A stretch of 44,002 nucleotides of DNA. Source: a virus (taxonomy: Duplodnaviria > Caudoviricetes). Of this stretch, positions 1 to 44,002 are shown piece after piece. Where the stretch lies: the IMG/VR virus record IMGVR_UViG_3300016722_000150, positions 1-44,002 of that record. The stretch is one strand, 5' to 3'. A program made the translations under genes and the position numbers. Within the stretch, counting starts at the first letter, position 1. The number at the start of each line of letters is the position of its first letter. The notes under the pieces were generated by a model, which did not search any database, was not told where the DNA came from, and was given only the letters and a program-made list of their open reading frames with translations.

Positions 1-819
1 TTATTCAACCCCGTTTGGTAGTGGCATTTTTATATAAAACGATGTCCCATTTTTAAACGGGTAGACATAACCCCAATTTCCCTCTTCGTCTTTTACAGCC
101 TCCCCTTGCCAATGCAGTAAATCCATTTTTTTTACAGAAGTCAGATAAAATTCATTGTCAACAAAAAAATAATTTCCTGTCGAATTTTCGGAAAAAGAAA
201 ATGCAAGATAGTTTCTGAATTTTAATGGAGTAGATGAGTAATCAAATTTTTCTTCGTAAACAGTTGTGTTTTTTTTCTCAAATATTGAAACTGGCTTATG
301 GTTTCGGGGAACAGTTGTTTCTATTGTTTTCTTACTGTCCATTTTGTAATAATTAACTGGCATTAAATAAAACTGATACCGGTAAGATTTTGATTTTGGC
401 GGGATAAAAGTAACTCGCTCAGGTTTTATGGTTTTTGATGTAGACGCGCTAACGCCTTCTCTTGCCGAAAGTCCTGGCATAAGTGCCGGGCCATTGTAAT
501 AATACCCTCCGTAATAACTTTCGCCCTTCGATTGCAACTCATCAATCCAGTAATCAAGTTTATCACTGTTGTAGATGAATGAAGAATTTTTCCAATCAAT
601 ATAAATCGGTTTGTTAAGTTTATTATAAACCGAAAAGGACATTACACCCTTATCCGCCCAAAAACTGTATGTTAATTTAATGCTGTCAGTTTCATACACC
701 CAAAAACCATCTGCAAAATTTGTATTAGTGGTTGAAGTATCAAAAACTTGTATAAACTGCTTTGAACAGCTTGAAAATAAGGCTAAGGCTAAAGTGATGA
801 GTAAAATTGTTTTTTTCAT
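1..819 (-). CDS. Lipoprotein, possible lysogenic-conversion or superinfection-exclusion protein
   Basis: MKK + hydrophobic stretch + lipobox FSS-C; immediately downstream of, and co-oriented with, the repressor. Confidence 0.7.
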   Translation of the reverse strand: MKKTILLITLALALFSSCSKQFIQVFDTSTTNTNFADGFWVYETDSIKLTYSFWADKGVMSFSVYNKLNKPIYIDWKNSSFIYNSDKLDYWIDELQSKGESYYGGYYYNGPALMPGLSAREGVSASTSKTIKPERVTFIPPKSKSYRYQFYLMPVNYYKMDSKKTIETTVPRNHKPVSIFEKKNTTVYEEKFDYSSTPLKFRNYLAFSFSENSTGNYFFVDNEFYLTSVKKMDLLHWQGEAVKDEEGNWGYVYPFKNGTSFYIKMPLPNGVE

Positions 820-884
820 TTCATTTTTTTAACGCTTGCAAATTATTTAATAATTTTGTAAATTAGTTCTCTCAAATGTAATTT

Positions 885-1310
885 TTAAGCAACTTCTTCC
901 TTATTATCCACTTCATTTTCAGAAGTTGTCAATGAAAGCAAATTAAGTAACTTACTGATTTGTTTATCTTTCTCTTCTAATTGCCTTTTAAGAAATTCAT
1001 TTTCTTTTAATAGAATAATCATATCGTTTTCATTTTTAGGATCATAAGTTCCATGTTGCTCGTTAGCAACTGTGTTTTTTATAAAAACATCTCCTTTCCC
1101 GATAGTAATATATTCTTTAGAAATTCCAAAATTTATACAAATAGCATTAATAAAATTGTCGGATAATTTTGCCTTATCACTAAGAATATCGGATAAAAAA
1201 GTCCTGGTATAACCAATTTTTTTAGCAAAATCAGACTTATTTATTATTCTTCCATTTGTTTTCAATGTATCTATAACATCTTTAATTCTCTCTAATGCAG
1301 ACTTTTCCAT
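885..1310 (-). CDS. CI-like XRE HTH phage repressor
   Basis: N-terminal HTH (KSDFAKKIGYTRTFLSDIL...GISKEYITIGKG) and C-terminal coiled coil; divergent from the early operon. Confidence 0.85.
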   Translation of the reverse strand: MEKSALERIKDVIDTLKTNGRIINKSDFAKKIGYTRTFLSDILSDKAKLSDNFINAICINFGISKEYITIGKGDVFIKNTVANEQHGTYDPKNENDMIILLKENEFLKRQLEEKDKQISKLLNLLSLTTSENEVDNKEEVA

Positions 1311-1388
1311 TTATTATTAATAATGTTTGCAAATAATAGATAATAACTTAATTTTAAACAAATTATACATATTTAATTAATAATCAGA

Positions 1389-1396
1389 CAAATATA
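1389..1396 (-). promoter_or_regulatory. Putative leftward (repressor) Bacteroidota -7 element TATATTTG
   Basis: Matches TAnnTTTG on the minus strand upstream of cI; abuts the TCAGACA half-site at 1384-1390. Confidence 0.5.
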
Positions 1397-1411
1397 AATT
1401 GTATTTTAAAT

Positions 1412-1428
1412 TGTCTGATATTCAGACA
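1412..1428. promoter_or_regulatory. Candidate repressor operator, 17-bp palindrome TGTCTGA-TAT-TCAGACA
   Basis: Perfect 7-3-7 inverted repeat in the cI/cro intergenic region; degenerate copy TGTCGGA-TTA-ACCGAAT at 1484-1500 and a half-site at 1384-1390. Confidence 0.65.
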
Positions 1429-1507
1429 TTATTATTTAGAATTAATGTTTTTATAAAAATAATTCTGATTTTTTTACATAAAATGTCGGATTAACCGAAT
1501 TGTGCTT

Positions 1508-1515
1508 TATCTTTG
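1508..1515 (+). promoter_or_regulatory. Early rightward promoter -7 element TATCTTTG(CA)
   Basis: Canonical Bacteroidota TAnnTTTG about 40 nt upstream of the first early ATG. Confidence 0.7.
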
Positions 1516-1552
1516 CATCGTTAATTAATCATCAAAAATAACACAAAAGATT

Positions 1553-1843
1553 ATGCAAAGCAATAGCAAAAAGATAGTAAAAAACAAAATTCGTGTAGAC
1601 TTCATGAAATTGAGGGGTTTATATGAAGCATTGCCTCAAAATTCGGTAGGAACGATAGTTAGAAGGCTTGCGGCTAAAGACCGTAAGATTTGTAATCAGA
1701 CAGTTATTAACTGTTTCATACAGTATAAGGTAAGTGGTTTATACGACAGGGAGATAATTGCTGAAGCTATCAACATATTGAATGAACATGGCTACAATAA
1801 GACTTTAGCCGATTATGAACTTCCCGAACCTTCAAAAAACTAA
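1553..1843 (+). CDS. Cro-like or small DNA-binding early protein
   Basis: First gene divergent from the repressor; small, basic and helical; call is positional. Confidence 0.5.
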   Translation: MQSNSKKIVKNKIRVDFMKLRGLYEALPQNSVGTIVRRLAAKDRKICNQTVINCFIQYKVSGLYDREIIAEAINILNEHGYNKTLADYELPEPSKN

Positions 1844-1846
1844 GCC

Positions 1847-1984
1847 ATGACTGCAACTTTAAAGAACACAAAAATCCGGGTACTACTTCTCAAAAAGATA
1901 GAGTACCGGTACATCGCCCAGGTAATAGAATCGGGCGAAAAAATCCAGGTTTATGAAGATGAATTAACATTTGATCAGCCATGA
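1847..1984 (+). CDS. Small hypothetical protein (MTATLKNTKIRVLL...)
   Basis: Hand-translated ORF filling the gap; ends TGA-TAG and overlaps the next ATG (ATGA). Confidence 0.6.
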   Translation: MTATLKNTKIRVLLLKKIEYRYIAQVIESGEKIQVYEDELTFDQP

Positions 1985-2286
1985 TAGAGAAAACAATTAT
2001 CCAGTGCGATAAGGAAGATTTAGCCAGCATCTTCATTGAAACGACAAGTAAGTTAATTATTGAAAACGCTTTCAATAAGTTTTCAAACCGGATGGTTGAC
2101 ACACATACCGCCTGCCAGATTCTTGGGATTACAAAAAACACATTATTCAAATATGTGAACGAAGGTCGGCTAATCAATAAAGGTACACCTGATAAATTCG
2201 AGTTTGACCTTTCAAGTATTCTTAAAACCGACACTAAGAAGTTTAGCAGGGTAGGGGTAATAAATTTTAAACTCTTAAAAAACTAA
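1981..2286 (+). CDS. Excisionase-like HTH protein
   Basis: VDTHTACQILGITKNTLFKYVNEGRL resembles the Xis/HTH_17 pattern. Confidence 0.75.
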   Translation: MIEKTIIQCDKEDLASIFIETTSKLIIENAFNKFSNRMVDTHTACQILGITKNTLFKYVNEGRLINKGTPDKFEFDLSSILKTDTKKFSRVGVINFKLLKN

Positions 2287-2290
2287 AGCC

Positions 2291-2503
2291 ATGTTAGAAC
2301 CTGATAATTGCCCGATTTGTGGAAGCGACGATATTAGATGTGTTGATAGTGAAGAAAGAATACTCTTCCATGCTACCCGTGAAACGCCCGAGGAGACGGA
2401 GCCTGTTTGGCAGGAATGGAAATGTCGGGATTGTGATAACGATTGGTTTGTGGGTAGCGAAAACCCGAAAGAGGAATATGTTCCAGAATTAGAAATGGTA
2501 TAA
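2291..2503 (+). CDS. Small zinc-ribbon protein
   Basis: CPIC...CRDC motifs. Confidence 0.7.
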   Translation: MLEPDNCPICGSDDIRCVDSEERILFHATRETPEETEPVWQEWKCRDCDNDWFVGSENPKEEYVPELEMV

Positions 2504-2620
2504 AAAAAGGGCAGAACCTACAATGTTCCACCCCCAAGAGTATGCACCAACAAAAGTACAACGAAATAATAAAATATTACAAAAACATAAAATCAATTAT
2601 TAACAATTAAAAAACAAGAG

Positions 2621-3151
2621 ATGCAAAAGAGAATCGAATTTCATTACAATGACAAGACAAAAGAATTGTATGTCAGCACAACAGTCCCGTTTGAAAAAGC
2701 AAACCCGGACGATCTGACGGAGGTTACCGAAGAGATGCTGGAAAAGCCAACGGTATTAAAAGCACTAAGACTGATGGGATGTAGCAGTTTTCCTCAACAA
2801 CTGAAACAATATGTTACATGTCTCTACGGTGGCAATGATGATAAGCCGGATATTGACGAAAACGGAAATAATCCGGATTACAGCCATTGCGGAAAGCGCG
2901 GAAACTGCAAATTTGAAGGATTACCTGGTCTTTGCAGTCTGCCTATAATTGACGGCAAAAAACTAACCAGGTCAGACATTGACATTGCCCAAAGACTAAC
3001 CGATGGCAAAATCAGAAAAGAGATAGCAGCCGAAAGATTTACCTCTATCCATACAGTCAACGCACAGATCAGAAAATGGTGTAAAAACTTCGGAATACAT
3101 CAGTCTGAAATTATAAAGAAATCAATTAAAGCAGGAATTGTAAACTTTTAA
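2621..3151 (+). CDS. LuxR-type HTH regulator
   Basis: C-terminal LTRSDIDIAQRLTDGKIRKEIAAERFTSIHTVNAQIRK; Cys-rich middle. Confidence 0.8.
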   Translation: MQKRIEFHYNDKTKELYVSTTVPFEKANPDDLTEVTEEMLEKPTVLKALRLMGCSSFPQQLKQYVTCLYGGNDDKPDIDENGNNPDYSHCGKRGNCKFEGLPGLCSLPIIDGKKLTRSDIDIAQRLTDGKIRKEIAAERFTSIHTVNAQIRKWCKNFGIHQSEIIKKSIKAGIVNF

Positions 3152-3153
3152 CC

Positions 3154-3309
3154 ATGTCTTTTATATACAAAATACTGATTGTCCTTTCATCAACAGCTTT
3201 AATAGTTGTAGCTCTTTATCTAAGATTCTTATATAAAGAACATCGAACATCAAAGCGATCAAACAATCAAATTAACCTCTCAAAAATTGATAAACGCTAT
3301 GAATTGTAA
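3154..3309 (+). CDS. Small membrane protein
   Basis: Hand-translated 51-aa ORF with a hydrophobic N-terminal segment, filling the gap. Confidence 0.45.
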   Translation: MSFIYKILIVLSSTALIVVALYLRFLYKEHRTSKRSNNQINLSKIDKRYEL

Positions 3310-3526
3310 TACAGCAGAACTGATAGAGAAGCACGAAAAAGCAATTAAAGTGCTTGGAGCCATCAATCATTTTGAACGGACTATCACAACTATTGAAAAC
3401 TCAAAGCGGATGTTCCCCGGCTTCTATCACGCCGAACAACTTGAAAAATGGGAGCGAAACATCGAAATCGACAAGATGTGCATTGACAGACTGAAACAAA
3501 GATATAACAAAATATTAAATAATTAA
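3299..3526 (+). CDS. Hypothetical protein
   Basis: ORF in the early operon with an ATG start. Confidence 0.6.
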   Translation: MNCNTAELIEKHEKAIKVLGAINHFERTITTIENSKRMFPGFYHAEQLEKWERNIEIDKMCIDRLKQRYNKILNN

Positions 3527-3530
3527 CAAT

Positions 3531-3905
3531 ATGGAACTTACAGGAATAGTAATTAAAGTATTGCCTTTACAGAGTGGTGAAGGCAGAAATGGAATCTGGA
3601 AAAAACAGGAATACGTAATAGAAACCGAAGAGCAATACCCTAAAAAAATATGCTTCTCGATGTGGGGAGAAAGGATTGATAACGCTAACATCAAAGAAGG
3701 TGAGCAAATCACTATCTCCTTCGATGTAGAAAGTAGGGAATATGAAGGCAAATGGTACACTCAGGTAACCGCTTGGAAAGCGGTTAAGATGTCCAATCAG
3801 CCTGCCGCCGGTGAGCCAAAACATTATTACGAACCGCCGACTAAGGATAAAACACCGGGCAATGATTTGCCACCGGAAGCCCCAGAGGATGACTTACCTT
3901 TTTAG
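3531..3905 (+). CDS. DUF3127-like single-stranded DNA-binding protein
   Basis: WKKQEYVIET-QYPKKICF...SREYEGKWYT and an acidic DDLPF tail. Confidence 0.88.
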   Translation: MELTGIVIKVLPLQSGEGRNGIWKKQEYVIETEEQYPKKICFSMWGERIDNANIKEGEQITISFDVESREYEGKWYTQVTAWKAVKMSNQPAAGEPKHYYEPPTKDKTPGNDLPPEAPEDDLPF

Positions 3906-3952
3906 TAACTAATTAAATAACAATAAATTAAACTTTTTAAAAAACAAAGAGC

Positions 3953-6064
3953 ATGACACTAATTAAAAAAAGTACAGAATTGAACATCGACGTTAAAATT
4001 AAAATGTTGATTTACGGCCAGGCTGGAATCGGGAAAGCACAGCCCATTTATGCAAATATTCTAACTCCAAATGGATTTAGGAAAATATCCGAATTGAAAG
4101 TTGGAGACAGCGTAATTGGATTGAACGGAAAAACACAAACAGTTCTTGGTATTTATCCGCAAGGAGTGAGACCTGTTTATAAATTAACTACAAATGATGA
4201 CTCTATTGCTTTCTGTGATGAAGAGCATATTTGGACTGTAAGGCATTCAACAGGAAATAGCCGAAAAGCAGGATTCAGAAATTATACATTAAAACAAATG
4301 TTGGAAAAAGGTATAATTTGTCCACAAACTCCACGCGAAAAAGAAACAGGAAGAAAGGCAATGTCAAGATTTGAATTGCCTGTTATTGAGGCTTCTATGT
4401 TTGAAGAAAAGCAGTTTGATATTCACCCTTATATTCTTGGGGTTCTTATTGGTGACGGTTCACTAACAGAAAGTGTTGCCACATTTTCAAACCCTGATAT
4501 TGACGATGAAATTTACCATCATGCATGCAATGTCATTGAAAAGGGATTTCTCATTGAACGTTACGAACATCCGAGTTGTCCGAAATGCCATATTGTTATG
4601 GAAGTAAATAAAAAAGGTGATGGATATATTAATAGAATCAAGAAGCTGAAATTAAATGTTACTTCTGAAAATAAGTTTATTCCAGAACAATATATGCTTG
4701 GAAGTATATCTCAACGCTACGATCTACTTCGTGGGCTAATGGATACGGATGGCTCCGCAAACAAGAATCGTATTTGTTTTTCATCTTCGTCTGAAATATT
4801 AGCACATGATGTAAAAAATTTAGTATTGTCTTTGGGAGGAATAGCAAAAATACATGTTTACAAAAGGAAGGACAAAGGAACAGAATACAAGGTTAATATA
4901 AATACTCCTGAATGTCCATTCTTCTTAAAGAGAAAAGCCGAAGAATGGTCAAGACACACCATATCACGATATATAATTAATGCCGAAAAGATAGAAAATT
5001 GTGAATGTATTTGTATTAAAGTGTCAAATGATGATGAACTTTATGTTACAGATAATTATATCGTAACGCATAATACAACTATCGCAATATCAGCACCTAA
5101 GCCATTATTATTTGATTTCGATGGGGGTATTCATCGGGTGAACTTCGCACATCTGGAAGGGGTAGACACCGTTCAGGTTGGTAGTTACGATGATTTCCTT
5201 GAAGTTTTAAATAACGAAGATTTATCAGCTTATGAATCGTTAGTGATTGATACGGGTGGGAAAGCCTTGGATTATATGGCCACTTACCTGATCAAGAAAA
5301 ATTCAAAGCTTGGTAAAAGTAACGGGACATTAACATTACAAGGGTACGGCGAAAGAAAAGCCGAATTTTCCGCCCTGTGTAAGAGGGTTTCATCGCTAAA
5401 TAAGCATATTATTTTTGTCGCCCATCGTGAAACAAGGCAGGATGGAGACGATATGAAATATGTGCCTTTATTTGGAGGCTCAAATTATGATTCACTCGTA
5501 ACCGAACTTGACCTCGTTGGCTATCTTGAAGCCAATGGACGCAAGCGTACCATTACCTTTGATCCGACCAGCCGGAATGATGGTAAGAACACCTGTAATC
5601 TGCCCGCCCAGATGAATATTCCCAATATCGTTGACGAAAAGGGGAACGCCACGGCTCCAAACAACTTCTTAACTGAAAACATCATCAAACCTTATGTTGC
5701 ACGGTTACAAGAGAGGAAAGAAATGGTCGCTAAATACGATGCTATTATCTCCGACCTCTCAGTCCAGATAGACCTTATTACTGACGAAGAAACAGCTAAC
5801 GAGTTTATCGGTAGGATTAACAATTTTGAACATGTTGGAAGCAGTAAACTGATGGCTGCCCACATGCTTAATATCCATTGCAAAAATTTAGGGTTGGTGT
5901 TAAATGCAAAAACTAAGAGATATGAGGCTGCACCGGTTTCACCAGCTGCAAAACCTACTCCGGTTCCACCAGCTGCACCAGCTGCAAAACCTGCATCCGT
6001 TCCAACAGTTGCAAAACCTGCAAAGCCTGCATCTGTTCCAACAAATCAAAGCAGTTTACTATAA
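3953..6064 (+). CDS. Sak4-like AAA ATPase (AAA_24) recombinase interrupted by an intein
   Basis: Walker A YGQAGIGK|TT split by the intein; LLFDFDGG, LVIDT and FVAH motifs; Pro/Ala-rich tail. Confidence 0.85.
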   Translation: MTLIKKSTELNIDVKIKMLIYGQAGIGKAQPIYANILTPNGFRKISELKVGDSVIGLNGKTQTVLGIYPQGVRPVYKLTTNDDSIAFCDEEHIWTVRHSTGNSRKAGFRNYTLKQMLEKGIICPQTPREKETGRKAMSRFELPVIEASMFEEKQFDIHPYILGVLIGDGSLTESVATFSNPDIDDEIYHHACNVIEKGFLIERYEHPSCPKCHIVMEVNKKGDGYINRIKKLKLNVTSENKFIPEQYMLGSISQRYDLLRGLMDTDGSANKNRICFSSSSEILAHDVKNLVLSLGGIAKIHVYKRKDKGTEYKVNINTPECPFFLKRKAEEWSRHTISRYIINAEKIENCECICIKVSNDDELYVTDNYIVTHNTTIAISAPKPLLFDFDGGIHRVNFAHLEGVDTVQVGSYDDFLEVLNNEDLSAYESLVIDTGGKALDYMATYLIKKNSKLGKSNGTLTLQGYGERKAEFSALCKRVSSLNKHIIFVAHRETRQDGDDMKYVPLFGGSNYDSLVTELDLVGYLEANGRKRTITFDPTSRNDGKNTCNLPAQMNIPNIVDEKGNATAPNNFLTENIIKPYVARLQERKEMVAKYDAIISDLSVQIDLITDEETANEFIGRINNFEHVGSSKLMAAHMLNIHCKNLGLVLNAKTKRYEAAPVSPAAKPTPVPPAAPAAKPASVPTVAKPAKPASVPTNQSSLL
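4037..5074 (+). mobile_element. 346-aa intein with LAGLIDADG homing endonuclease (class 3-like)
   Basis: Starts AQP and ends VTHN before Thr+1; block B CDEEHIW; LAGLIDADG motifs YILGVLIGDG and LLRGLMDTDG. Confidence 0.93.
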
Positions 6065-6089
6065 GGCATTGCCTTTAAAAAAATAAGTT

Positions 6090-6875
6090 ATGAAGCCTAA
6101 TTACAGATTTTATGCAACATTGCTCGATGCATTTCAGGGGTATTTATCCTCCTCTGAAATGTACCAGCAATTTTGGGGATCATCTGAGAACCCTGCAAAG
6201 ACAGAGGAAGAGTTTGAGCAAGAACAATACCAATCCCTCATTGATAACATTAACCGTGTACCCTTTGACAGCGAGGCAGCCGATAAGGGAACAGCATTCA
6301 ATGAGGTTGTGGATTGCTTAATCGAACACCGTAAATCAGAGAAAATGGATATTAAATCAGACAAGGGGAATGGGATTATCAATGTAAACTATAACAGCAG
6401 AACCTTTGAGTTTCCCTTAGCTCTTTGTCTTGAATTTTCTAATTATTTCAGAGGAGCATTGACTCAGCAACGAGTTTCCGGGTTGGTTTATACAGGATTG
6501 GGAATCGTTGAAGTCTATGGAGTTACCGATGAGATAATGCCATTAAAAGTTCATGACATCAAGACAACAGGGAGATACAATGCCTTTAAATTTAAAAAAC
6601 ACTGGCAGCATATTGTTTACCCGTTCTGCCTGCTTCAAAATGGAAACGGTGTTTATGATTTTGAATATGACATTACCGACTTTCAGAAGATTTACGTAGA
6701 AAATTACACTTTCAACCCTGATATTCATATTCAACAGCTGGTCAATCATTGTGAAAGATTAATCCAGTTTATTGAAAATAACATGGATAAGATTGATTTA
6801 ACTACAACCAAAATATTTGGTAATAATGACAACAATAGAGGAATTGCAGCAAATGCAATCATATTTGGAAATTAA
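6090..6875 (+). CDS. PD-(D/E)XK exonuclease-like protein
   Basis: GTAFNE...GVTD...DIKTT...WQH.VY motifs; adjacent to the Sak4-like ATPase and SSB. Confidence 0.75.
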   Translation: MKPNYRFYATLLDAFQGYLSSSEMYQQFWGSSENPAKTEEEFEQEQYQSLIDNINRVPFDSEAADKGTAFNEVVDCLIEHRKSEKMDIKSDKGNGIINVNYNSRTFEFPLALCLEFSNYFRGALTQQRVSGLVYTGLGIVEVYGVTDEIMPLKVHDIKTTGRYNAFKFKKHWQHIVYPFCLLQNGNGVYDFEYDITDFQKIYVENYTFNPDIHIQQLVNHCERLIQFIENNMDKIDLTTTKIFGNNDNNRGIAANAIIFGN

Positions 6876-7206
6876 CTGCTCAAACTCGCCAGAGGAAATA
6901 GAGGAAAGAATCAGCACTCTTAACGTGTATATGGCACGTTCAGGGCAGATGTTGGCTGATGCAAAAAAATTACTGCGAAGTAAAAGAACCGAACAGATAA
7001 GCCAAACCATCATCAAGATAGCGAAGGAATCCTGTTTGTCTGCTACTGTGCAAAACGCACTACTTGATAGCATTTGTGAAAATGAATCTTACCTGGTGGA
7101 CTGGACGGAAAGAGTAAACCGGAGTTGCACCCATCAGCTTGATTCATTACGAAGCCTTTTATCCTTTGAAAAAGAAGAACTAAGAATGACTAAATCAGAA
7201 TGTTAA
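6826..7206 (+). CDS. Helical hypothetical phage protein
   Basis: ORF overlapping the upstream gene end. Confidence 0.65.
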   Translation: MTTIEELQQMQSYLEINCSNSPEEIEERISTLNVYMARSGQMLADAKKLLRSKRTEQISQTIIKIAKESCLSATVQNALLDSICENESYLVDWTERVNRSCTHQLDSLRSLLSFEKEELRMTKSEC

Positions 7207-7244
7207 AATTAACACTTTTAAACTAACAATCAAAAACTTATAAA

Positions 7245-7667
7245 ATGCCAGAAAAGCAATTATTACCGGATGAACCGGAAGAAAAGCGGATACAATATTT
7301 GACCAATTCCGCAGCAAAAATTGAAGAGAATTTTTCCTACACACATCACTTCACAGAGGAAGAGCTTTCCGAAAAGAAAGATGCCCTATCCGAAACTGCC
7401 ATTGATATTGCTAATGTCAATGCTGATTTTGCGGATGTTAAAAAGGAATTTAAGAAGCAGCTTAAAGCCAAAAGTCAAGTAATGGTTGATCTTATATCCG
7501 CCCTAAAATTCAAATCAGAACAGGTTACCGGAACCGTCTACATGATAGACTATCAGGACGAGGGTATCATGGGCTACTATAACGAAAAGGGCGAACTCGT
7601 TTCCCAACGTAAACTTTTACAAGGTGAGCGTCAACTAAGCCTGTTAAAAGCAATAGGCGAAAATTAA
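7245..7667 (+). CDS. Coiled-coil hypothetical phage protein
   Basis: Long ORF with AT-rich leader; coiled-coil character. Confidence 0.7.
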   Translation: MPEKQLLPDEPEEKRIQYLTNSAAKIEENFSYTHHFTEEELSEKKDALSETAIDIANVNADFADVKKEFKKQLKAKSQVMVDLISALKFKSEQVTGTVYMIDYQDEGIMGYYNEKGELVSQRKLLQGERQLSLLKAIGEN

Positions 7668-7702
7668 TTAACTAATAACCAAACAACTAAATAATTAAAT
7701 AA

Positions 7703-8413
7703 ATGGACAACGAAGAAGAAAAAATCAACGTAACTGTTGACGGAACAGTTAAAGAATTAGTAATCCGCCACGGGGAAGCTGCCCCGATTTTGCAACCCAG
7801 ACATTTTGCGTTTACAGGAACTATTGATGCTCCGTTTTTATACGCCAAAGGAAAATCCTTACCCGTTGCTCCGGCAGTAGTGCATTTCAACATAGATAGT
7901 GGAGTAATTTGTTTCGAGGAAAATCCTACTGATGGACTTGCTGCTGTCGTTTACGGGCAGATTGATATTAGTGAGGAAATTGAAAAATGGGGCATTAATA
8001 ACCCTAAAATCAGTTACACATCGCTTGAACTTGGACGGTTTATTAAACTTAATCGCTACTATTTTGAAAAGAAAGAGGTAGCGATAAATTTAGCCGGGAT
8101 TTTAATGGATTTAAGGATTAAGGTTGAAAAGAACATTCAGGCGGCTGATGATAACCGGGGTAATGTTCGTAAAGAGCTATCACAAAAAATTATTAATAAC
8201 TCCATCCCTGAATCATTCGCTATCAATATCCATATCATTAAGGGATTTCCGCCTTTGACTATTGAGGTTTCAATTGAAATTGACCCCGATAACTTTGAAT
8301 GCAGGTTGGTAAGCTACGAACTTGAACAGAAGATAGAGGAGATCAAACTATCCATGATGGATGATGAGCTTAAGAAGTTTCGTGAAGCCGGGTTTGTAGT
8401 GTTAGAAAGGTAA
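7703..8413 (+). CDS. Hypothetical phage protein
   Basis: 236-aa ORF with AT-rich leader. Confidence 0.7.
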   Translation: MDNEEEKINVTVDGTVKELVIRHGEAAPILQPRHFAFTGTIDAPFLYAKGKSLPVAPAVVHFNIDSGVICFEENPTDGLAAVVYGQIDISEEIEKWGINNPKISYTSLELGRFIKLNRYYFEKKEVAINLAGILMDLRIKVEKNIQAADDNRGNVRKELSQKIINNSIPESFAINIHIIKGFPPLTIEVSIEIDPDNFECRLVSYELEQKIEEIKLSMMDDELKKFREAGFVVLER

Positions 8414-8424
8414 TACTGGCATTT

Positions 8425-8497
8425 ACGGGTGTAGCTCAACTGGCAGAGCAGCGGTCTCCAAAACCGAGAGTTGTGGGTTCGATTCCTTCCACCCGTG
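8425..8497 (+). tRNA. tRNA-Trp(CCA) with a 4-bp anticodon stem
   Basis: Acceptor ACGGGTG/CACCCGT, discriminator G; D-stem GCTC/GAGC; anticodon arm GCGGT-CTCCAAA-ACCGA (G27:A43 unpaired); T-loop TTCGATT. Confidence 0.95.
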
Positions 8498-8542
8498 CAA
8501 AATTTAAACAACTAACTTAATAACAACTTAATACTTTTTAAA

Positions 8543-8896
8543 ATGAACATGTCTAAAACAAAAGAAGGGGGATTAGCACTGAAATTCGACAAAAAGGAAA
8601 CGCAATTAGTAATGACGGTGATAATAGGTGAACCTGACCCGGAAGAAATTATTGAAGAGAAAAAAGACCCGTTAAAATACCTACATGGCAACACAAGATT
8701 GTTGCTGTCCGAATTGCATAAAAGTTTCGGAGACAAGGCAATCAGTCGGGACGATAAACTTTTAAAGGAGCTAAGAAAGAGATATTACATTCCCGATTTC
8801 TCTCAAACATTAAAGGTTTGGGAAAAAAGAGGCCTGTGTTCGGTTCATAATAATGAACATGGCCACATGGATTTTTTCAAGTTGTGTCTTTCATAA
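8543..8896 (+). CDS. Hypothetical protein between the two tRNAs
   Basis: 117-aa ORF with AT-rich leader. Confidence 0.65.
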   Translation: MNMSKTKEGGLALKFDKKETQLVMTVIIGEPDPEEIIEEKKDPLKYLHGNTRLLLSELHKSFGDKAISRDDKLLKELRKRYYIPDFSQTLKVWEKRGLCSVHNNEHGHMDFFKLCLS

Positions 8897-8924
8897 GATT
8901 TTTTGCAGGTTAAATCCAATTAAA

Positions 8925-8998
8925 TGCGGGATAGAGCAGCGGACAGCTCGCTGGTTTCATAAGGTCAGAGGTCATGGGTTCGAGTCCCATTCCCGCTA
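8925..8998 (+). tRNA. Initiator-like tRNA-Met(CAT) with an aberrant anticodon arm
   Basis: T1:T72 mismatch, GCGGGA/TCCCGC acceptor, A11:U24 pair, perfect T arm; anticodon arm CTGGT-TTCATAAG-GTCAG (8-nt loop). Confidence 0.8.
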
Positions 8999-9045
8999 CA
9001 AATTTTAATCAATCAACATTTAAAACAATTTAAAAAATCACAAAA

Positions 9046-9435
9046 ATGGAAACAAAAACGAATGAAGAAAACCTTAAAATTATTAAAAGTAAAATAGCCG
9101 AAGTCAAGAAACTACTTAAAGGTTTGGATAAGGATAAAGTTGATTTACTGCTTCTTACACAAATAAATTGTGGCGATCATTATGATTGTGGCATTGCAGC
9201 AAAAGGCAACGTATTTAACTGTGCGAAAATGGTTTGCGAAGCCGCAGAAAAAAATGAGTTTATTGATAGGGTAGTTGATCTTATATCAAATAAATCTATA
9301 ATGCCTATTATCGAAAAACTACATAAAAAACTACTGGAAGAAGAAGAATTTGAATCAACAGAAAAGGAGGTAGTGCCCGACGAAAATTTAAAAGATGTGC
9401 TGGTAACAGAACCAGAACTAACAGAAACCAGATAA
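9046..9435 (+). CDS. Hypothetical protein with an acidic C-terminus
   Basis: ORF with A-rich leader. Confidence 0.65.
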   Translation: METKTNEENLKIIKSKIAEVKKLLKGLDKDKVDLLLLTQINCGDHYDCGIAAKGNVFNCAKMVCEAAEKNEFIDRVVDLISNKSIMPIIEKLHKKLLEEEEFESTEKEVVPDENLKDVLVTEPELTETR

Positions 9436-9543
9436 TATAGAGACGTCTATTTATTAATAGCAACGTATGAAAAGAGAGACAACTCTGACAAACTGGCGGC
9501 ATGGAAAGACAGCTCCCCAAAGGGATAACCTAATTATAAGAAA

Positions 9544-9837
9544 ATGACTAATACAGAAACAACGGCTACGGATGCCAGCCAATTAATAGGCATTCCACCA
9601 GACAAGGTTAGGGACAGCGCCTTGTCAATCTATAAATCTGATATTAGTGAATCAAAAGATTTTCTTAAAGATTTCGATTTGCTAATTGAATCTTTTAAAA
9701 ACAAGATTGTTCATGATAAAAATGATATACAGCGCATGTATAACTTTTATTACGCTTATAAAAATTTGTTATACAATTCAAAGATTGCTGTAAAAGAGTT
9801 AACGAAGACTTTTAGCAAGGATTTAACATTAAACTAA
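9544..9837 (+). CDS. Hypothetical protein
   Basis: ORF in the early operon. Confidence 0.55.
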   Translation: MTNTETTATDASQLIGIPPDKVRDSALSIYKSDISESKDFLKDFDLLIESFKNKIVHDKNDIQRMYNFYYAYKNLLYNSKIAVKELTKTFSKDLTLN

Positions 9838-9842
9838 AGATT

Positions 9843-9989
9843 ATGAATACTTACGCAGTAACAGGAACTTTACATGGTTCAATTATTTACGCAGATACAG
9901 AAGGTGAAGCAAGACGATTATTTCATAAACATTACAACGGGGAGTCAATTTTACATGTAAGATTAACTACCTATTTTATAGGAATTTAA
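9843..9989 (+). CDS. Small hypothetical protein (MNTYAVTG...AEGEARRLF-like)
   Basis: Hand-translated 48-aa ORF filling the gap. Confidence 0.55.
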   Translation: MNTYAVTGTLHGSIIYADTEGEARRLFHKHYNGESILHVRLTTYFIGI

Positions 9990-10000
9990 TATTAAAGTAA

Positions 10001-10432
10001 ATGAAGCGATTTTTAGATTACAGTAACATTATTGGAATTGACCCCGATTTGCATAAAAACGGGGTTGCTATTTACGAAACAAAGGGAAGGAAACTAACAG
10101 AATGCACTTCAATGTACATGTGGGATTTATTTAATACGATTTTGGTGCAAAAACAGTTTAACACCCTTTTCCGGTTAGAATTTCCAGACAATACCAATAC
10201 GTGGCATAGAGGGGGTAAGGGAGCTTCCCTGAACGTAGGGAAGAACCAGGGAACAGCAATTATCATTAAGGAATTTTTAGACGCTCACGGGTGCGATTAT
10301 GAGCTATTGAAACCAACAGGATATTCAATACTATTTAACGATGAAGATGTTTTTAAAAATACGACAGGATTCAAAAAAAAGACAAACAAAGATGCACGGG
10401 CAGCCGCAGCGATGGTTTGGGGCATAAATTAG
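10001..10432 (+). CDS. RuvC-like (RNase H fold) Holliday junction resolvase
   Basis: IIGIDPD...RLE...VGKNQG...DARAAA pattern. Confidence 0.7.
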   Translation: MKRFLDYSNIIGIDPDLHKNGVAIYETKGRKLTECTSMYMWDLFNTILVQKQFNTLFRLEFPDNTNTWHRGGKGASLNVGKNQGTAIIIKEFLDAHGCDYELLKPTGYSILFNDEDVFKNTTGFKKKTNKDARAAAAMVWGIN

Positions 10433-10458
10433 AATAGGAGAAAATAAAGAGTTATAAA

Positions 10459-11373
10459 ATGGCACGACCAAATAAAATAGGTTTGAGTTATTTTCCATTT
10501 GATGTTGATTTTTTTGACGATGATAAAATCGAATTGATTAATGCTGAATTTGGTATAACAGGTGAGAATATAATCATTCGATTGCTGTGTAAAATATATA
10601 AAAATGGATATTATTATCAATGGGGTGATGATGAGTGTTTGCTCTTTTGTAAAAGAGCGGGTGCTTCCTATCGTCCAAGTCAGATCGAGGAAGTTATATC
10701 CGGGTGTTTTAGACGTTCTTTTTTTGATGAAAGGGTATTTAAAATGTTTGGTATTTTGACTTCAAATGGTATTCAAAAAAGGTATTTAGCAGCTTGCGCC
10801 GAAAGAAAAAACGTTGAAATAATAAGTGATTATTGGGTTGGTGAACTACCAAAAGATGATAGATTTTTAATCATCGAGCATGATAAATTAGTTAATCCAC
10901 CGGATAACCCCGTTAATCCACCGATTAACCCCATTAATCCGCCGGAAAATACACAAAGTAAAGTAAAGAAAAGTAAAGGAAAAATTAATACAATGCCGGA
11001 AGAAAAAATTCCGGCTTATTCTCCCTGCATGAAAATTTACAATGATTTTATTTTAGAGAAATTAGGCGTAAAAGCAAAAATTGACGGGACGCAAGGGAAA
11101 GCCTTAAAAAATATAATCAAATACCTAAAATCAAATATCAAAGAAAAACCAGCTTCGGAACAGGCGATTTGCGATGCCTTTGAGATTATTTTTCAAAAAT
11201 ATGATCGCTGGGGTAAATTTTATCAGGGGCAATTAAAATTAAATCAAATAGATTCTAACTTAATCAATATCATTAAATTAATAAAAAATGGAAGATCAAC
11301 AAACAGCGGTTGTACCGATGCAGACGTTGTCAAACTCGCCGCAGAGATATTCGGAACCGCTGGTAGAAATTAG
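10459..11373 (+). CDS. Phage replication initiator (DUF4373/Lin1244-like N-terminus)
   Basis: MARPNKIGLSYFPFDVDFFDDDKI...GILTSNGIQKRY; low-complexity linker followed by TQSKVKKSK. Confidence 0.85.
   Translation: MARPNKIGLSYFPFDVDFFDDDKIELINAEFGITGENIIIRLLCKIYKNGYYYQWGDDECLLFCKRAGASYRPSQIEEVISGCFRRSFFDERVFKMFGILTSNGIQKRYLAACAERKNVEIISDYWVGELPKDDRFLIIEHDKLVNPPDNPVNPPINPINPPENTQSKVKKSKGKINTMPEEKIPAYSPCMKIYNDFILEKLGVKAKIDGTQGKALKNIIKYLKSNIKEKPASEQAICDAFEIIFQKYDRWGKFYQGQLKLNQIDSNLINIIKLIKNGRSTNSGCTDADVVKLAAEIFGTAGRN
10891..10950 (+). repeat. 21-bp tandem repeats, candidate iterons/ori
   Basis: GTTAATCCACCGGATAACCCC / GTTAATCCACCGATTAACCCC / ATTAATCCGCCGGAAAAT inside the initiator gene, followed by an A-rich tract. 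Confidence 0.65.
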
Positions 11374-11746
11374 TATTTATAACGGGGACTTTAACCCAAT
11401 AGAAACAACAAAATCAGTAATGAGGTTAAAGAACGCATTTCCAAATCTCGGAAGTGATTTTATTTCTGTTCTATTTGAGCGGGTACAGGAGCTTAATATT
11501 CCATGTGAACGGATTAAAGATGCTGTAAATTATCTGATAGATAATTATCATTATCCAACGATGACTATTGCTGACGTCGTTTCTTACGACAAAAAAATAA
11601 AATTACTTACATACGACGAAGTCATGAAAATTCATGCTCAAACTGGGGATGCTTTTAAAATTTATAAAGTTGTTGATTTAGGGCAAAAAACTACTCTATT
11701 TGCAAACATCAGAGATATAGAAGAATACAATTTGAAGCTTAAATAA
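11288..11746 (+). CDS. Putative helicase loader or replication accessory protein
   Basis: Overlaps the initiator 3' end; RIKDAVNYLIDNYHYPTMTIADV; call is mostly positional. Confidence 0.55.
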   Translation: MEDQQTAVVPMQTLSNSPQRYSEPLVEISIYNGDFNPIETTKSVMRLKNAFPNLGSDFISVLFERVQELNIPCERIKDAVNYLIDNYHYPTMTIADVVSYDKKIKLLTYDEVMKIHAQTGDAFKIYKVVDLGQKTTLFANIRDIEEYNLKLK

Positions 11747-11925
11747 TGGCAAGAGCTGATCAATTACCCGCTGTGCCTTATTGGGAGTGCGAAAACTACC
11801 AACATGCCACTTACGGAACACTCCCGTGGTGTACGCTATTTAGTAAATACTGCCACTCGTTTACTTGCGAAAAATGTCCAGTCAGGCATAGCAGGCAACG
11901 GATAAACAATCAAAAAGATAAATAA
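11746..11925 (+). CDS. Small Cys-rich protein
   Basis: 59-aa ORF coupled by TAATG; five Cys. Confidence 0.55.
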   Translation: MARADQLPAVPYWECENYQHATYGTLPWCTLFSKYCHSFTCEKCPVRHSRQRINNQKDK

Positions 11926-11926
11926 A

Positions 11927-12118
11927 ATGATACAAGACGGATATAAACTTTATTCAATCTATCAGAAATGGATAATTGAATATCAAAAAAGAAAATCAAA
12001 CTTTAGAGCTAACAACGACAAAGAGGGTGCGTATGAATGTCAAATTAGAATTGATACTATCCAATTATGTATGCACGAGTTGGTCAAAGAATTTAAATTA
12101 ACTTTTGCTACTTATTGA
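11927..12118 (+). CDS. Hypothetical protein
   Basis: ORF ending TGA-TAA. Confidence 0.55.
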   Translation: MIQDGYKLYSIYQKWIIEYQKRKSNFRANNDKEGAYECQIRIDTIQLCMHELVKEFKLTFATY

Positions 12119-12162
12119 TAAATAATTGATATTTTAAACTTTAAATTAAACAATTACAAACA

Positions 12163-12771
12163 ATGGAAAGTCAAAATCAAATAGAAATAGTACAGAAAAT
12201 AACTCATAGAATAAGTTCTACCGAAGGCTATCCTGTTAAAACCAACGAAGAATTTTACGCAGATTTCTGTGTTAGGCTAAAGAGAGCTTTAGGTATTTCC
12301 TTTGTTTTTATCAATGAACCTAAACTTGCAGATATTGAAACATATGTTTGCAAATATTTTAATCTGAGAAGCGATGCATTGAGAGAAAAGGGTAGGGAGG
12401 AACCGCTTATAACATACAAGATGATTTTACGTGCTATGCAGAGCGTTTTTTCTGGCGTCCCGGATTACCTTATTGAAAAGAGGTATGACTTATCCCATCC
12501 CCAGGTATCGCATGCCGTGGGCGTCGTGTGCAACTTTATTGATGCAAGAGATAAGACCTATTCTGATATTTTAAACATCTACACACACCTAAATGCCGAT
12601 TTTATACGTCTCGAAAGTGCCATTAAACCAAACGAGAAAGAAAAGACATTTCAATACGATAAGCTGAAAGCTGAAATAGAAGCCCACCCTATTACAAAAA
12701 GCATTAAGAAAAGTATTACTAACAGTGTGATATCGCAAGCTGCCCGTTACGAACATGTTCAACTCAATTAA
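12163..12771 (+). CDS. DnaA C-terminal-like HTH protein
   Basis: IETYVCKYFNLRSDALREKGREEPLITYKMI...SHPQVSHAV resembles DnaA domain IV. Confidence 0.6.
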   Translation: MESQNQIEIVQKITHRISSTEGYPVKTNEEFYADFCVRLKRALGISFVFINEPKLADIETYVCKYFNLRSDALREKGREEPLITYKMILRAMQSVFSGVPDYLIEKRYDLSHPQVSHAVGVVCNFIDARDKTYSDILNIYTHLNADFIRLESAIKPNEKEKTFQYDKLKAEIEAHPITKSIKKSITNSVISQAARYEHVQLN

Positions 12772-12802
12772 AAAAGGGAACCCGATTAAGAGTTCCTTTT
12801 TT
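12770..12802. terminator. Bidirectional intrinsic terminator
   Basis: AAAAAGGGAAC-loop-GTTCCTTTTTT between convergent early and late operons. Confidence 0.85.
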
Positions 12803-12804
12803 AG

Positions 12805-13599
12805 TTAGTATCTTTTTACCTTGTTTTTAAGGGAAATATACAAATCTCCCGTGTAAATATTGTACTCAATTTCGTAGATGTGAGTATAATTGTAATCAGG
12901 AATATTAAATATTTTCTCTTGTATAACTGCTGTCGGGTTACTGGCTGTTCCGCTTGCCTGATAAGCAACATTAATCCGAAAATTATTTAAATCTACAATA
13001 GCAGAAACCGTATGAATCCCATTGTATGCAACTTTGTTTCCTGAATAACCAGCGATTTTAACCGTCTGTCCAACAGTATACCCGTGATGCGTACAGGTAA
13101 ATGTTGCCTGTGCAGGTGGCCCGGTTACGTATTCGGCTACAGATTTTACTGAATTATTAAAATTGTCTCATGTTCAAACATCATCGCTTGCTAACAAGTA
13201 TCCTGTGCGATCAGTAGGTAATCTCAATTTATTTGAATTAGACGACATTTTTATAAATAATAACCCGATAGTTCCATCATCTCCATTAACATTATCAATC
13301 CGTAGTGTAGAATACGTTTTGGATCCGTTTACAAAAAATTGAGGAAAGTAGATGCCGGAAAAATCGCATATTGTTATTCCACTACTATCAGACACGGTGT
13401 TTTGCTGAATACGAAATGGAGAAAATGCAGCTAAGGCATTCTGTAACTCGGATACATCTACTAATCTTTGTGCATCATCGCTACCTTGCTTCGTGTACAA
13501 ATGTCCACCGTTTGCAAATATTCTGAGGAATCCGTCTTCTATTGTGCCACCAACAAGATTCGCTAATTGTCCTAATAAAAATGAGCCAATAAATTTCAT
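12805..13599 (-). CDS. Tail fibre-associated structural protein, 264 aa (2 TGA)
   Basis: Frame stays open past TGA at 13174 and 13168 down to a TAA abutting the terminator; HGYTVGQTVKIAG beta-barrel-like motif. Confidence 0.75.
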
Positions 13600-13615
13600 A
13601 GTTTTAAATCAAATT

Positions 13616-13638
13616 AAAGGGAGGTTTTGCCCTCCCTT
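13616..13638 (-). terminator. Hairpin, possible terminator
   Basis: AAGGGAGG/CCTCCCTT stem with a T-rich tail on the minus strand. Confidence 0.55.
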
Positions 13639-13660
13639 GGTTTATTAGTTAATTAAAATA

Positions 13661-14923
13661 TTAGGTAGGCATACCCGATGCGATTACATCAAGAACCCCC
13701 GTAATTACAATTCGTCCATCAAAAGCTGAATTTGATTGAAGGCTTAGTGTCCCATTTGTATAGTTCATGACACTATCGCACTCAACTTGATTACCGGTAG
13801 TATCAAAAAGCTGAAAAACAACATTATTACCACAATGGTGTACGTCATTAGTAATTTGAAAAGATGTACTGGCCGGTAGTGAGATGTTTGCGGAATACAT
13901 TTTAACCTTACTATCAGCATAAGCTTTCACGGCTTTTACTGTTGGTATTTCTGTATCAACATTATCATCAAGAAAAGCCTTGACAACTCCTGTTTTAAAG
14001 TTGTCAATTTCAAGGTTTGAAATGGTATTATTGTCTGCGTTGATAGTTTTGTTCGTCAGCGTTTGAGTTGCTGCCAATTTAACCAGGTCGGCAGATTCGC
14101 TGTTATCAATGCCGTCGAACATTGCCGCCGTAATGCCTGTCGTTGCATCTTGGTTGGCGATAATCATATCTCCAATATTCAACCCGGTTCCACTGGATGG
14201 TGTAGTAATTCCCGAAGCGCTCCCGGCAACGGTTACTTTCCAGAAATAGCCCTTTTTAATAGTGGTAATACCATTAGTAGCAATAGTTTTAGTCCCATCA
14301 AAACCTCCTGCCTGATACAGAAGCCCTCCTGCATATTGCGATTGTAAAGCTGCAATCTTAGTGTCTACATAGGTTTTTGCAGCCTTTTGAGACGCAACCT
14401 TAACATCGCTGTTCCCGGCCAATGCACCGTCAGTGTCAAGATAGGTTAACGGCATTTGCTGGACATTGTCTACGCTCCCCAATCCCACTTGAGCCTTTGT
14501 AGTGTTGTGCGGGTTGCTGGTGCTGGCGATGTGTGTGTCAATCTGCGCATGGGTATTTGTTCCTGCACCGCTCAGGTTTTGATGCACAATATTAGCTTCG
14601 ACAACATCAACTTCAATTTCATCGGTGGCCGAAGCCGTAACAACTATTTTGGTTGACTTAGCTTTAATTTTTTTAAAGTTGTGTACGCCGGCAACGGTAT
14701 CTCTTCAAATACCAACACCAGCAGTTCCGACATTAGCTGCTGCATATGGAGCTTCACAATAAACTCATGAAGTCCCATTATAACAGCCCTCCTTATTCAG
14801 GGTTGTATCGAAATACTTCTGTCCTTTCTTCGGGGAAGCAGGAGCCGCAGCCAAATTTTGCAAGGCTGCATTTTGAAGCTCGTTCCCGTTTAAATCTATA
14901 CTTACTAAGAATTTTTTTGCCAT
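13661..14923 (-). CDS. Tail fibre protein, 420 aa (2 TGA)
   Basis: Starts [19 protein letters not shown]; YNGTS[TGA] at 14765 and TGA at 14705; [17 protein letters not shown] and QTLTNKTI fibre repeats. Confidence 0.85.
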
Positions 14924-14952
14924 AGTTTTTTATCTATTAGTTTGCTTTTATG

Positions 14953-17586
14953 TTAATTACAGGTAACAGTCCCAGATGCTAACCCATTCCATGACAAGGT
15001 GCAAACATCTAAGCTATTATAGTCAACATCGACTTCTATTTCATTACCCTGTTCATCTTTCACTGTGACAGTCGGGTATTTACCCAGATAATGTTCCACA
15101 ACCACAATACAAACATTTGTGAATGATTTAGTGTAAGTTGAATCTATATTATCACTTCCTGTTCGTGCAAATGGTGAGGATTTATGGACGATTCTAAAGC
15201 CAACCAAAGGGTCGGTCATTGCCGAGTTCATTGATACGTTCATATACTTCAATCCGGTAAATGGTGTTGTTATTTTACCGGAGATTACAGGACAATACCA
15301 TTTACGATCACTTCACGCCTCTTCAAACCGACTTGCCCAATATTTTGAAGCTGATGGGCTATTTATTTGTTGCGTCGCTGGCAATCCGGCATTAGCTAAC
15401 CCGCCACAACCCTTTATAAAAGTATTTGCGATAGGTAATACCCCGGCATTGGAATAATTGTCCATTGTGTCATCGGCAAATAGGTTATCATTCGTGCAGA
15501 CATAGGCTATCGCACTATCCTGAATAGTGTAGAAAATATTGATTCCATCAACCATTTCCCCTATGTCTCCAATGAATCCTTCAATACCCCGATAGCTTAC
15601 CTGTGCGGTGTTTATCGTTACTCCGTTGCGGGTATCTTCATAAAGAACGTAACCGGAACGATTGCCAAGTCTGTTAGTCAACCCCGTTTTAAGGATGGGT
15701 TTTAAAAATCCATTATTGAAGACTTTTATATTTTCCTCATATTCACCATACGGGAAATTCCCTCCAAATATCGGGACGCTGGCAATGTCCCTTGTTTTAA
15801 ACTCAATAACCTGCATTATAGTAAGGAAGGCCTGCGTATAAATATCATTGAGCTTTTTATTCCATAAGGCAACAATAGGTCTTACCGTAGCTTTTGTAAC
15901 GCCAGTTGTCGGTATAACATTATCGCAGCTACTTCCAACACTGTCGTGAATATGACCCTTGTATGCGCCGGGGTATATGTAATCATTTTCACTGCCGTTA
16001 GAATTTAAGAAACATTCAAACGGCTTTAATTGTGAAAGGTGCTGATCGGAGATAAGCACAACATACCTGTTGTCGGAAGTTATAAAATCAGTGTAATACA
16101 GTTTTTTAATGCGACTTACAAAATCAGTGTACTCATCTCCGTTGATTTCAAATTGTGTGCTTAGAATATCAAACGATTCTCCCGCATGGGCGAAGTTTCG
16201 GTATATGGTGTATTTTGTGCCAACAGGGAAATTATGATAGTCTCCCGGGATGGAATACCATAATGTCATCTCATCGTCTATCTGTTTTATTTGAGCGTAT
16301 GCGTAAGTAGTGGCATTCAGATAAAATCCTACAAGGTCTCCAACCTTTACTTTTCAGGTTAAGAATTGTGCATGACTATCATATATATAGCCGTTTATGT
16401 CGTCTCTTTGCGGTGGAGCGGAGATGTCTTTGTTCTCCTTTGTTCCGTAAGAATGCTCGTTAACCTTGATGTATCTTACCGGGTCGATAATCAGTTCGCC
16501 ATTGGCATCACCGATAGTGCTTCCGTTGCCTAAGCCAATAATTTTAGCGTATTCATCGGTAGAAACATTATGAATATATCTGCTTCCTATATCATTAAGA
16601 TTCAACTTGTCTATCATGGTATAGACATTGCCTTGGTTAGGGCAGGAAGAAAATTGACCGCTTTTTAAAACCCCTTGCCCGCCATCCAGCATGTAGGAAT
16701 TAACAGGGTCGGTTTTGACCATAGTGTTTTTGCTTAGTGAAGGATTGAAAGTTACAATACCTCTTTCGAAGATATGGAAAGGAAGAGTATTATGATACGC
16801 CATGTTCCCAATAGCGGTAACGGCGGCGGCTTCATCGTCAATATTCCAGGTTACCCCATAGCACTGTTTTAGCAATATACAATCTTCTATCTGGTCTGAT
16901 TTTGTAACTACATGCCAGCTTCCCTCGGCATGGGCATAATAACTACCTAATGATGTACAATAAACATAAGACCCATCACTGGTATTTTCCAACCCCTGAA
17001 AGTCTTCAAAGGTGGCAAATTCTCCCATGTAAAACATGATTATCAATGTCGGTACGTATGGAGGGGTAGGAGCCTCGGTAGCTTTTATGAAAGTAAGTTT
17101 CCTCTTCATAAAATAGTAAAGGCTGTTATTGATAATTTTTTTCTTTCCCTGATAGGCTAATTCTATCGGTTCTTTTTCTTTTGGAGCTTTTAACCCGTAC
17201 CATTCTTTCAACACCCATAGCGCTATTCCCTCAGTTATTATTTCATCTAATTGATATAGTAACTGATAGGTAACATAACCATAATCGTTAGCAGCTATTC
17301 CGAATGTCGTAGTGTTGCTCTTTGTGAAATATGCCGAATCGCCTCCCTTTTTAGTCTTAAAAAATAAGTTACCAATGTCGACTAAAGCATTCTTTATTTC
17401 GGTTTTGATGAAAGATTCTTCATCAGCACTCATAAGAAGTTCTATAATAGGTTCTCCCGTCTTTTCATCTTTGAAGGTGCTAAGATGATACTGTGATAAC
17501 ATCCTTATACGGTTAAGGATATGGTTATAGGTATAAGTAAACCCGACATCATAATACCCGCTTAAATTTATATCTCTTGTGTACAT
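14953..17586 (-). CDS. Large tail or receptor-binding protein, 877 aa (2 TGA)
   Basis: Three track ORFs joined in frame by TGA at 16354 and 15313; N-terminus resembles the upstream gene product. Confidence 0.75.
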
Positions 17587-18131
17587 TATAGGAATCTGGC
17601 TTTTAGTTTGGGACGTGTGTTTTTATCGTTATTGTGCATAACCGTACTGCGCATGTCTTCTAAATTTTTTTGATACTTTTGGACATACAACTGGGTAGCT
17701 TGCGGCTTTTGGCTTCGGCTCATCCATTCGGCCATGGCGTAATTTACGATGCAGCTTTCAATTTCGGAATCCAATACGCCTATCATACTTTTTTGTAGTT
17801 TGCCGTCCATAAAATAGATTTTGATGTAATGATCATCCCCAATTTCTGGGTCTGGTGCATTAAATATCAGTGGCGTTTCTTCCGTAGGCGAAATGATGAT
17901 TGATATTTGTTTCATAATTTCACCCATAACCTCCTGTATTGGAACCAAAATAATATCAGTATCTTCATCGGGATTAAATGCGACATCAAATTGAGATTCG
18001 CCATCCTTATTTACTAAGGATTTAGCCTCATATAGTGATAGTTGGTTGATTTTGCCAAGTATCGGAGCTAACCCGTAGGCAAATACACAAATCGGGTCAT
18101 AATTTCCGTATGTAAGTCTATAATAAGCCAT
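17586..18131 (-). CDS. Virion neck or tail ring-like protein
   Basis: Position in the structural operon; IVNYAMAEWM motif. Confidence 0.55.
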   Translation of the reverse strand: MAYYRLTYGNYDPICVFAYGLAPILGKINQLSLYEAKSLVNKDGESQFDVAFNPDEDTDIILVPIQEVMGEIMKQISIIISPTEETPLIFNAPDPEIGDDHYIKIYFMDGKLQKSMIGVLDSEIESCIVNYAMAEWMSRSQKPQATQLYVQKYQKNLEDMRSTVMHNNDKNTRPKLKARFL

Positions 18132-18134
18132 TAG

Positions 18135-18335
18135 CTATTCAGTTTTTTGCTTAGTGAAATTGCACAAGAAAGCAATGGCCGATAGTCCGATATACGCCAC
18201 CGATTTATAATCGTTTCATACCGGATTAGCAAAACTGATTGAAGCAATGACCGGAATCATTACTACGCAAAATGCACCAATGGTTTTTGCCACCACATGG
18301 TCGGCTTGTTTGAATCGTTCGATTAGCTTATTCAT
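18135..18335 (-). CDS. Holin-like two-TM protein, 66 aa (1 TGA)
   Basis: Hand translation MNKLIERF...CVVMIPVIASISFANPV[TGA]NDYKSVAYIGLSAIAFLCNF; TAATG-coupled to the spanin; TGA at 18216. Confidence 0.65.
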
Positions 18336-18826
18336 TATATTTTGATTTTAAATTTCTTATAAATGATAAATCCGGCAACAGCCAGTATAATTATGACAAT
18401 GGCGACAACATAAACCCATCATGGGATAATAAACCCCGTTTTTACGATGGCTTTATTTGTCGTATTTATTTCTTTTACAGTTACTCCCTTTTTGTTAAGG
18501 TCTGTCTTTTTATTACTATTAGTCTTTGCCAATGACTGTTCTTTTACCGCCTTTTTCTCGGTAATTTTTCTATCAATGACTTGGGTAGCGGGGATTAGGT
18601 TTCCTGCAGAATCCTTAGTCGGCTGATAGGTAGTTGTAATGTGCTCAATAGTAGTTGTTATTGAGCTGTCAGTTTTAGTGGTACTGTCAGTTGTTCGGGA
18701 ATTTTGAACAACCGAGGAATCGGTAACGGTGTTACTGGTCTCCAATGTCTTTTCTTTGTTGACCTGTTTAGTCATGGAACAGGAAAACAACATGATTGAT
18801 AATAAGATAAATGTTAGTTTCTTCAT
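18335..18826 (-). CDS. Unimolecular spanin-like lipoprotein, 163 aa (1 TGA)
   Basis: N-terminal lipobox LFS-C; reading through TGA at 18419 adds the TM helix WVYVVAIVIIILAVAGFIIYKK. Confidence 0.8.
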
Positions 18827-19392
18827 TATGCTTTGAATTTTTTGTATGCTTTTGATAAGGAAATGTCGTATTGTTCACGTTCCCATTTTATAGCCATTTC
18901 TTTATAGGATGCTCCATTGTAAAGCGTCGCCACGCCGTCCCAATCGTGAGCTTTCAGACACGATCTTAATTTAATGTCGGTAGCGATAAATTTAGCCATC
19001 TGCCAAATTTGGCGGTCAGTTCCTTTCTTCGCATCGTCCCACATGGCGCCCACGGTGGCATATCCGAGACGTTTATAGTGCAACCCTAATATCTGTCCGA
19101 TGCCGATGGAAGTGCTTTCCATAGCTGCGTTCGGATTCTTAGCGAAGGCGTCATTGAAAGCCGCCCATTCCTTCGATTGAACATCAACCTTGTTTACGCT
19201 TCACAATCCAGATGGGGCATAGGGTGCATTTCGCTTAAACCATACAGGCTCAAACTGAATGATAAGCTTGCCATTAGTAGGATTAAATCCTTGTCCGCCA
19301 GTTTCCACATCAATAAAAGCCAAAAGAGCTTCCGGCTCCAATCCAAATTCGATTGCTGCTTTATTTACTGAGTTTCTTATGCTATCATTCAT
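18826..19392 (-). CDS. Endolysin, DUF3380-type N-acetylmuramidase, 188 aa (1 TGA)
   Basis: VETGGQGF...IQFEPVWF...ESTSIGIGQILG...YNG motifs are split across TGA at 19201. Confidence 0.9.
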
Positions 19393-19406
19393 TTTCTAAA
19401 GTTTAA

Positions 19407-19437
19407 AATTAGCCCTACCAATACGATAGGGCTAATT
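19407..19437 (-). terminator. Hairpin terminator or attenuator upstream of the endolysin
   Basis: AATTAGCCCTA/TAGGGCTAATT 11-bp stem ending in a short T run on the minus strand. Confidence 0.6.
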
Positions 19438-19439
19438 GG

Positions 19440-19733
19440 TTATTTTTTAATTCGTTCTTTTAAGATTACGATGTCTTTTTCATGCTCATCAAGGCGTTCC
19501 CCATGTTCATCAAGCCGCTTATCTACAATTTTATGAGTTTTAGCGCAACTAACTTTCATATCTTCACTGCTTTGTTTATCTACGGCTTGTGTCCTACGAA
19601 TAAAATCGACAAGGGTTTTCACTTCTTTAATGGTATTGATTTGTATTTTTAAGAAATACAGAATACCGCCTAAAAAAAACGTTATCAAAAATGCGGCGAC
19701 ACCTAAAAGAAATTTGTATGTTTCTACATTCAT
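19440..19733 (-). CDS. Single-TM coiled-coil protein (holin or antiholin candidate)
   Basis: N-terminal TM and RLDEHGERLDEHEKDIVILKE coiled coil; next to the endolysin. Confidence 0.6.
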   Translation of the reverse strand: MNVETYKFLLGVAAFLITFFLGGILYFLKIQINTIKEVKTLVDFIRRTQAVDKQSSEDMKVSCAKTHKIVDKRLDEHGERLDEHEKDIVILKERIKK

Positions 19734-20344
19734 TACTGACTTGATTTTAAAAGTTCATTAACTTTTTCGTAACATATTTTTGAAGATGCATCACTACCCA
19801 TAATTGCAAACACTCTTCCGGCACAGAACCAGGAGAACATGTCAATAAGCCTGTCCGGCAAATTTTCGGCTATTACTTTTTTTGAGTAGTGAAAATAATT
19901 TATTACAGGCGATGCTCCCGTTATCGTTTGTGGCAGTGGTATTAAATATCCTCTATCTACTGTGCTTTCTTCATCCGGGATGTATATTACCATAGGCTTG
20001 TTGATGGTTGCTTTAAGATAATAAAATTGTTGTAGTCGGTTGCTTACCGAATCTTCATCGACAGTTTTATTAACATATTGGTTCCATCCAACAAGCCCAA
20101 AGCGAACCATTCGGATAAAATCGACGGGTAGTTTATACACTCATCTATTATCCACCATGTCGGTTAATTGTACGGCGGATAACTTCCCGATAATAGCAAG
20201 GTTATTAGGCAGGAGCTCGCATAACGATTTGGCGGAATCGTCAAGTTCTTTTCCTATTTGGATACTTGCCGGAGTATCGCCGGAGCCTAAAGATATTTCA
20301 TCCATTCGGGCGGCCACTTTTATTATCAGGTTCGGAGTAGTCAT
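19733..20344 (-). CDS. Head-to-tail adaptor-like virion protein, 203 aa (1 TGA)
   Basis: Two track ORFs abut in frame at TGA 20141: DNR[TGA]VYKLPVDFIRMVRF. Confidence 0.7.
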
Positions 20345-20351
20345 TTACCTG

Positions 20352-20738
20352 TTAGTTTTTCCATTCGGGGAATACAATTCCTAATTTTTCAGCTTCCGCC
20401 CGGATCATGTCGTTATTTGTGAGAGACGCCATAGGAATATCGTAATTTTCATTCAGGAAGGTTTTTGCATCCTTGCCTGATGTAATTTTTGATAAATCAC
20501 CTAATGGTTTTCCTTCATCAGGGACATCTTCGGTACCCACAAGTTTAAAGTCAATCCCGAAGGATTTTTTTGATTCGATAGCTTTCTGTTCGTCGACGTC
20601 TGTCGTTACATAAATACCCCTTCCGAAGTATCGCTGGGAATGACCGGTATCAAAAACAATCATCCTTTGTACTCCGTCAATAATAATTGGGGTTGCCATG
20701 TATCTATAACCCACAGATTCGTATATCTTTTTTGTCAT
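20352..20738 (-). CDS. Hypothetical virion-associated protein
   Basis: Follows the major capsid gene; small helical C-terminal module (IRAEAEKLGIVFP). Confidence 0.6.
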   Translation of the reverse strand: MTKKIYESVGYRYMATPIIIDGVQRMIVFDTGHSQRYFGRGIYVTTDVDEQKAIESKKSFGIDFKLVGTEDVPDEGKPLGDLSKITSGKDAKTFLNENYDIPMASLTNNDMIRAEAEKLGIVFPEWKN

Positions 20739-20762
20739 TTTATTTAATGATTTTAAAAACAA

Positions 20763-20797
20763 TATGAACGGATAGCGTTTAATTCTATCCGTTCATA
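20763..20797 (-). terminator. Hairpin after the major capsid gene
   Basis: TATGAACGGATAG/CTATCCGTTCATA 13-bp stem followed by TTGTTTTT on the minus strand. Confidence 0.8.
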
Positions 20798-20811
20798 AAA
20801 ATTATTTATTA

Positions 20812-22194
20812 CTAAACTGCTTTACTGATGATACAGTGAGTATCGGCATAGCGAGTTTCAAGCCCGAAGGTTTCCTCGATAACATAAGCGTCAACATTAC
20901 TCGTTCCTGTCTCTTTCAGATTTAATTTTCTGGTCTGCATGGCTTGGTGTACTCGTTTATTGATATTATTCATATCAACAACTACGCCCTTGGCTGCCCA
21001 ACCAGCGTCATTTAACAGGACATGGTGTTTGAAAAGTAAATTTCCAAAGTTGGTCTGTACCTTGCTAAAGGTAATACCATAAACAACTTCCGTTGAATTG
21101 GCGGCTAACTGTTTCTGAATTGTAGGTACGTTTGAAAGTTCCTCCATGAGGTCAGAACCTACAAAACAGTATCTTAAATCAGCCCCAGAGTTACCTACAA
21201 AAATTGTCTTCGCCCAGTTGTTAAACGTTTTATCATCAATGGCTCCCGAAGTGTACTGTACACCTTTCTTGATAAATCTGGTAATACCACCAGACATATA
21301 TTTATAGTCGTTTCCTTCGGGGTCGAAGATTTTAGCCTTTGCACCGAACAATGAAGTTAATTCCATTGATCTACGAAGGTCAAATAGTGAAAGGGCCTGA
21401 ATATCCCTTGCATCCCATTGCACCTCTTTATTGTGCATTTTTTCATACATAGATTCCTCAATCTGGCACATGTGAATCTGTGTGTAGTTCGACGAATCGA
21501 AAGGCATTAATCCAAAAGGAGATGTTTTTGCATCCTTTTCAGCCTTAGCATTACCAATGCGGGTAAGTTTTGTGGAAGCGGCGATAGCCGGAATATCGGA
21601 GGCTTCGGCATCTGCCAGAGGATTTACGGGAATTACCGATAACTTACCTCCGGTTTCCTTTTTAACAATGTGTAAAACAAGCTCTTTCCCATCTCCACCC
21701 AGCACATTGTTAACAAATATGTTATCATCAACTTGCCAAATATTGGGCTTACTGACGGTAACTTGATATTCCTTATTAGGGTCTTTCGTCTGAGGGGGTA
21801 CAAATGGAGTAGATGCAGAAATAGTGTCCATCGTGTCCCTTACATCCGAGGAATACCATTTAAACTCTCATGAGTTTGTGCTTTCATGACCTCCGGCTTC
21901 CCTGATAAGTGTGTCCATTGGGAAAAGTGAAGGTTTCATCTGCGTAATTCGCTTCGAGATGTCAGGTCTTAACAGGTCAGGAGCGGCAGCAGCGGCAGTT
22001 TCCGTATCTACCGGCACATCAGCTATCACTGAGCCGACAGGAGCAACGGCTATCATAGCTCCACCAGCCACCGGATAGATACTGGCGATAAAGTTATAGA
22101 TGTCGGCAAACGAGTAGCCAACACACAGGGCAACGAGAACGCTCATTGTGAGCAATACAGTCAGCCCTTTTAAAATTTTGATTGATTTTTTCAT
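20812..22194 (-). CDS. Major capsid protein (HK97 fold, SU10/DUF5309-like), 460 aa (1 TGA)
   Basis: Joined at TGA 21868 (STNS[TGA]EFKWY); NYTQIHM, MELTSLFG, MSGGI and TNFG motifs; downstream of the scaffold and followed by a terminator. Confidence 0.85.
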
Positions 22195-22234
22195 ATTTAT
22201 TAATTGATTTGGTTTTAAATAATTGATTTATTGA

Positions 22235-23140
22235 TTAATGTTTAAGTGCAAACCTGTTTTGTTTAATGTTAAAATCCTCCAATGATCTTTCAATGGGATT
22301 CAATTCGGGTTTTGCTTTTTCGGTAGTTTTACCAGTAGATGAGATGGCGGGTGTGCCGTCGCCAATAGCTTTTTCCTCTTTCGCGATTTTTTCTTTAATG
22401 GCAAGGTTTTTACCTTTGATAACACCAATTTCTTTGGCTTCCTCCACTTTTTTGTCGTGGGTTACGCCTTTATAAAACTTTGTTAGAATATCAGTTGTAA
22501 TCTTACCGTGAGAGGTGTTATCCATGATGTCATCAATAACCTGGAAAAAGTTTGCAGCTTCCTCATCGGAGAGCTTGTTTTCTGTTACGAATTTTTGGAT
22601 TTCCTGCGCACTGACGTTTAGATTCTCCTGAATCTCTTTCATCTGTGCATCGGATTCAGCTTTCATCTGCTTGCGTCCGTCAGCATTTTTCTTCCAGCCT
22701 TCAAAATCGGGGTCGCCTTCTGCCGGAACCAGTGCTTTGATTTCATCTTCATCAAGAACATGAGGCAATGCCTGTACGAGTGTAGCTCCTTTGGCTATAA
22801 GCCGGATGATTTCTGCTACTTCGGGGTGGTCGGTGAAAACCGAGATAATCTCAGCGTTCGCCTCTGAATTTTTCTTTAATTTGTCATGGACTCCTGCTAA
22901 ATGGGTGGATGCCAATTCGTCAAGTCCATCACCATCTAAGTTTTCAACATCCTTATCGGGATAATGTTCTTTCAGGAGAGAAGCAGTTTTTCATACTTTT
23001 TTCGCCGGAGCACTCTCTGTTTCCGTTGGCGGTTCATCCGAAGCCGGTTTAACTTCCGGGGTAGCGTCTGTTGCTACTGGTTCATTTCCATCGTCAACAG
23101 GCACATTGTCAGGGTTATTTGGATCAATTTCTTTACTCAT
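22235..23140 (-). CDS. Capsid scaffolding protein, 301 aa (1 TGA)
   Basis: Acidic N-terminus MSKEIDPNNPD... continues through TGA 22991 into the helical track ORF; precedes the MCP. Confidence 0.75.
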
Positions 23141-23259
23141 TTTTACTATTTTTTAAAAATTGTATTTTTTAATCAATTTGAGGCAGTAAAATTGTGGCTT
23201 TTGTTAATAAATGGCGTGCATTTATAACATCTTTTGGTTCAAACAATGCACCAACAAGG

Positions 23260-23267
23260 TACATTTG
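23260..23267 (+). promoter_or_regulatory. -7 element TACATTTG of a rightward promoter
   Basis: TAnnTTTG match in the divergent intergenic region, with TTTG at 23233-23236 (spacer slightly long). Confidence 0.5.
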
Positions 23268-23286
23268 TGCATCATTACGGGACAAA

Positions 23287-23547
23287 ATGGAACTTAATGG
23301 AAATTTTACAGATAATACAACCGGGAAATACCGTCGGCTTTACGCAAACTACCTCCTTATATTAAGGAAACATGGAGCTTATTCTAAGCTAATGCCTAAG
23401 AAAATCCTGTATGCAGAGGCGGGGGATACTGTATGAATGGCTCCGAAAACAGCAGGAAAAATAATTAATAAGATGATTAGGGACAACGTTAAGTTGACCG
23501 AGTTAGAAATGGCGGAAGCCGAAAAAGCATGAACGAATGAATCTTAG
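23287..23547 (+). CDS. Small HTH-like protein upstream of terminase, 86 aa (2 TGA)
   Basis: KKILYAEAGDTV[TGA]MAPKTAGKIINKM completes an HTH-like pattern; the frame ends at a TAG overlapping the terL start. Confidence 0.6.
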
Positions 23548-25546
23548 TCGTGAGAAAATTCGTAAAATAATTTCGGAAAACAAGTCCCGAAATGCTGAAA
23601 TAGATGCGCCATACGATCCTGTTATTGGGATAGGTTCACCTATTCCAAGGTTCCAATTCAACATTGATAGCATAGGAGAACATTACTTAATGTTACCCAG
23701 AACAATGTTGGATATTGATATTATACAATTAATCCGTAGAATCGGGAGTATAGAGACTTTTGTACTTAAATATATCCCCGGATGCAGGAATTACGGAGAT
23801 GCTATTTCTGATTTTGTTGCAAATATCAATAAGCTACGCCTTGAACACGACTTTGAATTTTGGGCAGCTACATGCGCAAAAATAAAACCTAAGGCTGGTG
23901 GCGAAATTCCTTTCATTCTCAACCACCCACAAAGGAGATTGCTTAAAAAACTTGAGAAGTTAAGATTATCTGGTATACCCATAAGGATAATATTACTGAA
24001 AGCTCGTCAATGGGGCGGTAGTACATTGGTACAATTGTATATGGCCTGGATACAGCTTTTTGTTAAAAAAGGTTGGAATAGCGCTATTGTTACCCAGGTA
24101 GAAAATCAAGCCCGGCACATCAGGGGTATGTTTAATACTGTGAGAAAGAATCACCCGAAAGATGTTCTTAACTTTTCATTTGCACCTTACGAGGGGAGTT
24201 CAAAGAATAAATACATCCCTGAACGTGATTGCATCATAGGTATCGGCAGTTATGAAAAGCCGGATAATTTGAGGACGTTTACCTTTCAAATGCTCCATAT
24301 TTCTGAAGTCGGATTATGGACAGAGACATTGGGTAAGAAGCCGGAGGATTTAACGCAGTCTTTACGATCTACTATTCCCCAGCTACCCCTTACTATGGTT
24401 GTACTCGAAAGTACAGCAAAGGGCGTAGGTAATTTCTTTCATCGTGAATGGAAAGCTGCCGAATCTGGAAAAGGGTACGAACCAGTATTCGTCCCCTGTT
24501 ATGAAATTGAGGAATACAGGAAACCAATAAAAGATGTTGTTGAATTTATCAATTCGATGGATACCTTGGATTCTGATGGATATGCTTGGGAGATGTGGCG
24601 ATTGGGAGCCACTCTTGAAAGCATTAACTGGTATTTCAATTTCAAAAATACCGAAGGCTACGACAAATGGCGTATGCAGTCTGAGTATCCGAACACAGCA
24701 GGCGAAGCTTTCCAAACTACCGGACACCGTGTATTTCCATTACCTTATGTACTTAAGGTAAGGAAAAACAATACTGATCCTGTTTTTGTCGGAGAGATAT
24801 TCGCCGATAGTACAACGGGAGCCAGCGCATTAAAAAACATTCAATTTCAACCTGTTAATAAAGGTAATCTATGGATTTGGGCTAAGCCTGACACTACTCA
24901 GTTGGTATCTGACAGATATGCTGTGTTTGTTGACATCGGAGGAAGGAGTGCGGGAGCCGACAACTCGGTTATTCGGGTTATTGACCGACTGCCTTTAATG
25001 AAAGGATTACCTGCTGAAATGGTATTAACATGAAGCGGACACATTGACCACGACCTTTTAGCATGGAAAGCAACACAGATAGCGGAATGGTACGGACATG
25101 CACTGTTAGCGATAGAAAGCAATACGCTAACGTCGGAATCGGAAGATACGGAAGGCGACCACTTCCTTACAATCATGGATACCATATGCAATTTTTACGA
25201 CAATCTGTTTGCCCGCACGGATCCGGACAAAGTAAAACAGGGTATACCGATAAAATACGGATTTCATACAAACAAACAGACAAAGAGCATGATAATTGAC
25301 CGTCTACTTGCCGCTATGAGAGATGATGAATACATAGAACATGACGCAAGAGCCTGCGATGAAGCGGACACTTACGAGACAAAACCTAACGGAAGCCTTG
25401 GAGCCGTAGACGGGTGCAAGGATGATAAGGTAATTACGTCGGCAGGTTGTGTATGGCTTGCATTGGAGTATATGCCACTACCACGGATAATAACACCGGG
25501 AAGAGGAAGAGTAAAAAGAAGAATTGTAGGAGAAGCAACAATTTAA
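23537..25546 (+). CDS. terL: Terminase large subunit, 669 aa (1 TGA)
   Basis: LKARQWGGST, LHISE, LESTAKG; nuclease VDIGG...IESN...DDKV is split by TGA 25031 (LT[TGA]SGHIDHDLLAW). Confidence 0.95.
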
Positions 25547-25652
25547 AAATCAATAACATGGAAGCAAAATTAAACGCTCTTAAAATTTGGATGAGAGTTC
25601 ATTTACAGGAACCAAAGTATTATCAAAAATCAATGAAGGAGGAAACTAAAAT

Positions 25653-26000
25653 ATGGATAAACCGAAACAAATAACGAAAACAAAATACGACAACTTTTTT
25701 TACCAGCAGTATCTTTATTTTCATGATCGTTTTGTGGCATGGAAGAAGAAACGGAATCTTAAACAAGCGATACGGCTTGCAATAGAGAACAATAGGGGTG
25801 ATAAACGCACCTATTACGTTCTACCTGATGCAAAGGGACAGTATAGAGCGTTCAATAACGATGACATACAAACCCTGAAACGTTTTAAGATACTAAGTAA
25901 ACAGGTTAATGTTTACCACCTGTGCCGGGAGGCGGCATTCATCGCCACCAGCAACCCCCAAATTAAAAAATTGATAAAGGACAAATCAAAAGAGCGATAG
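25653..26000 (+). CDS. Hypothetical protein
   Basis: Basic 115-aa ORF after terL. Confidence 0.65.
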   Translation: MDKPKQITKTKYDNFFYQQYLYFHDRFVAWKKKRNLKQAIRLAIENNRGDKRTYYVLPDAKGQYRAFNNDDIQTLKRFKILSKQVNVYHLCREAAFIATSNPQIKKLIKDKSKER

Positions 26001-26216
26001 ATGGAATCTTTAGAGGTATATAAATACGGAACTCGGGTAACGACTAAGTTAGGATGTATACCCGCAATCATTACAGGAGTAACAATTAGAGGAGATTCTG
26101 TATCCTACGAAATAAGCTACTTCTATGAAGGAGAGCATATAACGGTGTGGATAAAGGACATGGAATTTACGGTATATGATGATGCAGAAAAAACTAAAAT
26201 AGGATTCAAAAAATGA
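26001..26216 (+). CDS. Small SH3-like hypothetical protein
   Basis: Beta-rich, ends KIGFKK; TGA-TAG stop. Confidence 0.65.
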   Translation: MESLEVYKYGTRVTTKLGCIPAIITGVTIRGDSVSYEISYFYEGEHITVWIKDMEFTVYDDAEKTKIGFKK

Positions 26217-26434
26217 TAGTACACGTAATTTGCTGGGACGGCATCGAATACGACCGAAACGCAACTCAAGAAGAAATTACCCGGGAAAAAGAAAGCGGAA
26301 ATGTGAAAGAGGAAAATGGAATAATCACATTTGATTTTTCCCTAATGAGAAAATACAAACAAATTAATCATAGCCTTGGGCGGCGTTGTAGAACCCGTGG
26401 ACGATATGTCAGACGCAAATCAATATCAAGATAG
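26213..26434 (+). CDS. Hypothetical protein
   Basis: ATGA-coupled ORF. Confidence 0.5.
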   Translation: MIVHVICWDGIEYDRNATQEEITREKESGNVKEENGIITFDFSLMRKYKQINHSLGRRCRTRGRYVRRKSISR

Positions 26435-26455
26435 TTCCTGATGCAGGGGCTAAAC

Positions 26456-26487
26456 AAAAAAAGGCAAACATTACGTTTGCCTTTTTT
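26456..26487. terminator. Bidirectional intrinsic terminator
   Basis: AAAAAAAGGCAAAC-loop-GTTTGCCTTTTTT between convergent genes. Confidence 0.88.
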
Positions 26488-26488
26488 A

Positions 26489-29407
26489 TTATCTTAGTTT
26501 ATCCTGCATCACCTGTTCGTAGACAAGCTCTATCCCGACAATCTCACTTTCCTTATTGACAAACCCCTGAAACTCGAAGATAAAATACTTTACAGGTATA
26601 CTTGAACCTCCGGTAAGAACGTCGCTTTCCCTTCCACCGGGTGAAGCAAGAAGATAGTACTGTATTTCAGCCATATCCGACGGTAGAGCAATAAGGTTAT
26701 TAGTTCCCGAAACCTTAAACTTGCAATCCTCAAAAGGATTTGCACTATCTCCCGATATGTAAACAAACCTTCCAAATAATCTACTCTGAATCAATTTCTT
26801 AAAGTTCCGACTATCTATTGATAAGGGATTGGTTTTGAAATAAGTATGTAGAAATGACTTTGGAGTTATTGTTGTGATGGAGTTTACAACGTCGGTTTCA
26901 ACTACTTTGGATACATTTTCCGTTTCTTCCTCGTTCAGGTAGTAGATTACATGGTCTTTTATTCCGAGCCACTGGCCTTTATTATTGACAAACTTATCAA
27001 AGGTAATACCCTGATAGATTAGGGTTGTTGTTGCAACTCCGGGGTCTCCTCATGTAATGGAATAGTCCTTAACCGATGAAATTGTAAACGAATCAAGGTT
27101 GATTAGTTTTACCTGCTTGGTACCATTGGCGATTATCAGTTCATTATGGTAATTGTCCCGTCCGAACATGATACCATCATTCAAAAAGTCATTTTTAAAA
27201 CCGGAATCGAAGGCTGCTGAGAGTTTGTCGGCGATGTTGGTTACATTCCTCCCAAATAGAACAAAAATACTGTCCTGCGTAGCAAAAACAATTCCTTTGG
27301 CAACTGTAAGGGATTTGCCAACACAGGATAGATTACTCAACTGAATAATATTCTGGAAAAGCACTTCACCCGTTCCTTGTTGCATGGCATAGATTCCCGA
27401 ATTGGTGAATACCACTAAAGGATATTGCCCGTACTGACCTTCCGATAACGGTTCAGACTGTGTATTCATGCTTTTTATAATAGTACTTCCATCGTTACCA
27501 ATCATATAACTATTGATAGCAGGGAAAATATACGGATTGTTTATTTCCGTGGCCTGAATACGGTTAGAATTATAATATGTGTCGTTTACCGTTACTGTCA
27601 TTGTAGATAAATTGGTAAGTGCTGGGTTGTCAAGTACTTTAAACGGTACAATATCGCCATCAGAATCAATATTTAACGCAAATGAAAAGTTAAGAAATGA
27701 ATGTTCCGTTAGTTTAAACTCTTTTAACAGATATTTTATACTGTTAACCGTAACATGCAACCTTATATATTTTGCAGATGGGTGTGGATAGCACACTACG
27801 CCATTTACTAACCTAAAAACATTTTCATCAGGTTGCCCTAACTTCCCAACATAATGAGTTGAATCCACAACGTCAAAGTTGACCACCTTTTTAGCATTAG
27901 AAATGTTCACATCTGTCTTATAACCAATAGGAGGGAGGTTGTCGGGAGGCGTTACGCTTATGGTTGCCCCATTGTCTTTTAATAAAAATTGTATAAGGTC
28001 TTTATATATGCCTTCACCGGTTGTAGGTAAATCTAAACTATTATCATATCCGCCGAAAAGTTGAGTAGTGGTATCTGCAAAGAATAACCGACTATTATAT
28101 TGGTATTTCTGTTTAGAAAATATCTTGTTTTGAGATAGTTGAAATGAATTTAATGCTGGTTTTGTTTCAATGTTTTTTAACGATAGTTTACGTTTAATTA
28201 TTTTATTAGCATTTTGTTGTTGAGCTTTAATTTCATTAAAAGATATTGAATCAACTTTATAAAAAGTAGCATTTTTAAGTTCTTTAGTTAAATCGGTTGT
28301 TTTAAGTTTATAAAGTGTTAATAGGTATGTCATTTGATCTTCTGTAATATTACCATATGCAACCTCAAAAAGATCAGACAAATTCGTAGTATCTGTAAAA
28401 TTATATTTATCAATGCAGTCTGTACAGTATATATCAACTCCGTCAATAATATTTTCATACTTTGCTAATGAAGAATAATTGTTTGTATCAATATTTACAT
28501 TTACATCACCGAAATTAGGTCTATACAACTTATCAATTGTTGCCATGTCTAATGGATCAACGTTTAATATACAACAACCAATTGGGTAATTTGCGGCATA
28601 TTCGAGCGAACATACATACAGTTTTTGCGCTCTTTCGTAACCAGCATATACATACCTTAATTGTGATTCCATAACACTACTACCATCCAGTAGTTTTCAT
28701 ACGAGAATATAAAATACATACCCAGAATACTTGTCTGAATCTGCAGCTAACGATCTGAGTTTTTGATATACGCCAACTGAATCATTTACAGAATATGGGT
28801 TTATAAATGTATGGGTATTATCATTAAAAAAACATTCATATAAACCAAATAATGGATTGTTATATTGAAAGTTTTCACACGTAGCAAAAGAATTTAAAAA
28901 AGGAATATTATGGATTGAATCATTGACGGTATAAACGCCATCAATATAAACGCTGTAATAAATATCAAGGTTGGTTTCGATAATCAGAACGTTATTGAAA
29001 GTATAAACCTGACTAAGTGTTTCCCCGGAAAGCATTTCATGCAACAACTGATAATTGTCAGGTGTACCATTGTTATTGGTATTTTGAAACATGTATATCC
29101 CAGTGGCTAAATGTGAAAATTTAGTGAAATTTCCAATGTAATATGCGCCACGGTTATAATCCTCAGGTAGAACATGGTGAACCCATATTTCTCCAATTTC
29201 ACATTGAGTTACTCCGTTGGAATCAATAAATTCTACGATGGTATCCTTAACTTTCTTTGGGAATATCGGGCGCCATGCTCCTTTAAAATGACGGAGATTA
29301 TCCATCTCGGCACATGAACCATCTGTGGCCGCCATAGCACTTGTATTACGTTCTATCCCTGTTAGTTCGATAGTTTTATATTCGTGGTTAGGATTCTGAT
29401 TGTTCAT
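26489..29407 (-). CDS. Tail stabilization/nozzle protein (P22 gp10-like), 972 aa (2 TGA)
   Basis: Joined at TGA 28697 and 27050; NRIQATEINNPYIFP and SEGQYGQYPLVVFT beta-propeller-like motifs. Confidence 0.8.
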
Positions 29408-29933
29408 TTTCTTCTGTTATTTTAGCTTCTTCTATAAGTTTCTGCACCTTTCCTTTTGTCTTTTCTCCCTTAGAAAGAATGAGTTGGTTAATTTGTGTAA
29501 ACCAATTATTCGTTGCGCCGGATGGGTTAACACCTTCCGGGCTTCCATCGGGTTGTTTCTCTGCTTCGGTAATAGTGTGCAAAAGCTCAAGGCAAATCTT
29601 TATATTGAATAATGAAGTTTCTCTTGGTATTAGCGTCATTATTCTATCTACCGCTAATACTTTGGCTTCGTAAACCTTTTTTATGTACTCAATTTCCTTT
29701 TCTGCATTTGTTTGTAATATGTTGGTTGCAATCTGCATCGGTTGCTGTTTTTTTGCCTCCAACTTCGTTGCTCTTTCATCATAGGCTTTTTCCGTCTCAA
29801 TCATCCATTCCTTTTTTCACCTCATTAAGGTTGTACTTGGTATACCTGTTCGCTTTTCGGAAGCAATCAGATTTCACTTATTACGTTTGAGTATATCTAT
29901 GGCTAATTTTTTTTGTATTCTTGTATATTTCAT
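29388..29933 (-). CDS. Terminase small subunit-like HTH protein, 181 aa (2 TGA)
   Basis: N-terminal HTH MKYT...ASEKRTGIPSTTLMR[TGA]KK appears only with readthrough (TGA 29874, 29817); helical body. Confidence 0.7.
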
Positions 29934-29937
29934 TTTA

Positions 29938-31971
29938 TTAAGCTTGTGTTTGTTGTTGTCCTAATATACTTTGTAATGCAGCCATCTTTCGGGGGTCTGC
30001 CTGTTGTTGTGCTGCCTGTTGAACCTGTCCTATCTGTTGCATCATTTCTGGTGAAGGTGGTTGTTGTGCCCCCGGAACTCCTGGCTGTTGTTGCATCTCC
30101 TGTTCACGTTTGTTGATCGAATCAAGTAACTTGTCAGCAAAGGGAAGTGATGAATTTTCAAGGAACATCTTTACGTCAATAACACTCTTTTCAAAAAGCA
30201 TCATCAGGGTATCGTCAATCATCTGGCGATAGACCGGTGTATTAGTTCCCTGAACGACCTTTAACGACATGTCAATAGGTTTTATCTTGTCAGGGTCATA
30301 CATCCTGTTAATGTTTCCTCTACTGCCCGTAATCGTTAGCATTCTCGGTTCATTATAATATTGCTTAATGAGCTTCATAATCTTATTATCCCGCTTTTCT
30401 TTCCAAGTGATGAACGTGTCCACAAAATGCTTAACATTAATAGCACTGTTGACGGATTCCTGCTCATATAATGATGATGGCGTTCCGCTTGTCGGGGTTT
30501 TGCCTTGTATACTTTCCTGAATCCCGGCGATGTCCTGCGCCATCTTAAGCTGCGTGGCTAATAGTTCACTGGCTCCGGGATTGATAGTATTAGAGGTTAC
30601 CTGTTGTGGCAATGGTACACCCGGTTTTACCTTTATCCTAATAACACCTCCCTGTTTACTCCATTCATCGGCGAAGTCATCAATATGCATGTCCGCCGGA
30701 ATACAATCTTCAGGTACGAGCAGTAAATCTTTTGCTCCCATGTCGATCATGGTACTCATCTGCGTAATCAGTCGGTTCACGTACCGCTGTTGGTCTATCA
30801 CGTCTTCTACAATACCCCAGGTATCACCGTTAAGTAACGGGTGAAGGGTTGCTACAAATGGATGTTCCTTATGGTCGTAAGGAGTTTCAAACTCACGTAG
30901 AACATGGCCGTAAGGGTCAAGGTACTTAGCGTACCAAACTTCTACGTATTTCTCCCGTGCCTCAATCAGTGGTATTTCTTCCTGCGGAACTCCGGCTTTT
31001 AATCCTTCAACCACACGTTCGGCATTGATTATCCCAATTTCTTTCATGGTTAGGTCTACAATTTTGTAACTGCCATCTGCATAATCGTGTGCATAGATTT
31101 TGTGCATCCCTACCTTTTGCCATATCTCAAAGATTCGACATTTGCCGGGGTCGGAGGGGAAGTAAAAATCAAGGTTTTCAAGCATATTACTTGATAGTCC
31201 CTTGTTACTGTTAACATACATCTGGTAGTTGGAGACACTGTACCATTGTTTTATTTTATCTTCGTCCTCTTTTGAAGATGCGAAGGTGGCTAAACAGGCT
31301 TGCAACGGCAAGTCAATAATCTGCCCGATAAGAGTTAAATCGTTTAATCTAACATCTTCTATATCTGAATTAAATAAGATTCTATTAAAGTTTATGTTCT
31401 CTTCGTACACATCTTCAATCTCTAATTGAGGGATGTAACGATATGTAAATTTACCTATGACTGCTCCTGATATTGCGAACGCCTCAAAATTAGCTGCCTC
31501 TAACTCAACGGCTAAATTGATGTCATGGACATTACGGATGGCATTACCCATCATGTCCGACAGGTCGTTGTCTTCTGAATTTTTAGCGTAAACGATTGTA
31601 TTGGTAGGGTTGCTCCGGTACTGTCCTATCAGGTTTCTGATAAGCTGGCGTATAATATTCTGTTTCAGTGGAATCTTACCCTGCTTTTTGATATAATCCT
31701 CTTCGGTAATCATGTCCCCGGTGTCAGGGTCTTTTACCAAATCACTTCATTGCCGACCACGATAATAGGCAAAGGCTCTCATGGCACGTTTACGGAAGTC
31801 GGAAAGGTTATCCCAGTGGATGCGGCAATTCTCAAGAAGAGTAATATTGTTATTGTCCAACTCGTCAGCGATTCACGAACCTTTAACACTTGAATTTTTA
31901 ATGGAATTATCACCTCCGATGTCGCTCATTCGGAGTGCCTTAAAATTTATTTTCTTTGTGTCTTTTATCAT
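29938..31971 (-). CDS. Portal protein (P22-like), 677 aa (2 TGA)
   Basis: YYRGRQ[TGA]SD matches the P22-type portal G.QW motif; NIIRQLIRNLIG, VIDQQRYVNR; Gln-rich tail. Confidence 0.92.
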
Positions 31972-31973
31972 TA

Positions 31974-34900
31974 CTATTTGGTTTTTTTAATTACTAAGGA
32001 CTCTGCCTTATTAAATCTTGTTGAGTCAGCGAGAAACCTTTTCCAAAGGGTTTTTCTTAATATTATTGCGTTATCGTAAACCTTTTGGTCATCGGCGGAC
32101 AAACTGTTTTTAAATTCAATGTCATTTTTTTTCGATCCAGTAAATGGTTTAAATAAACTTTGATGGAATCCATGAATTACTTTCTGTGGATTATCCGAAT
32201 TTTTAATGAGTTCAGAATATTCATCTACGGCTTTGTCAATATTATTATCCATCAATGCATTTCTTAAATCTCTGTATTTACTTGGTGGAAATTGTCCTGA
32301 ATTGTCTACAATTCCCTTATCTTTTTTCCATTTATCGACAAGTCCATAAACATCTTGTAATGGGGAGTACCTTGTAACACTTAATCCGGCTGCTGATAAC
32401 AAAGATTCAAAAGGGTTTACTTCTTTATCTTTGTTTGCTCCGGGAATTAGTCCCTTTGCACTTATAGGAATAGGAGCGGAGATAAGTTCTTTTATGTAAT
32501 CCTGTATAGGTTCTGGCTGGTCTCTTCAATCCTTTCCAGTGAGCATCCATCTTGCAGTTTTTCCTACAACAGGAGATAACCTACCAGCAATAAATTGATG
32601 TGGACGTTCATAAAGGTTATAAAGGTCTCCGGGGACTGACCTTAATCCGTAACGTCTGTTATGGTAGATAACATCAAACGGTTCATCGTTATGGTAATCA
32701 TCATCTAATAATTTATTTAATATCCTTGCAGTTACAAATAAGGTTACAGCCAATACCGCTAACGCCCTAAATTGTTCCGCACCTGATTTGCCGCCAAGTA
32801 ATACTTTTGATGCCTGACCCGCAAATCCTGCACGAGCTTCTAAAAAGTCCGGTGCAAGTATTGTAAGCCTTAATACGTTTTGGAAGGTTTGGTTGCGTCC
32901 CATGTCAACATAATTAAGGTTTCCATATGCTGCATTGGCTTGATGTGCTGATAAGTATTTAACATCATCTAAAACCGAAGGGTCTTTTTCAATTTCCTTA
33001 GCCCAGCGTCGGGCGTTTCGTTTAAGAATGTGTTGATATGTCTTGTACTTCAATCCCGGAATGTAATAAAGGAAAAGAGGTTCTGATATGGTTTTTAATA
33101 CTTTGCCTATACCCGGTATTTTATATAATAACTCACCGGAGCCAACGCCTTCCCTGAATGCGTTCATTGCATTATAATCACCGGATAGTTGTAACCCGTG
33201 GCGGGCAGCGTCCATCTGTTCAGGGTTATTCTCTAAATCCATGTGAGGAATATTATAAAACGGGTTAACCAAATGACCAATAGCATGTGTCCCTTCCTGT
33301 ACATAATGGAAAGTACTCACACTAAACATTGCTTGTTTGACAACGTTTTGAGTGTTCTCAATGCCTTTAACAAGATACTTGGGAATTAATGAAAGCGCGC
33401 TACCATCTGAATTATACCAGTCCTTTATAGCGGAACTTCCAAATACATTTTTAAGATGACGATGTATTTCGGGATGTAAAAGCATATCCCCCTGAATCAA
33501 AATGCTTGTACCATCATCTGCTTTGCCTACTCATTTCCATTTTGTTAGTGAATAATGATTTAATCCCTTATAGTCTGAATAATCTCCTGTTTTTGCTAAA
33601 GGGATAACGAGGACTTTTGCTGTTTCGCCTGAACCTTTTTTTATTGGTATACCAACACCTGACGGAATCGCAAGCGGTCTGCCATCTGTCGCCTTACTAT
33701 TTGATAAGTCCTTAATGAACTCTTTTGTAGCTACTGTCTTTCCAAATTCAGAAATATATAACGATAACAGATCGGCAATATCCTTTGATACGGTTTTGTA
33801 TCCTGCCTGTTCTGCATCAAATATTGTTGGGAATGTCCTTTTCTTCTGTGCCCTGAATGACTTCATTAATTTAGCAGAGCCAAGAGTTGGTTTTCCATCT
33901 TCTTTAGGTTCGGTATTGATTAATCTATTGACATAATTTTCAACTGCATTATCCAAAATTCCCAATGCTTCTCCTTTTTTCTGAAAGAAGTCGTAAATAT
34001 CACTTGCTTTTTTGGCGTATTCTTTATCCTTATCAGTAAGATTTAAAGCATTTGTGTAGTCTTTTTTAAGAGTTTTATCATTAGTTAAAGCCTCCCATTG
34101 TTTTATTTTGTCAACATCTCCGCCCGATTCTATCCATACATTTACTGCACGTCTTGTATCTGGCTCTGGAATTGCTTTTTTAAATTCAGCATTTATATTT
34201 CTTGCCTTAATGGCAGTCATTTGCATTTCCGCATTCCAATTGTTAATCGTTTTTTTAAATTCGTTAAAGTCTGGTAGGTCAATGATTTTTTTTCTAAAAT
34301 TATCAATCTCCGTAAATATCCTGTTTAAGAAAGCCGGGGACTTGGGCTCTGTTTCTTTTTTCTTTTTTGAAAACCGTACATCTTTTAGAAAATCCCCGGC
34401 GTACTCCGGCTGACTGTCGGGTTTTGTGGTTGGGTGTTCTATTCTTTCGGGAAGTACTGCGGATTTTCGTCGGCTAAATTGTTCAGTATCTTCAACCTTT
34501 CCGATAGCGTCTTTTTGTTCGGGTTCTTTTTCAACTCCTCGTTGTACATTCCCCAAATTGCTTTCGGCATTTCCCTGATTGTCATATTGCCGTCCGTCCC
34601 TATTACTTCTACTCTGTTGTAAGTTTCCATTTGTTATATAATTAAGCGTTTTAAATAATACTTCTTGAATTGGTTCTGGATACAAAGATAAATCAACAGT
34701 CCCACTTGCAATATCCTCTATCGTATAATTGTCCAAAAGTTTTTCAGCTGCAAAAGCCACTATCTCATCTGCTATCTCATAGTCGCTCATTTCATTTACA
34801 TCGTACTCTTCCGGAAGTTGTTTTTCTTCATCTGTTAAACGTGGGAGTATTGATACTAATTCATTATATTCGATAATATTACGCGCTGAATTGTGTGTTT

Positions 34901-37900
34901 GCTCGTGTAGTCACGTCCGTATTATTTCGTTTCCGGTTTTATGTGGGAGTGTATTTATGAATACTTTTCCATAAAGACTTAATCCACCAATAAAATAATG
35001 CTTTATTGCTTCTGTTACTTGCTCGTTGTAATTTATGGCATTAACGGAATTGGCCAAATCTTCGTTTGTTTTTACAATGATAGATGGATTAGCCGAAAAC
35101 ATTTTTTCTACTTCACGGATGATTTGCGTACCCTTCTCATACTTTTCTGATATAGTTTTGGCGGTGTCAAAGATTTTAGGTTTTATTTGAAATGAAGGGC
35201 TTTTCCCCAAATTGGCTTCATCTTTTTCAAAAAACTCACCCATTAACTTCTGAGCCGTATAAATTCCATCAGGTGTATTCTTTCTTTGCCATGCTCTTTG
35301 CGATGGAGACCAGTGAAATCCCCTTGATTTTAAGGTAGCAATTATTTCAGGATTAGGTTTTTCATCAAACATGAGTTGCACCCGTTCCTGTGAATGGTTG
35401 TTCATAATAACTACGCCCTTGTACTTCCCGACTATTTCAGTTTCTTTATTCGTTAAATCCTCTTTCGGTTGTACTGTTTCGGCAAGTTTCCATATTTCGT
35501 TATTGGTTGAAAATATGGGCTTACTATGCTTATCGCCTACCGATTTAACATATTCAAGTGATTTTTTTACATCTTCTGCTTGTCCATTTGCAGCCATCCT
35601 TTTAATAAACCCGGATAGTGAACTGACAAATAACGGTCTTGCCCCTGGATATTCTCCCTTGTCAATAGCGATAATCGAAGCTATTTTACTATCAAGGGTT
35701 TTTTTTATACTCTGCCACCTCTCATCATCTTTCTGCTCCTGTGGTGCAGCGTCTTTTATCGCTTTAATTGCCGTCTTTTCTGCTTTGTCAGCCCAATCCG
35801 AAAATTCAACACTACGATTATGTTCTGCAATTAACGCTTTTTGATTTCTTGCCGTTGGAAATCTTGCCGGGCCTGTAATCATTGGACTCGCAGTACGACT
35901 TTTTGCAGATAATACAGCGTTTTCGTGGCTTAAATATCCTTCTTTGTACCTTTCAAGTTGTTGCCACATTACGGAGATCTGTTCGGGTGACTTAGCCAGT
36001 GCGGATAATTTATTATACAACTCGTCCAGTGTATCTACATAATCACGTTGAGTTTGTGCCGCCCTTTTTTCAGGGTCAAAACTTATTGCTGAATATGCAT
36101 TGTAAGCGTGTTGATAATTAATGTCCGATGGTTCCCATGTTACAGGATTGGATTTGTCTTGTTTGTTTTCCGAAATCATGTCATCAATGACAAATATATT
36201 CCCATTACTATCTTTTAATACGTTTCTTGGTAATAAGTCTGATACAGTGTATTGTCCGTTGGTAAAGGACGTATCACTTAACTTTTTAAATCCAAGTGCT
36301 TTCATGTAGTCTGTAATCTCGGTAGGTGTGGCAAAGTATGAATCTGCAATATACCCCTGTTTAATTATAGGCATAACACTACGGTTATCAAATCCGGTAA
36401 ATCCTATAAGCTGATATTTTGTAAGGGGAAATAATTTGTTGTGAAGTTCTACACCATCTAAGAACTTTAGTATACTGCCATCACTATTAACAAGGTTATT
36501 AACCTTATACACGGCTCTTTCGTTCTCATTCAAATAGACTTCATTTTCATTACCACTTGGGTATGGCACTCCGAAATTGAATGTTTCGGAAATAGGAATT
36601 CATAATCCATTTTCTTTGGCAAATTGTTCCGTTACTTGAGCTTCTATTTCTTGTCTTTCTGCTCCTGTAAGGCTTTTAGTTTCCTGTGCATCTCGAAGTG
36701 TCTCTTCGATTCTTCTACGGCATTCAACGGTAATTTCCTCTGTTCTTCAAGTGCTTTCAACCCAGCCTCCGTTGACTCTTTGTGAAATTGGTTCAGGTAT
36801 TCCATCGTTGTTATTTTCTACAAAATTAATACGATTAATTGAATTGTCAACAGGTTGTTGATTATTATTTTTTAGTTCTGGATATTTTTTCCCTAATTTT
36901 CGTCTGATTGAAAACTCGGCAGCATTTACGGCTATTGCTTGATAAATAGTGAGTTCTGTTCCATTATTTTTTTCAAATCCAAAACGTGAACGCAATTCAT
37001 TTTCTGCTACCGGAGGAATATCTGCGTTGCTTATTTCTCTTTCAAGGTCTGCACGAAGATATTCTTTATGGACTTCATCACTTGACATTGGCGGTTTTGC
37101 CTGTTCATCAAAATAGTCCTTGTTACTTTCAGTATAATCCACCGGATTCTGTGCGTATTCGTTGGGTGTTACATTCGCTTTCTGAATGTCCACATACTCG
37201 CTAAAAGGTTTAGCCTGTCTGTGGCCATCGCCAAGCCACGTCCTAAACGTATCAATGTCGATAGGTGTAATTGCTCCTAATCCCTTCCAACCTTTGTCAT
37301 AGTTCTCCAAATAGGCTTGTTCGGCTTCCTCAATGGAGTTGTAACCTAACATCACCTTGCTTTCGTCAAACTCTCCGGTCTGTGGGTTGTTCTGGTCAAC
37401 GACAAATACCATTTTACTTTCAGGATGATCACCAACAAATACATCTATCTGATCTCCGTCTTTTCCTTTTGTACGGTTGAAATAGCCGTAATGACTTTGC
37501 ATCGTATGGCTTCATGGTTTTCCGTTTGGATCAACTCCGGTTCTTTCGGTTCCGGTAGGGTTCTCAATGGCTATATCCAACCCCTGAACTTTGATGTGTG
37601 CCTTCTTGTAATTTCCGGCTTCTTTTTGTGCAGGGGTAGGAGTGGTGTTTACTTCGTCGGGAGCAATCTGAACGGGTTCACTAATTGGAATTTCTACCTG
37701 TGAGAGAACGTCCTTTATATCGGCGTTTCTTTCAGCTTCTAAGTCCTGCATTTCCTTTTCAATATCATTAATCCTTTTATCGAAAAGAGCTAATGCGGCT
37801 TTCTTGGTATCTTGGGAATAAAGAAATGTCCCTGCGAATAAATCATTTTGTGATTCGTCGGTTTTGGTATCTCCGAATAACCCGTTTCTGCTTTCGAGGA

Positions 37901-40900
37901 ATGCCTCTTTCTTAGAACGCTCTATCTTAGCGTTTTGAAGTCTTGTTTCAGCATCTTTAATGCTCTCGTCATAGAGGGCGTTAATACGGTCTACTTCTCG
38001 CTGTTGGACGTCGGTGAGGGCTGGGGTTGTTGGGTCGGATGGTCTTTCTCCCAATTCCTGTGATCCAGATACATTTCCAGTAACCCCGTTGCTATCTCCA
38101 TCGCCTCTGATAGGGGTATGTCCTGTTTCTTCGCTATCTCCTGCGACTTCTGCGTCATGAGTTCTATGAACTCCTGTTCTGTTAGTTTCTTCGCCATAAT
38201 CTGCAAATATATTATTAATCTCTTCGTCTGTTGTATTATCGTGTGAATAAATTTCTTTCCACCCATCAATTTTATGCAGCTCCTCTTCGGCTTCTTTCTG
38301 TTTTTCGTAGGCTTCCATCTCTGCGATCTCTTCGGGGGTATAACCTTGGTTGGCTATTTCATCATTACTTACCTCATGGTTAGCTAACAGATCTTTTGCC
38401 ATCTGCTGGGGACTGGTGTAACTATTGATAACATCCTCTATTGCATCTCTGTAATCCTGGTCTGTATAACGTAACTCTTCGGGTTGGTTCTCTCACAGGT
38501 AATGTGCGATCTGGTTAATGGTTTGCCCTTGGCTTTTACTTACCCATGTGAACCTTGGCCTGCGTTCAGATTCAACTTTTTTCCTTACTATTGGGTCGTT
38601 CTCTTTTCCTTTCGTCCCGTATAGTTCGAATAATGAATCAGGGTGTAACTTTCCACCACTTGCGAAATATTGCATTGCCAGCGAACGAGGGTCATTGTAT
38701 GTTTTAAGCTTAACCTCTCTTTGTAAAAGTGAAAGTACTTTTTTACGTTTTACAACTGGCGTAACCTTCAAAGGATTTGTCTCTGAAGTTTGTCCCGTTT
38801 TTTGCGTCATTTGCTGGACAATTTCAGGCGTAACTTTGAGAGGTTCAGTTCCATCACCAGCCCCCGCCACCGGCTCGTTAACAGCAGGTGCAGCGGGGTT
38901 GATGGGTTCGGATACAGTCGGTGGAACCTCTTTTGTTTCTGGCTTGGTAGGTTGTGGCTGTTCTTCCGGTATGGGTTGTAACTGGTTACTTTTCTCTTTG
39001 CTATTATGTTCTATATCAGTGTTGTTCGATTGTAGCCGATTGTTTTCTTCTTTGTTATTCCGTTCTATATCAGTGTTATATATAATCTTTACGGTGTAAT
39101 CCGGTAATGCTTTTAGTGGGTTACTGTAATCGGTGTTATCGGTTACGGTATAAGAGAAGTTTGGTTGTATCTTCTCTGGCTTACTTTCGATGAAGCTTTC
39201 AGCGGCTTTCTTAGCATCTACCTCTCTCGTGAAATGGGTATCAACGTCAATGGTATTGTCTGGGTTAATAGTCCCGACATGGTTTGTTTTGCCCACGGCA
39301 AACTGAATCTTTTCCGGCTCTGGTTGGCCGGGGGTTGGTTTGGGGACATCTTCACCGTTCTGTTCGGGGGTTACTTGGTTCTGTTCCTGACTGGCTCGGG
39401 CAATTCCGTTGTATTGATCTTTAGGTATTCATTTCTGGTCTCCGTCTTCATTCTCAAACATCACGGCTCCGTCGGGGTCATCTTGATTGTCTACATAAAC
39501 CAACGTTCCCTTTTCTCCATTAAAGGTTACTGGCTCATTAAGTGTAAATGGGGTAGATTCGCCAGAGGGCGCCGTCTCATTTATAGGTGATTGGGGAGCT
39601 TGGTTGGCAACCTCCGGTTGTTGGTCTGTTACCGGTTGTTCCGGTGTAGATTGGTTTGTGAGTTGTTTGGGTTGCTGTTCCTGCCATGCCTGTTGTTCGG
39701 CTTGGTATTGATCTCTGGCAACCTTATCAGCGTTATATTTATCAATATCGCCCATTAACCGGGCATTACGGAAGGTATTAAAGTCAATAGTGTTTGTTTC
39801 AGTAATCGTCTTGGGGTTGATAGACCTTAACTCATTAGTGATAGGCTTGTTTGTTTCCGGGTCTATCTCTAAACCGTATAATACATTGGTCGGGTCGGTT
39901 AAATTATTGACATCTCCCGCTTTTATGATGTATCTTTTGCCTTCAATCGTGGCCACTTGGCTAATATTCGTACCATCCTGATGTGCTAATTCTCTAAAAT
40001 CGCTTAGGGATTGCATCGTTGATTTACGTGCAATCTCCTCTTCCGGGGAAATAGAAACTGGATTTTTTTCGATACCCTGCAATCTTACTATTTTAACAGC
40101 CTTTAAAGCTTTATTGTAAGCTTCTAATGAACTAATTACATCACTTACATTACTATGGGCAACATCATTCTTGATAATGTTTGCCTGTTCTGGTGTTAAT
40201 TCCTGTTTATTTGAAAAGGCGTCCCAGGCTTTTACCCTGTCCATCCATTCCTTATTTTCTGAACTAATATCCTTTGCCTGACGAGCCGCACCCATAGCCC
40301 CCATAAAAGTGGCCATGTCCAGTATATTAATTCCTTCTTTTGCTAACTCGCTGAACTGTTCAGGATTAGTACCGATATAATCTTCTACCGTTTTATTGCT
40401 TAGGATGCTTGAAATTGGAGTCATCAACACACCGGTTATTTGTTCCGGGGATATGTCGCTATGGCCGGACATACCTAATCCGGCTCCCACGACAGCGTTA
40501 ACGGCGTTCATTTCAAAATTGAATTTAGCAAGATCGGGGAACATAACACCTAACGCGATCTTTCCTAAACCTTCTTTAACTAACTGAGAAATCCCTTCGC
40601 CTTCAGGGACAACGTTACTTCCTGCGAATGATGCCTCCATCGTTCCGGCTACACCTCTTGCAAATCTATCCCAGCCTGATAACTGTCTCGTTTCTCTTAC
40701 TTCTGTATTATCATCTTGCGGGACATAAACATCTTCCTTTCCGGTTAATGCCTGAGTAATTTTGTCAATTCCTTTTCCGGTTCCAATTGTTGGTTGTAAT
40801 AAAAGAGAAATGGGATTAAACCAACTTCCTTCACTCATAAGATAATCAGGAAGGGTTTTTAAAGTTTCGGTTTCTTGTTTTTTATCATTCTCTGATTCAA

Positions 40901-41864
40901 GGTAATCGTGATAATCTTTTGATAACTTGGCCCTTCGTGCGAACTCTTTAGCTCTTGCCGTATCGCCTATTGACTTGGCTTCTTCGCTTTCAGATAGAAA
41001 TGCAAGGTGCATCTTATTTGACACATCGGGCATTTGCTCAGGTGCGACTTGTACGCCCTTCATTGAATTCAGGTAATTGGTTGCATCATCGTTCCGGGTC
41101 GGATCGTTAGTAACTGTCTTAACCTTTAATCGCTGGTAATACAAATCCGGGCTGTTGGGATTAAGCGTAATGGCTTTATTGATGTTATCCAACGCACCTT
41201 TTGTATCTTTTTGATTTAATGCGTTGTATGATTTTAACTGATAAAGATATGGGTTGTTAGACTGTCCATTTTTCTCTAAGTCGGAAATGACTTGATTACT
41301 CTTGTCATAGTTCTTCTCTTTCGAGTGCTGATAGGCTAACTGAAATTCTGCTTGTGTACGTTCTTCTGGCGTAAGGTCTCGGTTGACCTGATAAGTTTCA
41401 GATGGGATTCTGATTGGAATAGGACTTCCGGGAATGTCTATTCACATTGCAGGTGTCTTTCTCTCTTCATTAAACAAATCCTGCGTTGCCTTATCGTCCG
41501 GCATCATTGACAAATTACTGATGTCGTTAACGTTAGTTTTTGGCATGTTATTCAAAGGGTCGTAGGGCTCCTGAATAGAGTGGGTTGCTGTGGGTTTAAC
41601 GGTTCCTTTCGGCTGAATCGGGTTAACTGCTGGCTTTGCGATGGAGTAATTATTAGCCGGTAGGCTGTTCAGCGGGTCGGCGTCATCTACCGCCGGTTGT
41701 GTAACGGGCTGTTTGGAAGTATCCGGCAATATTCCAAATGGGTCATTAACAGCCTTCGGTTTTGCAGCTGGTTGTGGAGCCGCTTTTGTAACTGGTTTTG
41801 CCTGTGGATTTAAGATTCCAAACGGGTCGTTGTCTGTGTTGATATTTAACGAATTGTCATCCAT
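31974..41864 (-). CDS. Giant polyvalent virion/ejection protein, 3296 aa (9 TGA)
   Basis: Nine track ORFs in one frame, with TGA at 41442, 39429, 38493, 37512, 36747, 36600, 34911, 33531 and 32526; TPR-like, inorganic-pyrophosphatase-like, kinase-like and HExxH regions. Confidence 0.88.
34439..34630 (-). CDS. Overprinted 63-aa ORF in the giant gene
   Basis: Same strand, alternative frame, AT-rich leader; the host frame is a hydrophilic linker here. Confidence 0.45.
   Translation of the reverse strand: METYNRVEVIGTDGNMTIREMPKAIWGMYNEELKKNPNKKTLSERLKILNNLADENPQYFPKE
36644..36805 (-). CDS. Overprinted 53-aa ORF preceding the kinase-like domain
   Basis: MEYLNQFHKESTEAGLKALEEQRKLPLNAVEESKRHFEMHRKLKALQEQKDKK; directly downstream of a consensus promoter. 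Confidence 0.55.
   Translation of the reverse strand: MEYLNQFHKESTEAGLKALEEQRKLPLNAVEESKRHFEMHRKLKALQEQKDKK
36821..36850 (-). promoter_or_regulatory. Internal Bacteroidota promoter TTG-N19-TAATTTTG
   Basis: Minus strand GTTGACAATTCAATTAATCGTATTAATTTTGTAG, 15 nt upstream of the ATG at 36805. Confidence 0.6.
37991..38197 (-). CDS. Overprinted 68-aa ORF in the giant gene
   Basis: MAKKLTEQEFIELMTQKSQEIAKKQDIPLSEAMEIATGLL; helical; TATATTTGCA just upstream. Confidence 0.45.
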   Translation of the reverse strand: MAKKLTEQEFIELMTQKSQEIAKKQDIPLSEAMEIATGLLEMYLDHRNWEKDHPTQQPQPSPTSNSEK

Positions 41865-43201
41865 TAATTTACTTTTTGAATATTACCTGCCTTTATAGCT
41901 TGCTCAAGTTGTTCATGTGTGTACCTTCCGTATAAGTCCGCTTCCGGGATAACAGTTCCTATGGCGTGAGGGTCGCTACTTTTAACTATCTTGTAACTTC
42001 CTAATTTATAATGCGATGTTGGGCTTGCTGCTACTGCCTTCTGCATTGGCGTAACTACTTTTTTAGGAACCAATGTTCCGTTTTTATCAACCGTATAATC
42101 TTTCGCAATCTGGTTGTAAACCTTAGCTTTTAAGATTTCCGGGTATGCTGAACCGCCTGCGGCTATCTGGTCTGCTGTCAATCCGCCTGCTAAGTTAGAG
42201 AACGTTGTATTAAAGATTGCTGCGGGTACGGTTACCACCTTACCGTTCAACATCATAGTTGTAGGGGTATTACTTTTATTACCCTTTGTCGCATCGTTTG
42301 CATGGACGATATGAGCAACTTCTAATGCAGTTGCATTGCTGGCAGCATTTCTCCTCTCAGCGGATTTGTTGTTGTTGTCGGAAACGTACTTTGATGTTGC
42401 ATTGTTGGCTTCGGTATTGTTTACACTTGTTGCGTCGTGGTTCTTTGCGATATTTTCATTACTTTCACGAGTTAACTTATTCTGTTCGTCTTCATGATTC
42501 TGTTTAGCTAATGCAGCTTTATACGCTTTGTAACCGTTAAGCGTATTCAAAGCAGATTGATACTTCATAAGATTATATTTTTCCTCCTTAGCTTCCTGCT
42601 TAGCTTTCTCTTGTTCTGCGGCTCCTATCAATTGTTGAGTAGTGTTGTTCTGCTGTGGTGCGTAAATCTTTGCTCCGTGTGAAGCTCCTACCATGTTGGC
42701 AATTGCCATAAGCCCTTGCCCGATGGCGTTAAGTTTTGCATACTTTGCAAATCTTGCTGATCGGTCATCGCTGGGATTCGGTCTGAAACTTTCAACGTAC
42801 TTCTGAATAGCATCATCAGGATACATCTGTTTGTATTGCTCAAACTCACTAAGTGCGGGCTTTGATGGTGCGGCTGCTGGCGTTGCTGCGGATGTTGCGG
42901 GTGGTGGAACTGGTACAGCGTTTGCTTTCGATGTCATCTGCGCCGGAACAGCACTTTGATTTCCTGCCGCATTTCCTTTCGGCTGCATCGGTTCAGGTGC
43001 AAAAGTGTCTTGATAAGGTATTTCCGGGCGGTTATTTAATTTTATATCTCCTGCTGGCTGCGTTGTGGCGGGATGCATCGGGTTAACGGGCGGCATATCG
43101 TGGTTATCGGGGGCAAGCCCGATCTCGTTTTGCGGAACGTATGGAGGAATGTCTGTATTTTCCTCGTCATCTGGCATTGGGTTTATGTTAAATATACTCA
43201 T
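41864..43201 (-). CDS. Internal virion/ejection protein
   Basis: Pro/Ala/Asn-rich, with hydrophobic AIGQGLMAIANMVGA; TAATG-coupled to the giant gene. Confidence 0.7.
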   Translation of the reverse strand: MSIFNINPMPDDEENTDIPPYVPQNEIGLAPDNHDMPPVNPMHPATTQPAGDIKLNNRPEIPYQDTFAPEPMQPKGNAAGNQSAVPAQMTSKANAVPVPPPATSAATPAAAPSKPALSEFEQYKQMYPDDAIQKYVESFRPNPSDDRSARFAKYAKLNAIGQGLMAIANMVGASHGAKIYAPQQNNTTQQLIGAAEQEKAKQEAKEEKYNLMKYQSALNTLNGYKAYKAALAKQNHEDEQNKLTRESNENIAKNHDATSVNNTEANNATSKYVSDNNNKSAERRNAASNATALEVAHIVHANDATKGNKSNTPTTMMLNGKVVTVPAAIFNTTFSNLAGGLTADQIAAGGSAYPEILKAKVYNQIAKDYTVDKNGTLVPKKVVTPMQKAVAASPTSHYKLGSYKIVKSSDPHAIGTVIPEADLYGRYTHEQLEQAIKAGNIQKVN

Positions 43202-43297
43202 TGTTTTTTGGTTTTGTTTTCTATACTGAGAGGACGAGACTAATCGACTGGTTTACATCCTTTCTAAAATATTCATTTTTGGTTAATGTTATACCTT

Positions 43298-44002
43298 TTA
43301 GTAGCCCGTTTTAAACCCGCCTTGACCGATAATTCCTTTCATGGTTGGTGTGAGGGTAGACTTTGTTCCGCTTCCGTAGGCGTCTGCTAAGGTGTAAGCA
43401 CTTGCAGCGTTCCCAATTCCTTGAGCAACATTTCCCCATGTGCTTTGAGTAGAATTAAGAGAATTGTCTGCGCTGTTGATCTTTTGACCGTAAAGGGCGT
43501 TCATACCGTTCAGGTAGTTCTGTCTTACCTGATTTTTGTATTGCTGTCCGTAGCCGTAAAGCTTATTTACGGTCCCGGCGTAGGTCTTATTTGCTTCTGT
43601 ATTAGCTGCGATTTTAGCTTCCGGTGTTGCTCCGCTGGCTGCAAATTGGTTGGCGTATTTCTTTGATTGCTCTTGTAACTGATCTCTGACGGCAGCTAAG
43701 GCTGATTGTGAATCAGCGTCTTTCATTCTGTCACGGTAATATTCATCGTTGTAATAGTTAGTCAGGTCGTTTTCGCGCCTATTGAACAAACCATTTACTG
43801 TCGAATCATGTTTCTTCTGTGCCTGTCCCGATTTTCAGTTACTATACAATGCTGATGCTGCCGAAATAGCTAAAGGAATCAACATTGCGATTCCTTCCTT
43901 TACATTGCTATCACTTTGAGACAGATATTTCTCAAAGAATACAGGAGCAAAGGCGGTGATTATAAAAAGTGTTATCGCTGTGAATCTTACAAATCTTTTC
44001 AT
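43298..44002 (-). CDS. DNA-transfer/ejection protein (P22 gp7-like), 234 aa (1 TGA)
   Basis: Frame open from the ATG at 44002 through TGA 43835; LIPLAISAASALYSN and WGNVAQGIGNAAS Gly/Ala helices. Confidence 0.7.

Follow-up and report, generated by a model that had tools for sequence, protein, structure and literature searches.

How a phage can read UGA as tryptophan in its late genes, when the only tryptophan tRNA in its available DNA carries an ordinary CCA anticodon, is the question raised by the tRNA gene considered here. The window, by which we mean the whole stretch of 44,002 nucleotides that was analyzed, is an entire IMG/VR provirus record rated 51% complete, whose start is offset by 6 bases from that of an identical contig (L396) and in which no integrase was found. 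A preliminary description had proposed that the tRNA, owing to a four-base-pair anticodon stem, acts as a near-cognate decoder of UGA. The features on which the argument rests are collected in Table 1.

Table 1. Features of the window that bear on UGA decoding (positions counted from its first letter).
Feature	Position	Strand	Basis
Repressor-like HTH gene, divergent from the early operon	885..1310	-	PHROG transcription regulator matches
Bacteroidetes-type -7 promoter motif, just upstream of the early operon	1508..1516	+	Motif scan; weak
Operon of early and replication genes (SSB, Sak4-like, resolvase, replication initiator) in the standard code, holding both tRNAs	1553..12771	+	
tRNA-Trp(CCA) with open G27·A43 top pair, clade-specific G44-A45, and U50·U64	8425..8497	+	ARAGORN, Rfam, host comparison, conserved copies
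117-aa orphan between the two tRNAs, clade-only; candidate helper	8543..8896	+	One cluster, three members
Second tRNA, fMet-like body, 8-nt anticodon loop; not a UCA tRNA	8925..8998	+	
Late module (tail, lysis, capsid, terminase, portal, ejection proteins) with 31 in-frame TGA = Trp	12805..44002	.	
Terminase large subunit, 669 aa, TGA at codon 499 (conserved Trp column)	23537..25546	+	
Polyvalent ejection-type protein, 3296 aa, nine in-frame TGA	31974..41864	-	

Judged from the gene order, the tRNA would be made only from the repressor-controlled early operon. The -7 motif preceding this operon follows the Bacteroidetes promoter consensus; window-wide the motif occurs at chance level (23 found, 26.9 expected), with none on the plus strand between 5418 and 12343, and a sigma-70 promoter scan likewise stayed at chance level. 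Within the operon, the Sak4-like annealing gene (3953-6064) contains a lengthy insertion that resembles phage terminase and helicase profiles and is probably an intein bearing a homing endonuclease, and the gene at 9046-9435 matched unnamed Atlas clusters only, all under 0.9.

Recoding of UGA to tryptophan is real in this phage and is confined to its late genes. Internal TGA accounts for 31 of the 116 late Trp codons and for none of the 31 in 24 early-region genes (p = 3.4e-4; the early count sets aside one gene-terminal TGA-TAA), and translation table 4 joins fragments into the terminase, portal, capsid, endolysin, and the 3296-aa protein. The alignment column of terminase codon 499 displays W in 109, Y in 2, and TGA in 2 of 113 alignments, many rows being near-identical prophages; opposite portal codon 75, W occurs in 12 of 14, and opposite codon 1451 of the 3296-aa protein in all eight matches. 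Some TGA columns are variable in distant homologs, capsid position 109 being W in 3 of 11. In the relatives L001 and L129 (terminase 94% identical), most TGAs are shared and TGA and TGG are swapped at a few sites, and one Arg and one Cys position have also turned to TGA. Comparison with the prophage of a host genome (G006) revealed purifying selection 3′ of the first TGA, with 261 synonymous versus 156 non-synonymous differences overall, 37 versus 3 in the portal and 18 versus 3 in the capsid gene. TGA in structural and lysis genes combined with a standard code in early genes is a feature of the code-4 phages of Borges et al. (bioRxiv 10.1101/2021.08.26.457843).

At least one TGA occurs in 16 of the 21 Trp-containing late genes (12.5 expected, p = 0.03), and the first Trp is TGA in 11 of these 21 (5.6 expected, p = 0.005; 9 of 14 in a within-gene test, p = 0.02), these tests having been chosen post hoc, after inspection of the data. 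The endolysin gene (18826-19392) is replaced in the G006 prophage by an unrelated gene (L180) that also carries in-frame TGA (codons 20 and 121), which suggests that incoming late genes acquire the code. The 3296-aa protein, with InPase and Kinase-PolyVal domains, is a mosaic; its counterpart in G006 (3052 aa) shows only partial homology and carries seven TGA sites of its own. Two genes, at 11927-12121 and 26001-26219, end in TGA followed immediately by TAA or TAG, and would thus terminate under either code.

The host context is provided by L129, which sits in a 1.32-Mb contig of a Bacteroidales MAG (G006) where an approximately 95%-identical prophage adjoins a tRNA-Arg(TCT) gene. A 19-bp repeat of the end of this tRNA gene recurs about 115 kb away, beside an integrase, and bounds a 115.9-kb element consisting of the phage and about 67 kb of cargo, which may be several stacked elements. 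The cargo island (L181-L183, L189; G006 C3 286-354 kb) contains restriction-modification-like genes, an IS110-like transposase, Rhs-like fragments, and two more repressor and early-gene remnants, the functions being read from sequence. The host uses the standard code with UGA as a real stop, since RF2 is present and its ORFs end in TGA: both RF1 and RF2 are encoded, RF2 has SPF and GGQ motifs and a CTT-TGA-C shift site, and TGA ends 8 of 43 sampled ORFs. Near-cognate reassignment goes with a UGA release factor that is weakened or lost, as with the changed eRF1 of Blastocrithidia. This feature is absent here, host RF2 being intact by sequence, in which a transient inhibition would be invisible.

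The tRNA-Trp(CCA) gene was called by both ARAGORN and Rfam (RF00005, 58.4 bits, E 3.2e-10). Its anticodon arm, GCGGT-CTCCAAA-ACCGA, sets G27 (8451) opposite A43 (8467), below which the stem continues with four Watson-Crick pairs to a 7-nt loop carrying CCA, and the T stem carries a U50 (8474) versus U64 (8488) mismatch as well as a G51·U63 wobble. Both mismatches had been pointed out in the preliminary description and were confirmed, that in the anticodon arm by ARAGORN and Rfam. A9 (8433) and G24 (8448) are wild type, with neither A9C nor G24A, and the A36-A37-A38 motif is intact. The G27·A43 mismatch is no sequencing error, because it recurs in the G006 prophage and in a second metagenome contig, L452; A43 and U64 are also present in three additional phage contigs, each from a different study, for which the compared stretch starts at 8452, 3′ of G27.

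Comparison with the tRNA-Trp of the host, which lies in the tuf-secE cluster of G006 and is paired at G27·U43 and U50-A64, indicates that the phage gene is an altered copy of this host tRNA-Trp(CCA). The G006 prophage tRNA differs from the host's at exactly positions 43, 44, 45, 47, and 64, the window's copy additionally at 20, 25, and 26, and the acceptor stem, G73, and anticodon are identical in phage and host. Positions 44 and 45 belong to a hinge linked to readthrough (Fakih et al. 2026, PMC13092985), so that the change exceeds one opened pair. The concern that host tRNA-Trp might share the mismatch was not borne out, the host copy being paired and the phage copy open.

Among about 160 matches of a metagenome scan, whose pattern fixed G27 and most of the tRNA body, the 120 listed comprise 112 with G·U, 6 with G-C, and 2 with G·A at 27:43. 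The 118 paired copies include 115 in the host tuf-secE context and 3 without context; both A43 copies lie in the context of this phage, one being the window's own contig and the other L452. A43 is thereby present in 6 of 6 phage copies, with G27 read directly in 3, versus 0 of 118 other close copies. L452 displays no differences from the window in the tRNA versus 36 in 575 positions of the flanks (p = 0.025), and the phage contigs X2, X6, and X9, from three studies, are identical to the window over 8452-8497 with 2, 8, and 3 differences in the flanks, respectively; host-type tRNA-Trp copies occur in the same runs as these three. The A43-G44-A45 arm had no match in other IMG/VR contigs. In Bacteroidales hosts, read by eye, 4 of the 150 rows listed from 283 matches are open at 27:43, as are 3 of 56 non-prophage rows, which overlap with the 150-row set.

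The mismatch as such is not predictive of recoding and is at most a ready-made state exploited by this clade, because 29 viral G27·A43 loci lack a recoding signal nearby. Its arm occurs in 28 other viral contigs, and within up to 10 kb on each side of the 29 loci, TGA frames continue in 18 of 154 cases versus 33 of 264 for TAA/TAG. A sample covering 4 of 64 collection parts gave G·A in 8 of 119 viral tRNA-Trp matches and a pair open in any way in 14 of 119. The preliminary description had proposed to test whether the 27:43 mismatch co-occurs with TGA-split genes in related phages; the pair is not diagnostic, the 29 viral loci with no recoding signal nearby including L268, a 35.7-kb phage with a G27·A43 tRNA-Trp and a tRNA-Met and no TGA in its terminase-, portal-, and capsid-like genes. 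Mismatch and recoding co-occur in one recoded clade. Searches found no relatives from 94% down to about 52% identity, the nearest non-recoded terminase found being 50% identical; early-gene scans of viral contigs returned no loci, and no close non-recoded sister with an early region was found. A set of 2677 standard-code genomes is reported to have only a four-base-pair tRNA-Trp (Fakih et al., PMC13092985).

A crude readthrough test had flagged L090, L100, L259, L268, and L140. L268 was rejected as recoded, its structural genes being intact and TGG-only, L090 and L259 looked like high-GC artefacts, and L100 displayed no stop in alignments to the window's proteins. In L268, Met, Trp (G27·A43), and Ser tRNAs lie at 8723-9463 between early genes and terminase. 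The U50·U64 mismatch does not generally accompany G27·A43 in phage tRNAs, being present in 1 of 24 parsed.

A cognate decoder was sought in the window, in the integrated element, and in the host. At normal thresholds, ARAGORN and Rfam found no UCA tRNA in the window, and neither a release-factor domain (PF03462) nor a class Ib synthetase domain (PF00579) was detected there, as the preliminary description had stated for the UCA tRNA and the release factor. Besides tRNA-Trp, the window has one further tRNA, the fMet-like one (Table 1), which was ruled out as a hidden UCA decoder: UCA represents positions 33-35 of its CAU loop, and in G006 the corresponding gene is an ordinary Met(CAT) tRNA. This tRNA displays many differences among the window, G006, X2, and X6 despite near-identical flanks, does not have the three G-C pairs seen in the host's initiator, and is probably decaying or fast-evolving. 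Sub-threshold ARAGORN calls of UCA at 5461-5542 and 26586-26689 lie inside protein genes, other relaxed calls need long introns, and both kinds are without Rfam support. UCA-anticodon tRNA calls were also obtained in the phages L076 (11996-12069) and L281, with no recoding signal in the DNA examined.

That an undetected UCA tRNA, supplied by the host, by a helper element, or in an unusual fold, decodes UGA is the least probable of the readings weighed here. Such a tRNA has some precedent, in that a suppressor is detected in only 35% of code-4 phages, a shortfall attributed partly to unusual structures (Borges et al., bioRxiv 10.1101/2021.08.26.457843), and it could lie in the remainder of a window that is 51% complete or among the G006 candidates, 150 of 292 at first look having been scored. 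Against it, the 115.9-kb element, which belongs to a 95%-identical prophage bounded by att repeats, yielded under four ARAGORN settings only sub-threshold UCA calls, which lie in coding DNA or require long introns; its only credible tRNAs were Trp(CCA) and Met(CAT), and neither a synthetase nor a release factor was found in it. None of the 46 classified G006 tRNAs (of 47 Rfam matches, from the 150 of 292 candidates scored) has a UCA anticodon; these 46 form a full standard set, and the 47th match is weak and lies beside tRNA-Arg(CCT). The outcome that a tRNA(UCA) exists elsewhere, which the preliminary description had allowed for, was thus not seen within this coverage. A two-headed UCA tRNA, with a UCA anticodon and a CCA hairpin in the variable arm, is absent from window and element, whereas it was detected in the control L230, and BLAST of the window's first 20 kb matched only two tRNA-Trp loci in G006. 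A degenerate UCA pattern scan of G006 gave 195 matches, 100 of them listed.

The codon context provides a further line of evidence. A purine follows in-frame UGA in 27 of 29 cases, 20 of them with A, versus 52 of 80 after UGG (p = 9e-4 for A), and seven other NNA/NNG codon pairs display no 3′-base shift of comparable size. In G006 as a whole the effect is weaker, with a purine after UGA in 25 of 28 (p = 0.05; A alone p = 0.13); strain-private UGA sites, which are not in the window, are followed by a purine in 10 of 11 and 8 of 8 cases and never by U, a few being shared between those two strains. A 3′-purine bias would fit any suppressor competing with RF2. The code-4 phage L230, a control of a single 20-kb locus with a cognate UCA tRNA, displays no 3′ bias, U following 8 of 23 UGAs; within its recoded genes, 23 of 33 Trp codons are UGA. 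Its UCA tRNA (6916-7011), with a long variable arm bearing the CCA hairpin, is encoded beside a paired tRNA-Trp(CCA). In the window, UGA makes up 26% of late Trp codons versus 55-74% for the A-ending codon in other two-codon boxes. In E. coli, UGA-A is a context prone to misreading by tRNA-Trp and a +4U strengthens termination (PMC5289835). The share and context of these in-frame UGAs point to a weak decoder that would compete with RF2.

It is highly improbable that editing or modification of C34 (C-to-U or lysidine-like) renders the phage tRNA cognate for UGA, with the altered positions marking the substrate of the enzyme. Efficient decoding would result, the conserved phage-specific positions would fit, and kinetoplastid mitochondria are known to edit C34 of tRNA-Trp to U (PMC13092985); yet the codon share and context resemble weak decoding, the window's proteins include no detected deaminase or TilS-like enzyme, and RNA-seq of bacterial four-base-pair tRNA-Trp revealed no anticodon editing (Fakih et al., PMC13092985).

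On balance, we lean toward the reading that the altered copy of host tRNA-Trp decodes UGA by a C34·A wobble in competition with RF2 and so frees the late genes in lytic growth. Induction would lead to production of the phage tRNA-Trp from the early operon, divergent from the repressor, and host TrpRS would be expected to charge it, because the phage and host tRNAs agree in acceptor stem, G73, and anticodon. The loosened 27:43 pair and hinge region may then raise acceptance in the A site at UGA, with Trp placed through the C34·A wobble in leaky contexts. Late genes, which RF2 would truncate in the lysogen, would be released on induction. Incomplete readthrough would keep UGA to leaky contexts, mostly one or two per gene and often at the first Trp, where UGA could serve as a lock against late-gene leakage in the lysogen. 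The near-cognate decoder of the preliminary description therefore survives in part: late-only recoding, the lack of a UCA tRNA in the searches, the paired host copy, and the weak-decoder context speak for it, whereas the mismatch turned out not to be diagnostic, host RF2 is intact, and the effect reported for an opened pair is about 2.5-fold.

The size of this effect matters for the 3296-aa protein. With a readthrough p per codon, the yield across nine UGAs is p^9, i.e., 1e-9 at 10% readthrough and 0.04 at 70%, and yields of 4-39% need roughly 70-90% per codon. Unpinning raises UGA readthrough in E. coli, where C27A gave about 2.5-fold more readthrough under overexpression and had no effect alone in vitro; G27·A43 was not among the tRNA-Trp variants tested in the Results of that study (PMC13092985). 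As a 2.5-fold effect is too small for a nine-UGA gene, RF2 must probably also be weakened, and a second step lowering its activity is probably needed; no RF2-lowering helper or inhibitor emerged as a candidate among the genes considered.

Such weakening is at once a rival to the preferred reading and its probable partner, because wild-type tRNA-Trp reads UGA well with RF2 attenuated (PMC11903333). As a rival, it holds that a phage early protein weakens RF2, upon which any tRNA-Trp(CCA) reads UGA, the mismatch being incidental and the phage tRNA adding supply; we regard this as unlikely. In E. coli with attenuated RF2, wild-type tRNA-Trp gave about 80% of residues at UGA (PMC11903333), a large effect of the kind the p^9 problem demands, and the frequency of G27·A43 in non-recoded phages is in keeping with an incidental mismatch. 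Several early genes are of no known function, one of them clade-specific and placed between the tRNAs. That orphan has no Pfam or NCBIfam match, no usable Atlas match, and no PDB match below E 0.16, and compared with G006 it displays 7 synonymous to 1 non-synonymous change. No inhibitor could be singled out, however, all 6 phage copies keep the phage-specific tRNA changes, which the 118 close paired copies do not have, the strong avoidance of UGA-U suggests that RF2 is still active, and overexpressed wild-type tRNA-Trp gave no rise in readthrough in E. coli (PMC13092985).

It is possible, although doubtful, that the mispaired copy alone switches the host code, in that reading of UGA at the CUU-UGA-C site of prfB would cut RF2 in a self-amplifying manner. 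Zero-frame reading of this shift site meets a stop after 44 codons, so that ribosomes diverted into the dead 44-codon frame might make less RF2, a speculative amplifier.

A very unlikely reading treats the phage tRNA as a passenger, kept for supply or for defence against tRNA-cutting nucleases, with the late genes made through the basal or stress-raised UGA readthrough of the host. Small phages such as L268 do carry tRNA-Trp and tRNA-Met without recoding, the in-frame UGAs stand in the leakiest contexts, and the host tRNA itself has a weak G27·U43 pair. Drift also occurs at the locus, where the neighboring fMet-like tRNA varies freely between strains and looks unconstrained. High yields are nevertheless needed for the capsid, the portal, and the nine-UGA protein, in a host that has RF2 and uses UGA as a real stop. 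Hosts of five distant non-recoded prophage relatives displayed paired tRNA-Trp only (5 matches in 4 of the 5 genomes), and the nearest non-recoded relative (44 kb, 66% complete, sharing late genes only) has no tRNA.

What would be new in the preferred reading is the use of the mechanism by a phage, the mechanism itself having already been shown in bacteria: four-base-pair tRNA-Trp(CCA) is an established UGA decoder in trypanosomatids and bacteria (Fakih et al. 2026, PMC13092985). In line with the preliminary description, which was aware of no such mechanism in a phage, a literature search from which most subscription journals were outside coverage found no phage near-cognate four-base-pair tRNA-Trp; in PMC13092985 the word "phage" occurs in the reference list only, and the Borges et al. 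preprint makes no mention of near-cognate decoding. No decoder has been identified for 65% of TGA-recoded phages (Borges et al.), and if the proposal is true, a mispaired-tRNA switch would explain part of this 65% of code-4 phages without a detectable suppressor, suppressors could hide behind a normal CCA anticodon, and a four-base-pair-stem tRNA would act as an inducible code switch instead of a fixed genome-wide reassignment. In this clade a single genome with intact RF2 holds both a host tRNA-Trp and a prophage version that differs from it by five bases, a naturally matched pair which makes near-cognate decoding by a phage directly testable.

Several known systems share parts of this arrangement. 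The code-4 phages and recoded prophages of Borges et al. (bioRxiv 10.1101/2021.08.26.457843) likewise combine recoded structural and lysis genes with standard-code replication genes, a standard-code host, and a proposed lytic-lysogenic lock; UGA is read there by UCA suppressor tRNAs (35% of code-4 genomes), in some cases accompanied by TrpRS and RF1, none of which were found in the present element, and their two in-depth prophages are TAG-recoded gut phages, whereas here the codon is TGA. The phage TrpRS:tRNA-Trp(UCA) pairs of AP1 and HF2 (PMC12636597) also employ a phage tRNA to place Trp at UGA against RF2, but unlike these cognate pairs the present element displayed neither a UCA tRNA nor a synthetase. 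Natural readthrough by E. coli tRNA-Trp, like that proposed here, uses the C34·A wobble, favors a 3′ A, and needs A36-A37-A38 (PMC5289835, PMC11903333), although in this phage it must cover essential genes; and unlike in the Hirsh suppressors G24A and A9C, A9 and G24 are wild type and the changes lie at 43-47 and 64. Closest in structure are Blastocrithidia nonstop, Ca. Zinderia insecticola, and bacterium XS4, with which the phage tRNA shares the CCA anticodon, the 7-nt loop, the open top pair, and the lack of A9C and G24A (PMC13092985); UGA=Trp coding is common to these four-base-pair systems as well, and the pair opened here, G·A, ranks among the three most frequent open pairs of the Fakih et al. 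set (PMC13092985). Those systems have no cognate UCA tRNA; here none was seen in the 115.9-kb element or among the 46 classified G006 tRNAs (150 of 292 host candidates scored). By its predicted structure the tRNA thus fits the "Blastocrithidia-like" definition (PMC13092985), without the weakened release factor. Unlike in Blastocrithidia-like systems, it is borne by a phage, stands beside a paired host tRNA-Trp and an intact RF2, and would serve a subset of late genes instead of a whole genome.

Follow-up and report, generated by a model that had tools for sequence, protein, structure and literature searches.

Phages and prophages that recode stop codons in hosts of the standard code, including the TGA-to-Trp Agate and Jade, were described by Borges et al. 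(bioRxiv 10.1101/2021.08.26.457843). The two prophages analyzed there in depth, Garnet and Topaz, are TAG-recoded, a late-code switch silencing late genes in the lysogen was proposed as a hypothesis, and a UCA tRNA was reported in 35% of code-4 phages. Recoding of late genes is therefore already known. Another route to UGA=Trp, near-cognate reading by a tRNA-Trp(CCA) whose anticodon stem has 4 bp, is known from protists and some bacteria (Fakih et al. 2026, PMC13092985), and the main text of that paper, which contains no phage analysis, deals with cells that have reassigned the codon throughout their genomes (B. nonstop, Ca. Zinderia). In the same source, the 4-bp stem brought a small gain in UGA read-through in E. 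coli, about 2.5-fold (upon overexpression, and with C27A instead of G27·A43), C27A by itself had given no gain in an earlier in vitro assay, and G:A is listed among the three commonest open pairs at the top of the stem.

The 44,002-nucleotide stretch of viral DNA analyzed in this work (the window) belongs to a temperate Bacteroidales podophage, in whose late genes, judging from the sequence, TGA almost certainly encodes Trp. As in the phages of Borges et al., only structural and lysis genes contain the recoded stops, TGA aligns with Trp, the host is a standard-code member of Bacteroidota and a late-gene or lysogeny switch may be proposed. Unlike the prophages examined there in depth, this one is TGA-recoded and could be tied to a host chromosome; it also carries no UCA tRNA, RF1 or TrpRS, which are common, though not defining, in TGA-recoded phages. 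Near-cognate decoding by a 4-bp tRNA-Trp(CCA) combined with a UGA-A bias, considered below, was not found among the proposals of Borges et al.

Within the late region (12805-44002), 33 TGA codons stand in frame ahead of TAA/TAG among 23 hand-called genes. After exclusion of two of them, at 26214 (a terminal TGA-TAG) and at 18877 (upstream of where the 18335 gene likely begins), 31 remained, the number given in the earlier note, against 85 TGG (31/116 Trp codons). The early/regulatory region (1..12771), whose 25 genes include those for a repressor, SSB, a Sak4-like protein with an intein, a resolvase and a replication initiator, has no internal TGA, as had also been claimed, and 31 TGG (Fisher p=3.4e-4 for the split between late and early genes). 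Recalling of genes gave a late-region ORF cover of 0.94 with code 4, 0.75 with code 11 and 0.77 with code 15, and all five Trp-type motifs quoted in the note were found in the sequence. Its statement that early genes use the standard code had to be amended: they are code-neutral, for an internal TGA is absent from all of them, and in each of the three phage genes ending in TGA (two of them early) a TAA or TAG codon follows directly.

The alignments of homologues, which covered 15 of the 31 TGA sites, upheld the Trp assignment, with W as the top residue at seven well-covered sites. It was found in 120/120 homologues at codon 64 of the endolysin (N-acetylmuramidase PF11860; 18826..19392, minus strand) and at codons 1451 and 1755 of the giant polyvalent (ejection-type) protein of 3296 aa, which has InPase and kinase domains and nine TGA codons (31974..41864, minus). 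At codon 499 of the large terminase subunit (23537..25546, plus) W was present in 43/50 homologues (11/15 and 32/35 in two alignments), and in the P22-like portal (PF16510; 29938..31971, minus) it occupied codon 75 in 10/10 homologues, the column of codon 33 being variable. In the SU10-type MCP (PF17236; 20812..22194, minus), W was the commonest residue at codon 109 in three alignments (29/65, 13/19, and 30/64), while in the fibre/collar-type protein (13661..14923, minus) codon 53 matched W in 35/44 aligned homologues and codon 73 matched F/Y/W in 50/64. Most of the remaining aligned sites fall in aromatic or variable columns, the latter including codon 68 of the adaptor-like protein (19733..20344, minus) and codon 50 of the scaffold-like protein (22235..23140, minus). 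Gly prevailed at one site, codon 1706 of the giant protein (77/119), inside a poorly conserved linker.

The other TGA-containing late genes encode a 264-aa protein (12805..13599, minus; codons 142 and 144), an 877-aa tail protein (14953..17586, minus; codons 411 and 758), two membrane proteins adjoining the endolysin (18135..18826, minus; one TGA each), likely of holin/spanin type considering their position and hydrophobic stretches, a 117-aa protein before the terminase (23194..23547, plus; codons 81 and 113), a 972-aa tail/nozzle-type protein (26489..29407, minus; codons 237 and 786), a 181-aa protein with an HTH-like start (29388..29933, minus; codons 20 and 39), and an internal virion protein weakly resembling T7 gp14 (43298..44002, minus; one TGA). 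Two other readings of the codon were rejected: Gly (code 25) stood opposite TGA in only 4/55 and 8/159 cases and no matching tRNA-Gly(UCA) was found, and for selenocysteine there was neither a C opposite TGA in either alignment set nor a tRNA-Sec.

The temperate life style presumed in the earlier note was borne out by a prophage about 95% identical to the window, integrated in a Bacteroidales genome (G001), where the element spans its whole length between two att-like repeats. Between both sequences 21 of the 25 aligned TGAs are kept (the adaptor-like protein of the prophage carries a second TGA, where W is invariant), three TGA/TGG swaps occurred (codon 144 of the 264-aa gene is TGG in the prophage), and dN/dS past the first TGA equals 0.089, i.e., purifying selection. 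It is hardly credible that the late genes represent pseudogenes in a prophage undergoing decay, or that the TGAs are assembly errors. Admittedly, the integrated element adjoins repressor remnants and cargo, but the late genes contain 31 TGA with no TAG, TAA or frameshift, the selection extends beyond the first TGA, and the sites are the same in three assemblies, since the TGAs are repeated in two independent ones, the prophage and L178 (DNA 94% identical to the window). The endolysin slot of the prophage is occupied by an unrelated M15 endolysin, which carries TGAs too; a PDB search with it returned nothing.

It is highly probable, from its gene content, that the host of this prophage uses code 11, as the note had assumed; the host of the window itself is inferred from it. 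The suggested check of TGA stops and prfB showed both in the host genome: RF1 and RF2 are intact, prfB scored above the cut-off and has the AGGAGG-CTT-TGA-C frameshift motif, and TGA is the stop codon of 19 of 115 long ORFs, only one of these 19 having an immediate back-up stop. Taken with the backing of all three phage TGA ends, this speaks against the view that no switch exists and that UGA-A is constitutively leaky in the host, with TGAs merely damping late output. So does the high efficiency demanded by a gene with nine UGAs and by a capsid gene with one. In its favor, TGA constitutes 27% of late Trp codons compared with 55-74% A-ending codons in other two-codon families, and it is spread over 16 of 21 genes, where 12.5 were expected (p=0.03). 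We regard this view as very improbable. A shift of TGAs toward the 5' ends of genes was not significant (p=0.09).

No UCA tRNA was found in the window (with only two T-loop motifs), among the three tRNAs of the prophage region (C3:200-360 kb of G001) or among the 44 tRNAs of the host genome, a MAG for which 150 of 292 candidates were scored. Cryptic, intron-split or two-armed UCA tRNAs were rejected as well, for the relaxed ARAGORN and Rfam scans yielded noise inside genes. The second tRNA of the window (8925..8999, plus), an initiator-like one with a CAU anticodon in an 8-nt loop, was dismissed as a UGA reader: the U would fall at position 37, and the copy in the prophage has a normal 7-nt CAU loop. 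Neither RF1 and TrpRS nor candidate RF2 antagonists were recognized among the phage genes, and Atlas searches for the latter with 8543-8896 and 9046-9435 gave nothing usable. As the phage is without a UGA-matching tRNA, it likely uses its own loosened tRNA-Trp.

A cognate UCA decoder might nevertheless be hidden in a missing left end, in unassembled host sequence or in a helper element, or arise if C34 of the CCA tRNA is edited to U; editing of the tRNA-Trp anticodon occurs in trypanosomatid mitochondria. Of a 77.5-kb contig (L177) the window takes in the first 44 kb, without the integrase end, and the host tRNA search had the scope given above. Moreover, Borges et al. suspected that non-canonical UCA tRNAs were missed in code-4 phages. 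Against such a decoder stand the prophage, whole between its att-like repeats, in which no UCA tRNA was seen, the noise returned even by intron-aware scans, and the codon context, described below, in which phages with UCA tRNAs show no strong +4 bias. We consider a hidden decoder improbable.

The candidate decoder is the host-type tRNA-Trp(CCA) gene (8425..8498, plus), identified with ARAGORN, the Rfam alignment and the prophage/host alignment. Its top anticodon-stem pair is open, G27·A43 (flagged as non-standard in the Rfam alignment), where the host gene has G27-U43, which leaves a 4-bp stem with a 7-nt loop; A9 and G24 are unchanged, and the T-stem has a U50·U64 mismatch. It thus resembles the Blastocrithidia-type tRNA-Trp (PMC13092985) in its CCA anticodon, 7-nt loop and open top pair, with neither A9C nor G24A, and in UGA=Trp without a UCA tRNA. 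The phage tRNA would differ from that form in that its action would be conditional and directed at late genes, with RF2 intact in the cell. Both phage copies (n=2) have A43, G44, A45, U47, and U64, unlike the host gene, whereas their 5' halves differ, the prophage copy being identical to the host gene at positions 1-42. No third copy and no relatives at intermediate distance were found.

The main competing explanation is that, after RF2 has been lowered or blocked by the phage, the host tRNA-Trp reads UGA near-cognately, the open pair of the phage tRNA being incidental and the tRNA itself merely supplementing supply or evading tRNA-cutting defences. We judge it rather unlikely, although several observations fit it. 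Among 400 other Bacteroidales genomes, 10 have G27·A43 in their ordinary housekeeping tRNA-Trp, and 24 of 119 sampled viral tRNA-Trp loci have 4-bp stems without a recoding signal. Furthermore, with RF2 weakened, the wild-type E. coli tRNA-Trp fills most UGA codons, about 80% of the residues at UGA being Trp (PMC11903333). On the other side, the search for RF2 antagonists yielded no candidate, both phage copies share the hinge and T-stem changes despite their differing 5' halves, and among 401 genomes the GC..GA pattern was present only in the prophage, non-tRNA matches aside.

TGA-bridged ORFs were also counted near viral tRNA-Trp loci, in a crude test limited to 10 kb on each side. They numbered 15 of 133 in low-GC 4-bp loci (three of the 15 being the window's own) versus 12 of 211 in 5-bp loci, with TAG controls of 8 of 58 and 14 of 111, respectively, so that no clear excess was seen around viral 4-bp loci, and the counts did not support the idea that other viruses with the same G27·A43 arm (L001-L013) are recoded too. 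The idea that hosts with G27·A43 in their housekeeping tRNA avoid TGA was likewise dropped: TGA ends 2/91 long ORFs in four such genomes and 13/22 in a fifth, as compared with 20/91 in eight genomes with 5-bp stems, and these mixed counts are confounded by GC content and kinship.

The nucleotide following the late TGAs is A in 22/31 cases, versus 29/85 for TGG (p=0.0006). A mutational origin of this bias was rejected, as the Lys, Glu, and Gln codon pairs do not show it; the CGA/CGG pair shows a weak one (p=0.035). In the host, A follows 11 of 20 TGA stops. A pyrimidine at +4 was found in 2/31 cases here and in 29/62 in four UCA-tRNA phage loci (p=6e-5), although these controls (6/20 loci) were picked by eye and their hosts were not identified. 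In E. coli, a UGA with A after it tends to be misread by tRNA-Trp (PMC5289835). The bias supports near-cognate reading and fits the phage tRNA and the host tRNA equally well; it points to context-dependent read-through rather than a clean code switch. A switch during lytic growth, as supposed in the note, which names no decoder, corresponds to the hypothesis of Borges et al.

On balance, we lean slightly toward a mechanism in which the late UGAs are read near-cognately by the phage tRNA-Trp(CCA) with its open G27·A43, probably aided by reduced RF2; whether that tRNA is the main decoder is an evenly poised question. Its transcription, as part of the early operon, would await induction, and the tRNA would then compete with RF2 at late UGAs, whereas in the lysogen RF2 would truncate the product of any leaked late transcript, and virion and lysis genes would thereby be silenced. 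A second factor lowering RF2 late in infection, for which no candidate was found, is presumed in view of the efficient read-through required by nine UGAs in a single gene and by the one in the capsid gene. Speculatively, read-through of the frameshift UGA in the host's own prfB could decrease RF2 synthesis and so tip the balance. With a probability somewhat below even, the near-cognate decoder may gate the whole late program, the host tRNA-Trp(CCA) having been taken, its stem opened, about one UGA-A placed per virion or lysis gene, and the RF2 balance tipped.

No phage case of UGA decoding by a near-cognate tRNA-Trp(CCA) was found in the openly readable literature searched. If true, such a decoder would account for some of the 65% of code-4 phages without a detectable UCA tRNA. 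The system offers a testable kit, i.e., a phage tRNA differing from that of the host at five shared positions and an identified host with RF2, and its codon-context signature may be scored in any recoded phage genome to tell near-cognate from cognate decoding. It also places a TGA-recoded prophage within the chromosome of a code-11 host, and cultured relatives with the standard code exist.

These relatives are the Bacteroides temperate phages BF1-TP2, BKO1-TP3, and BS-TP4 (64-68 kb), whose terminases are 41-42% identical to that of the window. Late genes of BF1-TP2 are annotated as full-length, and no tRNA was found in the 42 kb of it examined; in addition, 89 distant capsid-gene loci had no TGA in their aligned parts, so that the recoding is a recent one in this lineage. 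BF1-TP2 shares with the window the head-to-head layout of the capsid-scaffold and terminase genes, as well as a giant polyvalent protein.

The analyzed 44-kb virus record is that of a temperate podophage, whose left side encodes a repressor, an SSB, a Sak4-like recombinase with an intein, a resolvase and a replication initiator, and whose right side carries tail, lysis, SU10-type capsid, terminase and P22-like portal genes as well as one encoding a 3296-aa polyvalent protein. A 77.5-kb contig (L177) is identical to the window, which constitutes only its first 44 kb, and this explains why the integrase end is absent. The nearest cultured relatives are Bacteroides temperate phages (terminase identity of 41-42%). 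The terminase cluster (23194-26434) lies on the strand opposite to the remaining late genes, as it does in Bacteroides phage BF1-TP2, and only one of 16 terminase Trp codons is TGA. A LAGLIDADG/Hint intein splits the Sak4-like AAA recombinase gene (3953-6064).

Within the late region (12805-44002), 33 TGA codons were found in frame across 23 genes; two were excluded (one forms a terminal TGA-TAG, the other precedes a likely gene start). The remaining 31 (vs 85 TGG) compare with none (vs 31 TGG) in the 25 early genes of positions 1-12771 (p=3.4e-4), which bears out the partition proposed in the earlier note, and re-calling the late region under code 4 (TGA as Trp) raised ORF cover from 0.75 (code 11) to 0.94, with no such rise under code 15. 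The same note held that early genes use the standard code; the lack of internal TGA stands, while the code assignment does not, as early genes are code-neutral, because all three phage genes ending in TGA have TAA or TAG directly after it. TGA-bearing late genes (16 of 21) exceed the 12.5 expected by chance (p=0.03), and TGA makes up only 27% of late Trp codons. This wide spread and low share are what one would expect were a single leaky stop an advantage in each gene and any further ones a burden.

Aligned homologues, many of them redundant, so that residue counts are not independent events, were available for 15 of the 31 sites. Tryptophan was found in 120/120 homologues at endolysin codon 64 and at each of codons 1451 and 1755 of the giant (polyvalent) protein, in 43/50 at terminase codon 499, 10/10 at portal codon 75 and 35/44 at fibre codon 53, and was the most frequent residue at capsid codon 109. 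Counting against Trp are linker codon 1706 of the giant protein (G in 77/119; the adjacent TGG codon is likewise unconserved), the variable columns at adaptor codon 68, scaffold codon 50 and portal codon 33, and fibre codon 73 (mostly F or Y). Judged by these alignments, late-gene TGA stands for Trp, as previously proposed. The recoding is recent, since 89 distant capsid-gene loci have no TGA within their aligned parts.

At the DNA level, a prophage in a Bacteroidales genome (G001, from locus L029) matches the window with about 95% identity. The alignment pairs 25 window TGAs with prophage codons, 21 of which are TGA, two TGG and two other, and one TGG of the window is TGA there; one spurious pairing was excluded, because G001 lacks the window's endolysin. 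In its place (L037:5590-6012; contig C3 265590-266012) a non-homologous M15 peptidase, with two in-frame TGA of its own, replaces the muramidase. For genes over 85% identical, dN/dS was 0.089 past the first TGA, compared with 0.215 ahead of it and 0.115 for genes without TGA; the late genes are alive, with purifying selection acting beyond their TGAs. The prophage adjoins a tRNA-Arg gene, and a repeat (at least 16 nt) of the 3' end of that gene occurs 115 kb away beside an integrase. Whether this integrase belongs to the prophage is uncertain, because cargo and repressor remnants separate them: the interval (C3 286-354 kb; L038-L041), about 66 kb, contains cargo, RHS-like genes and two phage repressor-module remnants. 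Cargo genes use a lone TGA as stop. Two more short remnants (integrase, replication genes) akin to the window phage lie at about 727-731 kb of C3 and 493-497 kb of contig C2.

The host of this prophage uses code 11, in agreement with the earlier note. G001 encodes both RF1 and RF2 (above curated cut-offs), its prfB has the frameshift motif (internal SD, CTT-TGA-C) described in PMC12421855, and TGA terminates 19 of 115 long host ORFs in eleven 20-kb stretches, just one of these 19 having a back-up stop right behind it.

No tRNA(UCA), which would match UGA, was found in the window, in the prophage region (C3:200-360 kb) or among 44 host tRNAs (genome search; 150 of 292 candidates scored), and neither RF1 nor TrpRS was found in the phage. 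What the phage does have is a tRNA-Trp(CCA) (8425-8498, plus strand), 90% identical to that of the host. Pair 27-43 is G27-U43 in the host and G27·A43 in both phage copies, which also share U50·U64 and agree with each other, differing from the host, at positions 43, 44, 45, 47 and 64; the G001 prophage copy equals the host gene over positions 1-42. This open stem falls within the definition of the Blastocrithidia-like 4-bp tRNA (PMC13092985), for which a C27A version is reported to raise UGA read-through about 2.5-fold in E. coli (PMC13092985). Two findings speak against the phage tRNA being the decoder: of 119 viral tRNA-Trp loci sampled, 24 have an open 27-43 pair and show no clear sign of recoding in their vicinity, and 400 further Bacteroidales genomes include 10 (L279, L280, L283-L286, L288, L289, L293, L294) whose ordinary, housekeeping tRNA-Trp (tuf-secE operon) has G27·A43. 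Four of five sampled genomes of this kind nearly avoid TGA stops (2/91); the fifth ends 13 of 22 in TGA. Several phage tRNA(UCA) genes (loci L331, L346, L344) also have a 27-43 pair that is open.

The base following TGA points to near-cognate reading as an independent signature: A follows 22/31 in-frame TGA vs 29/85 TGG (p=0.0006) and a pyrimidine 2/31 vs 29/85 (p=0.002), with no A bias after Lys, Glu and Gln codon pairs. In G001 (A 18, G 8, C 2, T 1) the sites are mostly shared with the window. According to PMC5289835, misreading by tRNA-Trp in E. coli is prone at UGA followed by A. No A excess was present in six viral loci with UCA tRNAs (of 20, selected visually because code 4 gave a gain), where pyrimidines follow 29/62 TGAs (four low-GC loci) or 95/289 (all six); among the control ORFs, one encodes a DNA polymerase that extends across its TGAs, and a family match was obtained for five of 10 tested. 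The bias cannot separate phage from host tRNA as the reader. TGA is recoded almost throughout a viral contig with a UCA tRNA (L343), whose ORF cover is 0.06 under code 11 vs 0.81 with TGA read through.

In the lysogen, the early operon including the tRNA would likely be kept off by the repressor and leaked late transcripts truncated by RF2; after induction, the open-stem tRNA-Trp would likely build up and RF2 be outcompeted or lowered, so that UGA-A is read as Trp. RF2 must also be weakened, because a 2.5-fold gain alone cannot yield a protein whose gene contains nine UGAs; when RF2 is attenuated in E. coli, Trp is reported to make up about 80% of the residues inserted at UGA (PMC11903333). 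No phage gene weakening RF2 was found. The frame opened by read-through of the prfB UGA stops after about 40 codons, and, speculatively, such read-through could lower RF2 further.

Borges et al. (bioRxiv 10.1101/2021.08.26.457843) have already published both the recoding of stop codons in late genes and the idea of a lysogeny switch, and report that only 35% of code-4 phages have a UCA tRNA; the window phage is a real and well-supported variant of this phenomenon. No paper tying a recoded phage to a 4-bp tRNA-Trp(CCA) came up in our literature search (the supplements of both key papers, outside the search, might list the clade or tRNA), and the chances that the phage reads UGA near-cognately with this tRNA, which would be a new decoding route, are about even. 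The window additionally encodes a CAU tRNA (8925-8999) whose 1-72 pair is open in initiator-like fashion and whose anticodon loop has 8 nt; its quite divergent counterpart in the G001 prophage has a 7-nt loop.

Follow-up and report, generated by a model that had tools for sequence, protein, structure and literature searches.

The window, the whole 44,002-nucleotide stretch of phage DNA analysed here (IMG/VR record IMGVR_UViG_3300016722_000150; Caudoviricetes), contains late structural and lysis genes interrupted by in-frame TGA codons (table 1). Treating TGA as a sense codon gives 31 internal TGA codons in 23 late ORFs, whereas the 24 early ORFs hold none against 25 TGG, indicating that recoding is restricted to the late genes. 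This set of 31 includes the TGA of the holin-like gene and the two in the small ORF upstream of the terminase, and excludes a TGA at 18877 that lies upstream of the likely start of the spanin-like gene and overlaps the endolysin. The sites are spread over 16 genes, 16 of the 21 Trp-containing late genes depend on UGA being read, and several sites lie inside conserved domains or in the first 100 codons. The spanin-like label was taken from architecture because Pfam and PHROG searches gave no match; the TGA-T in this gene is codon 136 of 163, immediately ahead of the C-terminal membrane helix and followed by a TGG codon. It is conserved in a second genome, as are most of the other TGA sites, so that conservation does not single out this one site as the tightest lock suggested in the original prediction.

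Table 1. Features of the window bearing on UGA decoding; positions of sense TGA codons are given with the base that follows.
Feature	Coordinates	Strand	Details
tRNA-Trp(CCA), 74 nt, proposed near-cognate UGA decoder	8425..8498	+	ARAGORN, Rfam
Three tail or fibre genes	12805-13599, 13661-14923, 14953-17586	-	Six TGA: 13176 A, 13170 G, 14767 G, 14707 A, 16356 A, 15315 A
Holin-like small membrane gene	18135..18335	-	One TGA-A (18216-18218), kept in G002; label inferred from size, hydrophobic helices, position
Unimolecular-spanin-like gene	18335..18826	-	Lipoprotein signal and C-terminal membrane helix; sole TGA-T (18419-18421)
Endolysin, N-acetylmuramidase PF11860	18826..19392	-	One TGA-A (19203)
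Virion gene, no function assigned	19733..20344	-	One TGA-G (20143)
Major capsid protein, PF17236 SU10_MCP	20812..22194	-	One TGA-G (21870)
Scaffold-like gene	22235..23140	-	One TGA-A (22993)
Small ORF upstream of terminase	23287..23547	+	Two TGA-A (23434, 23530)
Terminase large subunit, phrog_2	23537..25546	+	One TGA-A (25031, W499)
972-aa virion gene and 181-aa gene	26489..29933	-	TGA-A 28699, TGA-G 27052 (972-aa); TGA-A 29876, 29819 (181-aa)
Portal protein, PF16510	29938..31971	-	Two TGA-A (31875, 31749)
3296-aa polyvalent DarB-like internal protein	31974..41864	-	Nine sense TGA (A6, G2, C1)
T7 gp14-like internal virion gene, weak Pfam match	43298..43885	-	One TGA-A (43837)
Terminal TGA and immediate in-frame TAG	1982..1987	+	Early ORF 1847-1984
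Terminal TGA and immediate in-frame TAA	12116..12121	+	ORF 11927-12118
Terminal TGA and immediate in-frame TAG	26214..26219	+	ORF 26001-26216; conserved in G002 and L071

Alignment with homologues shows that sense TGA corresponds to Trp. Of the 67 homologue loci aligned at the terminase site, 64 have Trp; TGA 1451 of the giant protein is aligned to Trp in 7/7, and portal W75 is Trp in four of five homologues and TGA in the fifth; capsid W109 is Trp in only three of eight. A portal gene with one TGA in another record (G326) was set aside, its TGA being the gene end and not recoding. Genes of the window that end in TGA all have a back-up stop directly behind (3/3 versus 5/44 other genes, p = 0.0035). 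Since the T after these terminal codons is the first base of the back-up TAA or TAG in 3/3, we discarded terminal TGA-T as independent proof of context-dependent stopping.

The base after the sense TGA codons (+4) is A in 22 cases, G in 7, C in 1 and T in 1, an exact match to the hand count of the original prediction. TGG codons in the same late genes (n = 84) are followed by A 29, G 27, C 14 and T 14 times. As that prediction had anticipated, the two distributions differ by Fisher test, both for purine against pyrimidine (OR 7.25, p = 0.0035) and for A against non-A (OR 4.6, p = 0.00065), and permutation within genes gave p = 0.010 and p = 0.0017, respectively, confirming that the bias is real. 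Expressed per +4 base in a slightly wider gene set (91 TGG), TGA provides 42% of Trp codons before A, 19% before G, 6% before C and 7% before T; overall, it makes up 27% of late Trp codons, and 6% of the sense TGA codons precede a pyrimidine. The purine/pyrimidine effect is specific to TGA/TGG, with odds ratios of 0.38-1.62 for 13 other NNA/NNG pairs. The A/non-A effect is less so, A before A being favoured also in GTA/GTG (OR 3.2, p = 0.0005), CGA/CGG (3.0) and TCA/TCG (2.8). TGA and TGG further differ at +5 (p = 0.007) and -2 (p = 0.04), both uncorrected.

Causes other than decoding were considered and rejected. Serine after TGA is always encoded by AGY (5/5) and arginine by AGR (3/3), compared with 238/636 and 179/341 overall, which indicates that the bias acts on the nucleotide; together with the TGG control, this codon choice rules out the identity of the next residue. 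Avoidance of a DNA motif was dismissed because TGAT and TGAC are plentiful out of frame and antisense, as was mutational context, because synonymous A/G differences between the window and G002 (127 of 2236 sites) are unbiased by context (OR 1.03, p = 0.92).

A phage copy ~95% identical to the window is integrated in the Bacteroidales genome G002, and the host evidence is taken from G002 as carrier of that copy and not as the window's own host. The prfB gene of G002 is intact, scoring over the cut-off and having the frameshift site of an autoregulated RF2. Its genes follow the standard code, with TGA ending 30 of 218 sampled genes and sense TGA calls numbering 0 against 394 for TGG, and the 30 TGA stops are followed mostly by T (T 18, A 7, C 3, G 2). 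Host recoding and selenocysteine were rejected, all six host or island ORFs with TGA among those listed appearing to terminate there. Full reassignment of the Mycoplasma type does not describe these data, as host RF2 is present, TGA is used as a stop and it is not free in all contexts. The intact RF2 and the predominance of TGA-T stops favour the earlier reading of context-dependent readthrough against active RF2 rather than full reassignment. Two relatives contribute 14 further TGA sites (A 8, G 5, C 1, T 0; binomial p = 0.03-0.06), and a search with the capsid locus returned 0 relatives. Across the lineage 42 of 45 TGA codons precede a purine (p = 0.0005), all evidence for the bias being drawn from this one phage lineage, in which one TGG-G site has turned into TGA-A.

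No tRNA with the cognate UCA anticodon was found in the window by ARAGORN, Rfam, or T-loop and hairpin scans, across 140 kb surrounding the G002 prophage, or among the 150 of 292 tRNA candidates scored in the G002 host; an initial tRNA pattern scan gave 0 matches. A hidden, intron-split or two-headed UCA tRNA was rejected, as Rfam at E<=10 returned just the two tRNAs of the phage, and relaxed ARAGORN produced, among the matches listed, noise within coding genes. T-loops number only two per phage genome, and none of the UCA-type hairpins (2 and 3) has a T-loop behind it. Profile searches of the phage proteins found neither RF1 nor TrpRS, and a deaminase had no match among 40 of them. With no UCA tRNA detected, the phage does not belong with suppressor-tRNA or Jade-type phages, as judged from a sequence beyond which ~33 kb of the source contig lies.

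The phage tRNA-Trp(CCA) has a G27.A43 mismatch at the top of the anticodon stem in both phage copies, leaving a 4-bp stem and a 7-nt loop. It has A9 and G24 in the cloverleaf, and so neither A9C nor the Hirsh (G24A) change, and a U50.U64 mismatch in the T-stem. In an alignment with the prophage copy and two host genes, five positions (43, 44, 45, 47 and 64) separate both phage copies from the host gene, and the 27-43 pair in both hosts of that family is G27.U43. The phage gene thus has the features that define a 4-bp tRNA-Trp(CCA) in PMC13092985, namely the CCA anticodon, an unpinned top pair, a 7-nt loop and no A9C or G24A. In that study, a 4-bp tRNA-Trp(CCA) increased the readthrough of UGA in E. 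coli by a factor of ~2.5, and G:A ranked among the three commonest unpinned pairs, G27.A43 not being among the variants described in the relevant sections as assayed. The tRNA-Trp gene is present in 2/2 recoded genomes covering the locus and in 0/35 related phage records. A survey of 4-bp tRNA-Trp(CCA) genes in phages yielded 116 analysable loci, of which 40 have G.A and 1 is clearly recoded within 10 kb; that the type is common in phages without visible recoding counts against the explanation favoured below. The second tRNA (8925-8999) was rejected as UGA decoder, having a UCA loop in no register and a similar Met-type tRNA in standard-code relatives. Beside tRNA-Trp, the ORF at 8543-8896 has 32 homologues and is absent from 34 other phage records. 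It was rejected as an RF2 antagonist: its structural model is a winged helix (pLDDT 86) with no match at E<=0.001, the best fold match being weak (E 0.04) and the matches mostly DNA-binding regulators. For the ORF at 9046-9435 no homologue was found, and an atlas search at 0.9 was without match.

Recoded phages of other kinds served as controls. Five records with UCA tRNAs, three of them mutually related, show no pooled +4 bias (A 39, G 32, C 10, T 29; OR 0.89, p = 0.72), and the window differs from this pool (p = 0.0014; p = 0.007 with the same caller). Individually, G007 (OR 5.1, p = 0.14) and G008 (OR 2.1, p = 0.28) lean towards purines and G006 leans the opposite way (p = 0.004). Two Mycoplasma phages (P1 and MAV1) have 89 TGA against 17 TGG, with 73% of TGA before purines versus a 65% background and 27% before pyrimidines, and the window differs from these also (p = 0.021). 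In six control phage records, TGA constitutes 55-91% of the Trp codons of recoded genes, the range in UCA-bearing phages being 55-78%. The 27% share in the window, together with the TGA stops of the host, indicates that UGA has not been fully reassigned, upholding this part of the original prediction. In G003, where TGA is Trp and the sole tRNA-Trp(CCA) in view has A27.A43, the bias is absent (OR 1.4, p = 0.28; genome 35% complete), and no close relative was found that could show a UCA tRNA elsewhere; this genome, too, counts against the favoured explanation.

Where the original prediction is less satisfactory is the cause. It attributed the bias to RF2 competition, but the lack of pooled bias in UCA-tRNA phages suggests that such competition alone is insufficient and points to the decoder, a candidate near-cognate tRNA-Trp(CCA) that the prediction did not name; a weak near-cognate decoder is, on balance, the likelier cause. 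Low-level readthrough of the E. coli type, which it also invoked, cannot be the whole story because of the nine serial TGA codons in the 3296-aa gene: with 10% readthrough at each site, the computed fraction of ribosomes passing all nine is 1e-9, and with 70% it is 0.04. The 2.5-fold boost over basal readthrough likewise falls far below the demand of nine serial sites, a further point against the favoured explanation. UGA-A is prone to tRNA-Trp misreading and +4U is best for termination (studies cited in PMC5289835), which speaks for that explanation; readthrough was raised by +4G, not A, in PMC11126739, which speaks against it.

We predict, with modest confidence, that the phage reads late UGA as Trp using its own host-like tRNA-Trp(CCA), through a C-A wobble allowed by the unpinned 27:43 pair and in competition with host RF2. 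More tentatively, this may amount to recoding with no suppressor anticodon, in which an unpinned host-type tRNA-Trp(CCA) serves a candidate four-base code, UGA-A/G being Trp and host UGA-U stop. Probably encoded in the early operon, the tRNA would accumulate during lytic growth and, because its anticodon is unchanged, would probably be charged by host TrpRS. Its unpinned top anticodon-stem pair may permit C-A wobble at UGA. A weak near-cognate decoder of this kind would beat RF2 mainly at UGA-A/G and lose at UGA-U/C, so that TGG-to-TGA changes would be retained almost exclusively ahead of a purine. Stray late transcripts from the integrated copy would be truncated by host RF2, and a further step lowering RF2 activity late in infection is probably needed for nine sites in one gene.

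That last requirement would be satisfied if the host tRNA-Trp(CCA) itself decoded UGA after a phage protein had lowered RF2 activity, the phage tRNA-Trp serving only for supply or for evasion of anticodon nucleases. This would produce the same +4 rule and fits the frequency of 4-bp tRNA-Trp genes in phages without recoding; many early ORFs lack a family, and the Met-type tRNA in standard-code relatives suggests that these phages acquire tRNAs for other reasons. We nevertheless regard it as unlikely, given the restriction of tRNA-Trp to the recoded genomes covering the locus, the clustering of its changes at the hinge, and the failure of the adjacent winged-helix ORF, with its weak and mostly regulator-like matches, or of any other candidate to emerge as an RF2 antagonist.

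An unseen cognate UCA decoder, either a C34-to-U edited tRNA-Trp or a gene outside the stretch, would leave RF2 competition as the only source of the bias and is the general form of the original reading. Phage UCA tRNA does compete with RF2 (PMC12636597), and such a gene could lie in the ~33 kb of contig outside the examined sequence, beyond the undefined far boundary of the G002 prophage or among the host candidates left unscored. Against this stand the negative 140-kb search, the two T-loops per phage genome, the lack of a deaminase match, and the UCA phages themselves, with their unbiased pool and higher TGA share; we consider it improbable. About as improbable is a recent, near-neutral build-up of TGA under efficient recoding, with the +4 pattern reflecting small-sample noise and a genome-wide preference for A before A. 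The pattern was first noticed by eye in 31 codons of a single lineage, other NNA/NNG pairs reach A/non-A odds ratios of 3.2, and the 14 new sites alone are borderline. Noise would, however, have to yield a purine/pyrimidine odds ratio of ~7, far outside the range of the 13 other pairs, and a lineage-wide excess of purines, where synonymous A/G changes between strains are context-neutral and out-of-frame and antisense TGAT and TGAC abundant.

Classical programmed readthrough, as in Q-beta A1, uses one leaky stop to make two useful products at a low ratio; here there are 31 sites in 16 genes. Closer is the readthrough known from E. coli, where normal tRNA-Trp misreads UGA (Engelberg-Kulka 1981; Kopelowitz 1992, as cited in PMC5289835); it shares the near-cognate tRNA-Trp(CCA) in competition with RF2, readthrough at +4A and termination at +4U. 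It is, however, a low-level error, whereas most Trp-containing late genes of this phage depend on UGA reading, at up to nine sites per gene. Late-gene code 4/15 phages (Borges, 10.1101/2021.08.26.457843; Yutin, PMC7886860; Pfennig, 10.1101/2022.06.29.495998) are described as combining recoded late structural and lysis genes with standard-code early genes, a standard-code Bacteroidota host and an integrated copy, as found here, but this phage has no detected UCA suppressor, RF1 or TrpRS. The two prophages that Borges describes in depth are TAG-recoded, unlike this TGA phage. The code-change module of Jade phage (tRNA-UCA, TrpRS and RF1; Borges) likewise accompanies TGA as Trp in late and lysis genes in a standard-code host, and none of its three parts was found. 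UCA tRNAs are given for 35% of code-4 phages by Borges and 3/17 by Pfennig, whose accounts leave open the decoder of the remainder; the relevant passages of both report no codon-context bias, and a literature search, which lay outside subscription journals and bioRxiv supplements, found no report of a phage 4-bp tRNA-Trp or phage +4 context bias.

The nearest parallel is the 4-bp tRNA-Trp(CCA) of Blastocrithidia and Ca. Zinderia (Fakih, PMC13092985), which shares the CCA anticodon, unpinned 27:43 pair, 7-nt loop, lack of A9C/G24A, UGA as Trp and absence of a UCA tRNA; that survey covers 42,109 bacterial genomes, its main text containing "phage" and "virus" once each. If our interpretation is correct, the Blastocrithidia mechanism would be seen in a phage for the first time and would be a candidate for how UGA is read in the many code-4 phages that lack a detectable suppressor (65% in Borges, 14/17 in Pfennig); the +4 bias would then mark the type of decoder from sequence alone. 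The candidate is specific, a 74-nt tRNA five bases from that of the host, and the host tRNA-Trp gene, the RF2 of the host and an integrated copy have all been identified. As the Blastocrithidia type is described, it differs from the present case in that here the tRNA is phage-encoded and the host retains both UGA stops and an intact RF2; a decoder favouring UGA-A/G would spare host UGA-U stops, fitting a phage resident in the chromosome.

The window represents a single virus record, that of a podophage with a P22-type portal and an SU10-type capsid (see table). With TGA treated as a sense codon, coverage (ORFs of at least 100 aa) rises from 0.81 to 0.92; the same treatment of TAG gives 0.83. 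TGA codons align with Trp, falling at terminase W499, where W occupies 64 of 67 aligned loci, at giant-protein W1451 (W in 7/7 aligned homologues) and at capsid W109 (W in just 3/8). In a set of 241 loci, TGA occupies Trp positions in frame in only four, all of this lineage: L001 and L071 (one contig), L070 (the window's own sequence) and L073, a prophage. A ∼95% identical prophage copy lies in the Bacteroidales genome G002. The remaining loci include 214 that aligned stop-free and 10 with one or two scattered stops. Early genes contain no TGA and 25 TGG codons, and TGA accounts for 27% of late Trp codons in the window.

Coordinates of features in the window and compared records
Feature	Record	Position	Strand	Remark
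Repressor and replication block	window	about 1.5-12.8 kb	+	family matches
Sak4-like AAA ATPase	window	3953-6064	+	split by intein with LAGLIDADG domain
tRNA-Trp(CCA)	window	8425-8498		early block; G27.A43 at top of anticodon stem, four pairs remain
ORF between two tRNAs	window	8543-8896	+	
Initiator-like tRNA	window	8925-8999	+	1:72 mismatch, CAT anticodon, lacks three G-C anticodon-stem pairs
Initiator-like tRNA counterpart	G002:C3	276279-276352		
Initiator-like tRNA counterpart	G015:C1	18111-18184		
Structural and lysis genes	window	12.8 to 44 kb		family matches
Endolysin	window	18826-19392		
140-aa endolysin replacement	G002:C3	265590-266012		unrelated gene
Polyvalent protein (3296 aa)	window	31974-41864	-	InPase and Kinase-PolyVal domains
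564-aa gene inserted in late region	G002:C3	256895-258589		
Island continuing from prophage	G002:C3	286472-340000		restriction-modification, defence-like and RHS genes
tRNA	G003 (L336, L511-L515)	55470-55544		

The codon-context bias in this TGA-recoded lineage is real and specific. The original prediction's hand count of 31 internal TGA codons, followed by A 22, G 7, C 1 and T 1 times, is exact, and its proposed Fisher test against TGG codons of the same 23 late ORFs (A29, G27, C14, T14) bears out the difference (purine/pyrimidine OR 7.25, p=0.0035; A/non-A OR 4.6, p=0.00065), as do within-gene permutations (p=0.010 for purine, 0.0017 for A). The purine effect is specific to TGA/TGG (OR 0.38-1.62 in 13 other NNA/NNG pairs); the A effect is partly general (OR 2.8-3.2 in three other pairs). 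Two relatives contribute 14 non-redundant TGA sites not in the window (10 in G002, 6 in L071, 2 common to both), followed by A8, G5, C1 and T0; alone these give p=0.03-0.06, and together with the window 42/45 sites precede a purine (p=0.0005). The bias acts on the nucleotide: Ser after TGA is AGY in 5/5 cases (1/2 after TGG) and Arg is AGR in 3/3 (0/3 after TGG). Avoidance of a DNA motif was rejected, TGAT and TGAC being plentiful out of frame and antisense, as was mutational context, synonymous A/G changes between strains showing no context effect (OR 1.03, p=0.92).

TGA is found in 16 of the 21 late genes that contain Trp (12.4 expected, p=0.03), and in 12 genes it encodes the first Trp (5.7 expected, p=0.002). 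This distribution would suit a lock on late expression, though it may also stem from relaxed constraint near gene starts. The spanin TGA-T, once suggested as the tightest lock, is a single site kept in G002; termination there would delete the membrane helix, and no result marks the site as special. The polyvalent protein is mosaic between strains, with 3052 aa and swapped modules in G002. The endolysin replacement already has two TGA-G codons, and one of them falls in a Trp motif that looks conserved. The 564-aa insert is TGA-free, perhaps because it arrived recently or is expressed in the lysogen.

The prophage lies in a 1.3-Mb contig of G002, adjoining a tRNA-Arg gene; the nearest integrase found is ∼66 kb past its other end, at 352.6 kb, and no att repeat was found. 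The repressor region recurs in the island as a second, incomplete copy near 303-304 kb. G002 encodes prfB (RF2), above the curated cut-off and with a programmed frameshift site, and also prfA. Of 218 genes of at least 150 codons in the ∼346 kb sampled from its 4 Mb, 30 terminate at TGA, followed by T18, A7, C3 and G2. T thus follows 18/30 host stops versus 1/31 phage sense TGA codons (p=1e-6), the host stop context mirroring the phage sense context. All three phage genes ending in TGA are followed directly by TAA or TAG in frame, versus 5/44 other genes (p=0.0035), so TGA looks an unreliable stop in the phage. T after terminal TGA was rejected as separate evidence because the back-up stop begins with it.

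The phage tRNA-Trp(CCA) has the standard A9 and G24. Relative to the tRNA-Trp gene of its host, the prophage copy carries changes at positions 43, 44, 45, 47 and 64, and the window copy has all five. The change at position 64 opens a T-stem pair in the EF-Tu contact region. Both genomes in the host family have G27.U43 in tRNA-Trp. Positions 43-45 are at or beside the anticodon-stem hinge, which PMC13092985 ties to UGA misreading. tRNAs are present in 9 of 35 related phage records and tRNA-Trp in none; the code of these relatives was examined around the terminase, and only for G015 and G016, and additionally for G001, did the check span almost the entire record. Standard-code relatives carry similar initiator-like tRNAs. 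In the window copy the loop is 8 nt long, and another contig, X1, perhaps of the same sample, matches that copy letter for letter; in the prophage copy the loop is 7 nt long and the body differs strongly, between flanks that are nearly identical.

The code, bias, host state and tRNA changes are observed. As the mechanism, we lean toward UGA being read by the phage tRNA-Trp(CCA) through C-A wobble in the face of the host's RF2. This tRNA would pair with UGA, compete with RF2 and win mainly at UGA-purine, so that selection would retain TGA almost only there; its expression, charging, readthrough and timing we infer. By calculation, readthrough of 50% per site would let 0.2% of ribosomes through nine serial TGAs, and 70% would let 4% through, well above what the 2.5-fold boost of PMC13092985 would yield, so something more is probably needed.

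tRNA shape alone does not predict recoding. Two scans for tRNA-Trp(CCA) with 27:43 unpaired (4-bp) gave at least 239 loci, 116 of them analysable; 40 are G.A, and a single one shows clear recoding within 10 kb. Five GC-rich loci with 3-5 TGA calls are treated as noise. Such genes are frequent in viral contigs (L262-L380 and L575-L694), mostly without visible recoding; pattern matches number an estimated 180 and 460 or so, including some that are not real tRNAs, and G.A and C.U are the commonest unpinned pairs. The recoded locus, G003, reads TGA as Trp and shows only a tRNA-Trp(CCA) with A27.A43, and its 188 TGAs have no +4 bias (OR 1.4, p=0.28). With the record 35% complete and no close relative found, G003 may contradict the pattern or may carry a UCA tRNA that went undetected.

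A host tRNA assisted by a phage RF2 antagonist is an unlikely alternative. The ORF beside the tRNA-Trp is present in both recoded genomes and absent from 34 other phage records, though it models as a winged helix. An unseen UCA decoder is improbable: none was found in the window's 44,002 bases or in 140 kb around the prophage, none of 38 host pattern matches falls on any of the 47 tRNA loci (by eye; 150 of 292 candidates scored), and a search for hidden forms turned up just two T-loops per phage genome. The source contig extends ∼33 kb past the sequence examined; the matching flank in G002 is host DNA.

Chance plus composition is about as improbable. Presumed recoded phages with UCA tRNAs served as controls. 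A UCA pattern scan gave 120 loci, of which 16 were analysable with a real UCA tRNA, and the five with at least six TGA calls were pooled (G013, with 3 calls, and L381, with 5 calls and GC 0.50, were left out). The codon-likelihood caller recovers 19/31 window sites, against a background of 34 TGA calls versus 12,151 TGG in those of the relative loci L002-L229 that fall outside the lineage. Pooled called TGA (A39, G32, C10, T29) and TGG (A92, G81, C32, T53) do not differ (OR 0.89, p=0.72), and the window differs from the pool (p=0.0014; p=0.007 when both are called alike). Members of the pool are not uniform: G007 (OR 5.1) and G008 (OR 2.1) lean toward purine, neither significantly, and G006 leans away (p=0.004), G004-G006 being mutually related. 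Mycoplasma phages P1 and MAV1 have a purine after 73% of TGAs versus 65% background. TGA makes up 55-91% of Trp codons in recoded genes of six control records, versus 27% in the window's late genes. UCA tRNAs without TGA recoding called within 10 kb occur in viral loci L405, L407, L408, L419, L433 and L456.

In the openly available literature, judged by titles and abstract openings, no report was found of a phage 4-bp tRNA-Trp or of +4 context in recoded phages. Further sources are the Borges and Pfennig preprints, Yutin (PMC7886860), PMC11126739, PMC12636597 and PMC5289835, the last of which cites Engelberg-Kulka 1981 and Kopelowitz 1992. The phage belongs to the late-gene code-4 phages, not the suppressor-tRNA type. 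It likely works like the 4-bp tRNA system of Blastocrithidia, but with RF2 present.
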